Positions 1 through 64,000 of a stretch of 64,000 nucleotides of DNA are shown in pieces. The translations under genes and the position numbers were made by a program. The stretch is taken from IMG/VR virus record IMGVR_UViG_3300005826_000294, positions 62,001 to 126,000 of that record; one strand, written 5' to 3'. Each line of letters begins with the position of its first letter. Positions within the stretch are counted from its first letter, which is position 1. The notes under the pieces are model-generated. The model had not been told where the DNA came from, did not search any database, and saw only the letters and a program-made list of their open reading frames with translations.

Positions 1-206
1 ATAAGTTTTTTCATAAATTCTATATCTGAAGCATCTCCAATATAGAATTTATGATTTTTATTAAAATATATACGTTTTGTATCTTCTAATCGATTAATAT
101 TGTCGATACTAATTATCTCAAAATTTTTAGACCTATATACAATATAACGAATGAAATTCGCCATTAAAAACCCTGTAGATCCACATACTAAAATTTTTTT
201 TCTCAT
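1..206 (-). CDS. NAD-dependent epimerase/dehydratase, N-terminal fragment (runs off left edge; not in ORF track)
   Basis: Manual translation from ATG at 206: MRKKILVCGSTGFLMANFIRYIVYRSKNFEIISIDNINRLED...FYIGDASD, a Rossmann start resembling RmlB/GalE; AAGGA upstream. Confidence 0.75.
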   Translation of the reverse strand, partial: MRKKILVCGSTGFLMANFIRYIVYRSKNFEIISIDNINRLEDTKRIYFNKNHKFYIGDASDIEFMKKL

Positions 207-236
207 ATTAAAAAATTCCTTGGTTTTTTAGTACTT

Positions 237-1019
237 TTACTTTTTCCCCCATATAAAATGTTCTTCTTCTAATTTTTTTATTTTAAATGGAGGAGTGTTG
301 TTTATTACAATTGAATTTAAATTTCTTCTTTCTAAAGCATTTTGTAATGCCTTTTTAGCATTTAAATCTTGTTCTGTTCTTGATTTTGTTGAGACTTGAT
401 TACTATGTTGTCTATAATAATAAGTTATAGGATCTTTAATTCTATGTATTTTAAATTTTTCATCAATTTTAAGAGCCAAATCATAATCTACAGCAGAAGT
501 TAATTCATTAGAGTATCCACCAACATTTTTTATAACTGATTTTCTATAAAATCTCATAGGAAATAAACACATATATTTAAGAAGAACATTTGAATCATAT
601 TCTCCACTTTTTTCTACATGAGGCAAAACCCATTTTTTTTCATTATTAAAACATATAAAATTACCACAGCAGGCTCCTATATCAGGATGTTTGTCCATAT
701 AATTAACAAAAATTTCTAAACAATTAGTAGGAATTAAATCATCACTTCCAACATGACAAATATATTTATGATCATCTAATTTTTCAATACATTCATTTTT
801 AATTTGTCCTATTTTACCAGAATGTTTCTCTCTTCTATAAAAAGAAAACCTTGAATCTTTTATAGATTTAGTTTTTTCAAATGTTTTATCTTCTGAACAA
901 TCATCTATTAAAATATATTGAAAATTACTATAAGTTTGATTAATAATACTATTAATTGATTCATTTATATATTTTTCAACATTATGTGCTGGAACATAAA
1001 TACCTACTGAATTTAACAT
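237..1019 (-). CDS. GT2-family glycosyltransferase
   Basis: YVPAHNVEKYINESINSIINQTYSNFQYILIDDCSED N-terminus; GSDD (DxD-like); DYDLALKI. Confidence 0.9.
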   Translation of the reverse strand: MLNSVGIYVPAHNVEKYINESINSIINQTYSNFQYILIDDCSEDKTFEKTKSIKDSRFSFYRREKHSGKIGQIKNECIEKLDDHKYICHVGSDDLIPTNCLEIFVNYMDKHPDIGACCGNFICFNNEKKWVLPHVEKSGEYDSNVLLKYMCLFPMRFYRKSVIKNVGGYSNELTSAVDYDLALKIDEKFKIHRIKDPITYYYRQHSNQVSTKSRTEQDLNAKKALQNALERRNLNSIVINNTPPFKIKKLEEEHFIWGKK

Positions 1020-1354
1020 TTTTTCCTCTTAAATAATGGATATTTACATAAATCTAAAGTTCCATTTATGTTTAGAAACCAAACATCAGCATTAAGTCGT
1101 TTATCAATTACACCACTATAACCTGTATAACCATCATCATGCTTTATTGAAACTTGAATATATTTTTTATTAGAATATTTATCTTTATATTCTATAAAAC
1201 TTGCAACAACAGGATTTTTATTATTTAATTGATCTATAGAATTCCATTTATTTCCATTAACCAAATTATTATTTATCCATTTAACTGCTACCTTATTATA
1301 CGAAAGTTTGTCTCCAATTTCAACAAAAAATCTGCTAGAATTGAGAATTTTCAT
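1013..1354 (-). CDS. hypothetical protein
   Basis: Open frame; likely start is ATG at 1354 (AGAGG upstream, TAATG overlap with the upstream gene's stop) rather than 1396. Confidence 0.6.
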   Translation of the reverse strand: MKILNSSRFFVEIGDKLSYNKVAVKWINNNLVNGNKWNSIDQLNNKNPVVASFIEYKDKYSNKKYIQVSIKHDDGYTGYSGVIDKRLNADVWFLNINGTLDLCKYPLFKRKKC

Positions 1355-2301
1355 TAAAAAACCTCTTTGTATGCTTTTTTCATTATACTTTCCCATTTAA
1401 ACATATTAACAGATTTAAGACTATTCTTTATTATATTCTCTCTTTCAGTATCATGATTTAAATAATATTTAATTAAATCAACACAATCACATAAAGAATA
1501 AAACCATACAATATCTTTATGATTTGTAAAATAATTTTCAAGTTTAGGAATGTATTTTGTAATCATTAAATTTCCTGAAGCCATTCCTTCAATCATTCTA
1601 ATAGACCAATAATGTTCTATATTATTGAAATGATTAATATTTAATATTATTTTTGATTTATTATAAAAATCATTAATTTTAGGAAGACTAAAAAATCCTA
1701 AAATATTTTCTTTTGGGATGAATTTATCCCATCCATTTCCTAAAATCTTAATGTTAAAATGTTTTATTAAATAAGATATTATTCCAACTCTCTCAATTGT
1801 TCCGGGGAAACCACTATTTTTATAAACATTTCCAGCAAATACAATATCATATTCTTTATTAATGTTTTTTTTAAAAAATAATAAATCACTAAATCCTTCT
1901 TGTAATATTTTACAATTTAACCCATTTTTTTGATACTCATGTTTTCTTCCTTTTTGAAAGCAAACATCAACATATTTCCCAGCACTAATTGTATATTTAT
2001 CTAATTCATTTCTCATATCAACAGACATAAGAGATATTTTTATATTAGGATGTCTTTCTTTGACTACTTTAAAAAAATCAGGCAAAATAATTGGATTATA
2101 TTGATATTGACAAAAAATCCAGTCTGGTATATGTTCATCAATGAGTTGTAAAATTTGATAATGACCTTCTTTTTGTCCATATTTTCTTATAAATGATCTA
2201 TAACCAAAATAACCTGTTTCTATATCCATATTATTAAGACCATTAACCATTGATATCCCATTTTCTATATATTCAGTTGCTCCAATTATAAAAGTTTTCA
2301 T
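1354..2301 (-). CDS. CgeB-like GT-B glycosyltransferase (Glyco_trans_1_2 type)
   Basis: YDIVFAG...SKIILNINHFNNIEHYWSIRMIEGMASGNLMIT...LENYF; start at 2301 from ATGA overlap. Confidence 0.8.
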   Translation of the reverse strand: MKTFIIGATEYIENGISMVNGLNNMDIETGYFGYRSFIRKYGQKEGHYQILQLIDEHIPDWIFCQYQYNPIILPDFFKVVKERHPNIKISLMSVDMRNELDKYTISAGKYVDVCFQKGRKHEYQKNGLNCKILQEGFSDLLFFKKNINKEYDIVFAGNVYKNSGFPGTIERVGIISYLIKHFNIKILGNGWDKFIPKENILGFFSLPKINDFYNKSKIILNINHFNNIEHYWSIRMIEGMASGNLMITKYIPKLENYFTNHKDIVWFYSLCDCVDLIKYYLNHDTERENIIKNSLKSVNMFKWESIMKKAYKEVF

Positions 2302-3002
2302 AAATCTTTCCATTTTGTTATAATACAATTATGAGGATTTGTTTTTTCTATATTTTTATATTCTCCAATTAAAATAATATTACATCCACAACATAACGCA
2401 AAATCAACCAATCCACTCGGAGGAGATATTAAAAATTCAGAATTATTAAATACATTAATTTGCTCACTAATGTTATTTGTAAATTTAATATTTAAATCAA
2501 ATCTTTCTTTATAAAATCCATGTCCTATTATCTCTTTATTTTGATAGTTGGATTTAATCCATTTAATATGTTCTTTCATTTCAATGTTTTTTTTTGGTCT
2601 TATTGAACGTTTTCGCGGAAATATTGAGATATATCTTTTTACTTTATTTTGTTTTCCAAAAATAAGTTTTTTATTTAGAATATTAAAAACTTTATGAGTA
2701 TCATCATAAAAAAATTTATAATTAGGATCAATAGAAAAAAAGTGTTTAAACCCTTCTGTTTCAAGAAATTTTGTTGTTTCAACATGTCTAAAATGAGTAC
2801 AATCTCTATATTTTTCTTCTAGACTATATTTAACTATATTTTCTATATTTATCGTATCATATCTATTAGGCCATAATAAATTTATTAAATAACATACTGA
2901 TGGCCAAGTAACTAAACTAATATCAACAGTATTAATTTCAAGAAATGGAAGGAGTTGTCTAAAAATATATCCAAATTCTCCAAGAAAATAAAGTTTTTCC
3001 AT
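2298..3002 (-). CDS. putative GT-B glycosyltransferase (weak GT9-like), paralog of 7224-7928
   Basis: KLYFLGEFGYIFRQLLPFLE matches KLYFIGEYGFGFRQLFPFLE; C-terminal QINVFNNSEFLISPPSGLVDFALCCGCNIILI resembles the GT9 C-terminal lobe. Confidence 0.5.
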   Translation of the reverse strand: MEKLYFLGEFGYIFRQLLPFLEINTVDISLVTWPSVCYLINLLWPNRYDTINIENIVKYSLEEKYRDCTHFRHVETTKFLETEGFKHFFSIDPNYKFFYDDTHKVFNILNKKLIFGKQNKVKRYISIFPRKRSIRPKKNIEMKEHIKWIKSNYQNKEIIGHGFYKERFDLNIKFTNNISEQINVFNNSEFLISPPSGLVDFALCCGCNIILIGEYKNIEKTNPHNCIITKWKDL

Positions 3003-3070
3003 TATGGTTTATCGCAAATACTATAAAGTTTTTTAACTTTAGCAAAACCTATAAGAAGTTTTTCACGCAT
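3002..3070 (-). CDS. 22-aa small ORF (not in ORF track)
   Basis: AAGGAG 5 nt before ATG at 3070; MREKLLIGFAKVKKLYSICDKP*; TAA overlaps the next ATG (TAATG at 3000-3004). Confidence 0.55.
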   Translation of the reverse strand: MREKLLIGFAKVKKLYSICDKP

Positions 3071-3111
3071 AAAAAGCTCCTTATTTGCCAAGAATTTATT
3101 TTTTATTTTAT

Positions 3112-3795
3112 TCATTTTTTTATAACATATGCTGTTGGACAAACATAATCTAAAGATTTAACCAACACTCCTTTATTTTTAAAAAATTCATCAACACCAA
3201 TACTTTCTGACCACTTATGATAAGCATATTCATCAAATATTACAATACCACCTATAGAAACCCTATTCCAAAAAGATCTTAAAGCATAATATGTAGGATC
3301 ACAAAGATCAAAATCCATATAAAGTAAAGATATTTTAAATCCAGGGTTTTTTAAGATATATTCTGGAGCAGTATTTTTTATATCTCCTTTAATTAGTTCA
3401 AAATCTCTATCAACAAACCCAGCATTCAATATTTTCTCTCTAACATCATTTAATGAATGGGCATTATGTTTAATATTACGACTACTAAACAAATTTTTCA
3501 TTTCCTCTGCATCTCGACCACTTATTGTATTTAATAACTTATCTGTTTCAAAAAAATCAAAACCTATAACTCTTTTTATAGAATTTGAAAAAAAGATTTT
3601 TTTTAATTTAAGAAAAGTGACCATTCCAGAGCCTATAAAAACTCCACATTCTACAATATCTCCTGGTATTTGTTTTGTTTTATCAACAAAAAGAGATCTA
3701 GCAACTAATTTTCCTAATACTTTTGTTTCATCTGTGAAAATAAAATCATTAAAAGAATTGTATGTCTCTTTTAAAGTATTATCAAAAATATCCAT
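3112..3795 (-). CDS. TylF/MycF-family sugar O-methyltransferase
   Basis: IPGDIVECGVFIGSG, GFDFF, LIKGDI..T, ISLLYMDFDLCDPT, GGIVIFDEY. Confidence 0.88.
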   Translation of the reverse strand: MDIFDNTLKETYNSFNDFIFTDETKVLGKLVARSLFVDKTKQIPGDIVECGVFIGSGMVTFLKLKKIFFSNSIKRVIGFDFFETDKLLNTISGRDAEEMKNLFSSRNIKHNAHSLNDVREKILNAGFVDRDFELIKGDIKNTAPEYILKNPGFKISLLYMDFDLCDPTYYALRSFWNRVSIGGIVIFDEYAYHKWSESIGVDEFFKNKGVLVKSLDYVCPTAYVIKK

Positions 3796-3797
3796 AA

Positions 3798-5150
3798 TTA
3801 TTTTCCATATTTATTAATCCATTTCTGTAAAAGCAAAGATCCAAGAAGATAAGAATAAGCAACAGATAAAACATTACTTTTAACATATTCTGTAACAGAA
3901 AGCCATATAATAGAAAGAAGAAAATCAATTTTTCTACCATATGATTTTATATTCTCAACTTCAAAACCATTACTACTTATAGGTAATAAGCATCCTCTAT
4001 TTAATAAATGCCAATTAGTTTTAGAGTAATATATTTTTGCTATATCATAATCAGCATCACCATATAAAAGAGAATTACCAAATATTCCTCTAGGATCTAT
4101 TACATAAGGAATATTATTTTCCCATAAAACATTTGATGAAGTAAGATCTCCATGTATTGGAACAAAACGATTAGGAACCATCTCCTCTATATTAATCTTA
4201 TTTAGATTAATTAATGGATTTAAACATTCTGTTTTATTTACTATAAATTTCTCACCAAAATTAGTTAAAAAACTAATTTTATTTAATCTTGAAATTGTCT
4301 TATCAATATACATATATTTACAATCTTCTAAAGAACTTGGAATAGAAGGTTTAAATATATGTATAAGATTAGCAATATAATACAAAGGTTTAATTTTATA
4401 AAACTTCTTAACACCATTTATTTTTTTCATTGTTAAAGGGTTATATGAAATTATATTTGGTATAAAACAAAAACCATTCATATTTTTATACCAATTCTCT
4501 TCTGAATTACGTAATTTTATATTCTTACACTCTTTAATTACAATATTATCTTTAATTGTAATAGTATTAAATGATCTTATAGGGTTTTTACAAGAAATTA
4601 ATTTTTTATTATATTTTTTAGTATCTCCAATATCAATAGCAGGAATAACAACTTCTTCAAAATCTTTAATATTAATAGCATCTAATAATGTTATTTCTCT
4701 ATTTAAATTAGGTAAAACTTTTGGATAAGTAATTTCATTTTTATTCCAAAGAAAAACACCATAAATTCCACCATTTTTTCCATTAAATGAGCATAAAATA
4801 TTAGGACTACTAAAAAAAATATTTTTATTGGTTGTGGGTTTTTCTAAAGGTAAAACATCACACCAATTAAGAATAACTCTGTTATTTTTAGATCTTAACA
4901 ATCCTGATTGTACAGCATATCCAGATCCTTTTCTATTTTCAACAACATATATATATTTATTTTCAGTATATTGTTTAACAATATTTAATATATTATCTCT
5001 AACAACTATAATTACTTCATCAGCATTCCAAAATTCTATAATATGATTAATAATTGCTTTATTATATAAAGGTAATAATAACTTTGGATATATAAATTTC
5101 TTTAATCTTAAACCTAATCCAGCAGATGGAATTATAAGAGAAGTTTTCAT
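3798..5150 (-). CDS. sugar-phosphate nucleotidyltransferase fused to an APH/choline-kinase-like phosphotransferase
   Basis: N-terminal LIIPSAGLGLRL...PKLLLPL; C-terminal HGDLTSSNVL and VIDPRG kinase motifs. Confidence 0.8.
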   Translation of the reverse strand: MKTSLIIPSAGLGLRLKKFIYPKLLLPLYNKAIINHIIEFWNADEVIIVVRDNILNIVKQYTENKYIYVVENRKGSGYAVQSGLLRSKNNRVILNWCDVLPLEKPTTNKNIFFSSPNILCSFNGKNGGIYGVFLWNKNEITYPKVLPNLNREITLLDAINIKDFEEVVIPAIDIGDTKKYNKKLISCKNPIRSFNTITIKDNIVIKECKNIKLRNSEENWYKNMNGFCFIPNIISYNPLTMKKINGVKKFYKIKPLYYIANLIHIFKPSIPSSLEDCKYMYIDKTISRLNKISFLTNFGEKFIVNKTECLNPLINLNKINIEEMVPNRFVPIHGDLTSSNVLWENNIPYVIDPRGIFGNSLLYGDADYDIAKIYYSKTNWHLLNRGCLLPISSNGFEVENIKSYGRKIDFLLSIIWLSVTEYVKSNVLSVAYSYLLGSLLLQKWINKYGK

Positions 5151-6094
5151 ATATTTTTTCCTATAGTTCCACCAGAATGGTTTAATAAATAATCTTCACG
5201 GTTACATCTATAACTATATGTAATTACTTTTAAAATTGAAAAATAAGTTTTTAAATATTCTTGTATTGTAATTTGTGGACTAAAACCAAGAAACGAATTT
5301 TCAATAATATTATCTATAACTAATATATTTTTAAAATAAGGAATAGCTTTAGCATTTGAATTAGAAGTTATTAAAAAGGTATTTAATTTATTAAACTTTT
5401 TATATAATGATTTCATCATATTTATTAATTCTTCAGTATCTCCAGATTTGGAAGAAGCAATAACAATATCATTTATATTAATTAGTCCTAAACTTCCATG
5501 AGAACTATGATTAGCATCTAAAGGAACAGCAACAATATTATAAGGAAGAAAAAATTCACTAACCAATTGAGCCAAAGAAAAATTCTTACCAACCCCAGTA
5601 ATTACTATTTTTCCAGAAATAGAATCTCTTATTTTTTTAGCAAAACTTAATATATTTTCTTTTCTTATCCAATTTAATATATGAGGAAAAACATTTTTTC
5701 CAGCTAATGTGGGCAATATAAAATCAGAATTATTTTTTGCTTGTGGTGTTGAATCATTTAAACAAAGATTTATTAAAGCATTAGGTTCATTAATTCCATC
5801 TCCAACATATACACAAGGCATATTTTCATCTATAAGTTTTTGTCTTTCTTCAACTTTACTAAAAATATAGTTAATTCCCATTTCTTTACATCTTATTTCA
5901 TTAATTTTAGATCCAGAAGATGTATTATCTGCAGAACATAATATTATTTCATTAAAATATTTCTTTAGAATAGGAATTGAAGGCCGATCATTACTACTAA
6001 AAGATTTTACTATTTTTCCATCAATTGAATAAAAATGCTCACCAGATGTTATTATTCCATCTATATCACAGATTAATTTCATTATTTTCTCCAC
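5147..6094 (-). CDS. KdsC-like HAD phosphatase fused to KdsD/GutQ-like SIS sugar-phosphate isomerase
   Basis: CDIDGIITSG and YVGDGINE (HAD); KIVITGVGK...HGSLG...SSKSGDTEE (SIS); no CBS domains. Confidence 0.8.
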   Translation of the reverse strand: MEKIMKLICDIDGIITSGEHFYSIDGKIVKSFSSNDRPSIPILKKYFNEIILCSADNTSSGSKINEIRCKEMGINYIFSKVEERQKLIDENMPCVYVGDGINEPNALINLCLNDSTPQAKNNSDFILPTLAGKNVFPHILNWIRKENILSFAKKIRDSISGKIVITGVGKNFSLAQLVSEFFLPYNIVAVPLDANHSSHGSLGLININDIVIASSKSGDTEELINMMKSLYKKFNKLNTFLITSNSNAKAIPYFKNILVIDNIIENSFLGFSPQITIQEYLKTYFSILKVITYSYRCNREDYLLNHSGGTIGKNI

Positions 6095-7227
6095 TTAATG
6101 TTTGGAACTATAATAGAACTATCTATTTTACTTTTAAATGGAATTAGATCTTTAAACATACTTTTTAGTTCTTCTAACATATCAGATGTAGGTTTATAAC
6201 CTAAATTTAAAAGAATATTATGATCAACATTATACTCATGATCTTCCTTTTCAATTCTTGGATTTTCTATATTTGAGATTGTTGTTTCAATTCCAAATTC
6301 TTTTGCTACAATAGAAACATTTTTAGCAAGTTCAGATAGATCATAAATCTCTTCAAATTGATTAATAATCCTATATTTACCATTTTTTGGAGGATTATCA
6401 ATAATAATAGAAATACATTGTATTGAATCTCTTAAAGGAAGAAATCCTCTTTTTTGATGACCTTTTCCAAATAAAGTAATAGGAAATCCTTTAATAGCTT
6501 GAACAACAAAACGATTAATTGCAGTACCAAAAATACCATCATAATCAAATCTTGTTTTAAATTCACTAAATTCTATGTCACCTATATTAGTACCATAAAC
6601 AACACCCTGCATAATATCAGTACAAGTTATTCCCCAAATACGATTAGCAAAATCTATATTTATACTATCATGAACTTTTGTAGCATGATAGAAACTTCCA
6701 GGAAGTCTAGGAAACATCACCCTATCTTTTTTATTTTTATATTCTATCTCAAAGAAACCTTCTGCGATAGGAATATTAGGAGTTCCAAATTCGCCCATTG
6801 AACCAAGCTTAATTAAATGAATTTCTGGACAAACTTCATAAATAGCATAAAGAAGTGATAAATTGCCAATAACATTATTAAAATGAGTAAAAGAAGCATG
6901 CTTAAAATCAATCATAGAATATGGTGCAGATGGAATTTGACCTAAATTTACTATAACATCAGGCTTAAATTTTATTAAAGCAGATTTGAGAAAATTAAAA
7001 TTAGTCATATCAAATTTTAATATTTCTATTTCTCCAATAAATCTGCGAAAAACTTTTTGTCTTTTTGATATAGAAGATATTGGAATTAAAGAATTTCCTC
7101 CAAATTTTTTTACAAATTTTCTTCTGCTTAAATTATCTATTCCAAATATCTTATGTCCTTTACACCCTAAAAATTGAGCTAAAGGCCATCCTAAATATCC
7201 ATCAATTCCACAAATTAAAACTCTCAC
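6082..7227 (-). CDS. sqdB: UDP-sulfoquinovose synthase
   Basis: GIDGYLGWP, GIDNLSRR, LIKLGSMGEFGTP, PGSFYHATKVHDS, TDIMQGVVYG, RFDYDGIFGTAINRF, QKRGFLPLRDSIQC; GTG start at 7227 (GTGA overlap). Confidence 0.9.
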   Translation of the reverse strand: MRVLICGIDGYLGWPLAQFLGCKGHKIFGIDNLSRRKFVKKFGGNSLIPISSISKRQKVFRRFIGEIEILKFDMTNFNFLKSALIKFKPDVIVNLGQIPSAPYSMIDFKHASFTHFNNVIGNLSLLYAIYEVCPEIHLIKLGSMGEFGTPNIPIAEGFFEIEYKNKKDRVMFPRLPGSFYHATKVHDSINIDFANRIWGITCTDIMQGVVYGTNIGDIEFSEFKTRFDYDGIFGTAINRFVVQAIKGFPITLFGKGHQKRGFLPLRDSIQCISIIIDNPPKNGKYRIINQFEEIYDLSELAKNVSIVAKEFGIETTISNIENPRIEKEDHEYNVDHNILLNLGYKPTSDMLEELKSMFKDLIPFKSKIDSSIIVPNIKWRK

Positions 7228-7928
7228 AAATTCTCCCATCTATCTATTTTACAACTATGATAATTTACCTTATCTAAAGTTTCATATTCATCAGTTAATA
7301 TAATATTACATCCACACATTAAACCTAAATCAGCCATTCCACTAGCAGGAGTTATAAATACCTCGGAATTATTTAATACATTTATTTGATGATAAATATC
7401 ACGACAAAAATCAATATTTAAATTAAATCTTTCATTTTCTAAACCATGACCCATAATTTTTTTATTTGGAAATTTATATTTAAGCCATTTTATATGATCC
7501 CTGCCTGTTATATTTTTATTAGGTTGAATTTTACGATTTCGTGGAAAAATGGAAACAAATTTTTTTTCTTCAAATTGCTCACCATACATTAATTTTGGTT
7601 TAACTAAATTATATACTTTTCTAACATTATCATAAAAAAATCTATTATTTTTATCAAAATTAAAACAATGAGAAAATCCCATTTCTATAAATTTTTTATT
7701 TATATTATCATCTCTATAATGATTACAATCTCTAAGACTTTCATTAATATTATTAATAAATAATTCTACAGAGATCATATTAAATCTTCCAGGCCATAAT
7801 ATATGTAAAATTCTAACTAGTGAATCCCAAGTTAGAATTTCAAGAGGCTTGTTATATTGTTCTAAAAATGGAAATAATTGCCTAAATCCAAAACCATATT
7901 CCCCAATAAAATATAACTTATCTACCAT
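7224..7928 (-). CDS. putative GT-B glycosyltransferase (weak GT9-like), paralog of 2298-3002
   Basis: Co-linear similarity to 2298-3002 (FVSIFPRNRKIQPNKN vs YISIFPRKRSIRPKKN; FITPASGMADLGLMCGCNIIL). Confidence 0.5.
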   Translation of the reverse strand: MVDKLYFIGEYGFGFRQLFPFLEQYNKPLEILTWDSLVRILHILWPGRFNMISVELFINNINESLRDCNHYRDDNINKKFIEMGFSHCFNFDKNNRFFYDNVRKVYNLVKPKLMYGEQFEEKKFVSIFPRNRKIQPNKNITGRDHIKWLKYKFPNKKIMGHGLENERFNLNIDFCRDIYHQINVLNNSEVFITPASGMADLGLMCGCNIILTDEYETLDKVNYHSCKIDRWENL

Positions 7929-9319
7929 TCTTTAAAACCAAGACGAACAGATAATTCTCTTACTCTACAAAAATAACTATGGTTTTTATTTACTATTTTT
8001 GATCCTTGTTTTCCTATTTCCTCTCGTTTTTCATTATTGTTCAAATAATATTCAAGTAAATCATAACATTCTTTTTCATCTTTAAACCAAACAAGATCTT
8101 TACCATTTTCAAAATATTCTTCCATTCCAGGAATATACGAACTTAATGTTAATGTCCCACAGGCCATTGCTATTAATTGGCGTTTAGAAAAATATTTATA
8201 TACATTATTAAAATTATTAATACTTATAATTATTTTTGAAGCATTATAAACTTCATTTTGTTTTAAATATGAAATGTAATTACTTGGACGATCCCGCCAT
8301 TTTCCATATAATTTAAACCTATCTCCATATTTTATTTGAAGATGATTAATAACTTTTTTTCTAAGATTAGTCCCAGGAAAATTATGAGAAATATTATTAG
8401 CACAAAAAACAATATCATGTTTATATTTCTTATATAATTTATTTCTTATTTCATCAGGCATTCTATAAAAAGCATTAACATTAACCCCAACTTGCCAATA
8501 ATCAACATTTAAACTCCCAGCTTTTCTATACATTTCAAGTTGTCCCTCACTAGAAATAAGTGCTTTATGTATATGTTTTGATATATTAACAAAATAAGGA
8601 ACAGCATACTCTCTAATATCTATTGTATTATTTGTTATTATTGTATTAGGTAAATTTTCTCTAATCTGTAAAATAGTTGTTGGATCAACAGTTTTATCAA
8701 AAAATTGTAACTGCATATGTATCCAATCTGGTTTAAATAATAATGCCTCAGATTTTATAAAATTTTGGAGTTTTTCTTTTCCAAAACAATCCATATATTT
8801 ATTAAAACAAATAGCTTTTACACTGAATCCATTATCTACAAAAGCTTTAGTAAGAGCCATTTGATTTATCTCTTTTGTAGTATACCTTAAAAACAAAACT
8901 TTTAGAGATCCATTTTTATAATCTTCAATAAAACTATGTGATTTTATAGGTATTTTTGAATTATTAATTATTACTTTTCTTATAAAAACAGATCCTGTTC
9001 CCTCTTTTCCTCGCCAAATCCTTAATTTTATTGGAATATCTTTAGAAAAATCTTCAGTTATAATATTTACATCAAATTTTTTCCAATTATTTTCACACAC
9101 CAATTTTGAATGAGGAAAATCATAATATTTATTCCCATAAAAATTACAAAATATTACACCATTACCACCCTTACAATAAATTTCTAATGTTAATCTATAT
9201 ATAGTATTTGGAATAACATTAATGGGAAAATATAATAATGATGTATTATTTATCATTAAAACTTCTTTATTCTTTAATGAAAAAAGACGACCTTTCCACA
9301 TAGAGCTAGAAATTTCCAT
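7922..9319 (-). CDS. CgeB-like glycosyltransferase with an extra N-terminal beta-rich domain
   Basis: C-terminal HDIVFCAN...SKIIISINNFNNVYKYFSKRQLIAMACG; first ~120 aa are similar to the N-terminus of 29847-31358. Confidence 0.8.
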   Translation of the reverse strand: MEISSSMWKGRLFSLKNKEVLMINNTSLLYFPINVIPNTIYRLTLEIYCKGGNGVIFCNFYGNKYYDFPHSKLVCENNWKKFDVNIITEDFSKDIPIKLRIWRGKEGTGSVFIRKVIINNSKIPIKSHSFIEDYKNGSLKVLFLRYTTKEINQMALTKAFVDNGFSVKAICFNKYMDCFGKEKLQNFIKSEALLFKPDWIHMQLQFFDKTVDPTTILQIRENLPNTIITNNTIDIREYAVPYFVNISKHIHKALISSEGQLEMYRKAGSLNVDYWQVGVNVNAFYRMPDEIRNKLYKKYKHDIVFCANNISHNFPGTNLRKKVINHLQIKYGDRFKLYGKWRDRPSNYISYLKQNEVYNASKIIISINNFNNVYKYFSKRQLIAMACGTLTLSSYIPGMEEYFENGKDLVWFKDEKECYDLLEYYLNNNEKREEIGKQGSKIVNKNHSYFCRVRELSVRLGFKEW

Positions 9320-9382
9320 TAGTTATTTCTTATCCTTATATTGTTATACGAAATTTCATATATATAAAATTCAACAAAAAAA

Positions 9383-10699
9383 TTATTTTTGTTCATCAAA
9401 ATCATTTTCCCAAATAAAAACAATTTTATATCCTGCAGTTTTTATTAAGTTTTCTCTTTTAATTGTATTTTCATAAAGAGTACCATATGTTTTTTTATTT
9501 ATAGGATTTATTTCATTTTTGCTATAAATTTTTGGATTCCCATGCCAAAAATCACCATAAAATTCATAAACTATATTTTCAATTAATGCATCAACATAAA
9601 ATTTCTTTTTATTTATAATAATACAAATTTCTCTATTAGATAAATCTATATTTAGTCGGTCTAGCCATAAATTACATTTTTTTGATGAATTTAAATGTTT
9701 TACACAAACTGGACATCCAGCAATCTGACTTCTACTATTAACAGTGGCAAACCAAGAATGATTATTTTTACACTTCCACCACACTTTCTTTGAACTATGT
9801 GGAGTAACATCATATGGAGTTATAGAATTTTTTTTAAAATCCCACTCTAATGCTAAATCTGGGTTTATTGTAAATAAACAATTATCAATACAAACTTTTT
9901 TATTTGAACAATATGGACAATTTGTTCCAAAACTGCGATGGCTCACTGAAGTCTTCCAAGAATGGTTGTTTTTACATTTCCACCAAATTTTTTTTGAACT
10001 ATATGGGGTAACATCATGTGGAGTTATAGAGTTTTTTATATAATCCCACTCTAATACTAAATCTGGATTTATTGTAAATAAACAATTATCAATACAAACT
10101 TTTTTATTTGAACAATATGGACATCCATCTTCACGACATGTTCTATTACATAGAGGAGAATACCAAGAATGATTATTCTTACATTTCCACCAAACTTTCT
10201 TATTAGATTTACTATGAATCATAGAGGGTAAAATTATATTTTTATTATAGTCCCACTCACATAATAATTCTGGATTTCTTATTTTTAAATTATTTATATC
10301 ATTTACAATCTTGCCAGAACAACATGGGCAACCATGATTAGTTCTACTATTTGGAGAATTTTTCCACTCGTATCCACATTTACATTTCCACCAAACTTTT
10401 TTGTTGCTTTTTGCTGTAATTTCATTAGTCTTAATTATATTTTTTTTGCTCCACTCCTTGGCAAGATTATGAGCTTTTACTAATAAAGAATTTTCCAAAC
10501 ATACACGCTGTCCAGAACAATATGGACATCCATCCCCACGAGATATTCTTTTATCAATTGGTGCAAACCAAGAATGATTATTTTTACATTTCCACCAAAC
10601 TTTTTTTGAACTTCCGATTGTAATGTTTTCTGGAAAAATATTATTTTTTATAAAGTCCCACTCACTTACAATACTAAACTCCGAAACCTTAGGTTTCAT
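9383..10699 (-). mobile_element. zinc-ribbon repeat protein with C-terminal PD-(D/E)xK/Vsr-like nuclease; probable free-standing homing endonuclease
   Basis: Five KK[VI]WWKC...W...CP.C repeats; C-terminal FYVDALIENIVYEFYGDFWHGNP...GYKIVFIWE. Confidence 0.75.
9841..10123. repeat. 79-bp direct repeat (9841-9919 and 10045-10123), 204-bp offset
   Basis: Manual alignment shows 2 mismatches in 79 nt. Confidence 0.9.
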
Positions 10700-12878
10700 T
10701 ATCTTCTTCCTTTTTAGAATTTACACCTAAAAGTTTACAATCATAATCTACCATACGTTTAACTAACTCTTCAAACTTTACTTTAGGTTCCCACCCAATA
10801 AGTTCTGTTGTTTTAGAATAATCTCCACAGAGATCATTTACTTCGGCAGCTCGCATATAAAACCTATCAATTTCTACATAATCTTCCCAATTTAATCCAA
10901 CATGACCAAAAGCAATTTCGCAAAACTCTTTAACTGAGTGAGTCTCTCCCGTTGCAAATATATAATCATTTGGTTTAGGTTGTTGAAGAGTCATAATAAA
11001 ACCCTCACAATATTCTTTGGCTAACCCCCAATCTCGTCTTGCATTTAAATTACCCAACTTTAACTTAAAACTTGGATTTTTAAGAGCCTGTGCTACACCC
11101 ATAGATATTTTTCTAGTTACGAAATTTGGGCCTCTTCTCCCCGGTTCTTCATGGTTGAACGTTACTCCAGCACAACAATACATATTATATGATTCTCTAT
11201 ACAATCTTATAAAATGATGACTAGCAACCTTAGCTATCGCATATGGACTTTGTGGCATATAAATAGTTTCAGTATTTTGAGGAGCAGGAGAAGAACCAAA
11301 CATTTCACTAGTATTGTGAACTAAGATTGGAGACACACCACAATACCATTTTTCAGTATCCTTAACTGAAAAATCACCAACACGCTGATGTATATGAAGT
11401 TTTTCTATTTGTTGTATTTTTTCCATATTAATATCTGAATTTTCAAAATGGCACAAATTTTCTCCAGAGATATTTTTTATATTAATATCTTTCTTTTGTA
11501 TTTTATAACTAGAGAAGTTATGTAACTCATCCTTTGAAATTATAATATCCCAAACTAAAGAATCTTTAGTTAGTATTTGTTGTGGCAATAAGAATGATTT
11601 AACAAATCTATTATGTAAATGCCCACCAATACCAATTAATCTTAATAACCATAATATATCAATTGCCAAATCCTTATATATAGTTGTATATTTTATTTCT
11701 CTTTCATCTATTTTAGCGCCTCCTAAATAACCATTTAAAAAAGAAATCTTTACACTTGTTGAAGATTCATATAATTCACTAGGTAATCTTTTAGAATGAG
11801 AATTATTTTCAGCATATTTAGAAAAAAAAGAACAAATTTTTCTTTTACATATGGACACTTGAGTAGAATTTTTTTTAATCCTAATATTACTCTTATATTT
11901 AAAATATTTTTCAATTATATTTTTAGTTTCTTCTGATCTATTACAATTAAAAGCATGGTTGCTAAATGTTAAAGTTATACTTTCATTTCCATGACTTTTA
12001 GAATAATATCCTTCTGCCATATAAATTCCTAATAAATATGCTATTTCTTCATTTAATAAAATACTTTCATTAAATTTACTATTTAAAATTTTAGTTCCCT
12101 TATTTCGCTCTACTTTATGTTTTAAAAAAAAATCCCATTTTAGTTTCTTATATTTATCATGTTTGTAAAAATCTTCTTGATTACAAAAAGTTATTAAATG
12201 GTCACCAACAGATAAATCCGAAACTTTAGTTTCAACAAACCTATTATTATATAAAGTAATCAAAGAATGATCTGGAGTCACAATTAAATCTTTTCCCCCA
12301 GAAAAACTAATTTTATAAACTTGTTTAAATCCATGATCAACAACATCCATTACTTGCTTAAAACATGTTTTTCCATCATTATCAGCTGTTAAAACCTCAA
12401 ACGAATTATGTTCGCCCTTCTTCCATAAATTAAAAGCATTTTCTAATGTAGTTCTATTCAACACTCCATTATATTTAATTAATACCGGAGTATTAAAAAC
12501 TATTGAACTCGCATGAAAAATTCTTGTAGAATAACCTAACAATTTAATACTTTCTAAAATATTAACAACTCCTTTTGTATCGATATCTAATGTAGCTAAT
12601 GGTTGTTCAAAACTCGTATGAACGTGAGACATTGCTGCCATATTATATAATTCATGAGGACGAGTATCTCGAACGATGCGTAACATTGAAGACATATCAG
12701 TAATATCACCTTCAAAAATATCAATCTTATTTTCCAAATGAACTACATTGCCAAAATTATTGGTTGCATTTCTTCTCATTACACCAATTACATTATATTC
12801 CTTTTCTAATAATAAATCGGCTAATAAACTTCCATCTTGGCCACAAATTCCTATTATTAATGCAGTTTTTTTCTTCAT
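10689..12878 (-). CDS. gmd: GDP-mannose 4,6-dehydratase interrupted by an intein
   Basis: GICGQDGSLLA, YNMAAMSHVHTSF, IFHAS[intein]TSEMFG, PQSPYAIAK, FNHEEPGRRGPNFVTRKI, LGNLNARRDWG; spliced length 331 aa. Confidence 0.95.
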   Translation of the reverse strand: MKKKTALIIGICGQDGSLLADLLLEKEYNVIGVMRRNATNNFGNVVHLENKIDIFEGDITDMSSMLRIVRDTRPHELYNMAAMSHVHTSFEQPLATLDIDTKGVVNILESIKLLGYSTRIFHASSIVFNTPVLIKYNGVLNRTTLENAFNLWKKGEHNSFEVLTADNDGKTCFKQVMDVVDHGFKQVYKISFSGGKDLIVTPDHSLITLYNNRFVETKVSDLSVGDHLITFCNQEDFYKHDKYKKLKWDFFLKHKVERNKGTKILNSKFNESILLNEEIAYLLGIYMAEGYYSKSHGNESITLTFSNHAFNCNRSEETKNIIEKYFKYKSNIRIKKNSTQVSICKRKICSFFSKYAENNSHSKRLPSELYESSTSVKISFLNGYLGGAKIDEREIKYTTIYKDLAIDILWLLRLIGIGGHLHNRFVKSFLLPQQILTKDSLVWDIIISKDELHNFSSYKIQKKDINIKNISGENLCHFENSDINMEKIQQIEKLHIHQRVGDFSVKDTEKWYCGVSPILVHNTSEMFGSSPAPQNTETIYMPQSPYAIAKVASHHFIRLYRESYNMYCCAGVTFNHEEPGRRGPNFVTRKISMGVAQALKNPSFKLKLGNLNARRDWGLAKEYCEGFIMTLQQPKPNDYIFATGETHSVKEFCEIAFGHVGLNWEDYVEIDRFYMRAAEVNDLCGDYSKTTELIGWEPKVKFEELVKRMVDYDCKLLGVNSKKEEDNET
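11313..12506 (-). mobile_element. intein (398 aa) with degenerate LAGLIDADG endonuclease
   Basis: Starts SIVFNTPVL, block B TPDH, block C YLLGIYMAEGY, block E FLNGYLGGAK, block F VGDFSV, ends LVHN followed by Thr. Confidence 0.93.
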
Positions 12879-13795
12879 TAAAGTCCCCGTAAATTTGGAT
12901 AATTTTTAATAAACCATTTATATGTTTTTTCTAAACCAGTAAAAAGTGTAGTAAATTTTATATCATTTTTTATTAAATTTTTAAATTTTGTTGTATCAGA
13001 TGGTTTTTTAAATTGTCCTTCTGGCATATTAGTATTAAAAACTATGTTACCATTATATTCAACAACTTTTTTAATATTTTTAACAAGTTCATTAATAGAA
13101 TATTCTTTATTATATCCAATATTAATAGGTTCCTCTTCATTATAATGTTCCATTACATAAATCATACAATCAGCAATATCAGATGAATATGTAAATTCTC
13201 TCATACAATTTCCAGAACCCCAAATTTCTATCTCATTTAAATTATTAAGTTTTGCTTCATGAAATCTTAACATTAATGCTGGAATTACATGACAACCATA
13301 TCCATACTGATCATTTGGACCATATATATTATTTGGGATCACACAAACAAAATTACATCCATATTGTTTTCTATATACTCTTGATTGAACATCAAGCATT
13401 CTTTTTGTAAAAGCATATGAAAAATTTGATTGATGAGGAAAACCATTATGTAATTGGTCTTCTGTTAATGGATAGTTTACATTATCTGGATAAACACAAG
13501 TACTTAAAACAGATATAACCTTTTTTACTTCTGTTTTATAACATGCATCTAAAACATTTGAATTTATTCTTATATTTTGTATATAAAATTCTGCTAGATA
13601 TTTAGAATTTTCTAAAACACCTCCAACACGAGATGCAAGATGAAAAACTATATCTGGTTTATTTTTTAACATAAAAGATAATACTTTTTCACTATTTTCT
13701 AAATCTAATTCTTTTCTTGTAGGGCAAATTGAATATATTTTTTTTCTTAATGCTCTTCCTAACATTCCATGTCCACCAGTAATTACGACTTTCAT
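12878..13795 (-). CDS. fcl: GDP-L-fucose synthase
   Basis: ITGGHGMLG, HLASRVGGV, STCVYP, YAFTKR, PNNIYGPND, WGSGNCMREFTY; adjacent to gmd. Confidence 0.92.
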   Translation of the reverse strand: MKVVITGGHGMLGRALRKKIYSICPTRKELDLENSEKVLSFMLKNKPDIVFHLASRVGGVLENSKYLAEFYIQNIRINSNVLDACYKTEVKKVISVLSTCVYPDNVNYPLTEDQLHNGFPHQSNFSYAFTKRMLDVQSRVYRKQYGCNFVCVIPNNIYGPNDQYGYGCHVIPALMLRFHEAKLNNLNEIEIWGSGNCMREFTYSSDIADCMIYVMEHYNEEEPINIGYNKEYSINELVKNIKKVVEYNGNIVFNTNMPEGQFKKPSDTTKFKNLIKNDIKFTTLFTGLEKTYKWFIKNYPNLRGL

Positions 13796-13811
13796 TTATT
13801 ACTCCTTAATA

Positions 13812-14639
13812 TTAAAAAATTTCATGACTAATAATAACTTTTGGATCTCCCCAAATATGATCTGTATTTGCTATATAATTATAATTTTTTAAATTTTCTC
13901 GCATTAATAAAAGATTTTTATCTCTCATTTCTTTTTCTGTGTATCGTAAAATATGTTTTTTTGTATTTAAATTTGAATGATCTTGATGAATTCCAATTAT
14001 ATTATGTTCAAAAACAGGAGTAACTCCAAACATTTTCATTCGATTAGAAAAATCATCATCTTCAGCACAAAACCCTTCACCAAATCTTTCATCTATTCCT
14101 CCTATTTTTTCTACATATTCTTTCTTAACAACACAAAAATAATAATAAGCAGGTGGATGAGGAGGTCTAGTTAAACAATTATTTTTTGCACCTGGAAGTT
14201 TTAATAAACCATCAAATGATTTATTCCAATTTTTATTGATAATATCAATAAAAATACTATTTGACTTATATACTAATCCATATCCACATTGTTTTCTATT
14301 AATAAATGAAGATGCTACTTTTATATTATTTTTATTTTGAAGGGTTTCTGGGCCAGTTATACAAACAATATTACTTCTAGCCATTCTCATTCCAACATTA
14401 TTACTTAATACAGGAGTAAATGTTGTAATTGGAACATCACATTTAGAATTATCTATTTGAATATATTGGAAGTTTAAGTTAGGATAATTATTACATAATT
14501 CTCTTATATCTTGCCTATTTCCATCATCAATAAGAACGAGTTCAAAATCTTTTTCTGTTTGATTATTCCAAGTATCAAGAGCGCGATTAAAATAAGAAAA
14601 TCTATTATCACATAAAGATATTACCACTGAAACTTTCAT
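13812..14639 (-). CDS. GT2-family glycosyltransferase, paralog of the C-terminal domain of 29847-31358
   Basis: FELVLIDDG, NNVGMRMARS, GGIDERFGEGFCAEDDDF; shared ITGPETL and GIHQDH motifs. Confidence 0.85.
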   Translation of the reverse strand: MKVSVVISLCDNRFSYFNRALDTWNNQTEKDFELVLIDDGNRQDIRELCNNYPNLNFQYIQIDNSKCDVPITTFTPVLSNNVGMRMARSNIVCITGPETLQNKNNIKVASSFINRKQCGYGLVYKSNSIFIDIINKNWNKSFDGLLKLPGAKNNCLTRPPHPPAYYYFCVVKKEYVEKIGGIDERFGEGFCAEDDDFSNRMKMFGVTPVFEHNIIGIHQDHSNLNTKKHILRYTEKEMRDKNLLLMRENLKNYNYIANTDHIWGDPKVIISHEIF

Positions 14640-14645
14640 TGCGAT

Positions 14646-15575
14646 TTATTCCTTTATTACATAATATTTAACAAAAGATCTCATAATCATTTCTATAATA
14701 TCTTGTTTTGGATGAACAGGTTCTCCAAATGGGTTTTCTACATATTCTTTTATAATCTCATATGCTGGCCAATAATAAACATTATTTTCTTTTCCATAAC
14801 TAGTAACAATATTATCTACTGAAGCTCTTAAAATAGATTTAGAAACACAATTTGCCGTAATGCAAGAAACTGTTCTAAATGTCGCAATTAATGGAATCGG
14901 AGAAACAGTAAATACTATAGAAGATTTTGGTCTATGTTTTTTTATTAACTTAACAATTATATTAAGATTATCAACATTTTCTTGATATGAAACTATTCTA
15001 AAACCATGTTTATTTGGGTCAAAACTATCTTTTACTGGAGTTTTCCAATAAACCTCATTTGTTTGCTTATTATACCAAATTTCTGAAAGACCTACCGTAA
15101 TAATAAAAACATCTGTTTTATCAAATTGTTTTTTCGTTGCCTCTCTCATACTTTTACTATATTCTAATGGCTTTTTTTCACGCGTATGCCATAATTTATC
15201 TGAAAATTCTTTATCATTCCAAGACCACTCAAATTGTTGAGCAATAGTATATGTATTTACTATTTCTGCTGCATATCTCACCACATATGGTTCTTTATCT
15301 AATTTATTTAAATTAAATCCTTGATTTTTTAAATGTGTTATAATATATTCAGCAAAGCAACTACCAAAAGCCGTAATTATACTTGATTTGGTTATAAAAG
15401 GTTTTTCTGGTATCCAACCATATAAAACATATCTAAAAAGAGCATCTTCTTCTTGCAAATTTTCTTTACTGGGCCAAAAATTCGCTTCCGGACCCCTGTT
15501 AAAATATGGAATGGCAAACGCAACCCTCTTATCAGGTAAACCGGGTCCTTTATAATTTTTCTCATTTGTAGTCAT
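14646..15575 (-). CDS. GSCFA-domain protein
   Basis: TAFGSCFAE, FIITVGLSEIW, IVFTVSPIPLIATF, SKSILRA, YWPAYEI. Confidence 0.85.
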   Translation of the reverse strand: MTTNEKNYKGPGLPDKRVAFAIPYFNRGPEANFWPSKENLQEEDALFRYVLYGWIPEKPFITKSSIITAFGSCFAEYIITHLKNQGFNLNKLDKEPYVVRYAAEIVNTYTIAQQFEWSWNDKEFSDKLWHTREKKPLEYSKSMREATKKQFDKTDVFIITVGLSEIWYNKQTNEVYWKTPVKDSFDPNKHGFRIVSYQENVDNLNIIVKLIKKHRPKSSIVFTVSPIPLIATFRTVSCITANCVSKSILRASVDNIVTSYGKENNVYYWPAYEIIKEYVENPFGEPVHPKQDIIEMIMRSFVKYYVIKE

Positions 15576-15585
15576 TTAATTTTCC

Positions 15586-15849
15586 TTATATAAACCATTC
15601 AGCAAATCTACTTAATATATTATGTTTTATATAATATTCCAAATCTTTCATTTCTTTAACTTTTCCAGATAGTTCCGGGTCAATAATTTTTGAATAATCA
15701 ATATATTTTATAGTTGTCCAAAATCCATCAATTGCTATCATTTTGGCCACCATTTGCTTCGTATATTTAAATATATCAGGCATAGTGTAATGTTCTAAAA
15801 TTAATAGAAAATATATATATAAAATGCTACTTTTTAATAGTCTTTTCAT
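15586..15849 (-). CDS. hypothetical protein
   Basis: 87-aa ORF, ATGA-coupled to the upstream gene. Confidence 0.55.
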   Translation of the reverse strand: MKRLLKSSILYIYFLLILEHYTMPDIFKYTKQMVAKMIAIDGFWTTIKYIDYSKIIDPELSGKVKEMKDLEYYIKHNILSRFAEWFI

Positions 15850-16562
15850 CTACTAGAAGCACACCTTTTACAAATATCTAAAAATCTATCTCCATTACTT
15901 AATTTATTATAAACCTCATGTAATTTACCTTCTTTAATAATCTCTTCTAAAGTCATATATTTTAAATCTCCAAATATATATTTTCTTTTCCATTCTCTAC
16001 AACATAATGACAAATTTCCATTATGGGTTATTATTAATTCATTTAAAGGGGCAAAACATGGTTTTTTACAATTTATTAATGGTTTATCATAGATTTCTAA
16101 ATGATCTGATATGAGTTTTGTTTTTACTATTTTGTGTTTAATGTCTATTTTTAAATTTGACACATTATAAAAATCTTTTTCAAAATAAGCAGAAACATGC
16201 AAATCAGTTAAACCAACATTTATTAACTCATCCAAGTATTTTTGAGTTAATAATGACCCATTAGTAGATAAATAAATATTAGAATTAGGACAATATTTTT
16301 TTGCGTTTTTTATTAATTCTATCAATCTTTTATCTATTGTTGGTTCATTATAAGTATGAAAAGCTATTAAACCATTGAAATTAAATAGATATAGAGAATT
16401 AAATATAGAATAAATAATATTAGTTGGCAAAATTATAGATTTTTTTTCTAAACTAACTGGACATTCTTTATGAATTTTAGAATAATTACATTGGTTTGAT
16501 ATTTCTATAGAAACTCGGTTTGTATGTTTAAACAATTCATTTTCCATAATTTTATTTTTCAA
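15846..16562 (-). CDS. radical SAM/SPASM-domain protein with a non-canonical cluster motif
   Basis: IEISNQCNYSKIHKECP, FHTYNEP, STNGSLL, CFAP...NGNLSLCC...CKRC; TTG start 7 nt after GGAGG. Confidence 0.8.
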   Translation of the reverse strand: MKNKIMENELFKHTNRVSIEISNQCNYSKIHKECPVSLEKKSIILPTNIIYSIFNSLYLFNFNGLIAFHTYNEPTIDKRLIELIKNAKKYCPNSNIYLSTNGSLLTQKYLDELINVGLTDLHVSAYFEKDFYNVSNLKIDIKHKIVKTKLISDHLEIYDKPLINCKKPCFAPLNELIITHNGNLSLCCREWKRKYIFGDLKYMTLEEIIKEGKLHEVYNKLSNGDRFLDICKRCASSR

Positions 16563-16637
16563 AAAAACCCTCCAAAAAACATAACTTTTTACACTATTAA
16601 TAAAAAAATAATAATATATATATTAGGAGAATATTCT

Positions 16638-17198
16638 ATGATAAAAAAATATGATAGGCAGACAAAATCTTTAGTCGATAATATAAAAAATATAGAAAAT
16701 GGATATGAAAAATTTTTATTATATATTGGTGGAGGAAATAGATGTTATTTATTAAATGACTTTCAAAAATGGAAATATGAAATAGAAATAATAGAAATAT
16801 GGAAACCTAATGTTGATTTTTTAAAAAAAACTTTTTCATTTCCAGTAATACATGGAGATATAAGAAATTTTAAAACAATAATTAATAAATCTTATGATAT
16901 TTGTTGTTGGTGGCATGGTCCAGAACATATTAATAAAAATGATTTTGAAAAACTTTTGCCAAAATTAGAACAAAAATGTAAACTACTTATTTTAGGATGT
17001 CCAGAGGGATATTCTCCACAAGAAGAAATAAATGGAAATCCATATGAAAAACATTTATGGTCAGTTGAAACAGAATATCTAAAAAATATGGGATTTTCTG
17101 TTTCAGTTATAACAGATAGAGTTTATTTTGATAAAAAAACAGAAACTTTTAAAAAAGATTGTAATCATATTACTGCTTGGAAAGAAAACTTAAAATAA
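16638..17198 (+). CDS. class I SAM-dependent methyltransferase-like protein
   Basis: LLYIGGG (motif I-like), EIIEIW, IHGDI, YDICCWWHGPEH; AGGAG upstream of ATG at 16638. Confidence 0.65.
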   Translation: MIKKYDRQTKSLVDNIKNIENGYEKFLLYIGGGNRCYLLNDFQKWKYEIEIIEIWKPNVDFLKKTFSFPVIHGDIRNFKTIINKSYDICCWWHGPEHINKNDFEKLLPKLEQKCKLLILGCPEGYSPQEEINGNPYEKHLWSVETEYLKNMGFSVSVITDRVYFDKKTETFKKDCNHITAWKENLK

Positions 17199-17216
17199 AC
17201 TTTAAAAGGATCACAT

Positions 17217-17918
17217 ATGAAACCAATATTTTTATATCATGTTGAAAAAACTGGCGGAAGAAGTTTGCGTATTTCATTTATAAAACATTTGGTTGAAAAG
17301 TATAAAAGTGAAATAGATCCTTTTGAAATTCATTTTAAATCATGGGGAGGAAGGTATTTTGAAGTAGGCCCCTATATAATCGGTGGAGAAAATAATAACG
17401 TTCCATTTCAAGGCACTCATGGATTATATAACGAAAATATTGATAATGATCATTATAGAATAGTAATTTTACGGAATCCAATAAATAGAATTTTTTCATT
17501 TATTCGTATGCTTTATGCTTTTGAATCAAGAAAAAGTAGTTCAAAATTTCATTTAGAACATAAATATCTTATTGAAAATGGAATTGAAAATTTTTCTGAA
17601 ATGTGCCCAGATGAAATTCTTAATAAACAGGTCTATACATTTTCCCAAATATTTTCAATACAGGAAGCTTTTGAAAAAATTAAAAATTTAGATTTAGTAA
17701 TGTTTACAGAATATTTTCAAGATGGATTGGATCAAATTTCTAATGATTTAAATTTAATACCAAAATTAGAAAATATTTATTTTAAAGGAGAAAGCGAATA
17801 CGGGCCCGGTAATGATGAAATTCTTAATAAAGACAATATATTAATACAACAATTAGAAGAAAAATTAAATTTAGATATAGAATTGTATCAAAAATGTTTA
17901 GATATGTTTCATAAATAA
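17217..17918 (+). CDS. sulfotransferase-like protein (Sulfotransfer_2 type)
   Basis: FLYHVEKTGGRS (5'-PSB-like) and ILRNPINRIFS (3'-PB-like); AAGGA upstream. Confidence 0.75.
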   Translation: MKPIFLYHVEKTGGRSLRISFIKHLVEKYKSEIDPFEIHFKSWGGRYFEVGPYIIGGENNNVPFQGTHGLYNENIDNDHYRIVILRNPINRIFSFIRMLYAFESRKSSSKFHLEHKYLIENGIENFSEMCPDEILNKQVYTFSQIFSIQEAFEKIKNLDLVMFTEYFQDGLDQISNDLNLIPKLENIYFKGESEYGPGNDEILNKDNILIQQLEEKLNLDIELYQKCLDMFHK

Positions 17919-18346
17919 TCTTCAATATAATCACTACAAATTCCAGCAACATTTTGTAAATTTTTTAATTTAACATTATAATTTTCTGGTAAAACAGCAA
18001 TAACATCTTTTTCATAATTATATGTTGGAAATGCCCAAATAAATCCTTTTGAAGTAACAGTATATTCATCTGTTTGATGCCAAAAACAATGAATATTCAT
18101 ATTAAGCATTTTTAATAATGCAGCATAATTTTTAGCATGACACCATAAACCTTTATTTTTTAAAAACTCTTCATTTATCACATAAATGGGAGAATCATGT
18201 CCCAAAAAAAATACACCACATAAATCCCATACATCAATTTCAACATCAAATTGATCTAATATTTTTATAATATGATCTGGATTATTTTCTAATTTTGAAG
18301 GGCCATTTATGTTACCACGATGTGATATGTATTTCATTTTATTCAT
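17909..18346 (-). CDS. PLC/GDPD-like phosphodiesterase-fold protein
   Basis: YISHRGN, EN, DVEIDVW, LGHD, WCHAKN; start uncertain (18337 or 18346). Confidence 0.6.
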   Translation of the reverse strand: MNKMKYISHRGNINGPSKLENNPDHIIKILDQFDVEIDVWDLCGVFFLGHDSPIYVINEEFLKNKGLWCHAKNYAALLKMLNMNIHCFWHQTDEYTVTSKGFIWAFPTYNYEKDVIAVLPENYNVKLKNLQNVAGICSDYIEDYL

Positions 18347-19079
18347 GATTTTCTTTATAATATTTATCTCCATGATCTATTATTATTTGTAATTCATTAT
18401 CAGTTAAATTAATAAATTTATTAACTAAATCTTTATCCATTTCTAAAAAAGATGGATTTTTTTCTGTTAATAACCAAACAATAGAATCTGGATTTATAAA
18501 AAATTGTATATTTTTTCTAACTCTATGAGACCATTCAATATCTTCAGACTCACCCCAAGACAATCGTTCATCTAAAGGATATTTTTCCATTATTTCTTTT
18601 TTTGCTACCCAATATGCTCCAGAAATATACATTATATTAGTAAGTCCTAAATCTCTATAAGGAAGTAATCTATTATATCTTTTATTAGTAATATGTGAAA
18701 TATTAGCCATAGCATCAATGGTCCAATCTCTATATCTTTTACCACTTGGAGTTTTCATTTTAGTCATACAAATAGAAAAATTATTACCAAATTTTAAAAA
18801 TCCATTATACCAATTTTTATCTAATTTTATATAATCATGAAGAAAAACTATATTTTCATAATTAGAATTTTTAGTTATTATATTTTTCTTTTTAGTAATC
18901 CATTTTGGTTTTATAGTCTCATCAAAAGGAATATTTTTAATAAAATCTCCATTAATCTCACTATTACCAACTATAATTATTTCATAATTTTGTATTTTTT
19001 GTTCTTTAATAGAATTTATTATTTTTAATATTCTATTATCTGCTCCACCACCAGTAATTATTCCAAATGTAAAATTCAT
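18339..19079 (-). CDS. GT2-like glycosyltransferase
   Basis: YEIIIVG, KKNII, IVFLHDY, ISGAYWVAK, PLDERLSWGESEDIEWS. Confidence 0.75.
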   Translation of the reverse strand: MNFTFGIITGGGADNRILKIINSIKEQKIQNYEIIIVGNSEINGDFIKNIPFDETIKPKWITKKKNIITKNSNYENIVFLHDYIKLDKNWYNGFLKFGNNFSICMTKMKTPSGKRYRDWTIDAMANISHITNKRYNRLLPYRDLGLTNIMYISGAYWVAKKEIMEKYPLDERLSWGESEDIEWSHRVRKNIQFFINPDSIVWLLTEKNPSFLEMDKDLVNKFINLTDNELQIIIDHGDKYYKENHE

Positions 19080-20446
19080 TTATTCCTCGATAAAAATACA
19101 CTTAAATCTTCTGGGGTTCCAATTCCCCACATTTTTTCTATCTCATATGTTTTAATTCTTTTATTATCTTCAATTGCTTCATTAAAAACTGGACAAACAT
19201 AAAATTCATTATTTGTTTTTATATTTTTATTTATCATTTGCTCAGTATATTTTACATAATCAGAACCTTTTGCCCAATAATAAACACCAACAGTCGCAAC
19301 ATCACTTATCGGTTTTTTTTCAGCAACCTCAATAACATAACCATTTTCATCAAGTTTGGCGAAACTCCATTTAGGATGAGTTGCTTTAAAAGTTAAAATT
19401 CCGCCATCAATATCATCAGCAATCATAGAATACATAAATTCATTACTATTCCATTCAATATATTGATCGGAATTTGCTAATAAAAGTGGTTCATCATTGT
19501 TAATAAATTCTTTTGCTAATAGAGTTGTACAAGCAGCTCCTTCTGTAATTCCGTCAACCTGAATTATTTTACAATTGGGAGAAATTAAATTAAGTAAATA
19601 CTTTAAATTAAATTTTTCAAAATGTTCTTTTTGAACTACAAATATATGATTTCCTTCCATATTTAGGTTTTCAACAACAACCTGAATCATTGGTTTTCCC
19701 TCAACCTCTATTAAGGGTTTTGGAAATGTATATCCAGCTTCTTGAAATCTGGAACCAGCTCCAGCCATTGGAATTAGAATATTCATCTTACCTCCTTGCC
19801 ATTTCGGCTTAAGTTCTGTTATATTATTAGCATTTCTAATACTTTTATTTATTTTTTCATAACTTACATCATCAGTATTTTTTACAGCACATAAAAATGC
19901 ACCAGAATTAATTACTGATTGCCTACCAATATGAGAATCTTCTATAATTAAAGTTTCTTTTGGATTAACCTCTGCCTTTATCATACATTTCATATACATT
20001 TCTGTATTTGGTTTTGGATTTTTAACATCTTGATTTGAATAGTAAAAATCTATATATTCTATTAGTCCTTTTTTTACAAGCATCATTTTTAATGTTTCTC
20101 TAATAGAATTAGATGCTACACATAAAATATATCCATTATTTTTTAATCTTTCAAGAATAAAACGCATTTTATTATCATAAGACATTTCTGTTTTTATTAT
20201 TTTTAATGTTTCGTCTTGTTTTGCTTTCCAAATATCATTATAAAGATCTTTTAAAAGTCCTTTATTTTTCGTCAACATCTTTAATTTTTTTGTAGTAGGT
20301 AAACCATCATATATAGAAAGGTGTTCATCTCTATTTATTACATATTTTTCATTAAAACTTTTTAAAGCACCATTTAATGCTTTATAATGTAATTCTCTTG
20401 CATCAACTAAAACACCATCAAGATCGAATATTATTAATTTAATCAT
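19076..20446 (-). CDS. HAD phosphatase fused to sugar-phosphate nucleotidyltransferase
   Basis: IIFDLDGVLVD, KNPKP, IIEDS; then NILIPMAGAGSRF...PKPLIEV, NSDQ, VAEKKPIS, GIGTPEDL. Confidence 0.88.
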   Translation of the reverse strand: MIKLIIFDLDGVLVDARELHYKALNGALKSFNEKYVINRDEHLSIYDGLPTTKKLKMLTKNKGLLKDLYNDIWKAKQDETLKIIKTEMSYDNKMRFILERLKNNGYILCVASNSIRETLKMMLVKKGLIEYIDFYYSNQDVKNPKPNTEMYMKCMIKAEVNPKETLIIEDSHIGRQSVINSGAFLCAVKNTDDVSYEKINKSIRNANNITELKPKWQGGKMNILIPMAGAGSRFQEAGYTFPKPLIEVEGKPMIQVVVENLNMEGNHIFVVQKEHFEKFNLKYLLNLISPNCKIIQVDGITEGAACTTLLAKEFINNDEPLLLANSDQYIEWNSNEFMYSMIADDIDGGILTFKATHPKWSFAKLDENGYVIEVAEKKPISDVATVGVYYWAKGSDYVKYTEQMINKNIKTNNEFYVCPVFNEAIEDNKRIKTYEIEKMWGIGTPEDLSVFLSRNK

Positions 20447-21210
20447 TTTCCAATTCCAGTTATAATATAATGACCTTTTAGAGAAACGAATTCTTCCAAA
20501 TTAAAGTCAGAACAATTTTTATTAACAAATTCTTCAAATCTACTTTTTCCACCACTAAATACAAATAAAAATGCTGAAAATTCTTTAACATTATTTAAAA
20601 TCTTATTCATAACTTCTATCGGGGCCTCTTCTAAAGCGTGAGTTGAAATACATAAAGAATTTTCTTTATTTAATATTTTATTTAACTTATTAAAATTACA
20701 ACATAATTGAACTTCATTGGATTTATCAGAAGCAATAATATTATTTGTTTGTAAATAATATTTTTGTATTGTTAATAATTCAGGAAAATCAAAAATAACA
20801 TATTTTCCTGCAAAACCAAGTGATTTAGCAACTCTGCACATATTTCCAAATCCAGCACCAAATTCAAAAATAAAATCAAATTCATTAATTGGTTTTACAA
20901 ATTTTTCTAATTTATTTAAATAATATGAATGATTAACAGCACTAGTAGTAAATTCATTTTTTAATAATTGATCCCATCTATCCCAATTATTTTCTAATTT
21001 TAATAATTTTAAATGATCTTTTGAAAATCCTGTTCTCGGATCTCCAGCATTCATTGTTTGTCTAATAGGTCCCCAATTATGAAAATTTCTAATATCTTCT
21101 GTTAATATTAAACTTCTAATATTAAGAAGAAAATTATTCCACATATTAGTTCCATTCGTTTCAGAGCTTAAATTAATATAAAAATCTCTAATTTCACTTA
21201 ATAATTTCAT
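20443..21210 (-). CDS. putative sugar O-methyltransferase
   Basis: IFEFGAGFGNMCR, YVIFDFPELLTIQKYYL, ISTHALEE. Confidence 0.75.
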   Translation of the reverse strand: MKLLSEIRDFYINLSSETNGTNMWNNFLLNIRSLILTEDIRNFHNWGPIRQTMNAGDPRTGFSKDHLKLLKLENNWDRWDQLLKNEFTTSAVNHSYYLNKLEKFVKPINEFDFIFEFGAGFGNMCRVAKSLGFAGKYVIFDFPELLTIQKYYLQTNNIIASDKSNEVQLCCNFNKLNKILNKENSLCISTHALEEAPIEVMNKILNNVKEFSAFLFVFSGGKSRFEEFVNKNCSDFNLEEFVSLKGHYIITGIGK

Positions 21211-21878
21211 TTTATAACCCTTGTAATATTTTCTGTTGATATATTTTCTTTTTTTAATAATTCAAGTGCTCCTTCTTGCCAAACACTGCGAACTATTGCT
21301 GTTATAAAGTATGGAGTAGGAGTTTGCTCTCTCCAAACACTTAAAAATTTATAAGGAAGATTATTAGATCTTTTTGTTCCTTTTATTTCAAAATCTCCCC
21401 CACTTTCTTTTAAAACAAGTAAAGAAAGTAATACATTTTTTCTCCAAAATGCTGTTTGAGTAGAAACTCGATATGCATCTCCAATTTGTAAAATTCCCAA
21501 ATCTTTATATTCTGATGGTGCTGTTGGTCCAGGACATGGTGCTAATCTTAGACACCCAATATTAGAGTTTTCACATAAATAATTTTCAAATGATAATATT
21601 TTTTCAGTATTAAAATAATCTGTAAATAAATAATCTTCTTGAAAATATAAAATAATATCTTCTGGTATTTTATTAAGTCCATAAATTAAATTGCTCGAAA
21701 ATCCTAAGTCTGAGCCAATTGTAATTGTTTCAACAATCTCATCTTCATATTTTCCAAAATCTGTAATCATATATATTTTATATGGACAGTCAGGCCAATA
21801 TTTCTTTAATAAAATAAAAAAAGGATTCCAAGCTTGAGAAAATTTTTTACAAGTAATCATTACTACTGCTGTTTTCAT
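21207..21878 (-). CDS. putative GT-A glycosyltransferase
   Basis: KKYWPDCPYKIY, ILYFQEDYLF, IGCLRL, STQTAFWRK; context. Confidence 0.55.
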   Translation of the reverse strand: MKTAVVMITCKKFSQAWNPFFILLKKYWPDCPYKIYMITDFGKYEDEIVETITIGSDLGFSSNLIYGLNKIPEDIILYFQEDYLFTDYFNTEKILSFENYLCENSNIGCLRLAPCPGPTAPSEYKDLGILQIGDAYRVSTQTAFWRKNVLLSLLVLKESGGDFEIKGTKRSNNLPYKFLSVWREQTPTPYFITAIVRSVWQEGALELLKKENISTENITRVIK

Positions 21879-21890
21879 TTTTATATTTCC

Positions 21891-22628
21891 TTATATCATA
21901 GATTTAAGAACTTTAACTAATTCTAGACAAAGTTCAGTCCAAACTTTTTCATTTGCTTTTCTATATGATTCCTGTGTTCCAGCATCAGACCACCATTTTT
22001 TTACTTCAATAGTAGTAATTTCTCCATTTTGAATTAACCACTTATTAGCATCCGATATTTCTAATTCTCCTCTTTCCGATCTTTTTATAGTACTTATAGC
22101 ATACCATATCTTTTTAGAATATACATACGCTCCTGTAATCGCCATATTACTTTTAGGATTTTCCGGTTTCTCTTCAATATCTATAAGTTTTTTTAGATGA
22201 TCAACTTCTGCAACTCCAAATCTATGAGGATCTGAAACTTCTTTAATATAAAAAATACCATCATAATTTTTAATATTAGGTTTAAGAACTTCTCCAAATA
22301 TATTATCACCCAGAAATACCATTATATCTTCATTACCAGCAAAATTTTTACAAAGACTTAACGCCTCAGCAATTCCTCCAGCCTCATCTTGAACTTTATA
22401 TGTAAATTCGCAACCAAATTTTTTCCCGCTACCCAATAGTGATACGACAGAACCCAAATGAAAAAGACCAGAAACAATACATATATCAGTTATTCCATTA
22501 CATAAAAGTTGAGAAATTGGATGATAGATCATCGGGAAATTTCCGAGAGGCAAAAGATGTTTATTAGTTACGAGAGAAAGAGGCCCTAATCGTGAACCAG
22601 TACCACCAGCTAAGATTATTCCACGCAT
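21891..22628 (-). CDS. rmlA: glucose-1-phosphate thymidylyltransferase
   Basis: MRGIILAGGTGSRL, NKHLLP, LGDNIF, RFGVAE, EEKPENPKSN, SERGELEISD, WSDAGT. Confidence 0.9.
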   Translation of the reverse strand: MRGIILAGGTGSRLGPLSLVTNKHLLPLGNFPMIYHPISQLLCNGITDICIVSGLFHLGSVVSLLGSGKKFGCEFTYKVQDEAGGIAEALSLCKNFAGNEDIMVFLGDNIFGEVLKPNIKNYDGIFYIKEVSDPHRFGVAEVDHLKKLIDIEEKPENPKSNMAITGAYVYSKKIWYAISTIKRSERGELEISDANKWLIQNGEITTIEVKKWWSDAGTQESYRKANEKVWTELCLELVKVLKSMI

Positions 22629-22629
22629 A

Positions 22630-23550
22630 TTATATCTCCCAATAATTTTGATTTTTCTCATACCATTTTATAGTTTTTTCTAATCCTGTATCTATATTTT
22701 CTTTTAAAGACCAATCTAATTTAAAAGTTTTACTTGAATTTAAAGCATATCTTTTATCATGTCCCTTTCTATCTTCAACATATTTAATAAGAGAATTGGG
22801 TTTTCCAATAATTTTTAATATCTTATGTATCATTTCTTTATTTGTAATTTCACAACTACTTCCAACATTATAAATTTCACCATTTTTACCATTTTGAGCT
22901 ATTTCCATTATTGCTCTGCAATTATCTTCAACAAAAATCCATTCTCTAATATTTTCTCCATTTCCATATAGAGGAATTTTAGAATTATTTAAAGCATTTA
23001 AAATAATAACAGGAATAAATTTTTCTTTATATTGAAATGGACCGTAATTATTACAAGATCTTACAATTTTAGTATTAATTCCATATGTTCTGTAGTATGC
23101 CTGAACAAGCATGTCCGCAGATGCTTTTGAAGCTGAATATGGAGAACTTGGTTTCATTTGATAATAATTGGAAAATGGAGGATCATCCTTTTCTAAATCT
23201 CCATAAACTTCATCAGTAGAAATCATTACCAAATCAATTTTATATTTTTTTACAAATTCTAATATCTGAAAAGTTCCAACTATGTTACTATTTATAAATG
23301 GAAAAGGAGATTTTATGCTATTGTCGACATGACTTTCAGCGCCGAAATGAAAAACAATATCAAAATCTGTTGGAATGCCAATTTCATTAATATTTATAAT
23401 ATCTTCTTCATATGTTTTACAAAGAAGTTTTGCTCTTGAATCATGAGCATAACTTAAATTATCTATGCCAATAATTTCATGTTTTTCTTTATAGATTCGA
23501 ACAAAATTTTGTCCTATAAATCCACAATTTCCCGTAACTAATATTTTCAT
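22630..23550 (-). CDS. rmlB: dTDP-glucose 4,6-dehydratase
   Basis: HFGAESHVDNSI, ISTDEVYG, PSSPYSASKA, NNYGPFQYKEKFIP, YGNGENIREWIFVEDNC, DRKGHDKRYAL. Confidence 0.93.
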   Translation of the reverse strand: MKILVTGNCGFIGQNFVRIYKEKHEIIGIDNLSYAHDSRAKLLCKTYEEDIININEIGIPTDFDIVFHFGAESHVDNSIKSPFPFINSNIVGTFQILEFVKKYKIDLVMISTDEVYGDLEKDDPPFSNYYQMKPSSPYSASKASADMLVQAYYRTYGINTKIVRSCNNYGPFQYKEKFIPVIILNALNNSKIPLYGNGENIREWIFVEDNCRAIMEIAQNGKNGEIYNVGSSCEITNKEMIHKILKIIGKPNSLIKYVEDRKGHDKRYALNSSKTFKLDWSLKENIDTGLEKTIKWYEKNQNYWEI

Positions 23551-24614
23551 TTATCTTTCTCCAAACATCTTTCTGCTGAATCTAATATATATTCTATTTC
23601 TTTTTCTTTCAACCAAGGATTAAATGGTAAAGAAATTATTTCAGAAGCAAATTTTTCTGCTATTGGAAAAGAAACATTACATTTTTCTATTAAAGATGGT
23701 AAAGTAAATGGATAATGAATTATAGTTTCAATTTCAAGTTCTTTCATATTTTTAATAAATTTTTTTCTATTTTTAACAAATATTGGAAATAAATGAGGCA
23801 TACAACCATCATTCCATTTTATAGTATATTTATTAAGTCTATTATTATATCTATTAAATAATTCTAATCTTCTTTCTTCAATTCTATTATGAATAGAAAG
23901 TTTATTTAATAATATTGTACATTGTATTTCATCAACTCTACTATTCATTCCTATCATATTACTCATAGAACTTTTATCTTTTTGACCATAAAATCTTAAT
24001 TCTCTTATTTTTTGAGCAATGTTAGTATTTTTTGTTATTACCAAACCAGCATCACCAAAACTGCCTAAATTTTTACTTGGAAAAAAACTAAAAGCTCCAG
24101 TATGACCAAATGTTCCAATAAATTTGTTATTTATTTTGGTTCCAAAAGCTTGAGCACAATCTTCTATAATTATTAATCCATTATTTTTATAACTTATTAA
24201 TTTATTAATATTAAAATTATTTCCATATAAATATACTGGAACAATAGCATTTACATTATTAATATTTTTAAAATCAATTCCACCACTTAAACTGTTACAT
24301 AAATCAAAATATCTTATTTTAGCCCCAATCATTTTAATAGCAACTGCAGTAGGAATGGCAGAAAAAGCAGGAACTCCAACAATACTATTACTATTTATTC
24401 CACAAGCCATAAGAGAAATTGCAATAGCATCAGTTCCACTTCCAACAAGTATTGCTTCAGAATTAAATTTTTCAGACATATATTCTTCTAATTTATTAGA
24501 ATTTTTTCCAAATAAATATCTTCCAGAAGATATTACAGATTCAATATTTTTAAGAAGTCCGTTTTTTAATAAAAAATCAGCCTCTCTTTTCATGTCTAAA
24601 AATTGTATTTTCAT
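23547..24614 (-). CDS. DegT/DnrJ/EryC1/StrS-family PLP sugar aminotransferase (FdtB/QdtB-like by context)
   Basis: GSGTDAI, IIEDCAQAFG, FSFFPSKNLGSFGDAG, GMNSRVDEIQ, LPF. Confidence 0.9.
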   Translation of the reverse strand: MKIQFLDMKREADFLLKNGLLKNIESVISSGRYLFGKNSNKLEEYMSEKFNSEAILVGSGTDAIAISLMACGINSNSIVGVPAFSAIPTAVAIKMIGAKIRYFDLCNSLSGGIDFKNINNVNAIVPVYLYGNNFNINKLISYKNNGLIIIEDCAQAFGTKINNKFIGTFGHTGAFSFFPSKNLGSFGDAGLVITKNTNIAQKIRELRFYGQKDKSSMSNMIGMNSRVDEIQCTILLNKLSIHNRIEERRLELFNRYNNRLNKYTIKWNDGCMPHLFPIFVKNRKKFIKNMKELEIETIIHYPFTLPSLIEKCNVSFPIAEKFASEIISLPFNPWLKEKEIEYILDSAERCLEKDK

Positions 24615-25015
24615 TTTAACCTTTCTAAATAATTATAAATATTTCTAATATAATCACTTTCTAAGTATTTTTCAGATGCTAAAACTAAACAGATATCATC
24701 TGGACCTAAATTTAAAATATCTACCCAAATCATTTTTGGAATAAATAATCCCACATTAGGTTCATTCATAGAATATAAAATAGAGTTTTCTCCATCAAAT
24801 AATTTTACAACAAAAGAACCAGAAATAGATATAATAAATTGTTCAGTATTTATATGAGCGTGACCACCTCTAATAGTATTTGGTGGATGATTAAACATAT
24901 AAAAAATACGTTTAATATTAAATGGAATTAATTCATTTTCTTCAACAAAAACTAATTTTCCACGATTATCACAAAAAGAAGATAAATTTACTAATTTACA
25001 ATTATTTATTTTCAT
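24611..25015 (-). CDS. FdtA/QdtA-like cupin dTDP-4-keto-6-deoxyhexose 3,4-ketoisomerase
   Basis: DNRGKLVFVE, PFNIKRIFY, RGGHAH, LVLASEKYLESDYIRN. Confidence 0.88.
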   Translation of the reverse strand: MKINNCKLVNLSSFCDNRGKLVFVEENELIPFNIKRIFYMFNHPPNTIRGGHAHINTEQFIISISGSFVVKLFDGENSILYSMNEPNVGLFIPKMIWVDILNLGPDDICLVLASEKYLESDYIRNIYNYLERLK

Positions 25016-25931
25016 TATTTAACTTTTCATTTAATATATAAGCAATTAATTCAGGTTGCTTATCTCTATTTAACCATTTATACCACATTTCTCTTCCATA
25101 TTTTCCCATTTCAATAATTTTTTCATCAGAATTGTTTTCTAAAAATGTTTTAATTAAATTTCCAGCATTTTTTGCCTGTTCTGCATCAAATCTTAAAGTG
25201 CATTTATCCCAATCAATTTTATTTTGAAATGGAAGATGATATCCAGTACAAAATAATGCTGGAACCCTTGCTGAAGACATTGCTTCATAAAATCTATATG
25301 GAAATACTCCCGGAATTGATTGTGGAGCTAATAATATTTTTGAATCTTGTTGACTTTTTAAAAAACTAACTCTTCTTCTTTTTTGCTCTTCTTTATCTGA
25401 TAGTAAACCATAAAAATCGCTAAATGTTTTATGATTAAATCTATTTCCTAATATGTTTTTACAAGAATTTACAGAATCTTTTCTTGTATTTGTAGAAAGC
25501 CATCCTTGAAAAGATGTATCATATTTAAAACCATCATTTGGAATAGAAGTATAATTTCCCAAATCTTCTACAGGCCAAAACCAAGGAATTGTGTTTTTAT
25601 CTTTTAACATAAAGTCTCGAACATTACATCTTATTAACAAAGCAGATGTTCCACCAAGATTTACTTCAAAATCACTACAATCAAAAAAAACATGTTTATA
25701 TTCATAATCTTTCCAATATGGTAATTCTTCTACTTCTCTTTTAAGTGATTTATCTATTCTTAATGTTTGATCTTTTGACCTAATTCTATGCAATGCTATA
25801 GGACAAATAATATAATCTGCTTCATTTGGATTATTTACATTTATTATATAATTAGCTTTTGGTTCCCACGGTCTTTCTTTAAATGGTGGAAAATTTTTTA
25901 TTTCTAATTTACTATATGTATATATTTTCAT
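25002..25931 (-). CDS. exostosin-like (GT47) glycosyltransferase
   Basis: SKILLAPQS...YRFYEAMSSARVP...LPFQNKIDW. Confidence 0.7.
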   Translation of the reverse strand: MKIYTYSKLEIKNFPPFKERPWEPKANYIINVNNPNEADYIICPIALHRIRSKDQTLRIDKSLKREVEELPYWKDYEYKHVFFDCSDFEVNLGGTSALLIRCNVRDFMLKDKNTIPWFWPVEDLGNYTSIPNDGFKYDTSFQGWLSTNTRKDSVNSCKNILGNRFNHKTFSDFYGLLSDKEEQKRRRVSFLKSQQDSKILLAPQSIPGVFPYRFYEAMSSARVPALFCTGYHLPFQNKIDWDKCTLRFDAEQAKNAGNLIKTFLENNSDEKIIEMGKYGREMWYKWLNRDKQPELIAYILNEKLNNENK

Positions 25932-25958
25932 TTTATATTCCTTATAATTTATTATATA

Positions 25959-26714
25959 TTAATTTTCTTTTAAAAATTTTAATACAAATTTAGAAGACAT
26001 ATTTAGAATGGTTTTTTTATCTTTTTCATTAAATTCATTCATATATTCTTTATTTATATAATAATCTCGATTAAAATTTTTATTAGATAATGTTGTATAA
26101 CATCCTACATCTTTTTTAGTTAAAATATATTCATTACTTATTCGCTTTAAACAAAATTTTTTTTCAATAAAGTTTAAATTATCTATAATATCTGGATTAA
26201 GTAACATTTTATTATGTTTTATAATAGTACCACAAGAAGAATTTTTATTAATAAAAGATATCCAATCTTTATTTAAAGAATTCCAATATTCAATAATATG
26301 AGGTTTGATAGGAAATGGATTTATTTCTTTTGATCTGGATTCACTAATATAAAAACTATAAATATCTTTTATACTAAGTAAAAATTTTGTTGATCCATTT
26401 ATAACACTATCAATTACATTTTTTTTTAAATCAGAATCTTTTGTTTTTTTTGTAAAAATATCTGAAATTATTAATGCTGCTGGACCTATTATATTATCAT
26501 TTGGACCAAGCCTAGATATAAAATCATCAACTTCATTTAAATTATAATTTAAAACTCCACCTTTTCCACCCCAATCAATAAAATTAAAAAAATTATAATG
26601 TTTAAAATGTTTTAAAGATGTTATAATTATAATATCTTTAAAATTTGTTTTTAAAAGCCATTGTAAATGACTTGTTCCAGATCTTGGACATCCACATATA
26701 TAAAAAACATTCAT
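25959..26714 (-). CDS. sulfotransferase-like protein
   Basis: FYICGCPRSGTSHLQWLL (GxPRSGT PAPS-binding loop); start 26714 inferred from AAGGAG spacing. Confidence 0.65.
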   Translation of the reverse strand: MNVFYICGCPRSGTSHLQWLLKTNFKDIIIITSLKHFKHYNFFNFIDWGGKGGVLNYNLNEVDDFISRLGPNDNIIGPAALIISDIFTKKTKDSDLKKNVIDSVINGSTKFLLSIKDIYSFYISESRSKEINPFPIKPHIIEYWNSLNKDWISFINKNSSCGTIIKHNKMLLNPDIIDNLNFIEKKFCLKRISNEYILTKKDVGCYTTLSNKNFNRDYYINKEYMNEFNEKDKKTILNMSSKFVLKFLKEN

Positions 26715-26716
26715 TT

Positions 26717-27604
26717 TTATATACACTCCTTTAATTCATTTTTTATTCTTTGTTCTAGTTTCAATCTTACTTTTTCTATTGATTCAGGATGTTTTCCGTT
26801 AAATTTTTTTGTATAAGCATCTCCTCTTCGTTGAGCAATCCATTCTTGAACGCCCTTTGTTGGTTTTTCTATTTTTAGCTTTTCTTCTTCAGTTTTTGCC
26901 TTTATCCATGGAATATATAAATTATCCCAATAGTTTGGTATAATTCCTCTTGGATCTCGTTGATAATAATATTCCATTTTTGCTTTTATTTGTTTAGGAA
27001 ATACATGAGAATAATGATAAATTCTAATTCTCCAACTATCTGTTGTATTAAAATCTATATGTCCCATTTCTTTACAGGTTTTTCCCGTTGGTGGCCAAAG
27101 CATTGTAGGAGGTCTATGTGTTACCCATTTTGATTTTCCAGGAATAATACGTTGGATTCTATGAACTTCAAAATTTTCTTCAAATCCAGAAATATATCTA
27201 TCAAAGCCACCATAAAAAGATTTTAACTTAAATGCCATAGAATAACAATTACTATTATCATTAAGATATTTAACTACTTTTTCCATATCAAATTGAGTAT
27301 AAATTTCATCAGAGTCGACATGCCAAACAAAATCTCCAACAAAATATGGAGATTGAATATCACACATATGATCTTTTCCATTCCAAGTACCTTGAATCAA
27401 TTGTATTTTATTCTTTGGATCAGGAAAATTTTTTATTATATCAATGGTCTTATCAGTTGAACATGAAAATCCTAATTTTTGATAATGTTTAACAGGACCT
27501 TCTGTAATAATTATTTTTTCAGCAAATGGATAAATAGATTCTAAATTTTCTTTTAAAACATAATCTCCATTAAAAACTATCATAGTAAACGTAATTTTTT
27601 TCAT
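26717..27604 (-). CDS. GT2-like glycosyltransferase
   Basis: MIVFNGDYVLKENLESI, STDKTIDII, WHVDSDEIY, IYHYS. Confidence 0.8.
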   Translation of the reverse strand: MKKITFTMIVFNGDYVLKENLESIYPFAEKIIITEGPVKHYQKLGFSCSTDKTIDIIKNFPDPKNKIQLIQGTWNGKDHMCDIQSPYFVGDFVWHVDSDEIYTQFDMEKVVKYLNDNSNCYSMAFKLKSFYGGFDRYISGFEENFEVHRIQRIIPGKSKWVTHRPPTMLWPPTGKTCKEMGHIDFNTTDSWRIRIYHYSHVFPKQIKAKMEYYYQRDPRGIIPNYWDNLYIPWIKAKTEEEKLKIEKPTKGVQEWIAQRRGDAYTKKFNGKHPESIEKVRLKLEQRIKNELKECI

Positions 27605-28260
27605 ATATTTCTCCTAAAAATAAATGTTCCCATTTTATATGTTTTATCATGCCAAATATCTTCTTTTTTTAATTCAAATCCTTCTTTTTTTAATATTTTA
27701 TTTAAATCATCTCTTCCAATATAAAATCTAATATCAGGTATTTTATTATATGTTTTTACTTGTTCAATTTTTGTTTTATCATCTGTAATAAATAATCTAT
27801 GAGATATAAACCATTTATTTGCACTTTTAAGCATATTTTTAAATGCCTTTTCCCAATTATGAATAAGTTCTAATACTGCAGATTCCATAACAATATCATA
27901 TTTTTTAATAGCGTTTATATCACATATATTTTTTATATAAAATTTACCATTTGTAAAATTTTTTTTAGCAATATTACACATATTTTTAGAAATATCATAT
28001 CCAATATATTCTAAAGGCGGAATTAATCCCTTTTTTTGTAAATAAATAGCATGCCAGCCCGCTCCACAGCCAACATCTAATAAGGTTTTATTATTTTTAT
28101 CATTTTTTATTATCCATTCAAAAGCTTCATATAATTTAAAAAATGCTTCATATTTTTCAAAGTCACCAGAATCAAAATAAGATTTATTTAATTCATTATG
28201 AGCATCAGCTATTTCTTTTAAAGTCCAATCAGCTGAAATTATATTTTCAGGAACTTTCAT
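27601..28260 (-). CDS. class I SAM-dependent methyltransferase
   Basis: LLDVGCGAGW, YIGYDIS, YDIVMESAVLELI. Confidence 0.88.
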   Translation of the reverse strand: MKVPENIISADWTLKEIADAHNELNKSYFDSGDFEKYEAFFKLYEAFEWIIKNDKNNKTLLDVGCGAGWHAIYLQKKGLIPPLEYIGYDISKNMCNIAKKNFTNGKFYIKNICDINAIKKYDIVMESAVLELIHNWEKAFKNMLKSANKWFISHRLFITDDKTKIEQVKTYNKIPDIRFYIGRDDLNKILKKEGFELKKEDIWHDKTYKMGTFIFRRNI

Positions 28261-29014
28261 AATAGTTCTCCATTATATCATTTATATGTTTAATCCATTT
28301 TTCAAATTCTAACGTTCCTTTTCCACTATTACATATTTTACAACATGAAACTAAATTATTTTCTATATATCCTTTTGAATTATCAATTCTATCTAAATTT
28401 ATAACATTTGTAATAGTTCCACAATAAAAACAAGGTTTTCCTAAAAATGATTTAAATTCTTCAAATGATATTAAAAATTCAAAATTTCTTCTTGAAGCAC
28501 TATAAATATAATTTTTAAATTGTCTATTTAATCCATAATTATATTTATGTTTATAATTATATTCAATTTTTCTTAAAGTTTTATATCTGATAAAATTTTT
28601 AAGTTGACATATATAATCATTCCAATCTTTAATTGTTTGATTATTTTTTAACTTATTACAAATAATACAACAAGAAACTACGTTATTATAATAATATCCA
28701 AGATTATTATCTATCCTGTCTAAACTAATTGTTTCTATCTCATTACTACAATAAAAACATGGTTTATTCCAAAATGTTTTAAACTCTTTAAATGATATTG
28801 AAAAAATAATATTTCTTTCTTTCGCTTTTGTTTTATATTTACTAAATTTACCATTTATAGTTTTAGAATATAATTTTGCTTTTTTATTATTTTTTTCTTT
28901 ATTTTTGTAATAATGTAATCTACTTGCTTCTCTTCCACAATCTTTACACCAAGAACTTTTTGGATAAAAATTACAACTATTTTTTTCTAATTTACATTTA
29001 CTACATTTTTTCAT
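28247..29014 (-). mobile_element. duplicated HNH/His-Me-finger-like endonuclease; probable free-standing homing endonuclease
   Basis: N-terminal CSKC...WCKDC; two copies of KPCFYC...LDRIDN..GY...N.VSCC..CN..K. Confidence 0.75.
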
Positions 29015-29847
29015 AATTTTCCAGATATAGATAATTTCATTAATTCAAAATAAGGGTCATATATTATTTTTTTATCACTTTGAGTATGTTTCCATCCAGT
29101 TGGATAATAAGAATTTTCTAATATTCGAAACTCATGGTAATGATAACAAATAAGATTATATTTATCATTTACTATTAATTTATTATTTTCTTTTGTAATT
29201 TTATATTTGGCAATATTCCATGGTCCCATATTTATACCAGGATGTGGACAAGAAAGATGATTTTGAAATTTATTAGGAGTATCATATAAAATATTTAAAT
29301 ATCCCTGATCTGCACACATTCCATTTGGTAATGTTTCCCATTTACACCATTCTAAACATCGTTCTTTCCACCATAAAAGAAATTCTTTACAATAATTATC
29401 ATTTCGATATCCTAATATCCCAACATTAAATCTAACACCAGATCTTGGTGGTTCAAATCCATGGTCTACAACCATCAAAGAGTAATCCCCCATAACTTGT
29501 TCTATTTCATTTGGATCAGACCAAAAAGCAATGTCGGCATCAGTATAATATAATGTATTTATATAGCTAAAATTATTAAAGATATATAAAGGTAATATTG
29601 GAGATATAGTTGCATAATATTCTTTTAATAATCTTGTATGTTTAATAGTAACAAGTTCTGGAAATTGATTTTCTAAATCTTTTAATTTAATTAGTATTAC
29701 ATTATTTAATTTAGAAGAAATATTATAAACATTATCATCTAAACATAATATAAATAATATACTATTTTTATCTTGTTTATGAAGAGTATAATTACAAACC
29801 AAACCTTTATTAAAATAATTAGAATCAAAATATGTACAAAAATACAT
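29011..29847 (-). CDS. GT-A glycosyltransferase (GT8-like), paralog of 40872-41735
   Basis: CTYFDSNY, LCLD, YYTDADIAF, FNVG, WWKERCLEWC, DQGYLN, LICYHY. Confidence 0.75.
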   Translation of the reverse strand: MYFCTYFDSNYFNKGLVCNYTLHKQDKNSILFILCLDDNVYNISSKLNNVILIKLKDLENQFPELVTIKHTRLLKEYYATISPILPLYIFNNFSYINTLYYTDADIAFWSDPNEIEQVMGDYSLMVVDHGFEPPRSGVRFNVGILGYRNDNYCKEFLLWWKERCLEWCKWETLPNGMCADQGYLNILYDTPNKFQNHLSCPHPGINMGPWNIAKYKITKENNKLIVNDKYNLICYHYHEFRILENSYYPTGWKHTQSDKKIIYDPYFELMKLSISGKL

Positions 29848-31358
29848 TAGAACGTCTCCACTTTTATTATTGCATTTTCAGAACCCCAATCTATATGTTC
29901 ATTTGCTACTGGATTTTTATATTTTATCCATTCATGTAAAAAATTAGTATTTATAGTTCTTAATCTTTTCCACTCTCTTTTATCATATCTAAAAGAATGT
30001 AAATCATTTTTATCATTTCTTGTATGATCTTGATGAATTCCAACTATTCTATGTTCTCTAATAAGTGGAACTCCAGAAAAAGACATTCGTAAAGCAAAAT
30101 CATCATCTTCACCAGTTATTCCCTTCATAAATTTTTCATCAACTCCATTTATAGCAAGAATATGTTCTTTACGAACTGCAATATAATACCACCACCATCC
30201 AAAAGTTACTGAAGGATCTGCTTTTGCTCCGGGAATTTCTAAAATATTATCAAAATCCATATATTTTATATTTATTTTTTTCACTTCATTAACAAATTTT
30301 TCTGATGATCTAAAAACATCACCGTAAACACAATATCCTTTATTTGCCATTTCCCATGATATTTTTAAATTATCTTCTTTTATAAGAGTTTCTGGCCCAG
30401 TTATAACAGTTACAGATCCTCGACTATGTTTTAATCCAATATTATTACTTAATGCTGGCACAAATGATGCTGGTTTAATTGCTCCTTTTTGATTATCAAT
30501 TAATATATATTTAAATTGTAATCTATATTCTCTTGAAAATTGTTTACATAAACCTAAAATATTATCTTTACTTTTATCATCAATAATAACTATTTCAAAT
30601 TCTTTTTTTGGTAAAGTTTGTTTTATATATGTTTCAAGAGTTCTTCTAAAAAATCCAATTCTATTATAAATTGAAATAAGAATAGAAACTTTTATACCAT
30701 CTTCTCCAATAACTACTGGTAAAATTTTAGGAGGAGGAGTTGCTACATCAATTCTTGTTGGTAATGTAACAGGTTTATTTTTCTTTCGTTTCGGTACTTT
30801 TATTTCTTCTTTTGCTTGTTTAGCTCTTTCTTTTTTTTCTATTTTAGGGTTTTTTACCATTTTTTGAGCAGGGCGCTGAGGAGGTTGCTTATATTCTGCA
30901 GGATTTGGGGATTTGGGACCAAATCCATCAATAGAAATAACTTTTCCTATTGTGTTAATATTATCTACAGGACCCTCTTCAAGTTGAACAATTATCTTAC
31001 GTACTAAAATACTACCACTTCCTTCACTACCTCTCCATATCCTAAAAACCATAGGAACAGTTTTAGGAAAATCTTTTGTTATTACATCAACATCAAATGT
31101 TGTCCAATTTCCATTTTCACATAAAATTTTTGAATGATGAAAATCATAATTTCTGTTTCCATATAAATTACAATATATTATTCCATTTCCACTTTCTCTG
31201 CATAGTTCTAATGTAACTTTATAAACAGCATTTGGTAAAATATTTACGGGAATATATAACAGTGATTTAGGACCAACCATAGCTGTGTATTTTCGTCCAT
31301 TAGAGTCTTTTCTACTGTTAATTGAACGTCCTCGCCAAGATGGTTGAAATATTTCCAT
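29847..31358 (-). CDS. GT2 glycosyltransferase with shared N-terminal domain and Lys/Pro-rich linker
   Basis: C-terminal ILISIYNR, EIVIIDD, NGVDEKF...GEDDDF; N-terminus similar to 7922-9319. Confidence 0.85.
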   Translation of the reverse strand: MEIFQPSWRGRSINSRKDSNGRKYTAMVGPKSLLYIPVNILPNAVYKVTLELCRESGNGIIYCNLYGNRNYDFHHSKILCENGNWTTFDVDVITKDFPKTVPMVFRIWRGSEGSGSILVRKIIVQLEEGPVDNINTIGKVISIDGFGPKSPNPAEYKQPPQRPAQKMVKNPKIEKKERAKQAKEEIKVPKRKKNKPVTLPTRIDVATPPPKILPVVIGEDGIKVSILISIYNRIGFFRRTLETYIKQTLPKKEFEIVIIDDKSKDNILGLCKQFSREYRLQFKYILIDNQKGAIKPASFVPALSNNIGLKHSRGSVTVITGPETLIKEDNLKISWEMANKGYCVYGDVFRSSEKFVNEVKKINIKYMDFDNILEIPGAKADPSVTFGWWWYYIAVRKEHILAINGVDEKFMKGITGEDDDFALRMSFSGVPLIREHRIVGIHQDHTRNDKNDLHSFRYDKREWKRLRTINTNFLHEWIKYKNPVANEHIDWGSENAIIKVETF

Positions 31359-31366
31359 TAGTTAAA

Positions 31367-33604
31367 TTACTCCCTATTTTTAAATAATAAATTATATAAA
31401 TGATTAATATTGAAATTATTTGCTTTTTCTCTTGCCGCACGAGATACTGTTCGACAATTAAAAGAACATTTTTCTAATAATTTCCTATTGTTCTTGAATT
31501 TTTGAATTTCTCGAATAAATAAAGCAGGATTGTTTGAATTCCAAACCAAACTACCAGTAATTCCATCAAATACTATCTCCGAAATGGCTCCTACATCTGA
31601 AGCAATAACTGGAACTCCAGCCATCATTGCTTCCAAAATAACAAGAGGCATTCCCTCCATGGTTGAAGGAAGAATTAATAAATCAAAAGTAGCATAAAAC
31701 TCTTCAACATTGTCTTTTGATCCAATAAAACACACATTGTTTAATTGCTTCGCCATTTGTTCTAAAGGTTTTCTTTGAGGCCCGTCTCCAACAATTACAA
31801 AAGAAGCATCTGGAATTACTTTAGCACAATATAATATAATAGGAATATTCTTTTCAGGAGATAATCTTCCAACAAAACCTATAGTAAAATTTTCATTTAA
31901 TTTTTTCTCAACATTAAATCTTTCCCAATCAATTTGTTGAGGAAGAACAGCAACATTCTTATTACCATCTTTTAATAACTTTCTCCCCATCTTATTTGAA
32001 ACAGCCGTTATTAATGTAACATGTTCTCCGCGAGATGAAACTTTATTCATAGAATCATTCCAACTTAATTCGCTATGAACTGTTTCTACAATTCTACGCC
32101 TAAAACCTTGCTTCCATGCTTCTTGAATAACTCTATATACTCCAAAACTATTATAAAAATGAATTATACTATAATTTTCAGCTTCAATAAGGCATTTTAA
32201 TGCTTTATCTCTTCCCGAAGATGATAAATCCTCTATAATAACTCCCATATCTTTCAAAGATTGTTTAAACTTTTCTTCAGTTCCAGATATTAAAGCTACA
32301 TGAGGTTCATAAATTGATTTATTTAATTGAGAAATTGCTTGCTTAATCCATATCTCACCACCACCAACCATTTTATATGGAATAATATATAAAACTTTTC
32401 TTTTTATAGAAAGTTTTTTTGGAATAGGAAGATCTAAAATCATTTGAGCAGCATTTTCCCAAGAGAATTTTTTAACAATCTCTCTGGCTGGATTTTTAAT
32501 CCTCTTCAACTCCTTATCAAGATTTTTATAAGAATGATATAATAATTCTTTAAAATTTTCAATACTAGGATCTCCTACAACAGCACCTTTCATAACTCCC
32601 CAATACTGCATAGAATTTGGAGCTTCCATTTCTCCTGTATCAACCAATAAAGAATTATCATCATTTAAGAAATCTAATTGTCCTCCGTGTCTTGGAGCTA
32701 TAACCAATTTTTCGCAAGCTAAGGCCTCAAGAAGAGGTAAGCAAAAACCTTCCGTAGCACTCATACTAATAACTACATCACAAGCAGTATATAATGCTCC
32801 CATACTTGGAATAAATGTATTTACAACTTCAATCTCAGGAGGATTTTTCTTTCCTTTAAGATTATTTTCAATAATGGATTTTACATCAACTTCAAAAGGC
32901 TTAGTTTTATCAGGAGTTATAAATTGGGTTTTTAAAACTAAACAAACATCATCTTTGCTTGTGAATGTCTCAATATAACCTTTGATTACCCTTTCATGGA
33001 GTTTTCTATGGTGAGGAATAGCATTATGAAGGAATTTTACTTTTTTGTTTGTTTTTAATTTAAAAGGAGTAATATTGGGATTGAAAATAGTTTGATCAAC
33101 ACCATGAGGGACAATTAACATCTTATTTTTAGGAACACCATTATTAGCAAAAATATCATATGAAAATTGGCTTGAAGGAAGAATATAATCTATTGCCCTG
33201 CTATAATACTGCCATCCAGGAGGTAATACCGAACTCTCAAAGTTCCATATGGCCGCTTTACATTTGGACTCAGGAAAGAAACGCCTTGGATATTGATAAA
33301 ATATTGTATATGCTAATTCTAAATCATAAGGTCTGTTTTTGTCTTCAATTTCGGGTTTAGGTTGTTCTTTTGTAACAATAATCTCATTACCTTGCCCATC
33401 AACATATTCCGTGGGACCTTGAACCAAATGCCCATGATAACCAGAAAGTAAAATATCTTTTAAATCTTCAGGAAAATATTCTAATCCATTTGTGGATTTA
33501 AAATATATTTCATGTTCGGTTTTCTTCATTGCTCTGGCCAATGCTTGAGCTGTATAACTCCACGAATGGTTAGTTGCTCCCATTGTATGCCATCTTACTT
33601 TCAT
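31367..33604 (-). CDS. tandem two-domain GT4 glycosyltransferase
   Basis: First domain EGFCLPLLEALAC; second FVGRLSPEKN...EGMPLVILEAMMAGVPVIASDVG. Confidence 0.92.
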   Translation of the reverse strand: MKVRWHTMGATNHSWSYTAQALARAMKKTEHEIYFKSTNGLEYFPEDLKDILLSGYHGHLVQGPTEYVDGQGNEIIVTKEQPKPEIEDKNRPYDLELAYTIFYQYPRRFFPESKCKAAIWNFESSVLPPGWQYYSRAIDYILPSSQFSYDIFANNGVPKNKMLIVPHGVDQTIFNPNITPFKLKTNKKVKFLHNAIPHHRKLHERVIKGYIETFTSKDDVCLVLKTQFITPDKTKPFEVDVKSIIENNLKGKKNPPEIEVVNTFIPSMGALYTACDVVISMSATEGFCLPLLEALACEKLVIAPRHGGQLDFLNDDNSLLVDTGEMEAPNSMQYWGVMKGAVVGDPSIENFKELLYHSYKNLDKELKRIKNPAREIVKKFSWENAAQMILDLPIPKKLSIKRKVLYIIPYKMVGGGEIWIKQAISQLNKSIYEPHVALISGTEEKFKQSLKDMGVIIEDLSSSGRDKALKCLIEAENYSIIHFYNSFGVYRVIQEAWKQGFRRRIVETVHSELSWNDSMNKVSSRGEHVTLITAVSNKMGRKLLKDGNKNVAVLPQQIDWERFNVEKKLNENFTIGFVGRLSPEKNIPIILYCAKVIPDASFVIVGDGPQRKPLEQMAKQLNNVCFIGSKDNVEEFYATFDLLILPSTMEGMPLVILEAMMAGVPVIASDVGAISEIVFDGITGSLVWNSNNPALFIREIQKFKNNRKLLEKCSFNCRTVSRAAREKANNFNINHLYNLLFKNRE

Positions 33605-34500
33605 TTATTTCTCCTTATATCACACATTCTTAATTTCTTATCAATTGTAATTTTAGCACAACCGAATTTTTCTGCTATTTGTTTTCTTGTTAGTTTTTGA
33701 ATAATATATAAATTATATAGAGTTTCTTTGGAAATATCTATTTTATAATTTATTTTTCCAATGGGATTAAGATCCCATTTATATGATAAAGATTTAAAAG
33801 GAGGCTTGCCGATATATTCTAATAATAAAGGAACAGAGGTTTTAGGAATAAATATCCTATAATCTTTCTTATAATTCATAACAGATGATTTTATTTGTAT
33901 TTCTTTGTTTAACTTATAAGAAAGAAAATTTATTTCATTATAACTAAAACAATCAGTACAGAAAATAGCATATTCTTTATTAGGAAGAGAACCATCTCCT
34001 AAATACCAATGAAGAACAAGATTTGGGGAAATTTTTAAATCAGGAATTATCTTCTTTCTATTTATATACCACTTTTTTTCTAACTCTTCAAACTGTATAG
34101 AACAATGCGTTGAAAATATATATCTTGTATACCATTTGTTCCAGTTCTTATGATAATATCTTTCTTTTTGAATACTATTATTAACTAATGGTATATTGCT
34201 ATCCTTAAAAAAATTAGAAAGCCATACAGCATAATCTTCCTTGCAACTAGAAAAACAAAACTTAGCTTGATGTGTTCTTTTAGTTAAAGATCCATCTCCC
34301 AATAATTCTCCCTCTATTCTTTGTATTATCTCTTTATTAAGAGGATAATTATTTTGTTTTGCTAATCTCAAACCCTCTCCAGATGTCCTTAACTTCGTAT
34401 TCTTTAACAAAATTTTTCTAGTTTTTGATGGAGAAATTCCAACTTTCTTTGCTATTTGACGAATAGAGAATCCTTTCTTATAAAACTCTACAATTCTCAT
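33601..34500 (-). mobile_element. free-standing LAGLIDADG homing endonuclease with terminal HTH-like segments
   Basis: IEGELLGDGSL and VLHWYLGDGS; GFSIRQIAKKVGIS and LTRKQIAEKFGC; ATGA overlaps on both sides. Confidence 0.88.
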
Positions 34501-34667
34501 TTCTTTGGATAAACCAAAGGAAGTCCCTTATGTTCTTTATATAAATTGGCAATTATTTCTCTTAAAACAGCGGTAATTGTTTTAAAATTCTCTTTTGAAT
34601 ATTGAGCAAGAAAATCATATAACTCTCTTTCAATTCTTATATTAATTTGTTTTCTATTATCATCCAT
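34497..34667 (-). CDS. 56-aa ribbon-helix-helix DNA-binding protein (not in ORF track)
   Basis: AAGGAG RBS; MDDNRKQINIRIERELYDFLAQYSKENFKTITAVLREIIANLYKEHKGLPLVYPKK* has the alternating strand plus two-helix RHH pattern; TGA overlaps the next ATG. Confidence 0.8.
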   Translation of the reverse strand: MDDNRKQINIRIERELYDFLAQYSKENFKTITAVLREIIANLYKEHKGLPLVYPKK

Positions 34668-34679
34668 TATTGCTCCTTT

Positions 34680-34765
34680 AAAAACAGCTTTAATAATATA
34701 AATATATAGTTATTGATAGATTTATGATATATTTATTGAAGCATTATGATATAAAAAAAATTTTA
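34680..34765 (-). promoter_or_regulatory. probable promoter/operator of the glycan operon with ~11-bp-spaced direct repeats
   Basis: Intergenic gap before the RHH gene; exact TTATGATATA at 34722-34731 and 34744-34753, related TTATTGA at 34710 and 34733. Confidence 0.45.
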
Positions 34766-37732
34766 TCAACTTTTTATCCACTCATCTATCCAGCCGTGGC
34801 AATCAACACGATACTCTGAAAATGCAGCTTCTCGGAAATAATCTACTTGTTTTGTAGTTGTTGGAGTCGCAATTAATCCCCTACTATGAGCTGCTTCTCC
34901 ACCAGCATTTCCACCTAACCGAAATGTAGATGTATTCCAAAGAGTTGTTCCACTTGAAGAATCACCTTCTCCATTAACAAAAAAGTAAGAAGTGCTTGCA
35001 GAATTAACCTGAATATAGGCTTGTAAAATAGCATATGAAGCGGTCGCTGGAATATGATCAACAAGTGATAAAGTCTGTATTGATACATCTGCTGAGCCAC
35101 CCCCTGTAAATCCTCCAGTAGGTTGGCTTTGTGTAGCATAACTAAATTGTTGCCCACTTTGGAATACTTTTGCCAGATTACCACTACCATCAATATAATC
35201 CGCCCATAAATACTCAAAATTAGAATATCCAGCCGGACCAGTAGAAGGTGGATTATCACTGGCTCTAATGCTCAATATATTATCATCCCCACTAGATGGT
35301 ACAGCATACCAATATAGCCATTTGCTGTTTCCTTGAGATCCAGCTTCATCATATCCAAGATCTGCAATTCCTGTTGCAACTGCCCAATTAAGGGTTCCTA
35401 TAACTGTTCGTTGTTTCCCATCCTGTAGAGTTAATTTAACAGTAGAAGGTTGCCCTGAATATGCCAAAAAATCCACGGTAGTTACTGTTTGCCATATTCC
35501 CTTAAATGGTTTTGTATCTGGCAAGTATGGTGCTTGGGCTCGCGCCTCGTTGGCTCCCGGATACAGGGCGTTTCGATACCCGGCAAGTTGGATGGTCCAG
35601 GTCGATGAAACCGACTGGCCGAACTGCACCGCCAGTTCGCGTGCAGGGCACGCCATCCTTCTGGCGGCGCTGTAAGAACTATTCGTCGCAAATCGCTGAG
35701 TGTAGGGTTGTGCTGATGCTGCGGTCCAACTCGGTGCGGCTTCCGCAGCCAGCCACAACTGCTGATTGGTGGAAGAAACAATTCCGTGGACGTCTATCTC
35801 ATCAGCACTTTCTGGCATCAAAGCCCGCAGAGCGGTGGTCTTGTCCACCCAGGAACCGACCGTCCCAGGAACCGCCGAATCCCCAGAGTCGAGTGTGTAG
35901 GCCGTTAGATCTTTGGCCAGCGGCTCGTACCACCCACCCTCGGTCATCAGGAACTCTTCAAGCACCACAGGTCCCGTAGAAGTCACCCGCACCGTCCACA
36001 GGTAGCGGTATACGGAGAAGCTCGGTGGCCCCGAGGTTCCCGGCACCGCATCTTTGGACAGCACAAGCTTAGCCCTCGTGACGTCGGTGTCGCTCTCGAC
36101 CGCGAATAGGTGATAGAGGTCCCCCGCCGATTCGGCCGTGGCATCACCCGTGTCACGGCCACCAATGCCGTCCGTGTCGATGTCACACGTCAGAGGCAGG
36201 CTCGCTTTGCGCCGGACGCCATCGTTGAACAGGAGCCGCATCTCGGAGTCAGCACCGATGGCGGCGGTAGCGTTGATGAGCGATGTATCAGAGCTGTCTC
36301 GTGCAAAGACGGGTGTGTTTTCGGGATGGACGTAGCCACCGCGAATTTGACGTATCGCCGAACGAGACGTAAAGGACAATCCACCAAATGTGGTCGCCCC
36401 AAAGACCGTGCCAGATCCAGCGTCGTGGTATTCACCGAGATCTATCGTATTCGAGCCAGAACTGAGATCTAACTCTACTACGCCAGACAGTGGCGTCCAG
36501 TAGCCGGATACAGCTGACGCACCTTCCAGGGGGACCCAGCTTCCGGAATTTACACGATAAGCCAATGTGCGTGTCGCTGTGGAAGAACTAGAAATGATCA
36601 CAGAATACGTTAGGGCGAGTCTTTCCCCTTCGATAATGGTGACCGTGTGAGATAGACCAGTAATGATATTCCATGCTGAGGCAGACAACCCGGTTTGATC
36701 GCTTGATAGAGCTGCCGATGAAACCTCTACCCCCCCGGCAACACCATTGAACTCTACGTTCGCGGTGCCTCCAACGTTGGTCACCGAGACGTTGGGACCC
36801 ACGTAGTTGACCGCTGCGGGCTTGTCGATGATGTTGACGCCATCATGGCGTATGGGGACCAGGCCGCCTCTATTTTGATCAACGTCAATCCAAGATCCGG
36901 CCTTGATGCTCCAGCTCTGCGAAGTGAAGGTCGCTGCATACAGCTCTAGCGTGTGCGAGCCCGCGTCGACCTGCACAGAGAAACTGTCATTAAGAGGACC
37001 TTGATAAGTAGTATTCGGGAGCACCTCTGATAAAACGTTCCCAATCAAGGTGCCATCAAGACGAAGCTGCAGGTATACAGTGTTAGCACCTGTTCCACTT
37101 GCCCCCTGAACATGCAGTCCAACCCGGACAGTCTCGTCCTGGGTCGACTCAAACGTCACGCTCATCGGCTCCGTGGGGACGGGCGACAGTGATGTGGCCG
37201 TGATTGTCCGGTCAGCGCTCTGGATGAACTTGTTTGGTGCTAGGTTTCCACCTGCACCAGAACCACTAACAGCAACAAGCTCTAACCGAGGAGCCTGAAC
37301 CGGATTCGACGACGACCCAAGAACCTGGAGACCCGTCCCATTTATCTCTTTTGCGTAGGCCGTGACCGTGTGTGTCCCCGCAGATAGTTCAACCTCTCCA
37401 AACCATACGCTGGAGTCAAAGTTTGTTATCACACGGATTTGCCATTCGTCATCGTAACCTACCACTATAGGAGTTCCAGCTTCATCAAAAACTAATTTGA
37501 TTTGTCCAGTAGTGGCCGACACGGCATTGAATTGGCAACCGAACATGATCCGGTATAGACCAGAGAACGGAACCTCAAAGCTCATGCTGGCTTCGTCTTC
37601 CGGCATGATCTTGGTGTCCGTGGCTCCTATGGATATCGTGTTTACGGGCTGGCCGTCGCTGATTGCAATTCGGATCCCTGGAGCAGTGATGATCGCGTCA
37701 GAAATCTGGTCTACTTTTATAGATCTACTCAT
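34766..37732 (-). CDS. multi-domain fibre/receptor-binding-like virion protein, mostly GC-rich
   Basis: 988 aa, Ser/Thr/Gly/Ala-rich; three similar beta-sandwich units and two copies of a second domain; lies at the end of the structural block. Confidence 0.6.
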   Translation of the reverse strand: MSRSIKVDQISDAIITAPGIRIAISDGQPVNTISIGATDTKIMPEDEASMSFEVPFSGLYRIMFGCQFNAVSATTGQIKLVFDEAGTPIVVGYDDEWQIRVITNFDSSVWFGEVELSAGTHTVTAYAKEINGTGLQVLGSSSNPVQAPRLELVAVSGSGAGGNLAPNKFIQSADRTITATSLSPVPTEPMSVTFESTQDETVRVGLHVQGASGTGANTVYLQLRLDGTLIGNVLSEVLPNTTYQGPLNDSFSVQVDAGSHTLELYAATFTSQSWSIKAGSWIDVDQNRGGLVPIRHDGVNIIDKPAAVNYVGPNVSVTNVGGTANVEFNGVAGGVEVSSAALSSDQTGLSASAWNIITGLSHTVTIIEGERLALTYSVIISSSSTATRTLAYRVNSGSWVPLEGASAVSGYWTPLSGVVELDLSSGSNTIDLGEYHDAGSGTVFGATTFGGLSFTSRSAIRQIRGGYVHPENTPVFARDSSDTSLINATAAIGADSEMRLLFNDGVRRKASLPLTCDIDTDGIGGRDTGDATAESAGDLYHLFAVESDTDVTRAKLVLSKDAVPGTSGPPSFSVYRYLWTVRVTSTGPVVLEEFLMTEGGWYEPLAKDLTAYTLDSGDSAVPGTVGSWVDKTTALRALMPESADEIDVHGIVSSTNQQLWLAAEAAPSWTAASAQPYTQRFATNSSYSAARRMACPARELAVQFGQSVSSTWTIQLAGYRNALYPGANEARAQAPYLPDTKPFKGIWQTVTTVDFLAYSGQPSTVKLTLQDGKQRTVIGTLNWAVATGIADLGYDEAGSQGNSKWLYWYAVPSSGDDNILSIRASDNPPSTGPAGYSNFEYLWADYIDGSGNLAKVFQSGQQFSYATQSQPTGGFTGGGSADVSIQTLSLVDHIPATASYAILQAYIQVNSASTSYFFVNGEGDSSSGTTLWNTSTFRLGGNAGGEAAHSRGLIATPTTTKQVDYFREAAFSEYRVDCHGWIDEWIKS

Positions 37733-37734
37733 TA

Positions 37735-39747
37735 TTAACTCCTATAAATTACTTCATAGTCATCTGCAGAACCAGATGCTAAAATATCTATTTCATTATT
37801 ACCACTATCATAATTATAATGATTATATGTTGAAGGTGTATTATTATATTTCATCTTTACTCCATTTCTAAAAACAATAATATCATATCCAGAAGGAGTA
37901 TCTGCGGTTCCAGATCCTCTTGGTGTAGCATTTAAAGCCTCAGAAACCGTTGCTCCTGGAGTTTCGACGCCGGTCGTAGAAAATTCTTCTTCATGTGGTG
38001 TCGAACCAGATCCTGATATTTCAGCCCATTTTATTCCTGTTGCTTCTGAACTATCTGCTGTTAGAACATATCCATCAGAATCTATTGGAAGTCTTGTATT
38101 ATCTGTATCATAAACCCAAAGATCACCTTTTGTTGTTAATGGAGAGGAGGTTCCACTTCCAGATACATAACCATCAAGAGTAATTTGAACAACATTTCCA
38201 TTATTATCTAAATAAAATAATTCTGTATCACCAGCATCATCTTTTGTATATAATAACCCACTATTTTCTAAAGTCGATGGATCATTAATTTCATTTAATG
38301 CTAAATATCCATCAATCTCTAAAGCATCTGTTCCATATCCATCTATAAAAACTGGTTCTCCATTAATAACCCATATTATATTTCCATTAATATATGATTC
38401 GTGAAGGGTTCCAGAACCACTACCTCCTCCGCCTGGTGGAGGTGTCCAAGAGCCATCGGCTCTCAAATAATTAGTCGTTCCCCCTCCAGATGCTGGAGCT
38501 AAACCTTTAAGAGAATCTGTAAAACTATTAAGAATTTCGGTTGCTTGAGAAGAAGTCAAATCAACTGGGTCTCCAGTCCCTGAACCAGAAACTCTACCTT
38601 TGATTGTTGATTGAGCCATATCTGTAAGTTTTGTATTATCAACGACACCAGTATTAATCGTAGGGCCTGGATATGTTCCTGTAAGATCTCCAGAAGCAGA
38701 CCCTATTGGATTTCTTGAATCACTTAATCTAGAATCATTTCCTTGACAAATTGTATTAGCAGAGGAACCATATGTTGGTGTTATAATAGCATCAATATTA
38801 TCTCCTATATTTGTAACACCATTAGAACCTGTAATTGAATCGGTTTGTCCAAATAAATATCCATCTAAACGATATGAAAGACCATAATCATCCATATAAA
38901 TAAGAGCAGAATGTCCTTCTATTTCTTTTGAATATAAAAGACCAGCATTTACTAATGGTAAAGGATCATAAATATCATTTAGAGTTAAATATCCATCAAT
39001 TTCTATAGCATTTTCTTCATTTGCGTCAATAAAAATTGGACCGGAATCCGCATTAATTATTCTTCCTTCGCCACTTCCTCCTTGGTCATATGCTTGATCA
39101 AGAGTGTTATTTAAGGGAATATCTATCCATTTAATACCTAATAATTCTGTACTATCTGCAGATAAAATTTGAGTATCTGTTCCAACGGGAATTCTAGAAG
39201 AAGTTGTTCCATATCCATAAAGATCACCTTTAGTTGTTAAAGGATCAATAACAGATATGTCTTCCCATTTAAATCCAATTGCTTGAGAACTATCAGCCAT
39301 TAAAATTTTGTAATTTGTTCCAATAGGAAGACGATCTTCAACAGTAGAAAACCCATATAAATCACCTTTAGTTGTAAGAGGAGAATCAATTGGTAAACTA
39401 CTAATAGTAATACGTTTTTTATTCCATGAATCAGTACTATCTTCAATTATAAACTCATCAGAAACTGCGGGAGAGCTTTTTAGAGTAATCTGATGAATTT
39501 CGTCAGAGACATTATCGTGTATAGCATCATTGTCTGTTCCAACAAGAGATTCTAAAACAGTTACTCTTTTCCTAACACTTCCAAGTTCTTCTAAATCTGA
39601 TCCTAAAACAGATTGAACTGAAAAAATAGCATCTCTAATTGAAAGTATTTGACTTATATGTGATACATCTTGCTTATTAACAAGGTTGGGCATTTCTGTA
39701 GTTGTATCTAAACTAGTTGGGAAATTACTTTTCCAAGTTTTTACCAT
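37735..39747 (-). CDS. fibre-like virion protein with internal repeats
   Basis: 3x PLTTKGDL...RLP...LxADS...GxKW; 2x TL..AY...IDGYL.LN.I.DP; context. Confidence 0.65.
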   Translation of the reverse strand: MVKTWKSNFPTSLDTTTEMPNLVNKQDVSHISQILSIRDAIFSVQSVLGSDLEELGSVRKRVTVLESLVGTDNDAIHDNVSDEIHQITLKSSPAVSDEFIIEDSTDSWNKKRITISSLPIDSPLTTKGDLYGFSTVEDRLPIGTNYKILMADSSQAIGFKWEDISVIDPLTTKGDLYGYGTTSSRIPVGTDTQILSADSTELLGIKWIDIPLNNTLDQAYDQGGSGEGRIINADSGPIFIDANEENAIEIDGYLTLNDIYDPLPLVNAGLLYSKEIEGHSALIYMDDYGLSYRLDGYLFGQTDSITGSNGVTNIGDNIDAIITPTYGSSANTICQGNDSRLSDSRNPIGSASGDLTGTYPGPTINTGVVDNTKLTDMAQSTIKGRVSGSGTGDPVDLTSSQATEILNSFTDSLKGLAPASGGGTTNYLRADGSWTPPPGGGGSGSGTLHESYINGNIIWVINGEPVFIDGYGTDALEIDGYLALNEINDPSTLENSGLLYTKDDAGDTELFYLDNNGNVVQITLDGYVSGSGTSSPLTTKGDLWVYDTDNTRLPIDSDGYVLTADSSEATGIKWAEISGSGSTPHEEEFSTTGVETPGATVSEALNATPRGSGTADTPSGYDIIVFRNGVKMKYNNTPSTYNHYNYDSGNNEIDILASGSADDYEVIYRS

Positions 39748-39793
39748 TAGCTCTCCTCCGAAAAATTCTATAATTATGTATAGATATTAATAG

Positions 39794-40900
39794 TTAAAGT
39801 ATATTTACTCTAAAACGTTTTATATATTGCCCACCTTCTTGATATATAATTCTTCCTTGAAATGAAACATCATTAGATCCTGAATCACCATCTTGATATA
39901 ACCCTGGATAACCATAAACACCATTTGATCCAGGAGTTCCAGCCGGTCCATTTGCTGCTGATTCATCACAACCACTAACACCTCCTGTTGATCCATCATA
40001 ACCATTCATACCGCCTCCACATCCAGCACCACCTAATCCTCCTGGTCCACCTATTCCATAAGAACCAGCAGAACCACCATCTGCATCTCCACCAATTCCT
40101 GGTTCTCCACTTGAATAAGATGATGAATTTATTGAAAACCATGAACTTGTTGGCCTAGAAGATTCAATAACTATATTTCCTCCATTTCCTCCATTCCTTC
40201 CAGCTCCACCAGTTCCTCCAGCTCCTCCACTTGTAGCACAGCCTCCTGATCCACCAGTTCCACCATTTCCACCATTATAAGAACCTAAATCACAATCAAT
40301 ACTACAAGCAGCATCACCTCCATTTCCTCCATTTCCTCCATTTCCTCCATTTCCTCCATTTCCTCCATTGGCATTCCCACCATTTCCACCATTACCACCA
40401 TCTGATTCTATATTTCCAAGTATAACTTCTACAGAAGATAAAGTAAGATCTCCTCCATTTCCAGCATATCCTCCACCTAAAGCAATTCCGCCATTTGTTG
40501 GATAACCACCAAATTCACCACCCCCACCACTTCCGCCATTTCCTCCACCACTACAAAAGACAGCATCAATCCCATTAGCTCCATTAGTTCCATTGGCCCC
40601 ATTAGTTCCATTAGTTCCATTAGAACTACTACCAGTTCCACCATTATATCCTTTTGTACTTATAGTATTTCCAACACTATATATTTTTCTAATAGCATTA
40701 ATTTCACAATCATTAGAATATCCATTAACATTAGCATGTATATATGCTTCAATACAATTTATAGAAAAATTACTTATAATCGTAGTAGCAGATGATATTG
40801 TAAATATCCCAACATTTATATGAACTCCACCTATATTTCCACCAGAAAAAGTCCAATCATCTCCTCCATGATCACCCCCACCAGTTGCAGTCCAAGTCAT
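39794..40900 (-). CDS. glycine-rich (GGN/GxN repeat) virion-associated protein
   Basis: GTNGTNGANGTNGANG, (GGN)n runs, scattered Cys. Confidence 0.6.
40321..40365. repeat. perfect 9-bp tandem repeat x5 (CATTTCCTC), encodes GGN
   Basis: Read directly. Confidence 0.95.
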
Positions 40901-41735
40901 TTAAAAAATCCTCCCTAAATAAACAATATTTTTTATAATATGAATCATATATGTATTTTGATACATTATCTCTAAACCTAACAGAAGCATCATAACCATT
41001 TTTATTAATTTTAAGACCTTGATAATGAAAACAAATTAATAAATCATTATCAACATATATCTTATCATTTTTTATTTTTAATTGATGTTTACACATATTC
41101 CAATATGCTAAATTGATACCATGATGTTTTGATATCAAAACACCTTTAAACTTTTCTGGTTGATCATAAAAAATATTAAAATATCCTTCTTCGGAAAACC
41201 TTCCCCCTTCTCCTGGTTTCCATAAACACCATTCAATGGTTTTCTTTTGCCACCATTTTAAAAATTTATTTCCCAATTTATCATTTTTGCAAGCATAAAA
41301 TCCACCATTATATCTTCCTTGTCTTGGAGGAGGTTCCCCAGATTCTCGTGATGTAACCATAAAAGAATAACTGCCAAGAATGTCATTTATTTGAGAACTT
41401 TTGTCCCAAAAATATAAATCCGAATCAACATAATAAACACAATTCTCATTATAAATGTCAAATATATAACTAGGAATAAAGACCTTACAAGTTTGAGTAT
41501 AAGCATTCCAAGGTCTTGTTAATCGAGCCTTAAATAAATCTGGATAATAGTTTTCTAAATCATATAATTGGATTGGTATTATATTATTTTTATATTTATA
41601 TGCTTCTTGAAAAACTCTTTGATCTAAACATAAAACATAAATTTTCATTGTTGGATCAAAATCTATTATTGATTTACAACATAACCAACCTTCTATTGAA
41701 AAATTACTATCAAATAACATACATGCCGAAATCAT
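40872..41735 (-). CDS. GT-A glycosyltransferase (GT8-like) among fibre genes, paralog of 29011-29847
   Basis: [45 protein letters not shown]. Confidence 0.75.
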
Positions 41736-43483
41736 TAGTTAAATACCGCATAAAGATCTGTATATTGTAGATATGCTGTATCTGTTCCTGTTGTAACTCT
41801 TAGATTAAACTCAACAACTAGAAGATTTCCAGGTGTTTCTGGAGGGTTTGAAACGGTAATTGTTTGTTGTAAAACTGTTTCTAATGTATTTGTTGTTGTA
41901 AAGGTTGTACTATCCCAAGTAGAAACGCCATCTCCAACTCTAACAATACATTCTGCAGTATCTCCATAACCACCTGAAACCCAAAGACTAACAACTACTA
42001 ACCACTCATCATTAACACGTCCAGTTGGAATTACAAGTCTAAATGTTTTTTTTGTTACTGAACTAGTTCCTGATTCAGCAAATGTTGTATCATCAGAGAA
42101 TACAAGGAAATGTCCTACTGATCCTCCACCACCACCAGATTGAGCTTGAGGTTCCCATTGATTATTATATGTGCTCCATACTAAGACATCACTATCATTT
42201 GGAGAAGAATTTTCTACAGCTCTTCCTTGAATCGCAATAACAGTAGGATCTGGATAAAAACCATCAAGATCACCACTTGCGGCCTCAGTAATTCCTGGTA
42301 TAGCATCTGGAACCCATTGAGAACCACTATTATTCCAAATTAAAACATCTCCATCATTTGGAGACGCAGAATCTACATTATTTCCTTGTAATCCTGTTAC
42401 AGTAATGTTTGTAAAAACTCCTGATACATCACCACCAGAAGAAGTCGTTGTAAATATAAAATCTGCTCCACTTACTTTGGAATTAATACTTGATGGTGTA
42501 TCAGCAATATGTTGGGCTCCGCCCATAGTGTGTGAAGCAACAGATGGAGTTGCAGGAGCCCATTGGGAACCTGTCCAAGATAAAACTTGTCCAGAACTAG
42601 GAGATGTTAAGGAAATGGCCCTTGTTTGAAGTTGTCCAGCATTTTGAGCATCTGCTAAAACTCCACTTAATCCTCCAACATTTATCTCATCAGCTCCACC
42701 ATTTTCATGAGTAGAAGCATGTGCTCCTGGAGCACCAGCAGGTGTTGGAGTCCATTTTGATCCATCATATGCTAAAACTTCTGATGCTGAAGGAGTCGCA
42801 GAATCTATATTTCTTCCTTGAATTTTAACAACAGTAGGATTTGGATATGTTCCATCTAAATCTCCATTAGCATCTGTTATTCCACTTATAATAACATTTA
42901 TTGGAGTCCATTGGGAACCTGTCCAAGATAAAACTTGATTAGATGCAGGAGATCCAGAAATACTATATCCTAATAATCCAACAACAGTAGGATTAGGTAA
43001 AGATCCATTAAGATCTCCTCCAACATTACCACTTCCTGTTGCTGAAATGACAGTAGCATATCCATCTTCTAATGCTCTTAAATTTGAATAAATTCCATCA
43101 CTCCAACCATTAAATTCATTTGTTTCATCTTTAGCAGTTAATCTCATATTAAGATAAGGACTTCTAACACAAACTCCAACTCTTCCTTTTAGTATTCGAT
43201 TTAATGTTAGTTCTACAATATAAGAACCATAAGCATCTGCGGTAAATGATGTTTTAATATCTCCAACAGATCCTGAGTCTACCTCTCTACTCCAAGACAC
43301 AAAACTTAAAGAAGCAGAAGATCCGGGAGGTTTAGAAACAATTCTCCAAGCATATCCATCTACATGAGTTTTATCTGTATTTTCAAACTCGACTAAACTA
43401 TTATATAGTATATCATCATTACTAATATTAGGTTCTCCACCATTTACGCTGATACTAATAATCGCATTTTGTCTATGCGCCAT
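41735..43483 (-). CDS. fibre-like virion protein with repeated modules
   Basis: About five GDL.G.YP.PTV..IQG / P...VL.W.GSQW.P modules. Confidence 0.65.
   Translation of the reverse strand: MAHRQNAIISISVNGGEPNISNDDILYNSLVEFENTDKTHVDGYAWRIVSKPPGSSASLSFVSWSREVDSGSVGDIKTSFTADAYGSYIVELTLNRILKGRVGVCVRSPYLNMRLTAKDETNEFNGWSDGIYSNLRALEDGYATVISATGSGNVGGDLNGSLPNPTVVGLLGYSISGSPASNQVLSWTGSQWTPINVIISGITDANGDLDGTYPNPTVVKIQGRNIDSATPSASEVLAYDGSKWTPTPAGAPGAHASTHENGGADEINVGGLSGVLADAQNAGQLQTRAISLTSPSSGQVLSWTGSQWAPATPSVASHTMGGAQHIADTPSSINSKVSGADFIFTTTSSGGDVSGVFTNITVTGLQGNNVDSASPNDGDVLIWNNSGSQWVPDAIPGITEAASGDLDGFYPDPTVIAIQGRAVENSSPNDSDVLVWSTYNNQWEPQAQSGGGGGSVGHFLVFSDDTTFAESGTSSVTKKTFRLVIPTGRVNDEWLVVVSLWVSGGYGDTAECIVRVGDGVSTWDSTTFTTTNTLETVLQQTITVSNPPETPGNLLVVEFNLRVTTGTDTAYLQYTDLYAVFN
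42560..42937. repeat. exact 30-bp direct repeat (42560-42589 and 42908-42937), encodes QVLSWTGSQW
   Basis: CCATTGGGAACCTGTCCAAGATAAAACTTG at both positions. Confidence 0.9.
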
Positions 43484-43494
43484 TTAATTTCCTC

Positions 43495-46341
43495 CTATAT
43501 TCCTAAAAGGGCTCTCATTTCGCCATCTGTTATATTTTGAGTTGGATTTCTAAAACCTGCTTTCTTTAAATAAACTTCAATAAGAATTTTGGTTCTAATT
43601 GCTGGTTCAGCAATTGCTTCATAACCATCAGTCATATAAAGTGTCATTAAAGAAATATCTGGATCATAATTCAAACCAACAATATCTGTAATATTACCGC
43701 TAAATGGAACGGAAACATTACTTGAAGTTGATTGAATTGAAGGAGCAATTTTAACTTTTCCATCATCAAAATCTGTTGCTTGAACATAAGAATTATCTGA
43801 GAATTTCATAGCATTAAAGCCAGAAGCAGTTTTCCCATTAGCCTCTTCTGCTACAAAAGTATCAAATAATAAAATTCCTGAATATCCATCAATCAATATT
43901 GGACTTCCATATGCATCTGTAATTGGAACATGTAATGATAAATGAGTCATCTCAAAATCAATTTTATAATCTGTTCCATCTGGGTTAAGTATTTCACCTT
44001 CTAATAACAAATCTCCAGGAATAAAATAATTATTCTGTCCACCATTACATCCATTTACAGGATCTGAAATTGTAGTAGCAAGCTTTCTTCTTGAATCACT
44101 TACAACTACTAAATCTGGGATCCATGTTGGAAAGTATTCTATCTTCCAATTAATACTTGAAAATGGAACATTAGCAAAAGAAGAACAAACACTAGGAATT
44201 TCGGCTTCAGCCTTTAATGAATCAGTTAAATTTTCCACAGTAAGCATTAGTCTAGGAAAAGTTGAACCAGCAGAAAAACTTGAAACTATTTTATCAACAA
44301 AATCTTCTATTAATCCCTCATCAACATTATTAATAATACCATTAGAATCTACATCTGATCTTAATAATGTTTCAATATCAACATATCCATCAATAATAAA
44401 CTGTTGAGTCATTGAATCTGAAAGATCAAGAATATTTGTACCTAATCCAACTCCAAGAATTTCTTCAGTATAATTAAGATAATCTTGTCTTATTTCTTGT
44501 AATGTTAAAAGATCTTCAATACTTATAGAGCCATCTCCATTTACATCTCCATAAGCATCATAAAATAACTCTGCCTTGGTAATACGATAGGTTTCACAAC
44601 AACTTGTTGAATTAGGAGTTAATAATGATCCTACCCAATTATGTTGTAATAAATCAGCATTAGGATAAAGTATATTAAACTCATTTCTTCTAGCCAATCC
44701 AATTATATTTGTTATTCCATTTACTTCGGCAATATTTGCCCTTGGGTTCCTATCTCTTGCACAACCTAATAATAAAGGTGTTGGGTTAGTTTCAAGTAAA
44801 GTATTTAATCTAGACAAACTAATAAGAGAAAAACTAGGAACAGGTTTTACTCTTGAAGAAATAAGATTTCCTGTTCTTTGATCTTGAGTTGGTTCAGAAT
44901 ATTCTAATTGTCTTTCCATAATTATATAGTTATATGCGTCTCTTGTTACTAAACTAAATTCATGAGGACCAGAAACATAAGGAACCTCAGTATTTGTTGA
45001 ATCTTTTTGTATTTTTGGAACTTCAATCCCAATTCCATCTTCATATGCTATTCCATCAGCTACTTTAATATAATCACCATAAACAATATACCACATATCA
45101 CTATCTTTTATATTAATCCATTGAGTTCCATCATAATAGATCATATATCCTGTGTCGCCACGTTGAGGAGCCTCTTCTATTATCAAATCTCCTACACTTG
45201 TGTCTCCAGATCTATGAATTGTAAAAGCATAATATTTATCAGGTGTTACTGGTGATCTTAAAGGATCTGAAATATTAGTATTTGTAAATACAAAATCTAC
45301 TATTTGAGAGTAACCATCTAATACAATACCTTGTTTTTCTAAATCTATTTTATCAAGAGAAAGTTGCCCAATAATTCTAGGATCTGGGTCAAAATCTTCT
45401 GAATTATCTGGTACAGGAGAAACTGGGCAATTTACCTCGGTTTGAAGTTCATAAACAGATAAAGTAACGGCTCCAGACCAATCATATCCATCAACTGAAT
45501 CATAGGCAGACGAAAGTAGAATAGATATTTTTTGAATATTATTACCATTGGACTGAAATTTTTGTCCAATTTTGGTTGTTACATCTAAAGCAGATAAAGT
45601 TCTTTGTTGAGACGATACTAAACCAATATCCAAATCAGCAATAGATTTTGCATCATCATCAGCTCTAATAGCAGTATCTAACATTGTAGTTACTGTTGTT
45701 GTCCAATTTGCTGGAATTAATTCAGCAAAAAACTTATTTGGTTGGGAAGTTTGATATGCTAATATTGTATCACGAGATGCTTCAAGAGAATCAACTTCAA
45801 CAATTAAGCAACGTCCTACAAGATTACCAGAAACAATAGCATTTGATCTACTTCCACGAAGATTCCCAGCAAAATCACCAAAAATTATAGAACGTATTTT
45901 TTTATATCTTCCACGAGTTAATTGAGTTCCATTCTCATTAAAAATAAGATCATCATGTACTAATTCATCACCAAATGTGTCTCCTATAATAGAAACTTTT
46001 GATTGGGATTTTCCTTCTAAAACCACATCAGATAAGGTTATAGAAAGTTGAACTCCTTTAATAACATCACTTACGACATCATCATTATCATATATATTTT
46101 GTCCATCAAAAGAATAAGCATCAAGTAATGCTTGTTGTTCTGAACTAAGATTATTAGTATCAAGTATAACATTCTTTATAGTTGTATTTACAGTAATACC
46201 ACTGCTAAAAAAGTTATGAATGTTGGAAGCATCAATATCTTTATGTCTAGTTTGTTCATCAACCATATCATCTTTATCTACCTGCATTCCATCAAACCAA
46301 TTAACTCGGGATATTCCTACCGGTAATTTTTTGGTAATCAT
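43495..46341 (-). CDS. virion structural protein with a dockerin-like duplicated Ca-binding motif
   Basis: N-terminal RVNWFDGMQV; GDVNGDGSISIEDLL and SDVDSNGIINNVD; context. Confidence 0.6.
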   Translation of the reverse strand: MITKKLPVGISRVNWFDGMQVDKDDMVDEQTRHKDIDASNIHNFFSSGITVNTTIKNVILDTNNLSSEQQALLDAYSFDGQNIYDNDDVVSDVIKGVQLSITLSDVVLEGKSQSKVSIIGDTFGDELVHDDLIFNENGTQLTRGRYKKIRSIIFGDFAGNLRGSRSNAIVSGNLVGRCLIVEVDSLEASRDTILAYQTSQPNKFFAELIPANWTTTVTTMLDTAIRADDDAKSIADLDIGLVSSQQRTLSALDVTTKIGQKFQSNGNNIQKISILLSSAYDSVDGYDWSGAVTLSVYELQTEVNCPVSPVPDNSEDFDPDPRIIGQLSLDKIDLEKQGIVLDGYSQIVDFVFTNTNISDPLRSPVTPDKYYAFTIHRSGDTSVGDLIIEEAPQRGDTGYMIYYDGTQWINIKDSDMWYIVYGDYIKVADGIAYEDGIGIEVPKIQKDSTNTEVPYVSGPHEFSLVTRDAYNYIIMERQLEYSEPTQDQRTGNLISSRVKPVPSFSLISLSRLNTLLETNPTPLLLGCARDRNPRANIAEVNGITNIIGLARRNEFNILYPNADLLQHNWVGSLLTPNSTSCCETYRITKAELFYDAYGDVNGDGSISIEDLLTLQEIRQDYLNYTEEILGVGLGTNILDLSDSMTQQFIIDGYVDIETLLRSDVDSNGIINNVDEGLIEDFVDKIVSSFSAGSTFPRLMLTVENLTDSLKAEAEIPSVCSSFANVPFSSINWKIEYFPTWIPDLVVVSDSRRKLATTISDPVNGCNGGQNNYFIPGDLLLEGEILNPDGTDYKIDFEMTHLSLHVPITDAYGSPILIDGYSGILLFDTFVAEEANGKTASGFNAMKFSDNSYVQATDFDDGKVKIAPSIQSTSSNVSVPFSGNITDIVGLNYDPDISLMTLYMTDGYEAIAEPAIRTKILIEVYLKKAGFRNPTQNITDGEMRALLGI

Positions 46342-46352
46342 TTATTATTCTC

Positions 46353-49300
46353 CTACTTAGTAAAGCTTACAAAAGCTCTAGTATGCGATGGTTTTATTCT
46401 ATTTATTAAATCCTCAATTAATTGATGTGCTAAATCTGTATCAACTAATTCAAATGTGTCTATTACTTCTACAAAGAAATCAAAAATACCTGTTGTTGCG
46501 TCTCTAATTTGTATCAAATACTCTACTTCATTTTGTTCTGTATTAAAATCCAATAATAATCCTGTTATAGCATCATCAATCACTGGTAGAGCAGCATTAA
46601 TATTGCTCGTATATAATAAATCTTTACCAATGAGTTTTCCAGGTCCAAGACCAACAACAATATCCGTTTCAGTAGCTCCAAGATATGTAATTGGTCTTAA
46701 AGCTGAAGAAAATCTTATATTATCCATTCTAGCAAGGGCCGAATATTGTTCAGTAAAATCCGCTCCTATATTTATAATATTAAATGTATCTAAGAGATTA
46801 ATATCAGCAAGAATATTTCTAGAAATAGTTGTTCCAACATCTGCCGATCCCCAAACAGTTTTCATTCCGTATGTAATACCAGTTCCATATATTAAACCAG
46901 TCCCATATCTTACTATACCACCCTCAGTTCCATCTACTATAAAAATAAGTCGATCTTGTCCGTCGCTATTATTAAGATCCCAACCAGCAAATACACGATG
47001 CCAAGTATTTTTCTTCCAATAAATAGGCGTTGAAATTTGATAATCAACACCAGATGCTGTCACCGAAAATACTAAATTACCAATTTCATTTTTAAAAATG
47101 CTAAAACGATCACCTTGTGTTGCTATTGGAACATATGTAATATTAACTTCCAAAATATCTACGGGTAATTGTTGTCCTAAACGGACATTTATTCCATCAT
47201 TTGCTAAACTTCCACCAATAAAATAATTTGTTGTATCTCCTGGAATTGTTATAGATGTTACAGCCCTAGCTCTTTTAGGTAATCTAATAGAAAGAGATGT
47301 AATTACCTGAGCAGTAGAAGAAATTTCGGAAGATAAATCAATATAATATCTTTTACTTGGATCATTATATGTATCTAATATGGGACTTACCCAAAATTCA
47401 ACCGTTCCTTCGTTATTCTTAAATACAGCATTATTATCAATTTGTAATGATTTTTTCATATTAAAAATAGCAGATTGACCAAAATTTGTATTTACGCTGT
47501 TTTCACTTTGTTTATAATTTCCAGAAAAACTGGTTATAAAATTAGCAGAGTTTTCTATATCTTCATTAAAATGAAATAATGCTAATGTTTGATTTGTTGT
47601 TTCAAACTCACGAACAGCAATAGCATCTGTTGATATACTTCTTCCAGAACTTGGTAAAATTTCTCCAGTATGAGTGTCTAAAGACATTTCATCTAAAATT
47701 CTCATCTCATCAATAACAGCATTAGCTTGATTTTCTCCAAATATATCGGAACCAATATATATATTATTAGGTATTTCATTCCAAGGAATAATTAAATATG
47801 CTGGAAAATCAACCTCATACCAACAACTCCTTAATAAGAATGGTTGTCCTCCAGTTCTTGCTGTTTCTAAAGTAATTAACCCATTAGCAAAACCACTATT
47901 TCCATACGAAGTATTTAACATTCTCCAAGATATTGTATTATATCCATCTGGAAATGTAGAATCTAAAACAACGCTATTAGAATCTTTTGCCGTTCCTGAT
48001 GGATCTAATGGAACATCTATAATAGTATATGTATTAGAAATTGCAGATGTTGTTACTCCATAAGCATCTTTTGCTGATATAATATTAATTATTTTATTAA
48101 TATCTTCTTCACCAAATCTTGAATAAATATCTGTAAGATTTGGTGATCCAGAAGTCACATATCCATCACTTCCAACTTGTTCTATGGAAGATAAATGAAT
48201 ATCAGCATAGAGACCACTATTTTCTGGCCAGTTAATAGGAAAAGTTTCTCTAATTTCAATAGCTCCTGCTGATAATGATGAATCAATTGGCGAGAAAGAA
48301 ACATTAATATCTGTAAGGGATGTAAAAAACTTTGTTGTAGATTGTTTTCCTGGTCCGCTAAAAGTAATAATTTCAACATTAGTTCCATCATAAGTGGTTC
48401 CAACAATTACAACCTGATTAAATCCAAACCAATCAATATTATTACCAGAAACAGTTATGGTTAAACTTCTTCCAGTATCAGTATTTGATGGTTGGCAAAA
48501 ATCAAGACTAGAGGTTAATATAGTAACGAGATGACCGCCAACCAATGTAGCAATCAAAGCAAAAGAACCAGGTTCAATCATTGTTCTTTTTATTATCATA
48601 TTAACAATATTTATTTTAGAAATAGCAGTTGGAGCAGGCATTATTGTATTTAATAAGTTTGTTTTTAAATCAGGCCATACATATACAAATTGAGAACACC
48701 TACCAAGAGTTAATCCATATGTTTTTATTGAAATTGGGCTACCAGTAGATACACCATTATAAATATTAACAAAATCCATATATCCATCTTTATTTAAACT
48801 ATAATCTGGTGTTAATGTATTTGGAGAATTTAATTCAATTTCTGTTCCATAAGAATCTTCAACAAATATTCTTATTTTTTCTATTTCGACATCACTAACT
48901 GTTTGAAGTTCAAGTGGGTTTATTGTATATCTAATATTTTCTAATGTAGCATTTGCGGTCCATAAAACTCCAGATCCTGGAAGACCTAAACTATCTCCGA
49001 CCTCTATTTCAAGAAAATTTTGCCCTACAGTTTTTACATATGCGAATGGGAAACTCTGAGTGCTTAGACCATCTGTCGTATCATCAAGAATTTCAAATCT
49101 ATTTCCAATAGAAACACCATTTCCAGAAAAATTTGAGCTCAATGATACAACTTGCGAAGATCCTTGGGTTGTTTGGAGATCGAACCCTCCAATGGTAGGA
49201 GAAGTGGCAGAAATTACCAAAATCTCTTTCGCTTCATCCAAAAATTTTGAGCCATTAGGAACAGTTATAGGGTTTTTAAACCTATAAGTATTTTTATTAA

Positions 49301-52300
49301 CACCAGCAGGGACGTCTAAATATCCTTTAAATCTATATGAGTTTGGAACCTCATCTCCATCAACAAATAAATGTAATTCATCTCTTTGTTCTATAGTTCC
49401 CATTTTCCATGAAACTGCTAAATGATGAGTTTCTCCAGGTAACCAATTGTTAATATTATGACTTAAAACTTTGATACGTCTATTATTATCATATATTCTA
49501 AACTTAATAAAACCTGATCCATCTTTATATAAAGACATCCTACATTTATTTGTTTCAACACCAGTGTCAAAAAAGTAATGTAAATTATCGGAGGTTAAAT
49601 CAATTCCATCAAATCCTGCGATAGTCCCAAATGAATCATATGCGTCATAAGCATCAAACGACATATTCATCATATCATAATCATCAATAATAAATGAGAA
49701 TTTTACACTTTCATCCGTAGACCATAATCTATCATTTATTTCATCAATTTCATATCCATCATAACCATCATATCCAGAAGCCGTGGTTGCTATTTTAACA
49801 TTATAGAATTCTCCAGAAGTTGATATTATTCCAGAAAAAAGTCTTTCTTCATCAATAGGAGCCCTTGTTCTTAATCTCCAACAATTAAAACCTGTATCAA
49901 ACCAAATAAAATATCCTGAAACTCCATGACTATGAAGATTACTTGGAACACCAAGAACACTAGGATTATTATTATCTAAATCAAAAGGAATAGAAGTAGG
50001 ATTTATTGCAGTAGAACCTATATATATTTTATTAACATCTATTTCATTATTATCCATAAATAAATCAAATGTTAATGTCGCATCATTCTGAATTCCACTC
50101 CAATTTGGAATAATAAATGCTTCCCAAGTTCCTTCACTAAATTTCATATTAGAACTAGCAGGAAAAATTGCTGTTTGACTATCTTGATCTAATAATAATC
50201 CATTTCCAAATTTTCCATTTGCGTATCCTGGATTTGAGGTCAATTCTATTGGTAAAAGATTAAAGTAATCTCTGCCTAAAATCCATTCCTGAAAAACAGA
50301 TTCTGTAATATTTGGTGTAATTTGTGTAAATGCTTCTACTAATGCTTCAATTGAAGGAATTGTGGGCCCTTTCATAAATGATTGTAATGATCCAGAAACA
50401 GCATTTCGATAAGTCTCCCTATCCAAATTATCTGGAATAACAGATAGTTCTGGTAAGCTTGTCAAGACTCCAAAATTATCACGTAAAGCATTTCTTAATG
50501 CTCCATATCTATATGAAACATAATATGTTTCACCTTCATATAAAGAACTTGATATACTCCAATCAAGAATATTATCTCCATATTCATAACTAACTAAAAG
50601 TTCATCTTTAGAATATGTATAATCAATAAAAACATCTCCAACAGAATAATCTACAAGAACGGCAGCATTATTTCTTAATCTCGCATGATATGTTATATTA
50701 ACATTTTGTCCAATAATATTTGTACCAGATGGTAAATATATTCTATTATTTGTAACATCAACATATCCATCAGAACCTTGATTAAAATAATTTAATGATC
50801 CATTAGAAATACTTGTAGCAGATGTTAATTCAACCAATCCCTGAGAATATAAATCATCAATTCGTCCCGCCTCAACATATTCTCTTTCTCCATTTGTTTG
50901 TACTATTCCCGAGTCAGAAATTAAAACTCCAGAACTATTTAAACTTATTGTTTTAAAAGAAAATGTAGCATTAGTAGCGAAATTTATTGGATTACTTGTA
51001 GTCTGTAAATCTGTTACTTGAAATATTTTATATAATTTAAAAATATCGGAAGAAGTTATTATAGTATTATTATTTACAGTTATAACAGTTCCAGAAACTT
51101 CTATTTCTCCAGCATGATTTAAAGAAGGAACATTTACAACATCATCACTAATACTTCCTACTTCAAAAATTTCTATATTTGGAAGGCTTACCGAAGAACT
51201 CCTATAGATATCATCTACTCTAATAATATGTCTATTTCTTGTTTGTATATTATTTCTTTTATAAGTTGCATCACCAATATCTGTACTTTGTCCAGCAACT
51301 ACTGCTAAATATACTATTCCAGATTCATAATCAACAATATAATCTCCTACATTTAAAAGTCGTTGTAAATTTTCCGAGATAGTTTTATCTGGACTATAAT
51401 ATAATTCATTAACAAATAAATCTTGTTCAGAAAATATTAATGAAGTATTAAAATTGGCACCTAAAAAGCCTCCAATAGAAGACATAATATCACTATCTGT
51501 TAATTCTATTGTGAAAATATCAAATAAAGTTTCTGAAGAAGTAGCGGTTATTACTAATTGAGATTGAATTACAGATTCATATGTAACCGCCTCTCTTAAA
51601 ACATTTAATGTTCTTGGAGGCTGAGATGCCGAAAAATATACTTCATTTCCATTAATCCTAATAGGTGTGTAAAGTTCCCCAGTAGTTTCATTGTATATCC
51701 TAAAAACTTCATTTACAGGATAATTTATAGTTTTTAATCCAATATCTTCAATAAGGCGGTTTTCCACTCTTTCATTTATAATTTCTACATGAGAAGAAAA
51801 ATTGAAATCTGATCCATTTGCAAAAGTGTCTTCATAGTTAAATGTAATTATAGCAGAATTTCCTCTTAATTCCCTACTCGGGACAGAAGCTATTTCATCT
51901 AAATCCGAAAAGAAAATATAATCCAAATTAGCTTGATATTCTTTTTTATATGTATAATTAGCAACTGGTGGAATAGAAGTTGTCCCATCTACTCCAGATC
52001 CATCTACTCCAAAAACAAAAACTTGTCCTGTACTATAATTAATAGAATATTCACCAGTCTGATTTGGAAAACTTGAATTACTAAAAGCAATTTCTGCTGT
52101 AAAAGCAGGATGCTTTTTAGTAGGATTAAAATTTGTTGCCGGATCAAGCCAAACTACACCATTAAGAGTGGGTATGTTTCCATTAGAATCTACAACTGGT
52201 GCATTTGATAGAAAAAATGATGTAGCAACTGCTGAAACACTTTCTCTTACAACATTTATAGTTGTAAAAACTTCTATGGAATCAGGATCAACATCTCTAC

Positions 52301-53264
52301 CTTCTTTTTTATAATAATAAGATACTAAAATAGTATCACTTCCCTGAGGTAAAGGAAAATTTGGTCCTATTGACGACGTGCTGAGACGAATTTGATCATT
52401 TTCAATATCAACTGCTAAATAAGAATTATTAGAATCATATTTACTTTCTTTAATTCCATATTTATATTGTGTTATATCATATTGATATGTTACATTATCT
52501 CTGATTAATTCAATAGAGAGAATCTTAATTACAGGTTTTTTAGAAAGTGTTATAGTTAGTCCAGAAAAATTATTCGAATCATTAGAAGTATTAGATACCG
52601 TTTCACTTTCAACTAATATCTGTTGAAGACTAATAGGATCAGAAGGAAATTCTTCAAATTCAATTCTATTTTGTTCTTTAGCTGATGTTGGAAAAGAACC
52701 TACCCTAAGTAACTGATAAACTCCTTCATTTGGAAACCTATCATAAGGACCACTTCCTCTGGTCATAGCAACATCTTGAACTTCAATTGATACATAATTA
52801 GCACTTCTAACTTCTCCGGCAGCATGAACTCCATTTAAAATTTGTTTAGAACCAGCATCAATTGAATCAAAAACTAATTTTCCAGGTTCAGCATCATATA
52901 TATCTGGAAGGTCATCAATAATATTATCTCTAACAATATTATCTTCTTGTTGTCCTACAAAAAAAATAACATTATTACTTCCATCTTCTACAAGAACTTC
53001 TCCCTTAGAACCCTTAAATGGTTTTGTTGATGTAGAAAATAATGTGATTTTATAATTAGCACGAGGAATAAGAGGACGTATAGAAATTGTTAATACTTTT
53101 TCAGAAGGAACAACAGATATAATAGTTGGATTAGATATACCTCCAGAAGCTCCAACTATAGAAATATTCTCAACTCCTAAGTTTGTATCAAGATTATGCG
53201 TAAATAGAATTTCAATGGTTGTACTGCTTTTAACAGAAAGTCTAACAACCCTCAGATTTACCAT
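46353..53264 (-). CDS. giant baseplate wedge-like protein (P2 gpI/T4 gp7-like core) with Ig-like and LamG-like domains
   Basis: DRETYRNAV...KGPTIPSIEALV and C-terminal LINRIKPSHT; LamG-like GKFGNGL..GTWEAF, HHLAVSW..LFVDG, IYIGSD..IDEMRI, GTVEFWV, WHRVFAGW. Confidence 0.65.
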   Translation of the reverse strand: MVNLRVVRLSVKSSTTIEILFTHNLDTNLGVENISIVGASGGISNPTIISVVPSEKVLTISIRPLIPRANYKITLFSTSTKPFKGSKGEVLVEDGSNNVIFFVGQQEDNIVRDNIIDDLPDIYDAEPGKLVFDSIDAGSKQILNGVHAAGEVRSANYVSIEVQDVAMTRGSGPYDRFPNEGVYQLLRVGSFPTSAKEQNRIEFEEFPSDPISLQQILVESETVSNTSNDSNNFSGLTITLSKKPVIKILSIELIRDNVTYQYDITQYKYGIKESKYDSNNSYLAVDIENDQIRLSTSSIGPNFPLPQGSDTILVSYYYKKEGRDVDPDSIEVFTTINVVRESVSAVATSFFLSNAPVVDSNGNIPTLNGVVWLDPATNFNPTKKHPAFTAEIAFSNSSFPNQTGEYSINYSTGQVFVFGVDGSGVDGTTSIPPVANYTYKKEYQANLDYIFFSDLDEIASVPSRELRGNSAIITFNYEDTFANGSDFNFSSHVEIINERVENRLIEDIGLKTINYPVNEVFRIYNETTGELYTPIRINGNEVYFSASQPPRTLNVLREAVTYESVIQSQLVITATSSETLFDIFTIELTDSDIMSSIGGFLGANFNTSLIFSEQDLFVNELYYSPDKTISENLQRLLNVGDYIVDYESGIVYLAVVAGQSTDIGDATYKRNNIQTRNRHIIRVDDIYRSSSVSLPNIEIFEVGSISDDVVNVPSLNHAGEIEVSGTVITVNNNTIITSSDIFKLYKIFQVTDLQTTSNPINFATNATFSFKTISLNSSGVLISDSGIVQTNGEREYVEAGRIDDLYSQGLVELTSATSISNGSLNYFNQGSDGYVDVTNNRIYLPSGTNIIGQNVNITYHARLRNNAAVLVDYSVGDVFIDYTYSKDELLVSYEYGDNILDWSISSSLYEGETYYVSYRYGALRNALRDNFGVLTSLPELSVIPDNLDRETYRNAVSGSLQSFMKGPTIPSIEALVEAFTQITPNITESVFQEWILGRDYFNLLPIELTSNPGYANGKFGNGLLLDQDSQTAIFPASSNMKFSEGTWEAFIIPNWSGIQNDATLTFDLFMDNNEIDVNKIYIGSTAINPTSIPFDLDNNNPSVLGVPSNLHSHGVSGYFIWFDTGFNCWRLRTRAPIDEERLFSGIISTSGEFYNVKIATTASGYDGYDGYEIDEINDRLWSTDESVKFSFIIDDYDMMNMSFDAYDAYDSFGTIAGFDGIDLTSDNLHYFFDTGVETNKCRMSLYKDGSGFIKFRIYDNNRRIKVLSHNINNWLPGETHHLAVSWKMGTIEQRDELHLFVDGDEVPNSYRFKGYLDVPAGVNKNTYRFKNPITVPNGSKFLDEAKEILVISATSPTIGGFDLQTTQGSSQVVSLSSNFSGNGVSIGNRFEILDDTTDGLSTQSFPFAYVKTVGQNFLEIEVGDSLGLPGSGVLWTANATLENIRYTINPLELQTVSDVEIEKIRIFVEDSYGTEIELNSPNTLTPDYSLNKDGYMDFVNIYNGVSTGSPISIKTYGLTLGRCSQFVYVWPDLKTNLLNTIMPAPTAISKINIVNMIIKRTMIEPGSFALIATLVGGHLVTILTSSLDFCQPSNTDTGRSLTITVSGNNIDWFGFNQVVIVGTTYDGTNVEIITFSGPGKQSTTKFFTSLTDINVSFSPIDSSLSAGAIEIRETFPINWPENSGLYADIHLSSIEQVGSDGYVTSGSPNLTDIYSRFGEEDINKIINIISAKDAYGVTTSAISNTYTIIDVPLDPSGTAKDSNSVVLDSTFPDGYNTISWRMLNTSYGNSGFANGLITLETARTGGQPFLLRSCWYEVDFPAYLIIPWNEIPNNIYIGSDIFGENQANAVIDEMRILDEMSLDTHTGEILPSSGRSISTDAIAVREFETTNQTLALFHFNEDIENSANFITSFSGNYKQSENSVNTNFGQSAIFNMKKSLQIDNNAVFKNNEGTVEFWVSPILDTYNDPSKRYYIDLSSEISSTAQVITSLSIRLPKRARAVTSITIPGDTTNYFIGGSLANDGINVRLGQQLPVDILEVNITYVPIATQGDRFSIFKNEIGNLVFSVTASGVDYQISTPIYWKKNTWHRVFAGWDLNNSDGQDRLIFIVDGTEGGIVRYGTGLIYGTGITYGMKTVWGSADVGTTISRNILADINLLDTFNIINIGADFTEQYSALARMDNIRFSSALRPITYLGATETDIVVGLGPGKLIGKDLLYTSNINAALPVIDDAITGLLLDFNTEQNEVEYLIQIRDATTGIFDFFVEVIDTFELVDTDLAHQLIEDLINRIKPSHTRAFVSFTK

Positions 53265-53266
53265 TT

Positions 53267-56200
53267 TTATCGCTCCTCTATATTAACAGAAATTGTTCCC
53301 GGAGCAATATATTCATTACCCTCGGCAGAAATACTTTCCTTCGTACCAGAAATATTTGCTTTATTAAATCTTGTAACTCTAACTCTATCTACACCAGCAA
53401 CATTATAGATATTACTTACTATATCTGAAGCATCTAATGTTGTCCCAAGTTCCTCTGAATTTAATATAGAACTAATATTATCAGCAACATCCTGTTTAAC
53501 AGTTTCTTCTTTATCTTTAAAAGATGTATCTATTACTACATATACGGTTACATCAATTTTTATCTCAGTAGCAGATTTTACTAAAACATCTGCTGTAATT
53601 GGTCTAGAATCTTCAATTGCCTCTGTAGAATCAACAATAAGTTTATTATATTCATAATTAACAGTTATTCTTTCACCCTCTTTTGGAGCAGTATAAGTAT
53701 AATCTACAGAATATGTAGAACTTAATGCTGGTTGATTTAAACTATCAATAGTTATATTACCCTGAATATTTCCTATTGAATCTTGAAAACCAGATATTCT
53801 GTTAATAGAATATATATTTCCAAATCGTTTTTCTGTAATTCCTACACCATTTTTAGAGAAAAATAAATCTTCTGTATCAAATTGCTGGGCATAATAAAAA
53901 ACAACTCTTAATTGTGTCCCTGTACTAATAGGATTTGATGTATTTATTGAAGTATCTGACAAACCAACTTCTGTTTTACTTAAAGATGTATTCTGTAAAG
54001 AATTTGCTTTATCCCATACATTATTATAGATAGAATAATTAGTTACATCATATGTTGTGTTAACAGATGATACTTCTTCAGTTACCGTTAATTCAATATT
54101 TTCAACTGATATTAAACGAGCTATATATATTGTTGATGGTAATGTTGCTGTATCAGAGAGACCTTTTGATCTTCTTATTAATATTGCTAAATCTAATTCA
54201 TCATTAGCAGTAGCAGTATAAATTCCAGTTATTTTATTTATTGTAGTCCCAGAGATACGTAATAACCCAGAAGTTGATAAACCACCTATATTGACTTGAA
54301 GTCTAGATGGAGATCTTCTCTTATTAGAAATAATTGTTGTTCCAGAAAATTCGTTTTGGACTGGTTGGTAACCATCTATATTTTGAAAACTATTTAAATT
54401 ATTTGTAGAAATAGGAAGCTCAGTTATATCAGTTTTCGGGATTAAATTAAAAAAATCAGCAACATAATTTACTCTAACGCTTGTGCCTGTTGTGGTCCCA
54501 GCATCAGAAGGAAGAGTTATTTGATTATTTAAAACAGTTCCAGATCCATAACTATCACTAGTAAATACATCATTTAAACTATAAATAACATTAACATTAT
54601 CTCCAACTTCAGCCAAAGTATCTGATGGAAGAGTAATTGTTTTATTAGAAATACTACCATTATTTAAATAAGTATTATATACTTCTGGAGAACCAGAAAT
54701 GCTAATATCTTTTATACTATGTAAATTATTAGTATTTGATGAAGTTACAACAGATTTTCCAGCAATAACACTACTAGTTTCTGATTTATATGTATTAACC
54801 GATAAAACTCTACTAATTGGAAAATCAGTAGTAATATTCATATTTTCATAGGCATCTACTAAAACTGTTTTAATTTCATCTCTTATATAATTAGAAAAAC
54901 CCCATTCAATTGAATCTTGAGCTTCATTAAGAGGATCTATTGGATTTAAATTATCTAAATCTATATGTGGATCAAAACTATAAATCCAGGTATAATCAAC
55001 TTGTAGAATATCGCTAGATGTTGGCAAAGTTCTTCCACTTATTTGTATTCTTCCTGTTGTATTTATACTTCCAGAATCATCAGGAGTTTGATCTTCAATA
55101 ACATATCTTTCACCTGTTGTTAAATTAAAAACTCTACTAACGGTCCTAACAGGATAATGTTTAAGTTGAATAAAGTTTCTTGAACTTGAAACAGAAGATT
55201 TTTCATTTGTTATTTGAATATCTTGTTTAACTGCCTCTATTGTTAAAATATCTGTAAATCCTAGGCCATCTATACTATTAGAACCTGTTTTAGTATTTGA
55301 TTCTCCTTGAAGCTGAATTTTATTATCTGTCCAACCTAATTTATCTAATCCAAATGGACTACCTGACGCTTCTCCTGTATCTTTAATAAGTTTAAAATTA
55401 CCTTGTAAATTACCTGTTTCATCTAAATATTGTTCAACAAAATTAGGCCCAGACAAACTTCCACTAACAGAAACCAAAGAAGAAACAGGTTGTTCTGGAA
55501 TTTGTGCTCCTTGTGATAATACAGCAACTCTTCTAGAATTTATAGTTAAAGAAGTGCTTGGAGTTAAACTACTTTGCCCTAAAACATAATTATTTAAAGA
55601 ATCAGTTGGATCATCTTTACCACTTTGATCATTAAAAATAAAACTATCCGTTCCAGATTGGGCATTTGTTCCCATAACATATATATCTACTCTTCCACCT
55701 GTTCCAGGTTCTGAAACAATTTTATTTCCATCATTATCATATCCAACAATGGTCCCATCTCTAACCATTAATGGATCACCTGGTTCTACAACAAGGGCAT
55801 CAATAGCATCAGATAAACTTAATATTGTGCTTCTATATGCTACTGATGTTCCTACATTAGCTCCAGCAAATGTAGCAAGAACTTTTGCTTTAAGTTCTGA
55901 ATCTAATTCTAAATCTGTTCCTCCCGTAAAAGATGTTAAATTTGTAACATTATTTACATCACTAGCACTTGTTGTAATTATTGAATATGATGCTATATTT
56001 CCAATTGACCCAGCACTTTGAGCTTCAACAGAAGCCTCAATCGCAAATTCATCATTAATATTAACAGTAGCAAGTTCTTGTCTCAATCTTGTTGCTGTAG
56101 CCCTTAAAGCATTAGATTGAGATGTATTTATAGATAAAGTAGATACTGTTAAAAATGGAATTCCATTTCTTGTTCTAACTATTGTTCCAGAAGGAATATT

Positions 56201-56503
56201 AAAATCATCATCAATAGATTTAAATGTAAATACAACAGTTCCTATTGATTTTGTCCCATTCTGTTTTATAACTCCAAAATTACTGGCGTAATTAACTAAA
56301 TCTTGACCAGAAATATTTAGGATAGATTGTAGACTAGATAATTCTTTAAGAGCTTCATATATGTCTGAAACTTGCAAAGCTTGAAGATCAATCATAAGAT
56401 CTCTCGCAACCGTTCCAGGTTTTGTGTCTAAACTTGGTTGTGTTAGATTTAGTTGTTGAAGCATATCTAAAACAATATTATTAAAACTTTTAAAAGTTAC
56501 CAT
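53267..56503 (-). CDS. baseplate J-like wedge protein with large insertion
   Basis: TKPGTVARDL, GTVVFT, VEAQSAGSIGNI, FTGGTDLELDSEL, GGRVDIYV; C-terminal NVAGVDRVRV. Confidence 0.85.
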   Translation of the reverse strand: MVTFKSFNNIVLDMLQQLNLTQPSLDTKPGTVARDLMIDLQALQVSDIYEALKELSSLQSILNISGQDLVNYASNFGVIKQNGTKSIGTVVFTFKSIDDDFNIPSGTIVRTRNGIPFLTVSTLSINTSQSNALRATATRLRQELATVNINDEFAIEASVEAQSAGSIGNIASYSIITTSASDVNNVTNLTSFTGGTDLELDSELKAKVLATFAGANVGTSVAYRSTILSLSDAIDALVVEPGDPLMVRDGTIVGYDNDGNKIVSEPGTGGRVDIYVMGTNAQSGTDSFIFNDQSGKDDPTDSLNNYVLGQSSLTPSTSLTINSRRVAVLSQGAQIPEQPVSSLVSVSGSLSGPNFVEQYLDETGNLQGNFKLIKDTGEASGSPFGLDKLGWTDNKIQLQGESNTKTGSNSIDGLGFTDILTIEAVKQDIQITNEKSSVSSSRNFIQLKHYPVRTVSRVFNLTTGERYVIEDQTPDDSGSINTTGRIQISGRTLPTSSDILQVDYTWIYSFDPHIDLDNLNPIDPLNEAQDSIEWGFSNYIRDEIKTVLVDAYENMNITTDFPISRVLSVNTYKSETSSVIAGKSVVTSSNTNNLHSIKDISISGSPEVYNTYLNNGSISNKTITLPSDTLAEVGDNVNVIYSLNDVFTSDSYGSGTVLNNQITLPSDAGTTTGTSVRVNYVADFFNLIPKTDITELPISTNNLNSFQNIDGYQPVQNEFSGTTIISNKRRSPSRLQVNIGGLSTSGLLRISGTTINKITGIYTATANDELDLAILIRRSKGLSDTATLPSTIYIARLISVENIELTVTEEVSSVNTTYDVTNYSIYNNVWDKANSLQNTSLSKTEVGLSDTSINTSNPISTGTQLRVVFYYAQQFDTEDLFFSKNGVGITEKRFGNIYSINRISGFQDSIGNIQGNITIDSLNQPALSSTYSVDYTYTAPKEGERITVNYEYNKLIVDSTEAIEDSRPITADVLVKSATEIKIDVTVYVVIDTSFKDKEETVKQDVADNISSILNSEELGTTLDASDIVSNIYNVAGVDRVRVTRFNKANISGTKESISAEGNEYIAPGTISVNIEER

Positions 56504-56504
56504 A

Positions 56505-56936
56505 TTAAGCCACCCTCAAAGTGAAAGTATCTTCCAGTATTGTTAATTTTCTGGTCAAAACAGATATTTTTATTTCATATAGTCTTGGGTCTTCATTGTT
56601 TCGTAGAACAGAAACCCCTCTAATAGATGCTATTGCTTCTCCAGCCGATATATATTGAGTTCTTCCTTGTACTTTTTGTAATGCTACTAAATTATTTAGA
56701 GCTGTTTGTACAGATCTCGCTACTTCGGTTTCTAATTGAGTAGGATCAAGTAGATTACCAATAATACGAGTTCCAAGACTACTACCATACCAACGAAAAA
56801 TTTTATTAGAACCTGCGGATGTTAATATGATTTTAAGAATATCTTGAACAAGTTTTTCATTATCATGAACTGTTTGTAATGTTCCATCAGGATTTATTCC
56901 CAGATCATTATTGACGATTTTTAAGTCATAAGACAT
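56505..56936 (-). CDS. gp25/gpW-like baseplate wedge (sheath initiator) protein
   Basis: MSYDLKIVNNDL, KLVQDILKIILT..GS...WYGS, EAIASI..V; directly upstream of baseplate J. Confidence 0.8.
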   Translation of the reverse strand: MSYDLKIVNNDLGINPDGTLQTVHDNEKLVQDILKIILTSAGSNKIFRWYGSSLGTRIIGNLLDPTQLETEVARSVQTALNNLVALQKVQGRTQYISAGEAIASIRGVSVLRNNEDPRLYEIKISVLTRKLTILEDTFTLRVA

Positions 56937-58600
56937 TATGTCTCCTTTGTTGAAACCGCACATCGCGGTGGAGTAGAAGATTTATCATCGGAAGATCTTA
57001 TAGATCTTGCCTGTTTCCCTTGATTTTTTCTATTTTGAGTAGCATCAACTTCAATTTGAAATAAAGAAAAAAGTTGCTCAATAACTATTTCTAAATCTTG
57101 TATAGCAATCATAGCATTAGAAGCTTCTGGTTTTACATCTTTAATAATAGTTTTCAATACCTTATCAGTCTTCATTAAATCAATTGTGTATTTATCTAAT
57201 AAATTTAAAAGAGTTTCTCTTTTTACTATAAATAAAGAGGCAATGGTGATTACTATATCTGGTAAAGAAAGACCAGAAAATTCTCCCGTCATAAGATCCA
57301 ATTCAAGACGAATTCTTTCTAAATTATTAATGTTCTTTTTAGATTGAGCAATTATACTATCTCTATCTTCTATGTTTTTTTGTAAATTATATCTTATTAA
57401 CATATTGAATGGATTTTGTAAAGCACTTGGAGTTATATTTCTTGTACTACTCTTTTTTGGATCCGTTTTTTCATTTTCATCCGTAGGTAATAATGAAATT
57501 AAAGCTTCTTCTAACGCAATAACAGAATTTAATTTTTTTAATTTTTCTCCTTCTTCCGTTCCATCCAAAACAGTAGAAATTTCTATTCTTTTTCCAAACA
57601 TACTAGCACGAGAAGAACTTGTTTTAATAGCAATAACAGGACTTATTTTTCTTAAAAGTCTTACTCTTTGTTCATTAATTTTAACCCATTTTCTCGCTAA
57701 ATTTTTAATAGCATATAGAAATTTGATAATTATAAATTGCTCTAATCTATTTGTTTGTGTAAATAAAAAATCACCAGAAAATATTTCGTTAAATTGTGTT
57801 TCTCCAATAAAATATTTTATAGATGATGTGATATCTTCTTCTGTTTTATTTTCTTCATCTGTCTGAGAATTCCCATATTCTACAAATCTTATTCTAATTA
57901 CTTGTTCTAAAAATGGTTTTCTTAATATAGTTTCTCCATCAATTCTTCTTTCTTTAACTGAAAGAGTAAATGGTCTTGCTATTTGATTTCTTAAAGGTAA
58001 AACTCTATGAAAACTTGGAATTAATGGAAATAATTGCTTAAAAATAATACGGATATTTTCCGTATCTGGCCCATTTCCTGGATAAGCTCTCGGGATAAAT
58101 GCTTCTGTTTTTCCTAACGATTCAGATGGAATATTTGCCTTAACATCAGCAGGACTACAAATAGCGAGACCCATACGCTCATTCATATTTTGTTTTCCAA
58201 TTTCTTCATTAATTTTCTTTAATTCTGATTTTCTTTTCTCTAAAATTTCTGCTACATTCCCCTCTAAATCTTTTCCCGATGGACTAACAGTAGCATAAAT
58301 TTGTTTTTTATTATCTACTATTTCTTTATTAGCCAATGTACTATTCACACTAGCTCCAAATCCAGAATTGAGAAATTTAACATCATCTTTTTTATTACTT
58401 TCTTTGTCAGAGATAATAACAAAATAAGGTAACCCAATTAATCTAAAAAAAGCATCAATACGAGTTTCAGTTGGAGTTTTATAAGTATCTCCAGTTTTAT
58501 CATCAATTAATTCATCAAACGAACGAACATTTTCAATTTCATTCATTATGCTTTTAGCAAACCCAATAATATCAAATTCTTTTTCAGAAATATCCGCCAT
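56936..58600 (-). CDS. hypothetical protein (baseplate locus)
   Basis: 554-aa charged, helical-looking ORF; no motif recognised. Confidence 0.7.
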   Translation of the reverse strand: MADISEKEFDIIGFAKSIMNEIENVRSFDELIDDKTGDTYKTPTETRIDAFFRLIGLPYFVIISDKESNKKDDVKFLNSGFGASVNSTLANKEIVDNKKQIYATVSPSGKDLEGNVAEILEKRKSELKKINEEIGKQNMNERMGLAICSPADVKANIPSESLGKTEAFIPRAYPGNGPDTENIRIIFKQLFPLIPSFHRVLPLRNQIARPFTLSVKERRIDGETILRKPFLEQVIRIRFVEYGNSQTDEENKTEEDITSSIKYFIGETQFNEIFSGDFLFTQTNRLEQFIIIKFLYAIKNLARKWVKINEQRVRLLRKISPVIAIKTSSSRASMFGKRIEISTVLDGTEEGEKLKKLNSVIALEEALISLLPTDENEKTDPKKSSTRNITPSALQNPFNMLIRYNLQKNIEDRDSIIAQSKKNINNLERIRLELDLMTGEFSGLSLPDIVITIASLFIVKRETLLNLLDKYTIDLMKTDKVLKTIIKDVKPEASNAMIAIQDLEIVIEQLFSLFQIEVDATQNRKNQGKQARSIRSSDDKSSTPPRCAVSTKET

Positions 58601-60609
58601 TATTTACTCCGACCTACTGGTTCTGTTGATACTTCTCCAGTTATAGCTAATGACCTACGTCTTGCCTCTTCAGAAGTTATAAATTCAACCGAAACTTCTT
58701 TAGGAATAAGATTATTACCATTAAAATATGATATATATCTTCCTCCAATTTTAGCCTTAATATTTGCTATACCTGGTGTAAAACTAGTTATTGTAGAAAT
58801 ATATTGTCCTGTAGTATTGTTTTCTATAACTTCCCCAACGGACCCAAAATTTGTTTCAAAATCAATTTCAACAATACCAGGAGGAACAGTTACACCAAGT
58901 AATCCTCCATTTCTATCATATGGTATTGCTTGAATATTAGCATCTAATCCAATTATTTGAATTCTTGGTTCAACATCAAATTCGGATGTCTCAGGATCTA
59001 CAAGAACAGGATATATTTCTTTCGCATAATCTATAGCATCATTTTTAAAACCATTAAGTTGATCTGATACACAATCATAAAGTCCAGTTATTTCAGTAGC
59101 AATTGTTTGATAATTATTTAAAACATATTCTGTATCAACATCAATTGGTGCTACTTTTCCTATACATTCACTAATATTATTAACCAAACTATCAAAATCT
59201 GGTAAGTCAGGAAGAGTAGCTTCCATATCAGGAAATCTATTAACTAATGCTTCTCTTGTTGCTTTAACAGCAGGATGACAACCTACATTTATTAAACCAT
59301 GACGCAATAATTCTTCATGGTTAATTTCAAGTTCAAAATTTAAATTATTAGTTATAGAAGGAACCGAAGGTTCAAGCTTCCACCTAAGATGTTCAGATGG
59401 AGCACCATAACTCCATACATCAGACGATCTTTTAAATAAAACATTATATCCATCATAATAATTTTGTATCTTCCAAGATCCACCATTTATTTGAGATTGA
59501 CTAATTCCTCTTATATCCGACATAGTTACATAACTTCCAACACTACTGGACGTAAATGTTTCTGTTTTTGTATTAAATCTCGCTTCAAGAGGATCAGTTA
59601 ATGGAACATTATTAATATCAGTGCTAGAAAGGTAACCATCCGAAATATATTCTGGCGGAAGTTGATATAATGTAGAATATCCGCTTGAATCAACAGAAGT
59701 TACAACATATTTTTGAACAGCACCACTAGATTGAGTAATATTCAAAATATATGGGACATCTTCTTCATTTTTTACTTCAGCATAATCTAACCCTCTTGGA
59801 AAAAAGTTTCTCATTTGTATAAAATCTAATTTATGAGATGAAGAATAAAATAGAATTTGAAAACTAAATCCATTAGAACCAAATAAAATTACAAATTGTC
59901 CATCTGTCCCAGAAAAACTTGTTTGTTGTAATATTTCAGGACAAATTTCATCTCCACCACATTCAGAACAACTTCCTCCAGAACCTCCGCAAGGAATTCC
60001 TATACCTGCCGACAAAAGAGCTTTAACCATAACCCATATTCCATTTAACACAGCAAGAATTCCAAGAATATTATATAATTCTTTTATTAGAGCTGCCAAT
60101 TTAAAACCTACTGCTTCTACAGCATCTTGATTATCATCATTAAAAGCATCAATAAGATCCTGAATATTTTGAATAATATCTAAAATAATTGGAAGTAATA
60201 CTTCAAGAATATATTCTACTATTGCTAGAATAATTTTAACCAAACATATAATAATTGCGGGTAAAGCAAATTGAGGGAAAATTAAAATAAAATCAGGAAT
60301 ACATGTTCCAAAAAGTCTAATTATAGCAAAAATAATACAAAATGGATTAACAAGACAACATAATACATCAATAATACAAGCAACCATTTTAAGAACAACG
60401 GTCACTACTCCATATGCTGACGTGAAAGTGCTAAGAATTCTCGTATGATCAGCAATAATATCCCCTAAATCTATTGTAGCACTAGGAAGAGAAGATGGTC
60501 GTATCTGTGCCCCTGCGGGACAAGTACATTTCAATTGATCAAGTTGTTCCGAATATGTTTTCGGTTGCTCTTCTTTTTGAAAATTATTTCTATTAGGATC
60601 TGTTGCCAT
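58600..60609 (-). CDS. hypothetical protein: Cys-rich hydrophobic N-terminal region, C-terminal invasin/Ig-like domain
   Basis: ACIIDVLCCLVNPFCIIFAIIRLF...; C-terminal ANIQAIPYD..G...GQYISTITSFTPGIANIKAKIGG. Confidence 0.55.
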   Translation of the reverse strand: MATDPNRNNFQKEEQPKTYSEQLDQLKCTCPAGAQIRPSSLPSATIDLGDIIADHTRILSTFTSAYGVVTVVLKMVACIIDVLCCLVNPFCIIFAIIRLFGTCIPDFILIFPQFALPAIIICLVKIILAIVEYILEVLLPIILDIIQNIQDLIDAFNDDNQDAVEAVGFKLAALIKELYNILGILAVLNGIWVMVKALLSAGIGIPCGGSGGSCSECGGDEICPEILQQTSFSGTDGQFVILFGSNGFSFQILFYSSSHKLDFIQMRNFFPRGLDYAEVKNEEDVPYILNITQSSGAVQKYVVTSVDSSGYSTLYQLPPEYISDGYLSSTDINNVPLTDPLEARFNTKTETFTSSSVGSYVTMSDIRGISQSQINGGSWKIQNYYDGYNVLFKRSSDVWSYGAPSEHLRWKLEPSVPSITNNLNFELEINHEELLRHGLINVGCHPAVKATREALVNRFPDMEATLPDLPDFDSLVNNISECIGKVAPIDVDTEYVLNNYQTIATEITGLYDCVSDQLNGFKNDAIDYAKEIYPVLVDPETSEFDVEPRIQIIGLDANIQAIPYDRNGGLLGVTVPPGIVEIDFETNFGSVGEVIENNTTGQYISTITSFTPGIANIKAKIGGRYISYFNGNNLIPKEVSVEFITSEEARRRSLAITGEVSTEPVGRSK

Positions 60610-60619
60610 ACCTTCTCCG

Positions 60620-62875
60620 TTATTTTATTAACCTAGCAGTTCTTGCGAAATATTTAGGATTTTCTTTATAGATTTGAACTTTTGGAGCATCTAAAGTAAT
60701 TAAACTTTTACTTGTAAAAGACATGTTTTTTTCACTAATTAAATCAAATCTTCCTGATGTTGTTAATGTTATTCCTGTTTCATCTATAATTAAATATGTA
60801 TCTTTTTCACTACTATCTGGTTCCGTTCCTTCTTCATTTGCTTTTCTTACTCTAATAATTAATTTTCCAGAACGAAATTGAGTTGGATCTAATTGTAAAA
60901 CTTCTTCTCTTGCCCCTGTTCCTTTTCCAACAAATCTTGTATCAACTTCATCATTATTAGATTTTCCAATATAATCAAATCCGCCAATTTCTAAAGCAAT
61001 TGTTCCATCTGCTTGTATTACAGCACTTCTTCCTGATCTATCTCTTCCTAATCTCCATACCAAAGCACCAGCAGTATCTAAAACCCAAGAAACTCTATCA
61101 ATTGTATTTGCACCAATAGACATTTCTAAACTTCCATCAAAATTAGCATTTATACTTCTTCCACCAGCATTTGGTTGGTTTTTTAATAATCCAGATTTAT
61201 TTTCTAATCTTGTAGCAGGAGATAAATCATTTTTTGGTATTGTAGGATTTATCTCTTTTGATATTGCTCTTAATCCTTCTTCAGTAGAGGTTGGCCCATC
61301 AAGATATATACTATTTGCTTTTGTATTGATATTTTCTTTAATTAAAGCCCAAGCCGTTTCTGTAATATCGTGAAAAGCTGTTCCAGCTTCAACATTTATT
61401 CCCATTAGTTCTTGAGAAGAATTTCTTCCATCATCTACCCAACTGGTTTTTTTACCAACCATTCTATTATCAGGAGGATTTCCAAGAACTTTTATACCTC
61501 CGGGACCAACTTGTTCAATAAAAACATCACGATTTTTTTTATTACGATATAACTTTTTTGTATCAACTTCTCTCTTACGACCTTTTGAGGTGGGGTTTCC
61601 ATCAGATGTAATATCCAAAACGCTTGAATTCTCATATCTTGTAAGCATAGGAACATTTCCAGTTTCAGAACTAGCGGGGATATTAATTTTAGTTAACCCT
61701 TCTTTATCAACATCAATAAACCATCTGCTTCTATCACGAGCATTATTTGCTACAGAATCCACTACCGCTAAATGATCTTTAAAAAGAGAAGGTTTTTTAC
61801 TATCTTGACTTTTACTATCAAATCTATATCCTTTTCTTACATTTATTTCCATATGATATGCTATTGTATGTCGTGCTTGTTCTAATGCATCTTCTAATAA
61901 TTTTTTATTATTATCTCCAACTGGAGTATCTAAAATTTTCCTATTAATATCAATAGTATTTCCAAATATATCAACTAACGTTCCACTCACAGTTTCTATA
62001 AGTTCATTTGGGACGGATAATGATAAACCCAAAACATTACTTCGTCTTTCACTACGATACTCTGAATTTACAACTGGAGGAACAGTACTATCTAATCTTT
62101 CATTTTCTTCTTTATATGTTCCAACAACATATTCTCTTCCATATTCATAAATAACTTGTCTATCTTCAACAAATGCTGGGTTTCTATATATTTTTCCTCC
62201 AGTTTGTCCTTTTACTGATTCACCAAGTCCTCCAGATATATATGTAACTTGTTTGCTTGGATCCCAACCAATTTCTTCTAATGATTGCTCAGATTCAAGT
62301 CTGGAAAGAAAATCTACAAAACTTTCTTCAACATCTTCTATTTTTACATCACGTCGAATAACACCAGAAGCCTTAATTCCATAAGGAGATATAGTATAAT
62401 CTACAGGTGAAGAATGTTTTATGGAACAACGAAAACTATCACTTCCTCCACCAATTATAATTCCTTCTCCAAATTCATTATCTAAAACAATTTCTTCTAA
62501 TTTATTACTATTATTTAATCTTATTTGAGATCCTGTTGGACCTTGTAATACAATCTCTCCCTGATCTAATGAAGGAAAACCCTGATCATCAAAATCAACT
62601 TCAGAAATAGATGCTAAATCATCACTATAATATGCGTTTGTTGGAAGAATAGCAACAGGGAAATATGTTTTAAAAGCCCCCATAGTTAAAACAATAACAG
62701 TTCCAATTTTTATTCCAACAAATATTCCAGAACCACCTTGATTTCCAAATGGATGCGGAATTGGGACTGTTGGCCCTGGATTATCATCATCTAACCATCT
62801 CGTATGCATTATACCATCAGCATAATTCACACTTGATACAACAGCTCTTCTTGAAACCGCAGATGAATATCTCAT
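60620..62875 (-). CDS. baseplate central spike-like protein (gpV/gp5/VgrG-type)
   Basis: N-terminal OB-like RAVVSSVN...GIFVGIKIGTVIVL; C-terminal beta-repeat LIIDETGITLTTSGRFDLISEKNMSFTSKSLITLDAPKVQI. Confidence 0.65.
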   Translation of the reverse strand: MRYSSAVSRRAVVSSVNYADGIMHTRWLDDDNPGPTVPIPHPFGNQGGSGIFVGIKIGTVIVLTMGAFKTYFPVAILPTNAYYSDDLASISEVDFDDQGFPSLDQGEIVLQGPTGSQIRLNNSNKLEEIVLDNEFGEGIIIGGGSDSFRCSIKHSSPVDYTISPYGIKASGVIRRDVKIEDVEESFVDFLSRLESEQSLEEIGWDPSKQVTYISGGLGESVKGQTGGKIYRNPAFVEDRQVIYEYGREYVVGTYKEENERLDSTVPPVVNSEYRSERRSNVLGLSLSVPNELIETVSGTLVDIFGNTIDINRKILDTPVGDNNKKLLEDALEQARHTIAYHMEINVRKGYRFDSKSQDSKKPSLFKDHLAVVDSVANNARDRSRWFIDVDKEGLTKINIPASSETGNVPMLTRYENSSVLDITSDGNPTSKGRKREVDTKKLYRNKKNRDVFIEQVGPGGIKVLGNPPDNRMVGKKTSWVDDGRNSSQELMGINVEAGTAFHDITETAWALIKENINTKANSIYLDGPTSTEEGLRAISKEINPTIPKNDLSPATRLENKSGLLKNQPNAGGRSINANFDGSLEMSIGANTIDRVSWVLDTAGALVWRLGRDRSGRSAVIQADGTIALEIGGFDYIGKSNNDEVDTRFVGKGTGAREEVLQLDPTQFRSGKLIIRVRKANEEGTEPDSSEKDTYLIIDETGITLTTSGRFDLISEKNMSFTSKSLITLDAPKVQIYKENPKYFARTARLIK

Positions 62876-64000
62876 TTAACTATTCCTTTTCCAACCACCA
62901 ACTGGAGGTTGTCTAAGTCTAATTTCAATAACATTTTTCAATGTAGGATCAATTCCTCTTGTTTTTTGGCTTGCTACTAATCCAGATTTAAGGAAATTCT
63001 TCTCAGAAGTGGATAAATTTTTATATTCTTCTGATTGTCTAATATATGTGGAATCAATATATGCGGCATTAATTTGATAATCACCTATATTTTTATCAGA
63101 AGTGTTAATATTATTTGTATTAACAACATCTCCACGACCATCTGCTCCAACACCTCCAGATGGTTCTCCCGGAGCATAAGGACTATGAAACCAACTTCTT
63201 ATCCGACCTATACGAATATTTTGCTCATCTTTATCTCCACCATAAGCAATAAGATAAATTTTTGAAGATTCGGAAACTCTATTACTGAAATCTCTTTTTG
63301 CTATTGAGGCCGCTCGTTTTAATTCTTCAAAATTTCTATTTCCTCTTTGAGCTCCAAGTAAATCTGTATTATTTTTAGCAAAATCAACTACTCCTATAAT
63401 AGTATCCTCTGGAGGAATATCTCTTCTCATTCTATATGCCGTATGAGTTCTACCTTTTGTAACTAAACCTTTACCAATAACATCTAATGGTGTAGGAATA
63501 TATTCTCCCGGAGAATGACCATATGTTAATTTAAGAGTTGTATTAAAACTACCATTATAATTAAATGAGTGTTGCACGGACTCTACATAATATAACATAT
63601 TTCTATGAGTAATATAAACAACATCTCCAAGTTGATAAAATTCATTTCCTATTAATGTAACAGTTCCAGTTATAGTATTTTTTCTTTGTCTAGAAAGTAA
63701 CATAACAGCATATGGAGCACATTGTAATTCAGCACTCCAAAAAAATGGTTTTTCAAAACTTTTTTCAGTTCTCCAACCATATTGTCTCCATAAATCAAAA
63801 TCTGTTCCAAATGCCGTATATACTGGAATATTTGCTAAACTTCCTTTTTCTCCAACAAGTGGTTCTGTCCCATTAACCGAAACACTCGTCATATTTGGTG
63901 GTTTTTCTGTAAATGTTGCTGATATAATATGTTCATCCTTAATTACAAATCTTTCTCCAGACATATGACCTAAAACATTTTTAGTATCATCTTCAACTAA
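62876..64000 (-). CDS. baseplate hub-like protein (gp27/gpD-type), C-terminal part; truncated at right edge
   Basis: Frame stays open upstream of 63964 (LVEDDTKNVLGHM) to the edge; GTVTLIGNEFYQLGDVV...YYVESVQHSF..NGSFNTTLKL. Confidence 0.7.
   Translation of the reverse strand, partial: LVEDDTKNVLGHMSGERFVIKDEHIISATFTEKPPNMTSVSVNGTEPLVGEKGSLANIPVYTAFGTDFDLWRQYGWRTEKSFEKPFFWSAELQCAPYAVMLLSRQRKNTITGTVTLIGNEFYQLGDVVYITHRNMLYYVESVQHSFNYNGSFNTTLKLTYGHSPGEYIPTPLDVIGKGLVTKGRTHTAYRMRRDIPPEDTIIGVVDFAKNNTDLLGAQRGNRNFEELKRAASIAKRDFSNRVSESSKIYLIAYGGDKDEQNIRIGRIRSWFHSPYAPGEPSGGVGADGRGDVVNTNNINTSDKNIGDYQINAAYIDSTYIRQSEEYKNLSTSEKNFLKSGLVASQKTRGIDPTLKNVIEIRLRQPPVGGWKRNS

What the first reader, a model, noticed from the sequence alone, without database searches (positions are those of the whole stretch)
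11313..12506. Ser1/Thr+1 intein at the catalytic threonine of GDP-mannose 4,6-dehydratase
Seen: IFHAS|SIVFNT...LVHN|TSEMFG; removing 398 aa restores AS-TSE and a 331-aa Gmd. The second LAGLIDADG motif (FLNGYLGGAK) lacks the acidic residue. Known: this Thr belongs to the Gmd catalytic triad; most inteins sit in DNA replication/recombination proteins and start with Cys. Inference: fucose supply depends on splicing, which could act as a switch, and the endonuclease is probably inactive.
Basis: partly seen in the sequence, partly recalled or inferred. Interest (0 to 1): 0.65.

Follow-up and report, generated by a model that had tools for sequence, protein, structure and literature searches.

The report
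Intein splitting a phage fucose-pathway enzyme
A self-splicing protein insert (an intein with a decaying homing endonuclease) sits exactly at the catalytic threonine of the GDP-mannose dehydratase gene of an uncultured jumbo phage. It is real, but it belongs to a family of Gmd inteins already plentiful in public sequence data, so it is best read as an ordinary selfish element and not a demonstrated switch.

Summary
The ORF at window 10689-12878 (-) is a 729-aa Gmd. A 398-aa class-1 intein (11313-12506) interrupts it between Ser124 and the catalytic Thr of the A-S-T-S-E loop. Every splicing residue conserved in the family is present: Ser1, T77-x-x-H80, D378, H397-N398 and Thr+1. The AlphaFold model matches endonuclease-bearing inteins (TliVMA, PI-PkoII, PI-PfuI).

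LAGLIDADG motif 2 has Gly263 where 8 of 11 family members and PI-PkoII have the catalytic Asp.

The host is a ~300-kb tailed jumbo phage with a large glycan-synthesis cluster and at least four more intein-like inserts in three other genes.

The novelty claim fails. Among the 120 best long Gmd homologues, 84 carry large insertions at four or more conserved sites, and 18 of these are at or next to this site. The same Ser1...HN|T/S lineage occurs in syntenic phage contigs, one of which carries three inserts in its gmd. It also occurs in Chloroflexota and Micrarchaeota MAGs. Close relatives (74% and 65% C-extein identity) have uninterrupted gmd.

Nothing supports a regulatory switch. No paper in the searchable library describes Gmd inteins. 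Verdict: new member of a known kind, modest interest.

The parts
10689..12878 (-). gmd precursor ORF: 729 aa plus stop, made of N-extein, intein and C-extein
   Evidence: ORF. PF16363 327 bits. TIGR01472 315 bits, in two stretches; best solved relative is Arabidopsis MUR1 Gmd, E 2.9e-84.
12507..12878 (-). N-extein, 124 aa. Rossmann part with GICGQDG, ending ...RIFHAS.
   Evidence: PF16363 profile 1-128, E 6.1e-35..
11313..12506 (-). 398-aa class-1 intein with an inserted LAGLIDADG endonuclease domain
   Evidence: AF2 pLDDT 83.8, pTM 0.85. Foldseek hits 7qsu E 1.9e-21, 2cw7, 1dq3, PI-SceI.
12504..12506 (-). Ser1, the N-terminal splicing nucleophile (block A)
   Evidence: Invariant in alignment A1.
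12267..12278 (-). Block B, T77-P-D-H80 (the TxxH motif)
   Evidence: T77, D79 and H80 are invariant in A1.
12009..12035 (-). LAGLIDADG motif 1, LLGIYMAEG, with the acidic Glu165 present
   Evidence: Aligned to LLGYYVSEG of PI-PkoII.
11712..11741 (-). LAGLIDADG motif 2, FLNGYLGGAK. Gly263 (codon 11718-11720) replaces the catalytic Asp.
   Evidence: consensus GYLGDA, with Asp in 8 of 11 members; aligned to the GDGD of PI-PkoII..
11364..11381 (-). Block F, VGDFSV, with the invariant Asp378
11313..11324 (-). Block G, LVHN: penultimate His397 and terminal Asn398
11310..11312 (-). Thr+1. It is the C-extein nucleophile and at the same time the catalytic Thr of the Gmd T-S-E motif.
   Evidence: Intein-free relatives read HAS-TSEMFG without interruption.
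10689..11312 (-). C-extein, 207 aa plus stop. TSEMFG..., with YAIAK (YxxxK) at 11229-11243.
   Evidence: PF16363 profile 129-332, E 6.5e-62..
12878..13795 (-). Upstream gene whose stop overlaps the gmd start: GDP-L-fucose synthase-like (Fcl), the next enzyme of the pathway
   Evidence: NF047922 264.8 bits, best family but below the 500-bit cut-off.. Synteny with L011, L012, L036 and L038.
13812..14639 (-). Family-2 glycosyltransferase of the same conserved cassette (GT2 - Fcl - Gmd)
   Evidence: 72% identity to L036 and 49-52% to L011, L012 and L038.

Best explanation
This is a bona fide class-1 intein carrying a LAGLIDADG homing-endonuclease domain. It is inserted in frame in the gmd gene of an uncultured ~300-kb tailed jumbo phage, between Ser124 and the catalytic Thr of the A-S|T-S-E loop. 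It is a selfish homing element of a Gmd-specific, Ser1-type lineage that circulates among jumbo-phage glycan cassettes and some Chloroflexota and DPANN genomes. It persists because it excises itself at the protein level. The inferred mechanism has four steps. (1) An N-O acyl shift at Ser1, helped by block B Thr77 and His80. (2) Trans-esterification onto the hydroxyl of Thr+1. (3) Cyclisation of Asn398, helped by His397 and Asp378, which releases the intein. (4) An O-N shift that forms the Ser-Thr peptide bond. The product is a 331-aa Gmd with an intact T-S-E / YxxxK active site. With the adjacent Fcl-like gene it would convert GDP-mannose to GDP-L-fucose for the phage's glycosyltransferases. 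The endonuclease has lost one of its two catalytic acidic residues (Asp to Gly263). It is therefore probably inactive or at most a nickase, as expected for an element past its invasive phase. What is shown: the anatomy, the conserved residues, the fold, homologues at the same site, intein-free orthologues, and synteny. What is inferred: that splicing really happens and is constitutive, that the enzyme makes GDP-4-keto-6-deoxymannose, and that the endonuclease is impaired.
For: Coordinates and the contiguous Gmd profile are. Intein profiles score above their curated cut-offs. In alignment A1 of 11 inteins at or one codon from this site (7 at the same junction), S1, T77, D79, H80, D378, H397 and N398 are invariant and all are present here. 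The AF2 model has pLDDT 83.8. Its Foldseek hits are TliVMA intein (E 1.9e-21, TM 0.69/0.75), PI-PkoII (TMq 0.73), PI-PfuI, PI-SceI and I-DmoI for the endonuclease part. For motif 2, the family consensus is GYLGDA against GYLGGA here, aligned to the catalytic Asp of PI-PkoII. The distribution is patchy. Intein-free gmd with HAS-TSEMFG is found in related 318-kb and 340-kb viral contigs L011 and L012 (C-extein identity 74% and 65%). L012 (no intein) and P0003 (intein) have 88% identical C-exteins. The GT2-Fcl-Gmd cassette is syntenic in L011, L012, L036 and L038, with 0, 0, 3 and 1 inteins respectively. The phage nature rests on Baseplate_J, an IMG/VR virus record and a distant match to Bacillus phage G. 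The same genome has four more intein-like inserts, in the RNR, in DNA polymerase III alpha and twice in a 1409-aa ORF. The intein's GC3 (0.133) is close to that of the exteins (0.17 and 0.19), so it is not a compositionally foreign recent import.
Against: No experiment or proteomic data show splicing. Ser1/Thr+1 inteins use oxy-ester chemistry only and can be slow or temperature dependent, so constitutive efficient splicing is an assumption. The Pfam LAGLIDADG_3 match is below its cut-off (20.6 bits against 22.5). Loss of one acidic residue does not prove loss of all nuclease activity. The record is about 75% complete and carries a 'provirus' flag, and neither the host nor the use of fucose is known. 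TIGR01472 (315 bits, cut-off 415) and the Fcl model (264.8 bits, cut-off 500) both score below their equivalog cut-offs. For Gmd this is at least partly because the profile is split by the intein.
Confidence: 0.8

Rival explanations
1. Conditional protein splicing. The intein is kept because it holds Gmd inactive until some infection-stage or environmental cue (temperature, pH, substrate) triggers splicing, so that it times GDP-fucose supply.
For: The insertion splits the catalytic loop and uses the catalytic Thr as the +1 nucleophile, so the precursor is very probably inactive. The endonuclease is decaying while the splicing residues are all kept. That would be compatible with retention for a reason other than homing. 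Conditional splicing is documented for some inteins; this is established knowledge and was not tested here.
Against: Keeping the splicing residues while the nuclease decays is also exactly what the standard homing cycle predicts, because a non-splicing intein would kill the host gene. Close relatives do without the intein (L011, L012). Others carry three inteins in the same gene (P0002). Inteins of unrelated lineages hit the same loop. This is the pattern of parasitism on conserved sites, not of a conserved regulator. Ser1 and Thr+1 offer no thiol for the known redox traps.
Confidence: 0.07
2. A dead insertion. The element no longer splices and gmd is a pseudogene in this phage.
For: There is no direct evidence of splicing. 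The endonuclease motif is degenerate. The site-c motif of this Gmd is also unusual: NHE-EPG-RRG where relatives read NHE-SE-RRG.
Against: The 729-codon frame is open, and the chance of this for the intein part alone is about 1e-16. All seven family-invariant splicing residues are present. The extein keeps GxxGxxG, T-S-E and YxxxK and is 70-74% identical to an intact orthologue. Its start overlaps the stop of Fcl, as in an operon.
Confidence: 0.05
3. The endonuclease is still active. This is an alternative only to the sub-claim that it is impaired. The element would still home, for example as a nickase or with a neighbouring residue (Asp267 or Glu268 in GGAKIDERE) substituting for the lost Asp.
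For: Motif 1 keeps Glu165. The endonuclease domain is full length and confidently folded, with pLDDT mostly 80-95 over residues 150-330. Acidic residues lie four or five positions after Gly263. Single-site LAGLIDADG variants that nick DNA are known from engineered enzymes; this is established knowledge and was not tested here.
Against: Asp is present at this column in 8 of 11 family members and in PI-PkoII. The two other members that lack it (P0002, P0023) also have Lys in place of the motif-1 Glu, and P0002 has a shortened domain, so loss at this column goes with other signs of decay.
Confidence: 0.2

Closest known systems
Metagenomic Gmd inteins of the same lineage at the same junction: P0002, P0003, P0004, P0012, P0014, P0019, P0021. 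In Chloroflexota and Micrarchaeota MAGs (e.g. contigs WFWG01000298.1, DAOTXX010000177.1, QMVG01000032.1) the lineage sits one codon downstream.
   Same: Same host protein and same loop. They share the Ser1 start S[IV]xF[DN]TPV, block B T-x-D-H-S, the ending P-I-L-x-H-N, a Thr or Ser at +1, and a LAGLIDADG domain. Identity is 41-54% to the four closest. P0002 and P0003 lie in the same GT2-Fcl-Gmd cassette.
   Different: The nearest relative is only 54% identical (P0002). This copy has Gly instead of Asp in motif 2. The cellular copies sit one codon further on (QASS|SE), so they use the next Ser, not the catalytic residue, as +1.
PI-PkoII (Thermococcus kodakarensis Pol-2 intein, PDB 2cw7), TliVMA intein (7qsu/7qss) and PI-PfuI (1dq3)
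   Same: All are bifunctional inteins: a HINT splicing domain plus a double-motif LAGLIDADG endonuclease. They are the best structural matches (E 1.9e-21 to 9.5e-18, TMq 0.69-0.73) and PI-PkoII is the best sequence match among solved structures (E 2.8e-11).
   Different: They are archaeal and sit in DNA polymerase, V-ATPase or RNR. Identity is only 14-17%. PI-PkoII is a characterised nuclease (established knowledge) and has Asp in both motifs in the alignment. The present intein lacks the second acidic residue and sits in a sugar-nucleotide enzyme of a phage.
Other intein alleles in Gmd: site a (AAM|SHV), site c (NHE|S-x-RRG, the commonest) and site d
   Same: Same host protein. Each sits at a conserved motif and uses a conserved Ser as the +1 nucleophile. 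Their junctions look like inteins: C/S/T...[GH]N|S.
   Different: They occupy different positions and mostly belong to different intein lineages: Cys1 at site c, and a Cys1...GN|S lineage at or next to site b. None is present in the window's gene.
Archaeal UDP-glucose/GDP-mannose dehydrogenase intein (UDP-GlcDH, 10 inteins in the survey of Novikova et al. 2016, PMC4760082)
   Same: It is an intein in a nucleotide-sugar enzyme and not in a replication protein. It is the nearest case I found in the searchable literature.
   Different: The enzyme family and the host domain of life are different. That survey does not list Gmd.

Membership tests
Class-1 intein (HINT splicing domain) | In-frame insertion in a conserved host protein whose profile continues without loss across the insert | tested here: met
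   PF16363 profile 1-128 matches before the insert and 129-332 after it. Intein-free orthologues read HAS-TSEMFG.
Class-1 intein (HINT splicing domain) | Nucleophile (Cys or Ser) at intein position 1 | tested here: met
   Ser1, invariant in the 11-member alignment A1.
Class-1 intein (HINT splicing domain) | Block B TxxH | tested here: met
   T77-P-D-H80. T77, D79 and H80 are invariant.
Class-1 intein (HINT splicing domain) | C-terminal His-Asn followed by a Cys, Ser or Thr at +1 | tested here: met
   H397-N398 followed by Thr+1.
Class-1 intein (HINT splicing domain) | Match to curated intein profiles above their cut-offs | tested here: met
   PF14890 scores 55.6 bits (cut-off 35.8). TIGR01445 scores 30.1 bits (cut-off 24.5).
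Class-1 intein (HINT splicing domain) | HINT fold | tested here: met
   AF2 model with pLDDT 83.8. Foldseek probability 1.00 to the TliVMA, PI-PkoII, PI-PfuI and PI-SceI inteins and to the TFIIB mini-inteins.
Class-1 intein (HINT splicing domain) | Actual protein splicing (ligated exteins plus free intein) | not testable with these tools
   Needs expression and protein analysis.
Double-motif LAGLIDADG homing endonuclease | Two LAGLIDADG helices within an alpha-beta-beta-alpha-beta-beta-alpha duplicated fold | tested here: met
   Motifs at intein residues 158-166 and 256-265. The model matches I-DmoI with TMt 0.64-0.71. The Pfam LAGLIDADG_3 match is only 20.6 bits, below the 22.5 cut-off.
Double-motif LAGLIDADG homing endonuclease | Acidic metal-binding residue at the end of each motif | tested here: not met
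   Motif 1 has Glu165. Motif 2 has Gly263 where 8 of 11 relatives and PI-PkoII have Asp. It is therefore filed as a LAGLIDADG-derived domain and not as an active enzyme.
Double-motif LAGLIDADG homing endonuclease | Site-specific cleavage of the intein-free allele | not testable with these tools
   Candidate target sequences exist (L011, L012) but cleavage needs an assay.
GDP-mannose 4,6-dehydratase (extended SDR) | Family profile match | tested here: inconclusive
   PF16363 scores 327 bits, far above its cut-off of 27. TIGR01472 is the best equivalog model, but at 315 bits it is below its 415-bit cut-off because the match is split in two by the intein. The best solved relatives are all Gmd.
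GDP-mannose 4,6-dehydratase (extended SDR) | GxxGxxG cofactor motif and the catalytic Thr, Glu, Tyr-xxx-Lys set | tested here: met
   GICGQDG is near the N terminus. T-S-E lies directly after the intein. YAIAK is at precursor residues 546-550. The set is complete only after removal of the intein.
GDP-mannose 4,6-dehydratase (extended SDR) | Pathway partner (GDP-L-fucose synthase) nearby | tested here: inconclusive
   The adjacent overlapping gene hits NF047922 GDP-L-fucose synthase best (264.8 bits, E 1.1e-78), but below the 500-bit cut-off.
GDP-mannose 4,6-dehydratase (extended SDR) | Enzyme activity on GDP-mannose | not testable with these tools
   Needs an assay of the spliced protein.

The most novel reading that the evidence does not exclude
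The most novel reading not excluded is as follows. In this jumbo-phage lineage, Gmd inteins at the catalytic loop are retained after their endonuclease decays because slow or condition-dependent oxy-ester splicing (Ser1/Thr+1) acts as a post-translational timer. The timer would delay GDP-fucose production, and hence virion or host-surface glycosylation, to a particular stage of infection. A weaker but more likely novelty is that Gmd is an unrecognised intein hot spot: four or more insertion sites, up to three inteins in one gene, and several independent lineages on one catalytic loop. This extends beyond the replication and repair network on which the literature concentrates.
Probability: 0.07. 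Interest if true: 0.7.

Novelty: new member of a known kind. Interest (0 to 1): 0.3.

Why it matters
For annotation: the gene should be called an intein-containing gmd, not a 729-aa fusion or a pseudogene, and the phage should be credited with a probable GDP-fucose pathway.

For intein biology: the window is one example of a larger pattern that I could not find in the papers I was able to search. Gmd, a sugar-nucleotide enzyme, carries inteins at several active-site motifs in jumbo phages, candidate-phyla bacteria and Chloroflexota. Related contigs carry 0, 1 or 3 inteins in the same cassette. That natural series could serve to study homing, endonuclease decay and intein loss outside replication genes. 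A Ser1/Thr+1 intein from a very AT-rich, presumably mesophilic phage might also interest protein engineers.

None of this makes the single finding surprising to a specialist.

Tried and rejected
- Giant eukaryotic virus or cellular origin. I considered this because of the 25% GC and the DUF4379 zinc-finger neighbour. I rejected it: the record holds Baseplate_J, DNA polymerase III alpha and an RNR, its genes are packed on one strand, and it is an IMG/VR virus record.
- Rfam and tRNA scans of the window found nothing.
- tblastn of the intein against 50,697 deposited phage genomes gave no match. Deposited phages do carry gmd (cyanophages, Sulfolobus filamentous viruses), but at 51% C-extein identity or less.
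- Population polymorphism (intein-less reads in the source sample). The look-up of sequencing runs listed no run. None was listed, which is not the same as none existing.
- Literature. The searches 'intein' + 'GDP-mannose' and 'intein' + 'jumbo phage' found no description of a Gmd intein. One search term was malformed. The GMD/RMD structure paper PMC4381037 is not held, so the E. coli Thr133 numbering rests on established knowledge plus the alignment.
- The region-restricted word search with the intein found only four close relatives plus weak FlaI inteins. More distant family members came from the whole-protein search and from the alignment-based locus scans.
- The costly exhaustive representative search was not run.
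- The C-terminal domain of the DUF4379 neighbour could not be assigned by Pfam.
- Spliced model. The two exteins were searched only separately and by reference. The joined 331-aa sequence was not sent to any search, fold or alignment tool. It was concatenated only inside scripts, where one search also printed it in full in that script's output, to count residues and show context. The joined-model fold and search were left out.
- A script error was corrected.
Full report
**Observation**

The window (G000:C1:62001-126000 of a 301,683-bp IMG/VR virus record) has a 729-aa ORF on the minus strand at 10689-12878. Residues 125-522, which are window 12506 down to 11313, form the insert SIVFNT...PILVHN. 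It is flanked by ...RIFHAS and TSEMFG.... The insert is 398 aa and the two flanks together are 331 aa.

The Pfam Gmd profile PF16363 is matched at positions 1-128 by the N flank and at 129-332 by the C flank, so the host protein continues without loss across the insert. The insert matches Intein_splicing (55.6 bits, cut-off 35.8) and TIGR01445 (30.1 bits, cut-off 24.5). At 24.6% GC, a 398-codon frame free of stops has a chance probability near 1e-16.

**What the host gene and genome are**

The best solved relatives of both flanks are GDP-mannose 4,6-dehydratases: Arabidopsis MUR1 at E 2.9e-84, then the Aquifex, Pseudomonas, human and E. coli enzymes. The flanks keep GICGQDG, T-S-E and YAIAK. 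In the alignment to E. coli Gmd (1db3, a 372-residue chain), the +1 Thr falls at chain position 132. This is consistent with the catalytic Thr133 of the literature numbering if the chain lacks Met1; that last step is my inference from established knowledge.

The gene's start overlaps the stop of a GDP-L-fucose-synthase-like gene at 12878-13795. NF047922 is that gene's best hit at 264.8 bits, below the equivalog cut-off. A GT2 glycosyltransferase lies beyond it.

The surrounding 30 kb is a glycan-synthesis cluster. It holds a dTDP-glucose dehydratase (374.8 bits, above cut-off), a UDP-sulfoquinovose-synthase-like protein, a sugar aminotransferase, nucleotidyltransferases, KdsD/KdsC-like domains, an O-methyltransferase and several glycosyltransferases.

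The record is a tailed jumbo phage. It has Baseplate_J, a baseplate protein whose nearest cultured match is Bacillus phage G at 29% identity, a DNA polymerase III alpha and an RNR. The genes are tightly packed on one strand, and no rRNA or tRNA lies in the window.

**What the insert is**

Eleven homologous inteins at or one codon from this junction were aligned (A1). Seven splicing-related residues are invariant across them, and all are present here:
- Ser1
- Thr77, Asp79 and His80 (block B, TxxH)
- Asp378 (block F)
- His397 and Asn398 (block G)

The +1 residue is Thr or Ser throughout.

An AlphaFold model built on A1 is confident (pLDDT 83.8, pTM 0.85). Foldseek places it with endonuclease-bearing inteins: TliVMA 7qsu (E 1.9e-21, TM 0.69/0.75), PI-PkoII 2cw7 (TMq 0.73), PI-PfuI 1dq3 and PI-SceI. 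The central domain also matches I-DmoI.

The endonuclease motifs are LLGIYMAEG (Glu165 kept) and FLNGYLGGAK. At the latter, the family consensus is GYLGDA, with Asp in 8 of 11 members. The HMMER alignment to PI-PkoII puts Gly263 opposite the Asp of its GDGD motif. Whether the nuclease is dead, or only a nickase, cannot be decided here.

**Comparative evidence**

A whole-protein search restricted to proteins of 400-1275 aa returned 193 hits. I mapped the 120 listed hits onto the two extein pieces, kept separate. Of these, 84 carry at least one insertion of 120 aa or more. The tally was:

| Site | Junction | Insertions |
|---|---|---|
| c | NHE\|S-x-RRG | 58 |
| b | the A-S-T-S-E loop | 18 |
| a | AAM\|SHV | 8 |
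| d | near extein residue 226 | 3 |
| other | | 2 |

The junctions at sites a and c look like inteins: [C/S/T]...[H/G]N|S.

At site b there are at least three lineages:
- The Ser1...P-I-L-x-H-N|T/S lineage to which the window's intein belongs: P0002, P0003, P0004, P0012, P0014, P0019 and P0021. P0022-25 are shifted one codon downstream.
- A Cys1...G-N|S lineage: P0033 and P0081. P0034, P0084, P0094 and P0102 are shifted one codon upstream.
- P0104.

The four closest inteins are 41-54% identical to the window's.

An alignment-based scan of one genome per prokaryotic species found full-length members of the Ser1 lineage in gmd of Chloroflexota MAGs (Ardenticatenaceae, Anaerolineae, Thermoflexales, Chloroflexaceae) and of a Micrarchaeota MAG. 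All of these have the junction QASS|S...HN|SEMFG. More distant Ser1 relatives sit in an archaeal gene whose junction NA|S...HN|SDERG I recognise from memory as the replication-factor-C motif, and in other proteins.

Some of these carry NCBI names as plain "GDP-mannose 4,6-dehydratase". I found no paper describing them. The large survey of Novikova et al. (PMC4760082) lists a UDP-glucose/GDP-mannose dehydrogenase intein but not Gmd.

**Mobile-element behaviour**

Related viral contigs carry the same GT2-(methyltransferase)-Fcl-Gmd cassette with different intein loads:
- L011 (318 kb) and L012 (340 kb) have uninterrupted gmd of 329-330 aa reading HAS-TSEMFG or QAS-TSELWG.
- L038 (P0003) has one intein at this site. 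Its contig also encodes a tubulin and a GIY-YIG endonuclease.
- L036/L037 (P0002) has three insertions in the one gene, at sites a, b and c.
- L039 (P0012) lies on a 348-kb contig with UvsW-like and DnaB-like helicases.

The window's exteins are 74%/70% (C/N) identical to intein-free L011. Intein-free L012 and intein-bearing P0003 share 88%/76% extein identity. Presence and absence thus alternate among close relatives, as expected for gain by homing and occasional loss.

The intein's GC3 (0.133) resembles that of its exteins (0.17 and 0.19), so it is not a fresh import from a compositionally different donor. The same phage genome has further intein-like inserts:
- in its RNR (NP|C...N|CGE)
- in its DNA polymerase III alpha (GRG|C...HN|S; PF14890 below cut-off)
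- twice in a 1409-aa ORF

**Mechanism and rivals**

The best-supported reading (confidence about 0.8) is a standard class-1 intein. It would splice through an N-O acyl shift at Ser1, trans-esterification to Thr+1, Asn398 cyclisation and an O-N shift. This restores a 331-aa Gmd that works with the Fcl-like neighbour. The endonuclease is in decay, with Asp replaced by Gly263. Anatomy, conservation, fold and distribution are shown. Splicing, enzyme activity and nuclease impairment are inferred.

Relatives live without the intein or with three. Several unrelated inteins target the same loop. Conserved splicing residues alongside a decaying nuclease are what a purely selfish element predicts. I give it about 0.07.

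A non-splicing pseudogene is unlikely (about 0.05), given the open frame and the intact invariant residues. Independently of these, I give about 0.2 to the possibility that the nuclease still works.

**Limits**

- No sequencing run was listed for the gene, so allele polymorphism in the source sample could not be examined and read laying was not used.
- The two exteins were searched only separately and by reference. The joined, spliced sequence was not submitted to any search, fold or alignment tool. Scripts concatenated it only to count residues and show context, and one search printed it in full in its own output. The fold and search of the joined model were left out.
- The exhaustive representative search was not run, because no conclusion rests on the absence of relatives.

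**Verdict**

This is a real, correctly delimited intein and a new member of a known kind. Interest is modest (0.3). The wider pattern of Gmd as a multi-site intein host in jumbo phages and some bacterial phyla is the part worth a short follow-up.

Noticed in passing
G000:C1:39726-43112 (L067), 225834-230063 (L068), 254109-258857 (L069); outside the window: The same phage genome carries at least four more intein-like inserts. One is in the ribonucleotide reductase (PF14890 45.1 bits; junction NP|C...N|CGE). Two are in a 1409-aa ORF whose host protein Pfam does not name (LAGLIDADG_3 85 bits plus a second Hint module). One is in DNA polymerase III alpha (GRG|C...HN|S; PF14890 only 25.3 bits, below cut-off).
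   Followed up: partly
L036:6284-10114 and L037:3396-7226 (protein P0002): A closely related gmd (extein 73-82% identical, same GT2-MT-Fcl-Gmd cassette) carries three large insertions in one 1276-aa ORF, at sites a, b and c. The junctions at all three sites look like inteins. The site-b intein has both LAGLIDADG motifs degenerate and a shortened endonuclease domain.
   Followed up: partly
L052-L060 (Chloroflexota and Micrarchaeota MAG contigs); proteins P0021 versus P0022-P0025: The same Ser1 intein lineage sits one codon further downstream in cellular gmd genes (QASS|S...HN|SEMFG) than in P0021 and the phage copies (QAS|S...HN|[ST]SEMFG). This is a one-codon shift within a run of Ser codons, and it changes which residue serves as the +1 nucleophile.
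   Followed up: partly
window 11133-11156 (-), motif FNHEEPGRRG: At intein site c, the window's Gmd reads NHE-EPG-RRG where relatives read NHE-SE-RRG (P0003 reads NHE-GP-RRG). The Ser that serves as the +1 nucleophile for the very common site-c inteins is missing. This could be a homing-resistant allele or a scar of intein loss. That is speculation and was not tested.
   Followed up: no
window 9383-10699 (-): A 438-aa ORF with five DUF4379 treble-clef zinc-finger repeats (281.9 bits) and an unassigned C-terminal domain overlaps the end of gmd. In the related cassettes L036 and L038 a GT2 gene follows gmd directly, so this ORF may be an inserted, possibly mobile, gene. From memory, its C-terminal motif resembles Vsr/DUF559-type nucleases, but Pfam did not confirm this.
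   Followed up: partly
window 34766-37732 (-): A 988-aa ORF lies in a stretch of 39-52% GC, in a genome of about 30% GC. It is rich in Ser, Thr, Gly and Ala and has no Pfam match. It sits next to tail and baseplate genes, so it may be a horizontally acquired or fast-evolving fibre or receptor-binding protein.
   Followed up: no
window 6082-7239 (-) and about 1-31000 generally: The phage carries an unusually large sugar-nucleotide and glycosyltransferase cluster. It includes a UDP-sulfoquinovose-synthase-like protein (NF041015, 501.7 bits, cut-off 575), a dTDP-glucose 4,6-dehydratase (above cut-off), a PseC/WecE-like aminotransferase, KdsD/KdsC-like domains, a GSCFA protein and a sugar O-methyltransferase-like protein.
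   Followed up: partly
L040:1654-2997 and L041:3001-4344 (viral contigs): A distant Ser1...HN|S relative of this intein family (22% identity, full length) interrupts an 847-aa ORF. The flanks (...STYFGHSM | STIEGGMVCTDD...) look to me like a DegT/DnrJ-type sugar aminotransferase. If so, this is another sugar-modifying enzyme with an intein in viruses. The host protein was not verified with a profile search.
   Followed up: no
L038:10951-12360 and 2068-2898: The contig with the closest single-intein gmd relative (P0003) also encodes a tubulin-family protein (PF00091) and a free-standing GIY-YIG/NUMOD3 endonuclease inside its sugar cluster.
   Followed up: no

What the first reader, a model, noticed from the sequence alone, without database searches (positions are those of the whole stretch)
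35525..37705. GC-rich foreign segment making up most of one fibre-like gene, with an in-frame junction at a domain boundary
Seen: 36121-36180 is 42/60 G+C versus 21/60 at 35161-35220 and 13/60 at 37801-37860. The shift near 35525 falls between two homologous domains (..LLFNDGVRRKASLPLTCDIDTDGIGGRD..LYHLFAV..PPSFSVYRYLW.. versus ..LTLQDGKQRTVIGTLNWAVATGIADLGYD..LYWYAV..PAGYSNFEYLW..). This protein also has no D-[G/A]-Y motif. Inference: recent capture of a receptor-binding module from a high-GC phage, so domain swapping across very different genome compositions.
Basis: partly seen in the sequence, partly recalled or inferred. Interest (0 to 1): 0.6.

Follow-up and report, generated by a model that had tools for sequence, protein, structure and literature searches.

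The report
GC-rich patch inside a phage fibre gene
A very AT-rich giant phage carries a tail-fibre-like gene in which codons 8 to 736 have the composition of much GC-richer phages, most likely a swap between related genes at conserved joints; this is a clear but ordinary case of fibre-gene mosaicism, not checked against reads.

Summary
The gene at window 34766-37732 (minus strand, 988 aa) changes composition twice inside its reading frame. Codons 1-7 are native-like. Codons 8-736 (35525-37711) have GC 0.56 and GC3 0.58. Codons 737-988 have GC3 0.19. The genome's ORFs have a median GC3 of 0.13.

The interpretation needs correcting. This is not a new fusion of a foreign receptor-binding module to a native shaft. 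The protein belongs to a large, unnamed family of about 960-1700 aa phage proteins, and its whole five-domain layout is colinear with them.

- **Likely origin of the patch:** the closest relatives of domain D4 (53-67% identity) lie in contigs of uniform GC 0.56-0.62.
- **Joints:** the right junction falls in the low-confidence D4/D5 linker and in the family-conserved QAQAxYxPDTK motif. The left junction falls in the conserved N-terminal motif.
- **What was kept:** the retained domain D5 is the distal tip. Its two halves resemble the Mtd beta-sandwich and the Bdellovibrio Bd2133 fibre tip, and a trimer model passed its controls.

Best reading: recent replacement of an internal patch of a resident family gene by a GC-rich homologue. 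No sequencing run was listed, so an assembly chimera is unlikely but not excluded. Tree tests do not prove that the two parts have different histories.

The parts
34766..37732 (-). Whole gene, 988 aa (P0001): fibre-like protein of five beta-sandwich domains, member of an unnamed modular phage family
   Evidence: ORF. No Pfam or PHROG match. Colinear relatives at 31-42% identity over the full length. AF2 model, mean pLDDT 79.
37712..37732 (-). Codons 1-7 with native-like codon choice (ATG AGT AGA TCT ATA AAA GTA). They encode the family's conserved N-terminal motif. The left junction follows, at the shared 9-mer GTAGACCAG.
   Evidence: Change point at codon 7. Codon-choice log-likelihood ratio, native versus donor-like, is +8.1 for codons 2-7. 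GC-rich relatives write the same motif as AGC CGT TCC CTC. DNA read.
35525..37711 (-). GC-rich patch, codons 8-736: GC 0.56, GC3 0.58. Covers domains D1-D4.
   Evidence: Codon-choice LLR -538. Per-codon value -0.6 to -0.98, against -0.9 to -1.4 for relatives' genes in GC-rich contigs and +0.75 to +1.21 for native ORFs.
37265..37675 (-). D1, aa 20-156, beta-sandwich (jelly-roll or CBM-like)
   Evidence: AF2 model. The whole-model Foldseek search matches tandem CBM, C1q and TNF-like jelly rolls.
36872..37249 (-). D2, aa 162-287, beta-sandwich. It follows the invariant SGSGAGG linker.
36338..36733 (-). D3, aa 334-465, beta-sandwich. It follows the invariant RGGLVP linker and a hairpin (aa 288-333).
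35540..36325 (-). D4, aa 470-731, the first copy of the tip-like unit. This is the part with the clearest GC-rich kin.
   Evidence: 70-83% windowed identity to P0004, P0005 and P0003 at aa 510-570. Clade support 100/99. By tblastn, 53-67% identity to loci of GC 0.56-0.62. GC3 0.67.
35513..35546 (-). Right junction: support interval of the GC3 change point (codons 729-740). It lies in the D4/D5 linker and the QAQAxYxPDTK motif.
   Evidence: change point. (pLDDT below 50 at aa 732-736). (Q733, D739 and T740 are invariant).
35150..35524 (-). D5a, aa 737-861, Mtd-like beta-sandwich with native-like codons
   Evidence: VIA-align Z 8.5, rmsd 2.7, 93 residues aligned to 1YU0 residues 52-172. GC3 0.19.
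34769..35149 (-). D5b, aa 862-988, distal tip beta-sandwich, predicted to form a trimer
   Evidence: Z 10.7 and 10.6 to the Bd2133 fibre tip, 8OND and 8OK3. Trimer model score 0.78 against best control 0.48, with the interface at aa 857-985. The whole D5 unit has TM 0.65-0.77 to predicted viral proteins, some annotated as tail fibres.
37735..39747 (-). Upstream native fibre-like gene (670 aa, GC3 0.11) that ends 2 bp before P0001. In other phages its modules are fused to members of the P0001 family.
   Evidence: PHROG tail-protein hits. Its C-terminal 140 aa are 58% identical to the C-terminal extension of P0018. Its N-terminal repeats occur in the extension of P0019. GC3.
33601..34500 (-). 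Downstream LAGLIDADG homing endonuclease with an HTH domain, AT-rich. It is a neighbour and is not shown to be involved.
   Evidence: Pfam PF03161, E 6e-23. PHROG 11023. GC 0.23-0.30.

Best explanation
P0001 is a trimeric fibre or adhesin protein at the distal end of the baseplate and fibre gene block of an AT-rich (GC 0.30) jumbo myovirus-like phage. The phage already carried a full-length member of this modular family. Recombination with a homologous gene from a much GC-richer phage (about 56-62% GC) then replaced an internal patch, codons 8-736 (domains D1-D4). The crossovers fell in two stretches that the family conserves and that lie outside folded domains: the N-terminal motif and the D4/D5 linker motif QAQAxYxPDTK. 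The resident start, its first 7 codons and the distal tip D5 were kept, so the reading frame and domain order are intact. The event is recent enough that synonymous codon choice in the patch is still donor-like. D5 has nearly native codon choice but a non-native amino-acid make-up, which suggests the resident gene was itself an older import. Shown: the composition, the junction positions, the family layout, the composition of the relatives' contigs and the predicted folds. Inferred: the order of events, the recombination mechanism, trimeric fibre function and receptor binding.
For: There are sharp double change points inside one ORF. Codon-choice LLR is +8.1 for codons 2-7, -538 for codons 8-736 and +166 for codons 737-988. 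Eleven relatives share the full-length colinear layout, and one is also 988 aa long. In D4, P0001 sits in a 100/99-supported clade with P0004, P0005, P0003 and the long-branched P0007. The contigs held as DNA for that clade (P0004, P0003) have uniform GC of 0.62 and 0.56, and the closest D4 relatives by tblastn (53-67% identity) lie in loci of GC 0.56-0.62. In aa 760-840 the best identity instead goes to P0017 and P0016 (80%), against 52-68% for the GC-rich clade. The right junction coincides with the pLDDT<50 linker at aa 732-736 and with invariant residues Q733, D739 and T740. The upstream gene is fully native (GC3 0.11) and ends 2 bp before the start codon. D5 per-codon adaptation is 0.63-0.68, against a native 5-95% range of 0.75-1.21. 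Its FYMINK/GARP is 0.22/0.27, against native medians of 0.37/0.18. The fibre reading rests on the gene's position after the baseplate wedge and tail-fibre-like genes, the fold matches and the trimer model (0.78 against best control 0.48; runs agree in at least 82% of contacts; partner pLDDT at least 72).
Against: There is no read or long-read support for either junction, because no run was listed. No second assembly with the same junction was found. For the C-terminal segment the tree is unresolved, and the AU test does not reject P0001 grouping with the same GC-rich clade (p 0.17 and 0.22). Different histories of the two parts therefore rest on composition, not on phylogeny. No close donor is known: the best match is 49% identity over the N part and 67% over D4. 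No relative in a genome near 30% GC, and no sister phage carrying an all-AT ortholog, was found. The seven native-like first codons are a short stretch. L018, a mid-GC relative, also starts with A/T-ending codons.
Confidence: 0.68

Rival explanations
1. Metagenome assembly chimera: the assembler threaded 2.2 kb of a homologous gene from a GC-rich phage in the same sample into the AT-rich contig.
For: The record is a metagenome-assembled contig. No run was listed to test it. Both junctions lie in family-conserved motifs, where two homologues are most alike. The genome holds a second GC-rich island. Syntenic relatives' contigs break just before the fibre genes, so this region is hard to assemble.
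Against: A chimera needs an exact shared k-mer at both joints. GC-rich relatives write the junction motifs with different codons, and only 7-9 identical bases are shared. Composition flips within about 10 codons at each side. The insert has the right strand, the right frame and exact colinearity at both ends. No repeat flanks it. The second island also lies on the strand of its neighbours, between tRNA genes.
Confidence: 0.1
2. Reverse order of events: the whole gene arrived as a GC-rich cassette, and its C-terminal tip D5 was later replaced by a tip from an AT-rich relative (a classical tip swap). The AT-rich first codons would then reflect selection for weak mRNA structure at the start.
For: C-terminal tip exchange is the usual pattern in fibre genes (established knowledge). 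D5 is less well codon-adapted than native genes. L018 shows A/T-ending codons at the start of a mid-GC homologue.
Against: Codons 2-7 use AGA and ATA, the typical native choices, while the GC 0.60-0.62 relatives use CGT and CTC at the same positions. The left change point is inside the ORF and not in the 2-bp spacer. This scenario still needs an AT-rich homologue, so it is no simpler.
Confidence: 0.15
3. No transfer: the GC-richness reflects local amino-acid composition or selection on this gene.
For: The family is rich in Gly, Ala, Arg and Pro, and even D5 has GC1 and GC2 near 0.5.
Against: The shift is at synonymous third positions (0.58 against 0.19) between two homologous domains of similar amino-acid make-up.
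Confidence: 0.02

Closest known systems
Mosaic tail-fibre and receptor-binding genes exchanged between unrelated phages (established knowledge; modular RBP exchange is reviewed or used in PMC10408124 and PMC8262889, seen only as search listings)
   Same: Recombination inside a fibre gene at module boundaries, with the frame kept. The modules are shared with other phages, and neighbouring genes' modules are fused elsewhere.
   Different: The exchanged part is the N-terminal and middle three quarters, not the C-terminal tip. Only about 7 native codons remain at the 5' end. The two parts differ by about 0.4 in GC3, which is unusually large.
Bdellovibrio bacteriovorus MAT fibre Bd2133, C-terminal tip domain (PDB 8OND, 8OK3; PMC10769870)
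   Same: D5b (aa 858-982) superposes on the trimeric beta-sandwich tip W913-K1031 with Z 10.7, rmsd 2.9 and 108 residues aligned. A trimer model of D5 passes its controls. The paper describes a family of chimeric fibres with swapped tips.
   Different: Sequence identity is 11%. There is no beta-helix stalk here. The host is a phage, not a predatory bacterium. No ligand is known for either protein.
Bordetella phage BPP-1 major tropism determinant Mtd (PDB 1YU0), beta-sandwich domain (Pfam mtd_2nd)
   Same: D5a (aa 737-861) aligns to Mtd residues 52-172 with Z 8.5, rmsd 2.7 and 93 residues aligned. The Atlas search also pointed to mtd_2nd clusters.
   Different: No C-type-lectin variable domain was matched, and no template or variable repeat pair was found near the gene. 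This is a fold likeness only.
Annotated tail fibres of cultured phages (Rhizobium phage Palo tail fiber, Pseudomonas phage PPpW-3 tail-collar fibre, Xanthomonas phage XAJ2 DUF2793 protein), as predicted structures in BFVD
   Same: The whole two-part D5 unit matches with TM 0.65-0.72 normalised to the query, at probability 1.0.
   Different: Sequence identity is 13-16%. Both sides are predicted models. Those proteins carry one such unit, whereas P0001 carries two in tandem after three further beta-sandwich domains.

Membership tests
Unnamed P0001-like modular phage fibre family (P0003-P0032) | Full-length colinear alignment with the conserved linkers SGSGAGG, RGGLVP, RGGYV and QAQAxYxPDTK and the C-terminal GWxDEWI | tested here: met
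   BLASTP matches query residues 13-986 to P0004 residues 194-1187, with similar spans for ten further proteins. Alignment A1 has 61 invariant columns spread over the whole length.
Phage tail fibre / receptor-binding protein (functional class) | Encoded in the tail or baseplate module | tested here: met
   The gene block contains baseplate wedge proteins (phrog_6, 2669) and tail-fibre-like proteins (phrog_9729, 1197, 32934), and P0001 is its last gene.
Phage tail fibre / receptor-binding protein (functional class) | Trimeric distal domain with a known fibre-tip fold | tested here: met
   Z 10.7 to the Bd2133 tip. TM about 0.7 to annotated tail fibres in BFVD. Trimer model 0.78 against best control 0.48. 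All of this rests on predicted models.
Phage tail fibre / receptor-binding protein (functional class) | Present in the virion and binds a host surface receptor | not testable with these tools
   This needs virion proteomics or cryo-EM, and binding assays.
Horizontally acquired segment (compositional island) | Composition outside the genome's range, with sharp boundaries | tested here: met
   GC3 is 0.58 against a genome 5-95% range of 0.08-0.20. Change points are at codons 7 and 737.
Horizontally acquired segment (compositional island) | Nearest relatives live in genomes whose composition matches the segment | tested here: met
   L003 0.62, L004 0.56, L012 0.58 and L016 0.60, each uniform along the contig.
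Horizontally acquired segment (compositional island) | Phylogenetic conflict between the segment and the rest of the gene | tested here: inconclusive
   D4 is placed firmly in the GC-rich clade (100/99). D5 is unresolved, and the AU test gives p 0.17 and 0.22.
Horizontally acquired segment (compositional island) | Physical continuity confirmed by reads | not testable with these tools
   No run was listed, so read laying could not be used.
Diversity-generating retroelement target (Mtd-type) | Variable repeat in the gene's 3' end with a nearby template repeat, and a C-type-lectin fold | tested here: not met
   No repeat pair involves the gene within 33000-41000. No CLec match appears among the fold hits. 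A reverse transcriptase was not searched for.
Homing-endonuclease co-conversion tract | The imported tract is contiguous with the endonuclease gene and shares its composition | tested here: not met
   The LAGLIDADG gene (33601-34500) is AT-rich. About 1 kb of native-like sequence, including D5, separates it from the GC-rich patch.

The most novel reading that the evidence does not exclude
The conserved, unstructured linker motifs of this uncharacterised fibre family (N-terminal M-x-R-S-x-K-x-D-Q, RGGLVP, QAQAxYxPDTK) act as recombination joints. They would let whole blocks of domains move between phages whose genomes differ by about 30 points of GC. This gene would then be a fresh record of a co-infection, or of a shared host, between an AT-rich jumbo phage and a GC-rich phage lineage. 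The phage's tRNAs are mostly for A-ending codons, and its syntenic kin have GC 0.40-0.42. Both fit a phage that is much more AT-rich than its host.
Probability: 0.25. Interest if true: 0.6.

Novelty: new member of a known kind. Interest (0 to 1): 0.42.

Why it matters
Fibre-gene mosaicism is well known, but donor and recipient can rarely be told apart. Here the composition contrast (GC3 0.58 against 0.19) marks both crossover points to within about ten codons. It shows that they lie in conserved inter-domain linkers. It also shows that the exchanged block is the body of the fibre (D1-D4) and not its tip. That gives a natural example of where such proteins tolerate module exchange. It also hints that phages of very different base composition meet in one cell. 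Separately, the work outlines an unannotated and widespread fibre family: no Pfam or PHROG match, three jelly-roll domains, then two tandem units each made of an Mtd-like sandwich and a Bd2133-like tip. Defining it would improve phage annotation.

Tried and rejected
- **Phage collection:** blastn and tblastn of the gene found no match.
- **Family and structure libraries:** Pfam and PHROGs gave nothing for P0001. A profile search of PDB sequences found nothing.
- **Paralogues:** the phage's own genome holds none.
- **Reads:** no run was listed.
- **Junction 48-mer:** the metagenome machine was busy, and viral contigs had no match. The single metagenome scan then went to the family search.
- **Sister phage with the orthologous locus:** queries with the three upstream proteins and a word search found only syntenic contigs that end just before the fibre genes (L014, L015).
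- **Genome contigs:** no relative was found, so a prophage donor has no support. That scan used only two peptide patterns.
- **AU tests for conflicting history of D5:** not significant.
- **Foldseek against PDB with the D5 model:** only weak matches, TM below 0.3. The exhaustive VIA search was needed.
- **Homing-endonuclease co-conversion:** considered and set aside, because the endonuclease gene and the DNA next to it are AT-rich.
- **DGR targeting:** set aside, because no repeat pair was found.
- **Intrinsic terminator after the gene:** none found.
- **Large representative protein search:** not run. The word searches had already found the family, and the claim does not rest on absence of relatives.
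Full report
**Setting.** The window is bases 62,001-126,000 of a 301,683-bp IMG/VR virus record. The record is labelled provirus, has a CheckV completeness of 75% and a GC of 0.299. Nearly all genes run on the minus strand. The region around the finding is the end of a baseplate and fibre block. It holds baseplate wedge proteins (53267-56503 and 56505-56963), a 2303-aa protein, a 948-aa protein, a 582-aa protein with tail-fibre PHROG hits, and a 670-aa protein with tail-protein hits. The gene of the finding comes next. Downstream lie a LAGLIDADG homing endonuclease and glycosyltransferases. The baseplate protein is only 29% identical to that of Bacillus phage G, so this is an uncultured jumbo myovirus-like phage.

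**Check of the observation.** The three 60-base counts are exact, and the D-[G/A]-Y motif is absent from this protein while neighbouring fibre-like genes have it several times. GC rises from about 0.28 to 0.62.

The gene is 34766-37732 on the minus strand and encodes 988 aa (P0001). Third-position GC is 0.58 for codons 1-736 and 0.19 afterwards. The change point is at codon 737 (window 35522; support 35513-35546). The other boundary is also inside the ORF, at codon 7. The first codons are ATG AGT AGA TCT ATA AAA GTA. The upstream gene, which ends 2 bp before the start codon, has GC3 0.11. Genome-wide, ORFs of 200 aa or more have a median GC3 of 0.13 (5-95%: 0.08-0.20), and this gene is the top outlier.

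A codon-choice likelihood ratio compares native usage with the usage of relatives' genes in GC-rich contigs. It gives +8.1 for codons 2-7, -538 for codons 8-736 and +166 for codons 737-988.

**What the protein is.** Pfam, PHROGs, PDB sequences and the phage collection give nothing. Word searches of the large protein collection find a family of about 960-1700 aa proteins from metagenomic phage contigs. Eleven of them align with P0001 over its whole length, and one is also 988 aa long. The family has invariant linkers: SGSGAGG, RGGLVP, RGGYV and QAQAxYxPDTK. It also has a conserved N-terminal peptide and a C-terminal GWxDEWI.

An AlphaFold2 model (mean pLDDT 79) shows five beta-sandwich regions: D1 20-156, D2 162-287, D3 334-465, D4 470-731 and D5 737-988. 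Low-confidence linkers separate them, and one lies at aa 732-736. D4 and D5 are weak homologues of each other.

D5 modelled alone (pLDDT 89) has two halves.
- **D5a** matches the beta-sandwich of the Bordetella phage tropism determinant Mtd (Z 8.5, rmsd 2.7, 93 residues aligned).
- **D5b** matches the trimeric tip of the Bdellovibrio fibre Bd2133 (Z 10.7, rmsd 2.9, 108 residues aligned). [quoted passage not shown]

The whole D5 unit matches predicted structures of annotated tail fibres from cultured phages with TM 0.65-0.72. A three-copy model of D5 scored 0.78 against a best control of 0.48. The runs agree in at least 82% of contacts, the partner pLDDT is at least 72, and the interface lies in D5b. 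The tool's calibration was 21 of 30 solved same-chain pairs and 0 of 23 single chains reaching the mark, and it was made with two copies. The result therefore supports a trimer but does not show one.

Modules of the upstream 670-aa gene are found fused to family members in other phages. I therefore read P0001 as a trimeric distal fibre or adhesin. This is an inference from models and gene context.

**What the mosaic is.** The tandem D4+D5 layout is ancestral to the family, so the junction did not create a new fusion. The relatives whose DNA could be fetched lie in contigs that are compositionally uniform, including across this gene: 0.62, 0.56, 0.57, 0.62, 0.58 and 0.60. Others range down to 0.38-0.46.

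- **D4:** P0001 is 70-83% identical in windows to P0004, P0005 and P0003. It joins them, together with the long-branched P0007, with 100/99 support. By tblastn the closest loci (53-67% identity) all have GC 0.56-0.62.
- **First half of D5:** the best identities go to other members, P0017 and P0016, at 80%.
- **Limit of the tree evidence:** the D5 tree is unresolved, and an AU test does not reject the same clade as for D4 (p 0.17 and 0.22). Phylogeny is consistent with a swap but does not prove one. The case rests on composition.

Both boundaries lie in family-conserved stretches outside folded domains. These are the N-terminal motif, where the 9-mer GTAGACCAG is shared with a relative, and the D4/D5 linker.

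D5 is nearly native in codon choice but not fully: 0.63-0.68 per codon, against a native 5-95% range of 0.75-1.21. Its amino-acid make-up is the family's, not the genome's (FYMINK/GARP 0.22/0.27 against medians of 0.37/0.18). This fits an older residence of the gene in the AT-rich lineage. A weak further change inside the patch, at codon 483 on the D3/D4 boundary (GC3 0.53 to 0.68, about the 99th percentile of shuffles), hints that the donor was itself mosaic.

**Most likely history.** A resident family gene had codons 8-736 replaced by recombination with a homologue from a GC-rich phage. The crossovers fell in the conserved joints. The patch is little ameliorated, at -0.6 to -0.98 per codon against -0.9 to -1.4 for the relatives' genes.

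How such different phages could meet is unknown. The phage carries nine tRNAs, mostly for A-ending codons: Lys-UUU four times, Ile-UAU and Leu-UAA. Its syntenic kin have GC 0.40-0.42. The phage may therefore be much more AT-rich than its host, which would make co-infection with GC-richer phages less odd. This is an inference. No relative was found in species-representative prokaryote genomes, so a prophage donor has no support.

**Rivals.**
- **Assembly chimera.** This cannot be excluded, because no sequencing run was listed. It is unlikely, however. GC-rich relatives write the junction motifs with different codons and share only 7-9 identical bases. The insert is in frame, colinear and on the right strand at both ends. 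No repeats flank it.
- **Reverse order of events** (whole GC-rich cassette first, then an AT-rich tip swap). This is possible, but it explains the native-like AGA and ATA codons at the start less well.
- **Amino-acid composition alone.** This is ruled out by the third-position result.
- **The neighbouring homing endonuclease.** It is AT-rich and lies next to the native-like end, so nothing links it to the import.

**Verdict.** But the event was a replacement of a homologous patch inside an existing family gene. The imported block is the fibre's body, and the distal tip was retained. This is a clean new example of a known phenomenon, in an unannotated fibre family. Interest is moderate, and read-level confirmation is still needed.

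Noticed in passing
Outside the window: genome 5849-7547 (L002 2850-4548), minus strand: A second GC-rich island (GC up to 0.66, GC3 0.58-0.60) holds three tandem pentapeptide-repeat genes. It sits between tRNA-Lys and tRNA-Met genes of the phage's tRNA array. This could be another import of GC-rich DNA into the same genome.
   Followed up: partly
Outside the window: genome 4636-13695 (L002): An array of nine tRNA genes: Lys-UUU four times, Ile-UAU, Leu-UAA, Met, Asp, and one that ARAGORN calls with a four-base anticodon (gaaa) at genome 12512-12587. Rfam also calls that one a tRNA (50 bits).
   Followed up: no
window 33601-34500 (-): A free-standing LAGLIDADG homing endonuclease with an N-terminal HTH and weak HNH-like hits at its C-terminus. 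It lies directly downstream of the fibre gene, across a 265-bp spacer in which no terminator-like site was found.
   Followed up: partly
window 39794-40900 (-): A 368-aa gene with GC 0.43 and very strong strand skew (GC skew down to -0.65). It is built of 9-nt periodic repeats that encode glycine-rich Gly-Asn-Gly-type triplets. It has no Pfam or PHROG match. A homologue of 370 aa follows the same neighbours in L014.
   Followed up: no
window 37735-39747 (-): The upstream 670-aa fibre-like protein is a patchwork of widespread short modules (PLTTKGDL... repeats, DUF5907- and DUF2793-type). The word search gave 971 hits, mostly covering only 10-20% of it. Its last 140 aa are 58% identical to the C-terminal extension of family member P0018.
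   Followed up: partly
L014 (IMGVR_UViG_3300035158_000699) and L015 (IMGVR_UViG_3300009509_000115): These syntenic relatives of the phage have the same 953/572/290/370-aa gene order and a GC of 0.40-0.42. That is about 10 points higher than this genome. Both contigs end at or just before the fibre genes.
   Followed up: partly
window 28247-29014 (-): This ORF combines endonuclease VII and HNH hits in its N-terminal half with Srd anti-sigma and sigma-70-decoy hits in its C-terminal half.
   Followed up: no
window 29847-33604 (-): Two large glycosyltransferase genes lie just beyond the endonuclease. One is a 745-aa protein with two GT4-type halves, and the other is a 503-aa GT2 protein.
   Followed up: no

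Follow-up and report, generated by a model that had tools for sequence, protein, structure and literature searches.

A short D-[G>A>S]-Y motif on the tail periphery of an uncultured jumbo-phage clade as a putative tyrosine O-glycosylation sequon

In Bacteroidota, O-glycosylation is directed by the sequon D-(S/T)-(A/I/L/V/M/T), in which the Ser/Thr acceptor stands directly after Asp, and en-bloc transfer of the glycan from its lipid carrier takes place in the periplasm, by way of a flippase and an O-oligosaccharyltransferase. Chloroviruses and mimivirus fibrils represent another type of system, with large viral sets of sugar-nucleotide and soluble glycosyltransferase (GT) genes and atypical acceptor sites on particle proteins, while in the spikes of enveloped viruses the number of N-glycan sequons is maintained and their positions drift among surface loops. 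To our knowledge, no tyrosine glycosylation has been described on a phage, no GT is known to read D-G-Y, and no D-G-Y consensus is known for tyrosine glycosylation of S-layers. The S-layer proteins of Paenibacillus and Thermoanaerobacter are O-glycosylated on tyrosine, with glycans built on lipid carriers and a multi-pass membrane transferase (PMC2943079). In mycobacteriophages, phage GTs encoded near structural genes decorate virion proteins inside the cell (Freeman et al. 2023, summarised in PMC12619734); as far as that summary describes them, the glycans are located at the C-termini of capsid and tail-tube subunits and few GTs are involved.

In the window (the whole stretch of 64,000 nucleotides analysed, part of a 312-kb genome), a myovirus baseplate module is present, comprising a gp25-like sheath initiator and a gp6/J-like wedge, with tail tube and sheath upstream. 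GT4, GT2 and GT1-like genes follow directly downstream of the baseplate and fibre genes (Table 1). As in mycobacteriophages, GT genes adjoin structural genes; unlike the C-terminal sites described in the summary cited above, the motif found here is a dispersed internal tripeptide on baseplate, sheath and fibre proteins, beside a 34-kb sugar block. With the Bacteroidota sequon it shares the length of three residues, the Asp anchor, directionality and surface exposure, but its tyrosine stands at the second position behind Asp, its substrates are cytoplasmic, and the window encodes neither a flippase nor an oligosaccharyltransferase. The S-layer systems resemble it in tyrosine as the (here putative) acceptor and in similar deoxy-amino sugar and heptose-type pathways, whereas no WsfB-like, Wzy_C-domain membrane O-oligosaccharyltransferase was found in the glycan region. 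The many sugar-nucleotide and soluble GT genes that the phage carries recall those of giant viruses, which however infect eukaryotes and carry N- or Ser/Thr-linked glycans in other acceptor contexts. As for enveloped viruses, the likeness concerns evolutionary behaviour only, since chemistry and machinery differ.

Table 1. Coordinates of the glycan region, the tail genes and the individual motif sites in the window
Feature	Position	Strand	Details
Glycan region, 34 kb	237-33604	-	nucleotide-sugar synthesis, at least 9 soluble GTs, methyltransferases
NTP-transferase + APH-like kinase fusion	3798-5150		in glycan region
Two-part GT4, 745 aa	31367-33604	-	Pfam Glycos_transf_1/Glyco_trans_1_4, residues 562-716
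Distal fibre, 988 aa	34766-37732	-	GC-rich (about 52%); 0 DGY, 0 DAY; internal negative control
Tail fibre protein, 670 aa	37735-39747	-	6 DGY, 0 DAY; PHROG tail-protein matches; DGY251 38989-38997, DGY295 38857-38865, DGY469 38335-38343, DGY479 38305-38313, DGY525 38167-38175, DGY558 38068-38076
Fibre/baseplate-associated protein, 582 aa	41735-43483	-	2 DGY, 1 DAY; PHROG tail fiber match; DGY42 43352-43360, DAY83 43229-43237, DGY140 43058-43066
Peripheral baseplate protein p948	43495-46341	-	5 DGY, 4 DAY; central dockerin-like module
Giant baseplate protein, 2303 aa	46353-53264	-	6 DGY, 3 DAY (+1 DSY); Laminin_G_3 domain
Tandem DAYDAYD	49635-49655	-	residues 1204-1210 of the 2303-aa protein; coil, pLDDT <50
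Tandem GYDGYDGY	49752-49775	-	residues 1164-1171 of the 2303-aa protein; coil, pLDDT <50 (AF2 fragment model)
Baseplate J/gp6-like wedge protein, 1078 aa	53267-56503	-	DAY550 54848-54856, DGY710 54368-54376 (+DSY650)
Inner baseplate proteins: gp25-like sheath initiator (Pfam Sheath_initiator), 554-aa protein	56505-58600	-	0 sites
Baseplate protein, 669 aa	58600-60609	-	DGY324 59632-59640, DGY386 59446-59454
Central tail proteins: 751 aa; C-terminal part of 1568-aa lysin-like hub protein	60620-63964	-	0 sites

The six motif-bearing ORFs in the window contain 22 DGY and 9 DAY, i.e. 31 sites in 6250 aa. An earlier, sequence-only reading of this DNA had counted the sites ORF by ORF, and each of its counts was reproduced exactly; the enrichment which it claimed is real and stronger than it stated. 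When residues were shuffled within each protein, 2.37±1.51 D[GA]Y remained on average, and none of 5000 shuffles exceeded 10. Across 13 virion ORFs, the 22 DGY compare with 2.26 expected from composition (p 6.5e-15) and 4.59 expected under a dipeptide Markov model (p 4e-9), and the 9 DAY with 1.36 expected. In these ORFs, DGY and DAY ranked first and second among all 8000 tripeptides, and the best p-value in 200 shuffled sets was 5e-6. The motif is directional (YGD and YAD are at chance) and specific (so are DGF, DGW, NGY and EGY). The corresponding DNA pattern, GAYGSNTAY, is confined to frame 0 of the coding strand and uses ordinary codons, indicating that the signal lies at the protein level. 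The sites had been described as lying in unrelated contexts rather than in one repeat family, which is true in general but not within the fibre 37735-39747; its internal duplication relates site 251 to 469/479 and site 295 to 525, leaving about 28 of the 31 sites independent. Of the two tandem arrays, GYDGYDGY lies where the sequence-only reading had put it, and DAYDAYD occupies 49635-49655 (given there as about 49638-49655). The proteins of the glycan region (34 minus-strand ORFs, 10,858 aa) are nearly motif-free, as had been noted, their 2 DGY and 2 DAY being at chance level.

Selection maintains D-[G>A>S]-Y as a short linear motif at the surface of the outer part of the sheath, the peripheral baseplate and the fibres. 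It is limited to outer virion proteins; tube, tape-measure-like, hub and spike proteins lack it. No DGY or DAY was detected in the tube, 747-aa, 261-aa, 1568-aa, gp25-like, 554-aa and 751-aa proteins, and the reported absence from the GC-rich fibre, the spike and the hub part was confirmed (0 in each of 34766-37732, 60620-62875 and 62876-63964). The region 60620-63964 has a PHROG match to a tail protein with lysin activity. In the wedge protein, residues 66-283 match Pfam Baseplate_J and residues 2-262 a PHROG baseplate wedge, and DAY550, DSY650 and DGY710 are all situated outside this conserved J core. Similarly, the three DGY of the sheath are all found in its non-conserved N-terminal part. 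Upstream, further outer proteins bear the motif, one of 1626 aa (4+2) and one of 143 aa (2).

In 66 related jumbo-phage loci spanning GC contents of 27-57%, DGY occurs 863 times against 62 expected, with 4-29 copies in each locus where about one would be expected; in the p948 family (106 proteins) there are 581 against 27 expected. GC-rich members with 2.2% Tyr still hold 8 DGY. No enrichment was found in the tail proteins of T4 (DGY 4 vs 1.9 expected in 9008 aa) or of phage G (2 vs 1.7). Among 62 homologous baseplate proteins, 360 DGY (about 5.8 per protein on average) are distributed over 48 alignment columns, none of them more than 90% occupied, and P0125 (15 DGY) and P0120 (11) acquired theirs at different columns. 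The count is kept while positions shift, which, judged from the alignments, is sequon-like behaviour in evolution. At the same time, many sites are positionally conserved across 50-80% identity and several are invariant at 55-80%, including DGY710 of the wedge protein (8 orthologues) and DGY324 of the 669-aa protein (7 orthologues). Orthologues of the 2303-aa protein in 10 relatives keep 4-8 DGY; the position of GYDGYDGY is taken by DGY/DAY/AGY variants and that of DAYDAYD by DSYDSYDSY or DAYDSY. Replacement of the motif tyrosine by Phe amounts to 3% vs 46% at other Tyr columns (79 sequences) and to 0/30 vs 114/190 in four families, figures which derive from related sequences and partly reflect surface exposure. 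Ser and Thr together account for 20-33% of motif-Tyr replacements. The subclade P0155/P0159/P0160/P0170 has the same fold with 0 DGY in about 6800 aa, and the motif is therefore not required by the fold.

Mapping onto predicted structures, also suggested by the sequence-only reading, places the sites in loops at strand and helix ends. In 15 of the 17 sites mapped on AF2 models, the motif is partly or wholly coil, at or just past the end of a strand or helix; the other two are site 284, in a within-loop bridge, and site 1700, inside a strand end. In p948 (model pLDDT 86.6), each of the nine sites lies in coil where a strand or a helix ends, and the best fold match of this protein is the phi812 baseplate chain 9eui_Q, besides dockerins. 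The tandem arrays are modelled as low-confidence flexible loops. As for the flanks of the tyrosine, Asp is fixed at -2 and Gly, Ala or Ser stands at -1, elsewhere they are only mildly acidic. The residue following Asp is thus small rather than a conserved hydroxyl residue.

In 41 of 42 relatives, a GT4 orthologue follows the p948 homologue within 10 kb on the downstream side (median gap 260 nt), and GT4 31367-33604 is a candidate first enzyme. A hydropathy scan of the 36 glycan-region proteins revealed at most two hydrophobic segments in any of them and no protein of the multi-pass membrane type, as would suit enzymes acting in the cytoplasm, and a Pfam scan of the region gave no Wzx/Wzy/Wzy_C-type match. 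No downstream gene family was associated with DGY density, except for cluster 14 (4 loci; 1.71 vs 3.27 DGY per 1000 aa, uncorrected p 0.001), and DGY density in p948 did not correlate with that in upstream proteins (rho 0.01). Every clade member has both the motif and the glycan genes, so that their co-occurrence is inseparable from shared ancestry. The earlier idea of a sequon read by the phage's own GT was supported in part, namely by a specific loop motif, a distinctive tyrosine and soluble sugar/GT genes syntenic across the clade. Two further points speak against glycosylation: i) the relative L029/L092 keeps GT4+GT2+GT2, yet has few DGY (4 in 4641 aa, with 0 in its p948 homologue), and ii) the glycan genes could serve another target, for example DNA or the host surface.

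Tyrosine O-glycosylation at a putative acceptor site is the best single reading, which we put forward tentatively and as falling short of an even chance. Three parts of this reading are inferred: the modification of the tyrosine itself, its nature as a glycan, and the choice of the starting enzyme. The acceptor would be the hydroxyl of a Tyr that has Asp at -2 and is displayed in a loop directly following a strand or helix, and phage-encoded soluble GTs would glycosylate it in the cytoplasm. GT4 31367-33604 might initiate on the motif tyrosine and the GT2/GT1 enzymes might extend the glycan with GDP- and dTDP-sugars supplied by neighbouring genes, leading to a sugar coat around the tail periphery. 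That a whole clade of uncultured jumbo phages has its own cytoplasmic O-glycosylation, with a D-(G/A/S)-Y sequon and Tyr glycans on sheath, baseplate and fibre loops, is possible but somewhat doubtful. If true, neither a tyrosine sequon nor a glycan coat directed by a sequon would have been described for a phage before, and the attachment points of an evolving tail sugar coat would shift between lineages. Modified tyrosines would represent a new protein-glycosylation code read by soluble enzymes and would place phages beside giant and enveloped viruses in being able to make a particle sugar coat and alter it in evolution. This would bear on host recognition, resistance to proteases and defence systems, and particle stability, and would offer a compact tag-and-enzyme pair for glyco-engineering.

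The hydrophobic-x-hydrophobic strand-end context and the conserved positions allow for a structural or binding role as well. Even without modification, a three-residue motif enriched 14-fold over hundreds of kilobases of protein in 66 phages, with conserved count and mobile positions, is the clear, testable mark of an undescribed tail-surface function (a full-text literature search for "DGY motif" found no paper). One such function, which we consider rather doubtful but worth attention, is a non-covalent surface patch. Held next to each other where a loop begins, Asp and Tyr would form weak binding sites, many of them around the tail periphery, with host surface glycans, cations or a virion component, for example the Gly/Asn-rich protein encoded at 39794-40900, as ligands, and would act in adsorption or assembly without any enzyme. 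Such a patch accounts for the outer-only placement, the loops, the need for both Tyr hydroxyl and Asp, the turnover of sites and the lack of a gene tracking motif density, and the dockerin-like module of p948 implies that protein-protein docking occurs in the baseplate. However, binding sites rarely consist of three contiguous residues, the strict N-to-C direction and the flexible tandem arrays better suit an enzyme reading a peptide, and the invariant GT4 neighbour is left unexplained.

It is unlikely that the motif is a lineage-specific structural element, i.e. a strand-exit or loop-capping turn needed for folding or stability of the clade's beta-sandwich domains, in which the backbone would be capped by the side chain of Asp while Tyr packs against the edge of the sheet. 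Hydrophobic residues at -3, -1 and +5 (about 60% of sites vs 34% background), the location exactly at secondary-structure ends, the preference for Gly and the invariance of several sites agree with it, and Asp-Gly at a strand exit recalls D-G turns. Yet D-G tight turns (type I') and Asx-turn loop caps do not require Tyr, favour N-G at least as much and are not restricted to a clade, whereas here NGY, with the most frequent tight-turn pair, is at chance, Ala and Ser replace Gly, Phe almost never replaces Tyr, and T4 and phage G lack the enrichment. Moreover, the fold also occurs with 0 DGY, the clade as a whole shares no conserved column, and in a tandem of three motifs not every one could form a turn.

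That a phage or host enzyme modifies this tyrosine in another way (by sulfation, phosphorylation, nucleotidylation or a phosphocholine-type group) seems improbable. The motif evidence would be the same as for glycosylation, an acidic residue close to Tyr is typical of sulfation sites, and the fusion 3798-5150 is present, which is however explained more simply as a sugar- or small-molecule-activating enzyme. The sulfotransferase option of the sequence-only reading found no support within the window, because Sulfotransfer domains are missing from all 36 glycan-region proteins (35 were scanned singly, and a 34-aa ORF overlapping 24611-25015 in a pooled scan only); protein-kinase domains are missing as well.

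More improbable still is a covalent cross-link stiffening the baseplate, either an isopeptide between Asp and Lys like that of the streptococcal CnaB2/SpyTag strand with its V-D-A-Y core, or dityrosine, as at D-S-Y-G of resilin. Hydrophobic-x-hydrophobic-D-A-Y resembles the SpyTag core and D-S-Y variants do occur, but isopeptide triads, with a partner Lys and a catalytic Glu beside the Asp, are buried and co-conserved, while the sites here lie in loops and flexible tandem arrays and turn over rapidly. Finally, that the motif arose by chance, from amino-acid composition, from a repeated domain or from a signal in the DNA has practically no probability left. The internal duplication of one fibre explains about 3 sites, but the shuffle, Markov and frame controls, the unrelated contexts and the replication in 66 phages refute such an origin.

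The record IMGVR_UViG_3300005826_000294 (JGI Ga0074477_1264118), of which the window forms a part, is a metagenomic jumbo myovirus contig of ~302-312 kb. GC content in the window is 23-30%, and nearly all genes lie on the minus strand. At its tail end, the structural module runs in the order lysin-like hub, 751-aa protein, 669-aa baseplate protein, 554-aa protein, gp25-like sheath initiator and Baseplate J/gp6-like wedge protein (J), followed by a giant protein of 2303 aa, a 948-aa peripheral baseplate protein (p948) that contains a dockerin-like module, and a number of fibre proteins; sheath and tube genes are located immediately upstream, beyond the window edge. No close cultured relative was found, phage G and mycobacteriophages matching the J core only. 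A link to the 'moraphage' lineage was not established, the main text of PMC12619734 making no mention of this contig. In phage locus L021, a 747-aa protein encoded after the tube gene is possibly the tape measure. Coordinates of these and other features are collected in the table.

Features of the window and of related phage loci (window coordinates unless a locus is named)
Feature	Coordinates	Strand	Remarks
Glycan region	237-34500	-	sugar-gene block
MobA-like nucleotidyltransferase/APH-type kinase fusion	3798-5150	-	resembles choline- or sugar-activating enzymes
DUF4379 protein	9383-10699	-	inside sugar block; five treble-clef zinc-finger repeats, E 1e-85
GDP-mannose 4,6-dehydratase, intein-split	10689-12878	-	Pfam Intein_splicing at residues 168-522, between enzyme halves
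Radical-SAM/SPASM protein	15846-16562	-	adjoins the plus-strand ORFs
Unannotated ORFs	16524-17198; 17217-17918	+	only strand switch in window; GC skew flips
GT2	29847-31358
GT4	31367-33604	-	745 aa
LAGLIDADG homing endonuclease	33601-34500	-	N-terminal HTH; between GT4 gene and GC-rich fibre
Structural module, tail end	34766-63964	-
Distal fibre	34766-37732	-	988 aa; about 52% GC in about 28% GC genome; no Pfam or PHROG match
670-aa fibre	37735-39747	-	internal duplication
Glycine-rich protein of fibre cluster	39794-40900	-	368 aa; 31% glycine; long GGNGGN-type runs; several Cys; no family match
p948	43495-46341	-	dockerin-like double calcium loop at residues about 595-690
Giant protein	46353-53264	-	2303 aa
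J	53267-56503	-
DUF723/DUF4379 gene	L021 3366-4448		near sheath gene; related to 9383-10699
Further homing endonucleases	L021 7181-9999		around sheath and tube genes
747-aa protein	L021 11617-13860		after tube gene; Tyr only 0.8%; no family match
1568-aa protein	L021 14645-19351		matches 'tail protein with lysin activity'
1089-aa protein	L025 21138-24404	-	5 NGY and 3 DGY; Tyr 6.3%

The sequence-only reading had reported that the tripeptides DGY and DAY are strongly enriched in the virion proteins. Every one of its counts per ORF was exactly reproduced, the tandem arrays were located where it had put them, and the enrichment withstood comparison with shuffled controls (31 D[GA]Y observed against 2.4±1.5 after within-protein shuffling of residues, where the highest of 5000 values was 10). 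Among all tripeptides of the 13 virion ORFs, DGY ranked first (22 versus 2.26 expected, p 6.5e-15) and DAY second (9 versus 1.36); the top tripeptide of 200 shuffled sets reached only 5e-6, and DGY retained p 4e-9 even under a model keeping dipeptide frequencies. Composition or dipeptide bias is thus ruled out by these controls. DGF, DGW, NGY, EGY, SGY and the reversed YGD and YAD occurred at chance level. The corresponding DNA pattern was confined to frame 0 with ordinary codon choice, indicating that the signal resides at the protein level; together with persistence of the motif from 27% to 57% GC, this rules out a DNA-level cause. The sites had also been described as lying in unrelated sequence contexts, which is true of them generally and fails only for the 670-aa fibre with its internal duplication, so that one repeated domain is ruled out apart from that duplication. 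Chance or artefact can therefore be excluded as the source of the enrichment.

Seven relatives found through J (55-78% identity) possessed the same proteins with the same enrichment. In 106 p948 homologues of 30-80% identity, 581 DGY were present versus 27 expected and 165 DAY versus 22, with DGF at 18 versus 31. Across 66 non-redundant IMG/VR loci (GC 27% to 57%), the J part, giant protein and p948 together contained 863 DGY versus 62 expected in 281,081 aa, and each locus had 4-29 where about one would be expected. GC-rich members with only 2.2% tyrosine kept 8 DGY, amounting to over a third of their tyrosines. Both motif and gene order were retained in a relative of 57-59% GC (L012/L037, IMGVR_UViG_3300012931_000759), from which it can be inferred that hosts of the clade span very different base composition. 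The enrichment was seen neither in 16 tail, fibre, sheath and capsid proteins of T4 nor in the tail module of phage G, ruling out a generic feature of myovirus tails, and no mention of the motif was found in the literature searched. One subclade of p948 homologues (P0155, P0159, P0160 and P0170) contained no DGY in about 6800 aa, hence the p948 fold does not need the motif. The different genome context of this subclade and its few scattered sugar genes rule it out as a clean glycan-free control. A 1089-aa protein of a phage of this subclade (locus L025) may reflect another kind of motif with Tyr in a separate lineage.

In 41 of the 42 loci with enough flank, a homologue of the GT4 glycosyltransferase's C-terminal half is encoded downstream of the p948 homologue at a distance of at most 10 kb (median gap 260 nt); GT2 paralogues come next in 35 of the 42. 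The sole exception is the window's own phage, in which fibres intervene between p948 and GT4. The pairing persists at protein identities as low as 30% and over the full span of GC, which is an argument for, though no proof of, a functional link of these soluble enzymes with the tail module. We tentatively favour a reading of D-[G>A>S]-Y as acceptor site, in which soluble phage transferases would O-glycosylate the tyrosine in the cytoplasm; the candidate for the initiating enzyme is the conserved GT4. Motif and glycan genes were both present in all relatives, so their co-occurrence, the contrast proposed by the sequence-only reading, cannot discriminate. Where the relatives do differ, the data are unhelpful or negative. 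One relative (L029/L092) kept GT4+GT2+GT2 with only 4 DGY in 4641 aa, and glycosyltransferases were still present in the phage of the low-DGY outlier P0085. None of the downstream gene clusters tracked DGY density except cluster 14 of four loci (uncorrected p 0.001), and at phage level the densities in p948 and in upstream proteins were uncorrelated (rho 0.01). A serious rival, possible if somewhat doubtful, is that Asp and Tyr form a non-covalent surface patch for weak binding.

Viewed protein by protein, the motif is a mark of outward-facing parts. All three sites of the sheath lie in its non-conserved N-terminal part and those of J outside the conserved core; outer proteins encoded upstream of the window also carry it (4+2 sites in one of 1626 aa, 2 in one of 143 aa). 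The tube, central 747-aa, 261-aa, 1568-aa, gp25-like, 554-aa and 751-aa proteins are devoid of it, and the GC-rich distal fibre, as had been noted from sequence, contains no D[GA]Y. In an AF2 model of p948 (pLDDT 86.6; best structural match a peripheral baseplate protein of phage phi812), 9 of 9 sites fall in coil, directly at the start or end of a strand or helix. A model of the giant protein's residues 1050-1900, weaker than that of p948, has both tandem arrays in flexible loops (pLDDT below 50) and puts the remaining sites in a hairpin loop of four residues or at the ends of strands. The local profile shows hydrophobic residues at -3, -1 and +5. By sequence, no solved relatives were found for the three proteins tried.

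A further serious rival, which we consider rather unlikely, is a lineage-specific loop-capping element. At 55-80% identity many sites are fixed, Asp and Tyr being kept and the middle residue swapping among Gly, Ala and Ser. No position is conserved across the whole clade: in 62 homologues, 360 DGY (mean 5.8 per protein) were spread over 48 alignment columns, 33 of them below 10% occupancy and none above 90%, a turnover somewhat inflated by alignment error at 30% identity. Of two related proteins, P0125 acquired its 15 DGY at columns that differ from those of the 11 in P0120, and P0123, which shares 46% identity with P0125, lacks the motif. When sites move and their number is maintained, the behaviour is that of short recognition motifs or sequons, not of a fold-determined element. 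When a motif tyrosine was lost, phenylalanine accounted for 3% of replacements versus 46% at other Tyr-majority columns (79 p948 sequences), and for 0 of 30 versus 114 of 190 in four protein families; Ser and Thr made up 20-33%.

The glycan region is a true one. It encodes four GDP-mannose-dehydratase/epimerase-type enzymes (one intein-interrupted), an RmlA-like/RmlB-like/FdtA/DegT set for dTDP-3-amino-3,6-dideoxyhexose, SIS, HAD and nucleotidyltransferase proteins of types employed in supplying activated heptoses, methyltransferases, and GT2, GT4, GT1-like and GT47-like transferases. None of its proteins has more than two hydrophobic segments, and the region codes for no flippase, polymerase or oligosaccharyltransferase. 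PDB sequences gave only generic matches to GT2 and GT4. Glycosylation of phage virions is known from mycobacteriophages, at C-terminal sites of the Ser/Thr type (PMC12619734, which cites Freeman et al. 2023), and the known bacterial tyrosine glycosylation is an extracytoplasmic S-layer process (PMC2943079). Sulfation, offered as an option by the sequence-only reading, has no enzyme to support it in the window, no sulfotransferase domain having been found in the glycan region; another tyrosine modification is improbable, and a cross-link site more improbable still.

Within the sugar block, the nucleotidyltransferase/kinase fusion may decorate the glycan with a substituent other than a sugar. 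The distal fibre seems to be a recent acquisition from a source rich in GC, and the neighbouring homing endonuclease is a possible agent of its import. As for the dockerin-like module of p948, PF00404 (Pfam) was detected in most homologues and its fold matches cellulosomal dockerins, which suggests docking of the cohesin-dockerin type within the phage tail.

What the first reader, a model, noticed from the sequence alone, without database searches (positions are those of the whole stretch)
40872..41735. A glycosyltransferase wedged between two fibre-like genes
Seen: a paralog of 29011-29847 lies about 6 kb outside the glycan operon, overlapping or abutting both structural neighbours (shares 41735; overlaps 40872-40900). 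Inference: co-expressed with its substrate; the best candidate for a fibre-specific or initiating transferase and independent support for virion proteins as acceptors.
Basis: partly seen in the sequence, partly recalled or inferred. Interest (0 to 1): 0.62.

Follow-up and report, generated by a model that had tools for sequence, protein, structure and literature searches.

The report
Sugar-adding enzyme inside a tail-fibre cassette
A large uncultured phage carries a divergent sugar-transferring enzyme between its tail-fibre tip gene and a glycine-rich partner gene; the same three genes travel together in unrelated phages, so the enzyme probably modifies the fibre tip, though no target has been shown.

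Summary
ORF 40872-41735 (-) encodes 287 aa. It shares one base with the stop of the upstream 582-aa fibre gene, overlaps the downstream 368-aa Gly-rich gene by 29 nt, and is 37% identical (E 5e-59) to 29011-29847 in the glycan operon.

No Pfam, PHROG, NCBIfam or PDB sequence match exists. The AF2 model (pLDDT 92) aligns over its full length with GT8/GT24 retaining glycosyltransferases (Z about 19: glycogenin, UGGT, LARGE1, LgtC). DxD, NxG and a late His are invariant, so the enzyme does not look dead.

The gene order [fibre ending in a conserved ~130-aa lectin-like beta-sandwich] -> [this GT] -> [Gly-rich protein] recurs in about 12 distinct loci. Several of these phages share nothing else with this one.

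The same slot can hold a GT-GNAT fusion, a GNAT alone, or nothing, so it behaves as an accessory modification-enzyme slot.

Fibre-linked copies form their own clade. In them the family's DQ catalytic-centre dipeptide is replaced by EE, and they are acidic, whereas their mostly basic wider relatives include members of cellular polysaccharide clusters.

The acceptor is not shown.

Verdict: a real, probably active, fibre-cassette-specific glycosyltransferase.

The parts
40872..41735 (-). The finding: a 287-aa soluble GT-A glycosyltransferase, GT8-like, of the fibre-linked clade. Motifs: D9, D38, K84, D104-x-D106, N143-G-G145, E182-E183-G-Y, H237.
   Evidence: ORF. AF2 model pLDDT 92. VIA Z 19.4 to UGGT GT24, 19.3 to glycogenin, 17.7 to LgtC, about 240 residues aligned. 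Invariant motifs.
41735..43483 (-). 582-aa tail-fibre-like protein. It has five ~40-aa repeats (GDL.G.YP.PTV..LQGR ... W.P) followed by a conserved C-terminal domain.
   Evidence: Translation. PHROG 9729 tail fiber E 2e-9 and PHROG 9627 E 1e-11. 53-61% identical orthologues in L001 and L004.
41738..42163 (-). C-terminal ~130-140-aa beta-sandwich domain of the fibre protein (aa 441-582). It is the one part conserved in every cassette and ends in YTD[IL]YA.
   Evidence: HMM hits E 1e-43 to 1e-59 in all loci. AF2 pLDDT 87.5, nine strands. Foldseek matches to CBM16/CBM4, TNF-like lectins (BC2L-C N-domain, PLTL) and the lambda gpJ tip, TM about 0.5, E about 1e-4.
39794..40900 (-). 368-aa glycine-rich protein (31% Gly, 11% Asn) with a conserved N-terminus ([16 protein letters not shown]) and C-terminus ([20 protein letters not shown]). 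It is the constant partner of the fibre domain.
   Evidence: ESM Atlas leads only: PGRS-like structure TM 0.46-0.60, GP38 cluster score 0.77.
29011..29847 (-). Operon paralogue, 278 aa, which keeps the family-typical DQGYLN, TDAD and NVGI motifs.
1354..33604 (-). Glycan biosynthesis cluster of soluble enzymes: RmlA/RmlB-like, FdtA, DegT, GDP-mannose dehydratase, epimerases, HAD-NTP transferase, methyltransferase, and glycosyltransferases of GT2, GT4 and GT47 types. No membrane proteins.
   Evidence: Pfam. Hydropathy scan.
43495..53264 (-). Upstream structural genes in the same tightly packed gene string: a 948-aa and a 2303-aa protein, following the baseplate wedge genes at 53267-56963.
34766..39747 (-). 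Genes that separate the cassette from the operon in this genome: a 670-aa fibre-like protein (37735-39747) and a 988-aa ORF of 51% GC (34766-37732).

Best explanation
The gene encodes an active, soluble, metal-dependent, retaining-type GT-A glycosyltransferase. It belongs to a large, mostly unannotated family on the edge of CAZy GT8.

It is the optional middle gene of a portable three-gene tail-fibre-tip cassette. The first gene is a fibre protein ending in a lectin-like beta-sandwich. The last is a glycine-rich partner protein.

The gene is read in one string with these late structural genes (shown: overlapping stop/start codons and no intergenic space).

The most likely mechanism (inferred) is that it takes a nucleotide sugar in the cytoplasm and puts a sugar on a product of its own cassette. 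That product would be the fibre tip domain or the Gly-rich partner, modified before or during fibre assembly. The result would be a change in the surface of the receptor-binding end of the fibre.

The remodelled catalytic centre (DQ to EE, loss of two family-typical His) and the acidic charge suggest one thing (inferred). After duplication from a glycan-chain-building ancestor, it would have switched from a membrane-proximal sugar acceptor to a soluble one.
For: Enzyme identity:
- Full-length GT8/GT24 fold, Z about 19.
- A broadened family profile hits the GT8 enzyme GlyE (5gvv) at E 0.0014, aligning D..Y, DxD, NxG and DQ.
- Family members score above the Pfam GT8 cut-off in the homologous region.
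- DxD is present in 190 of 194 family domains, and H237 is invariant.

Cassette:
- The order fibre-CTD -> GT -> Gly-rich is seen in WIN, L001, L002, L004, L005, L006, L010/11, L014 and L028. CTD -> GT is seen in L007, L009 and L019.
- L002, L005, L006, L009 and L012 share only cassette genes with the window.
- In L005 and L006 the cassette directly follows Baseplate_J.
- The 26-29-nt overlap with the Gly-rich gene is conserved.

Accessory-enzyme slot: it holds a GT-GNAT fusion in L006, a homologous GNAT alone in L027, and nothing in L008 and L025.

Clade-specific change:
- The fibre-linked label maps to one side of a 100/100 branch.
- EE is found only in this clade, 23 domains against 156 with DQ.
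- pI is mostly 4.8-6.6, against a family median of 8.8.

No export route: no TM proteins in the glycan cluster, and no Bac_transf, WecA-type, Wzx, Wzy or ABC-2 genes in the 301.7-kb record.

Precedent: mycobacteriophage virion glycosylation by transferases encoded beside structural genes (Freeman et al. 2023, as cited in PMC12619734).
Against: - No acceptor is shown.
- Complex prediction for GT plus fibre CTD gave no verdict.
- Three cassettes lack the GT, so it is not needed for the fibre/Gly-rich pair as such.
- No Ser/Thr/Tyr column in the CTD or the Gly-rich N-terminus tracks presence of the GT.
- GT8 enzymes are classically LPS-core and glycan transferases, and the nearest cellular relatives sit in polysaccharide clusters.
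- The fold match cannot distinguish protein acceptors from sugar acceptors.
- The genome record is estimated to be only 75% complete.
- No expression data could be obtained.
Confidence: 0.45

Rival explanations
1. Receptor-modifying enzyme linked to the receptor-binding protein. The GT alters the host surface glycan (LPS/LOS core, capsule or O-unit, built at the inner face of the membrane) that the lectin-like fibre tip recognises. This would block superinfection or the loss of progeny on debris. It travels with the tip domain so that fibre specificity and modification stay matched.
For: GT8 relatives in cellular polysaccharide clusters. The fibre CTD resembles carbohydrate-binding modules and lectins. 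The GT is dispensable in three cassettes. From my own knowledge: P22 gtrABC lies beside the tailspike gene, and T5 llp lies beside the receptor-binding gene.
Against: The gene is embedded with overlapping codons inside a late structural gene string, not set apart as a separately expressed moron. The fibre clade is acidic, unlike its basic, presumably membrane-proximal relatives. There are no TM segments and no Gtr-type partners. There is no tyrosine integrase in the record. A GNAT in the same slot fits surface-glycan modification poorly.
Confidence: 0.2
2. An ordinary chain-extending member of the phage glycan pathway. It adds one sugar to the glycan built by the neighbouring operon, whatever that glycan's final carrier. 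Its place in the fibre cassette is only the module boundary.
For: It is a paralogue of operon genes. In relatives the cassette abuts the first operon gene (L007, L010/L011). The family ancestry is glycan-building.
Against: The cassette, including the GT, occurs in phages with no detectable glycan operon within 8-10 kb (L002, L005, L006). The fibre-linked clade is old and separate (100/100) and has a changed catalytic centre.
Confidence: 0.15
3. A non-catalytic or moonlighting assembly factor. It sits in the position that tail-fibre assembly chaperones hold in P2-type phages and helps the fibre tip fold or recruits the Gly-rich protein.
For: It lies immediately downstream of the fibre gene, directly after Baseplate_J -> fibre in L005 and L006.
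Against: The donor and metal motifs are invariant across the clade. There is no similarity to Tfa or gp38 families. It is absent from three cassettes.
Confidence: 0.05
4. It glycosylates something else: DNA bases, a small molecule, or another virion protein outside the cassette (capsid, sheath, or the DGY-rich 948-aa and 2303-aa proteins).
For: Phage GTs that modify DNA are common (reviewed in PMC12619734). DGY is strongly enriched in structural proteins here.
Against: DGY enrichment persists in L003, which lacks this GT, and is absent around the GT in L002, L005 and L006. Cassette linkage is unexplained by a DNA or small-molecule target.
Confidence: 0.1

Closest known systems
CAZy GT8 retaining glycosyltransferases (glycogenin, LgtC, LARGE1 xylosyltransferase domain, GlyE) and the GT24 UGGT catalytic domain
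   Same: Same GT-A fold over about 240 of 287 residues (Z 17.5-19.4). N-terminal D..Y, DxD, NxG and late His motifs in the same order. A profile hit to GlyE at E 0.0014 aligns these motifs.
   Different: 7-14% identity. The protein itself has no Pfam PF01501 hit even at E 10. The DQ dipeptide at the catalytic centre is EE in this clade. It is acidic and has no membrane-binding basic tail. Donor and acceptor are unknown.
Mycobacteriophage virion glycosylation (Freeman et al. 2023, Cell Host Microbe; cited in PMC12619734)
   Same: Phage-encoded transferases lie beside structural genes, and the idea is cytoplasmic glycosylation of virion proteins.
   Different: There the acceptors are the C-termini of capsid and tail-tube subunits, and glycosylation was shown by mass spectrometry. 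Here the link is to a fibre-tip cassette, the enzyme family is different, and nothing has been shown biochemically.
Giant-virus fibril glycosylation clusters (Mimivirus and relatives) and their GT8-like enzymes
   Same: A virus-encoded, all-soluble sugar-nucleotide plus transferase cluster lies next to fibre genes. The nearest viral fold matches are GT8-like proteins of Klosneuvirus, Tetraselmis virus 1 and Hyperionvirus, plus marine cyanophage GTs.
   Different: At most 16% identity. This is a bacterial virus with a contractile-tail baseplate. The cassette arrangement is not described for those viruses (my own knowledge).
Tail-fibre distal modules with a downstream helper or adhesin (P2 H/G, Mu S/U, T2/S16 gp37-gp38)
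   Same: A gene directly downstream of the fibre gene co-varies with the fibre tip. The Gly-rich third gene recalls the glycine-rich gp38 adhesin (weak Atlas lead).
   Different: The middle gene is an enzyme, not a chaperone family member. There are no Pfam or PHROG hits to Tfa or GP38.
Seroconverting phage Gtr systems and other receptor-modifying genes next to tailspike genes
   Same: A sugar-modifying gene is genetically linked to the receptor-binding protein.
   Different: Gtr systems need a flippase, a bactoprenol GT and a membrane GT-C, and are expressed from prophages. None of these features is present here.

Membership tests
GT-A fold, GT8-like clan (retaining nucleotide-sugar transferases) | Single Rossmann-like GT-A domain that superposes on solved GT8/GT24 enzymes over most of its length | tested here: met
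   AF2 pLDDT 92, pTM 0.91. VIA Z 19.4 to UGGT, 19.3 to glycogenin, 18.1 to LARGE1, 17.7 to LgtC, with 233-256 residues aligned at rmsd 3.3-4.0. Foldseek E about 1e-9.
GT-A fold, GT8-like clan (retaining nucleotide-sugar transferases) | DxD motif that binds the divalent cation and the diphosphate | tested here: met
   D104-S-D106 is invariant in A1 and A3. D.D is present in 190 of 194 family domains. It aligns to LDSD of GlyE.
GT-A fold, GT8-like clan (retaining nucleotide-sugar transferases) | C-terminal His completing the metal site (LgtC H244 and glycogenin H212, from my own knowledge) | tested here: inconclusive
   H237 is invariant in 58 sequences and lies in the structurally aligned range. 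No residue-level superposition was available, and the HMM alignment to GlyE stops at position 200.
GT-A fold, GT8-like clan (retaining nucleotide-sugar transferases) | DQ dipeptide (D188-Q189 in LgtC) at the donor-sugar face | tested here: not met
   The family consensus is DQ (156 of 194 domains), aligned to DQ of GlyE. This protein and all 23 fibre-clade domains have EE.
Pfam PF01501 Glyco_transf_8 (sequence family) | Score above the gathering cut-off (24.3 bits) | tested here: not met
   No hit at E <= 10 for this protein or its paralogue, and none in the genome. The link is only transitive: family members P0020, P0021, P0023 and P0038 score 35-56 bits, and P0074 carries a precomputed GT8 hit.
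Glycosyltransferase (enzyme activity) | Transfer of sugar from an NDP-sugar to an acceptor | not testable with these tools
   Needs an enzyme assay.
Phage virion-protein glycosylation system | Transferase gene embedded among virion structural genes, in conserved synteny | tested here: met
Phage virion-protein glycosylation system | Glycan demonstrated on a virion protein | not testable with these tools
   Needs mass spectrometry or glycan staining. The co-fold test gave no verdict.
Tail-fibre assembly chaperone / gp38-type helper | Homology to Tfa, Caudo_TAP or GP38 families | tested here: not met
   No Pfam, PHROG or NCBIfam hit. The fold is an enzyme fold. Only the gene position matches.
Seroconversion (Gtr-type) glycosylation module | Membrane GT with flippase and bactoprenol-GT partners, in a temperate phage | tested here: not met
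   No TM segments in the GT or the cluster. No Wzx, Wzy, Bac_transf, WecA-type or ABC-2 genes. No tyrosine integrase.

The most novel reading that the evidence does not exclude
Tail-fibre tips of diverse uncultured phages come as a mobile cassette that carries its own post-translational modification enzyme: a GT8-derived transferase with an EE catalytic centre, sometimes fused to or replaced by a GNAT. This enzyme would directly glycosylate (or acetylate) the receptor-binding tip or its glycine-rich adhesin partner. It would be a programmable, horizontally exchanged way to tune or mask the business end of the fibre, and a new protein-directed branch of the GT8 clan.
Probability: 0.35. Interest if true: 0.75.

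Novelty: new variant of a known kind. Interest (0 to 1): 0.6.

Why it matters
Virion glycosylation in phages is so far established mainly for capsid and tail-tube proteins of mycobacteriophages. A modification enzyme hard-wired into a portable fibre-tip cassette would extend this to the receptor-binding apparatus, where a sugar coat could change host range, protect against proteases or antibodies, or mimic host glycans.

The case is directly testable. It needs three small soluble proteins, a clear catalytic knockout (D104/D106), and natural controls: cassettes without the enzyme, or with a GNAT instead.

The analysis also defines a large family on the GT8 margin that is unnamed in the members looked up. 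It has 7,420 clusters at 50% identity with E <= 1e-3, and many members escape Pfam. One clade within it has changed the catalytic-centre dipeptide.

Tried and rejected
Searches with no result:
- Direct family scans of the protein (Pfam at E <= 10, PHROGs, NCBIfam) and PDB sequence searches with the single protein and the 19-sequence profile gave nothing useful.
- tblastn against 50,697 GenBank phages gave no match.

Tests with no verdict or no answer:
- Complex prediction of GT (alignment A1) with the fibre C-terminal domain (A2) scored ipSAE 0.00 in both runs, so controls were not run. This is no verdict and is not evidence either way.
No expression or co-transcription data were obtained, and read laying was not used.
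- The promoter/terminator consensus scan of 33-47 kb found no more promoter-like sites than shuffles. Terminator-like sites (13 against 6.3 expected) all lie inside ORFs, so it is uninformative.

Ideas tested and rejected:
- DGY as an acceptor motif for this enzyme. The enrichment is real: 21 copies in five structural proteins against about 1.2 expected. But it is conserved in L003, which lacks this GT, and is absent from the GT's neighbours in L002, L005 and L006. It is therefore a property of the 948-aa and 2303-aa protein families.
- A search for a Ser/Thr/Tyr column in the fibre CTD or the Gly-rich N-terminus that tracks presence of the GT found none.
- A search for GT remnants in GT-less cassettes found none, but turned up the GNAT ORF in L027.
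- Membership in the 'moraphage' lineage (PMC12619734). No HSP70 gene is in the record, and that paper's figure legend appears to say heat-shock genes occur in all moraphages, so the lineage is left open.

Full report
WHAT IS THERE

The window is part of a 301.7-kb IMG/VR virus record (312.6-kb contig). GC is 22-33% and almost all genes lie on the minus strand. Baseplate wedge genes (gp6/J-like at 53267-56503, gp25-like at 56505-56963) show a contractile-tailed jumbo phage. There is no close relative among 50,697 GenBank phages.

Downstream of the baseplate genes the gene string runs as follows, with gaps of 46 nt or less:
- a 2303-aa protein
- a 948-aa protein
- a 582-aa fibre protein
- the 287-aa ORF of the finding
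- a 368-aa glycine-rich protein
- a 670-aa fibre-like protein
- a 988-aa ORF

After a LAGLIDADG endonuclease comes a cluster of more than 30 kb of soluble sugar-nucleotide and transferase genes, reaching from about 1.3 to 33.6 kb.

THE OBSERVATION

All stated details hold.
- The sequence TAATG at 41737-41733 joins the fibre gene's stop to the ORF's start.
- The ORF's last 29 nt overlap the start of the Gly-rich gene.
- The ORF is 37% identical (E 5e-59) to 29011-29847, the only other copy in the record.

IS IT A GLYCOSYLTRANSFERASE?

Not by any direct family scan. The evidence comes from other sources.

- Homologues. Nineteen unnamed metagenomic homologues gave an alignment with invariant D38, D104-x-D106, N143-G-G145, W161-W162 and H237.
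- Fold. The AlphaFold2 model has pLDDT 92. It matches GT8 and GT24 retaining transferases over its whole length. Foldseek E is about 1e-9 to LARGE1, AgtA, LgtC and glycogenin. VIA Z is 19.4 to UGGT, 19.3 to glycogenin and 17.7 to LgtC, with about 240 residues aligned. Viral fold neighbours are GT8-like proteins of giant viruses and marine phages.
- Family size. An exhaustive profile search shows a large family: 7,420 clusters at E <= 1e-3 and 1,119 at E <= 1e-30.
- Links to GT8. Some members pass the Pfam GT8 cut-off in the homologous region. Two members that I looked up sit in cellular polysaccharide clusters. A 58-sequence profile hits the GT8 enzyme GlyE (5gvv) at E 0.0014, aligning the D..Y, DxD, NxG and DQ motifs.

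The protein is therefore a divergent GT8-clan enzyme with intact donor and metal motifs. It does not look catalytically dead.

A CLADE WITH A CHANGED CENTRE

In a tree of 29 family members, the copies lying in glycan operons form a 100/100 clade. The fibre-linked label needs only one change on the tree.

Fibre-linked copies differ from the operon copies and from the wider family at several conserved positions:
- TQTCK against ATISP
- VDSD against TDAD
- SRE against xHR
- NGGF against NVG
- FHYQG against YHFHG

Most notably, they have EE where 156 of 194 family domains have the DQ of GT8. All 23 EE domains belong to this clade.

They are also acidic (pI mostly 4.8-6.6), whereas single-domain family members have a median pI of 8.8. 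I read this, as inference, as a shift away from a membrane-proximal sugar acceptor.

THE CASSETTE

Contexts came from eleven contig look-ups and two scans of IMG/VR. HMMs were built here for the fibre's last ~130 aa and for the Gly-rich N-terminus. The results were as follows.

- fibre-CTD -> GT -> Gly-rich: WIN, L001, L002, L004, L005, L006, L010/L011, L014 and L028. By gene sizes, the P0004 and P0009 contigs also fit.
- CTD -> GT without the Gly-rich gene: L007 and L009. L019 is cut off after the GT.
- GT -> Gly-rich following a different 1309-aa protein: L012.
- CTD -> Gly-rich with no GT: L008 and L025.
- None of the three genes: L003.

The rest of the fibre protein varies freely, while the C-terminal domain is constant. 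Loci L002, L005, L006, L009 and L012 share only cassette genes with this window. In L005 and L006 the cassette follows tape measure ... Baseplate_J directly. That puts the GT in the place where P2-type phages carry the fibre assembly gene.

The fibre C-terminal domain models as a nine-strand beta-sandwich (pLDDT 87.5). It resembles carbohydrate-binding modules, TNF-like lectins and the lambda gpJ tip (TM about 0.5). The Gly-rich protein has only weak leads to PGRS-like and gp38-like proteins.

A SLOT FOR MODIFYING ENZYMES

In L006 the GT carries a C-terminal GNAT acetyltransferase domain (Pfam Acetyltransf_7, 31 bits against a cut-off of 27). In L027 the slot holds a stand-alone 140-aa ORF instead of the GT. 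That ORF is homologous to this domain over its whole length (E 2e-16). Radical SAM genes flank the cassette in L006 and L012.

The slot between the fibre gene and the Gly-rich gene thus holds accessory modification enzymes. It does not hold an essential assembly factor.

WHAT IT MOST LIKELY DOES

Shown:
- A probably active soluble GT8-like enzyme.
- Translational coupling with late structural genes.
- Deep and portable synteny with the fibre tip and the Gly-rich partner.
- A clade-specific catalytic centre.
- No membrane or export components in the cluster or in the record.
- No tyrosine integrase.

Inferred: the enzyme glycosylates a product of its own cassette in the cytoplasm. I put this at about 0.45.

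Rivals:
- Modification of the host glycan receptor that the lectin-like tip reads (0.2).
- Ordinary chain extension in the operon's pathway (0.15). The cassette abuts the operon in L007 and L010/L011, but it also exists without any operon nearby in L002, L005 and L006.
- Another target, such as DNA or other virion proteins (0.1).
- A non-catalytic helper (0.05).

WHAT DID NOT WORK

- The co-fold test of GT with the fibre domain gave no verdict.
- No acceptor-like residue tracks presence of the GT.
It follows the 948-aa and 2303-aa families even where this GT is absent (L003), and it is missing around the GT in other phages.

COMPARISON AND NOVELTY

It works like a GT8 enzyme, but it fails the Pfam sequence test and the DQ test, so I file it as GT8-like and not as a GT8 member.

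The nearest biological precedent is virion glycosylation in mycobacteriophages (cited in PMC12619734). By my own knowledge, a further precedent is fibril glycosylation in giant viruses.

I found no description of a transferase, or a GNAT, built into a mobile fibre-tip cassette. I rate it a new variant of a known kind, interest 0.6.

Noticed in passing
L006:9992-11287; L027:4412-4834: The slot between the fibre-CTD gene and the Gly-rich gene holds a GT fused to a C-terminal GNAT acetyltransferase domain in L006. In L027 it holds a stand-alone GNAT-like ORF homologous to that domain (E 2e-16) instead of the GT.
   Followed up: partly
L006:11984-13129; L012:2710-3339; window 15846-16562: Radical SAM enzymes lie next to the fibre cassette in two distant phages. 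A radical SAM/SPASM gene also sits in the window's glycan cluster. This may be a further modification activity.
   Followed up: no
window 34766-37732: A 988-aa ORF has 51% GC in a genome of 22-33% GC and has no Pfam or PHROG hit. It looks like a recent foreign insertion between the fibre genes and the glycan operon.
   Followed up: no
window 10689-12878 and 9383-10699: The GDP-mannose 4,6-dehydratase gene is interrupted by an intein (Pfam Intein_splicing between the two dehydratase halves). The next ORF is an HNH endonuclease.
   Followed up: no
window 33601-34500: A LAGLIDADG homing endonuclease with an N-terminal HTH overlaps the start of the double GT4 gene by 4 nt. It sits at the boundary between the structural module and the glycan operon.
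   Followed up: no
window 37735-39747, 41735-53264, 58600-60609 and orthologues in L001, L003, L004, L007, L010, L014: The tripeptide DGY is enriched about 15-fold in five structural proteins (21 copies against about 1.2 expected). Only one copy occurs in the non-structural ORFs. Several sites are conserved in position as [VIL][VIL]DGY. The cause is unknown, and the motif is not tied to the GT of this finding.
   Followed up: partly
whole record G000 (301,683 b): The large glycan gene set has no lipid-carrier priming transferase, flippase, polymerase/ligase or ABC-2 permease, and no TM proteins in the window's cluster. The glycan is probably built on a soluble acceptor or relies on host membrane steps. 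The record is estimated to be 75% complete.
   Followed up: partly
G000:C1:36427-36849: IMG/VR labels the record 'provirus', but there is no tyrosine integrase. The only recombinase match is a small resolvase/invertase-type serine recombinase (209-aa frame), about 25 kb before the window.
   Followed up: no
window 16524-17918: Two plus-strand ORFs (224 and 233 aa, no family hits) form the only plus-strand island in the window, and GC skew flips there.
   Followed up: no
L007:9950-10921: The fibre-linked GT is 323 aa and ends in about 25 residues that resemble the C-terminus of the Gly-rich protein (E 3e-4). No separate Gly-rich gene follows. This may be a deletion that fused the two genes.
   Followed up: no
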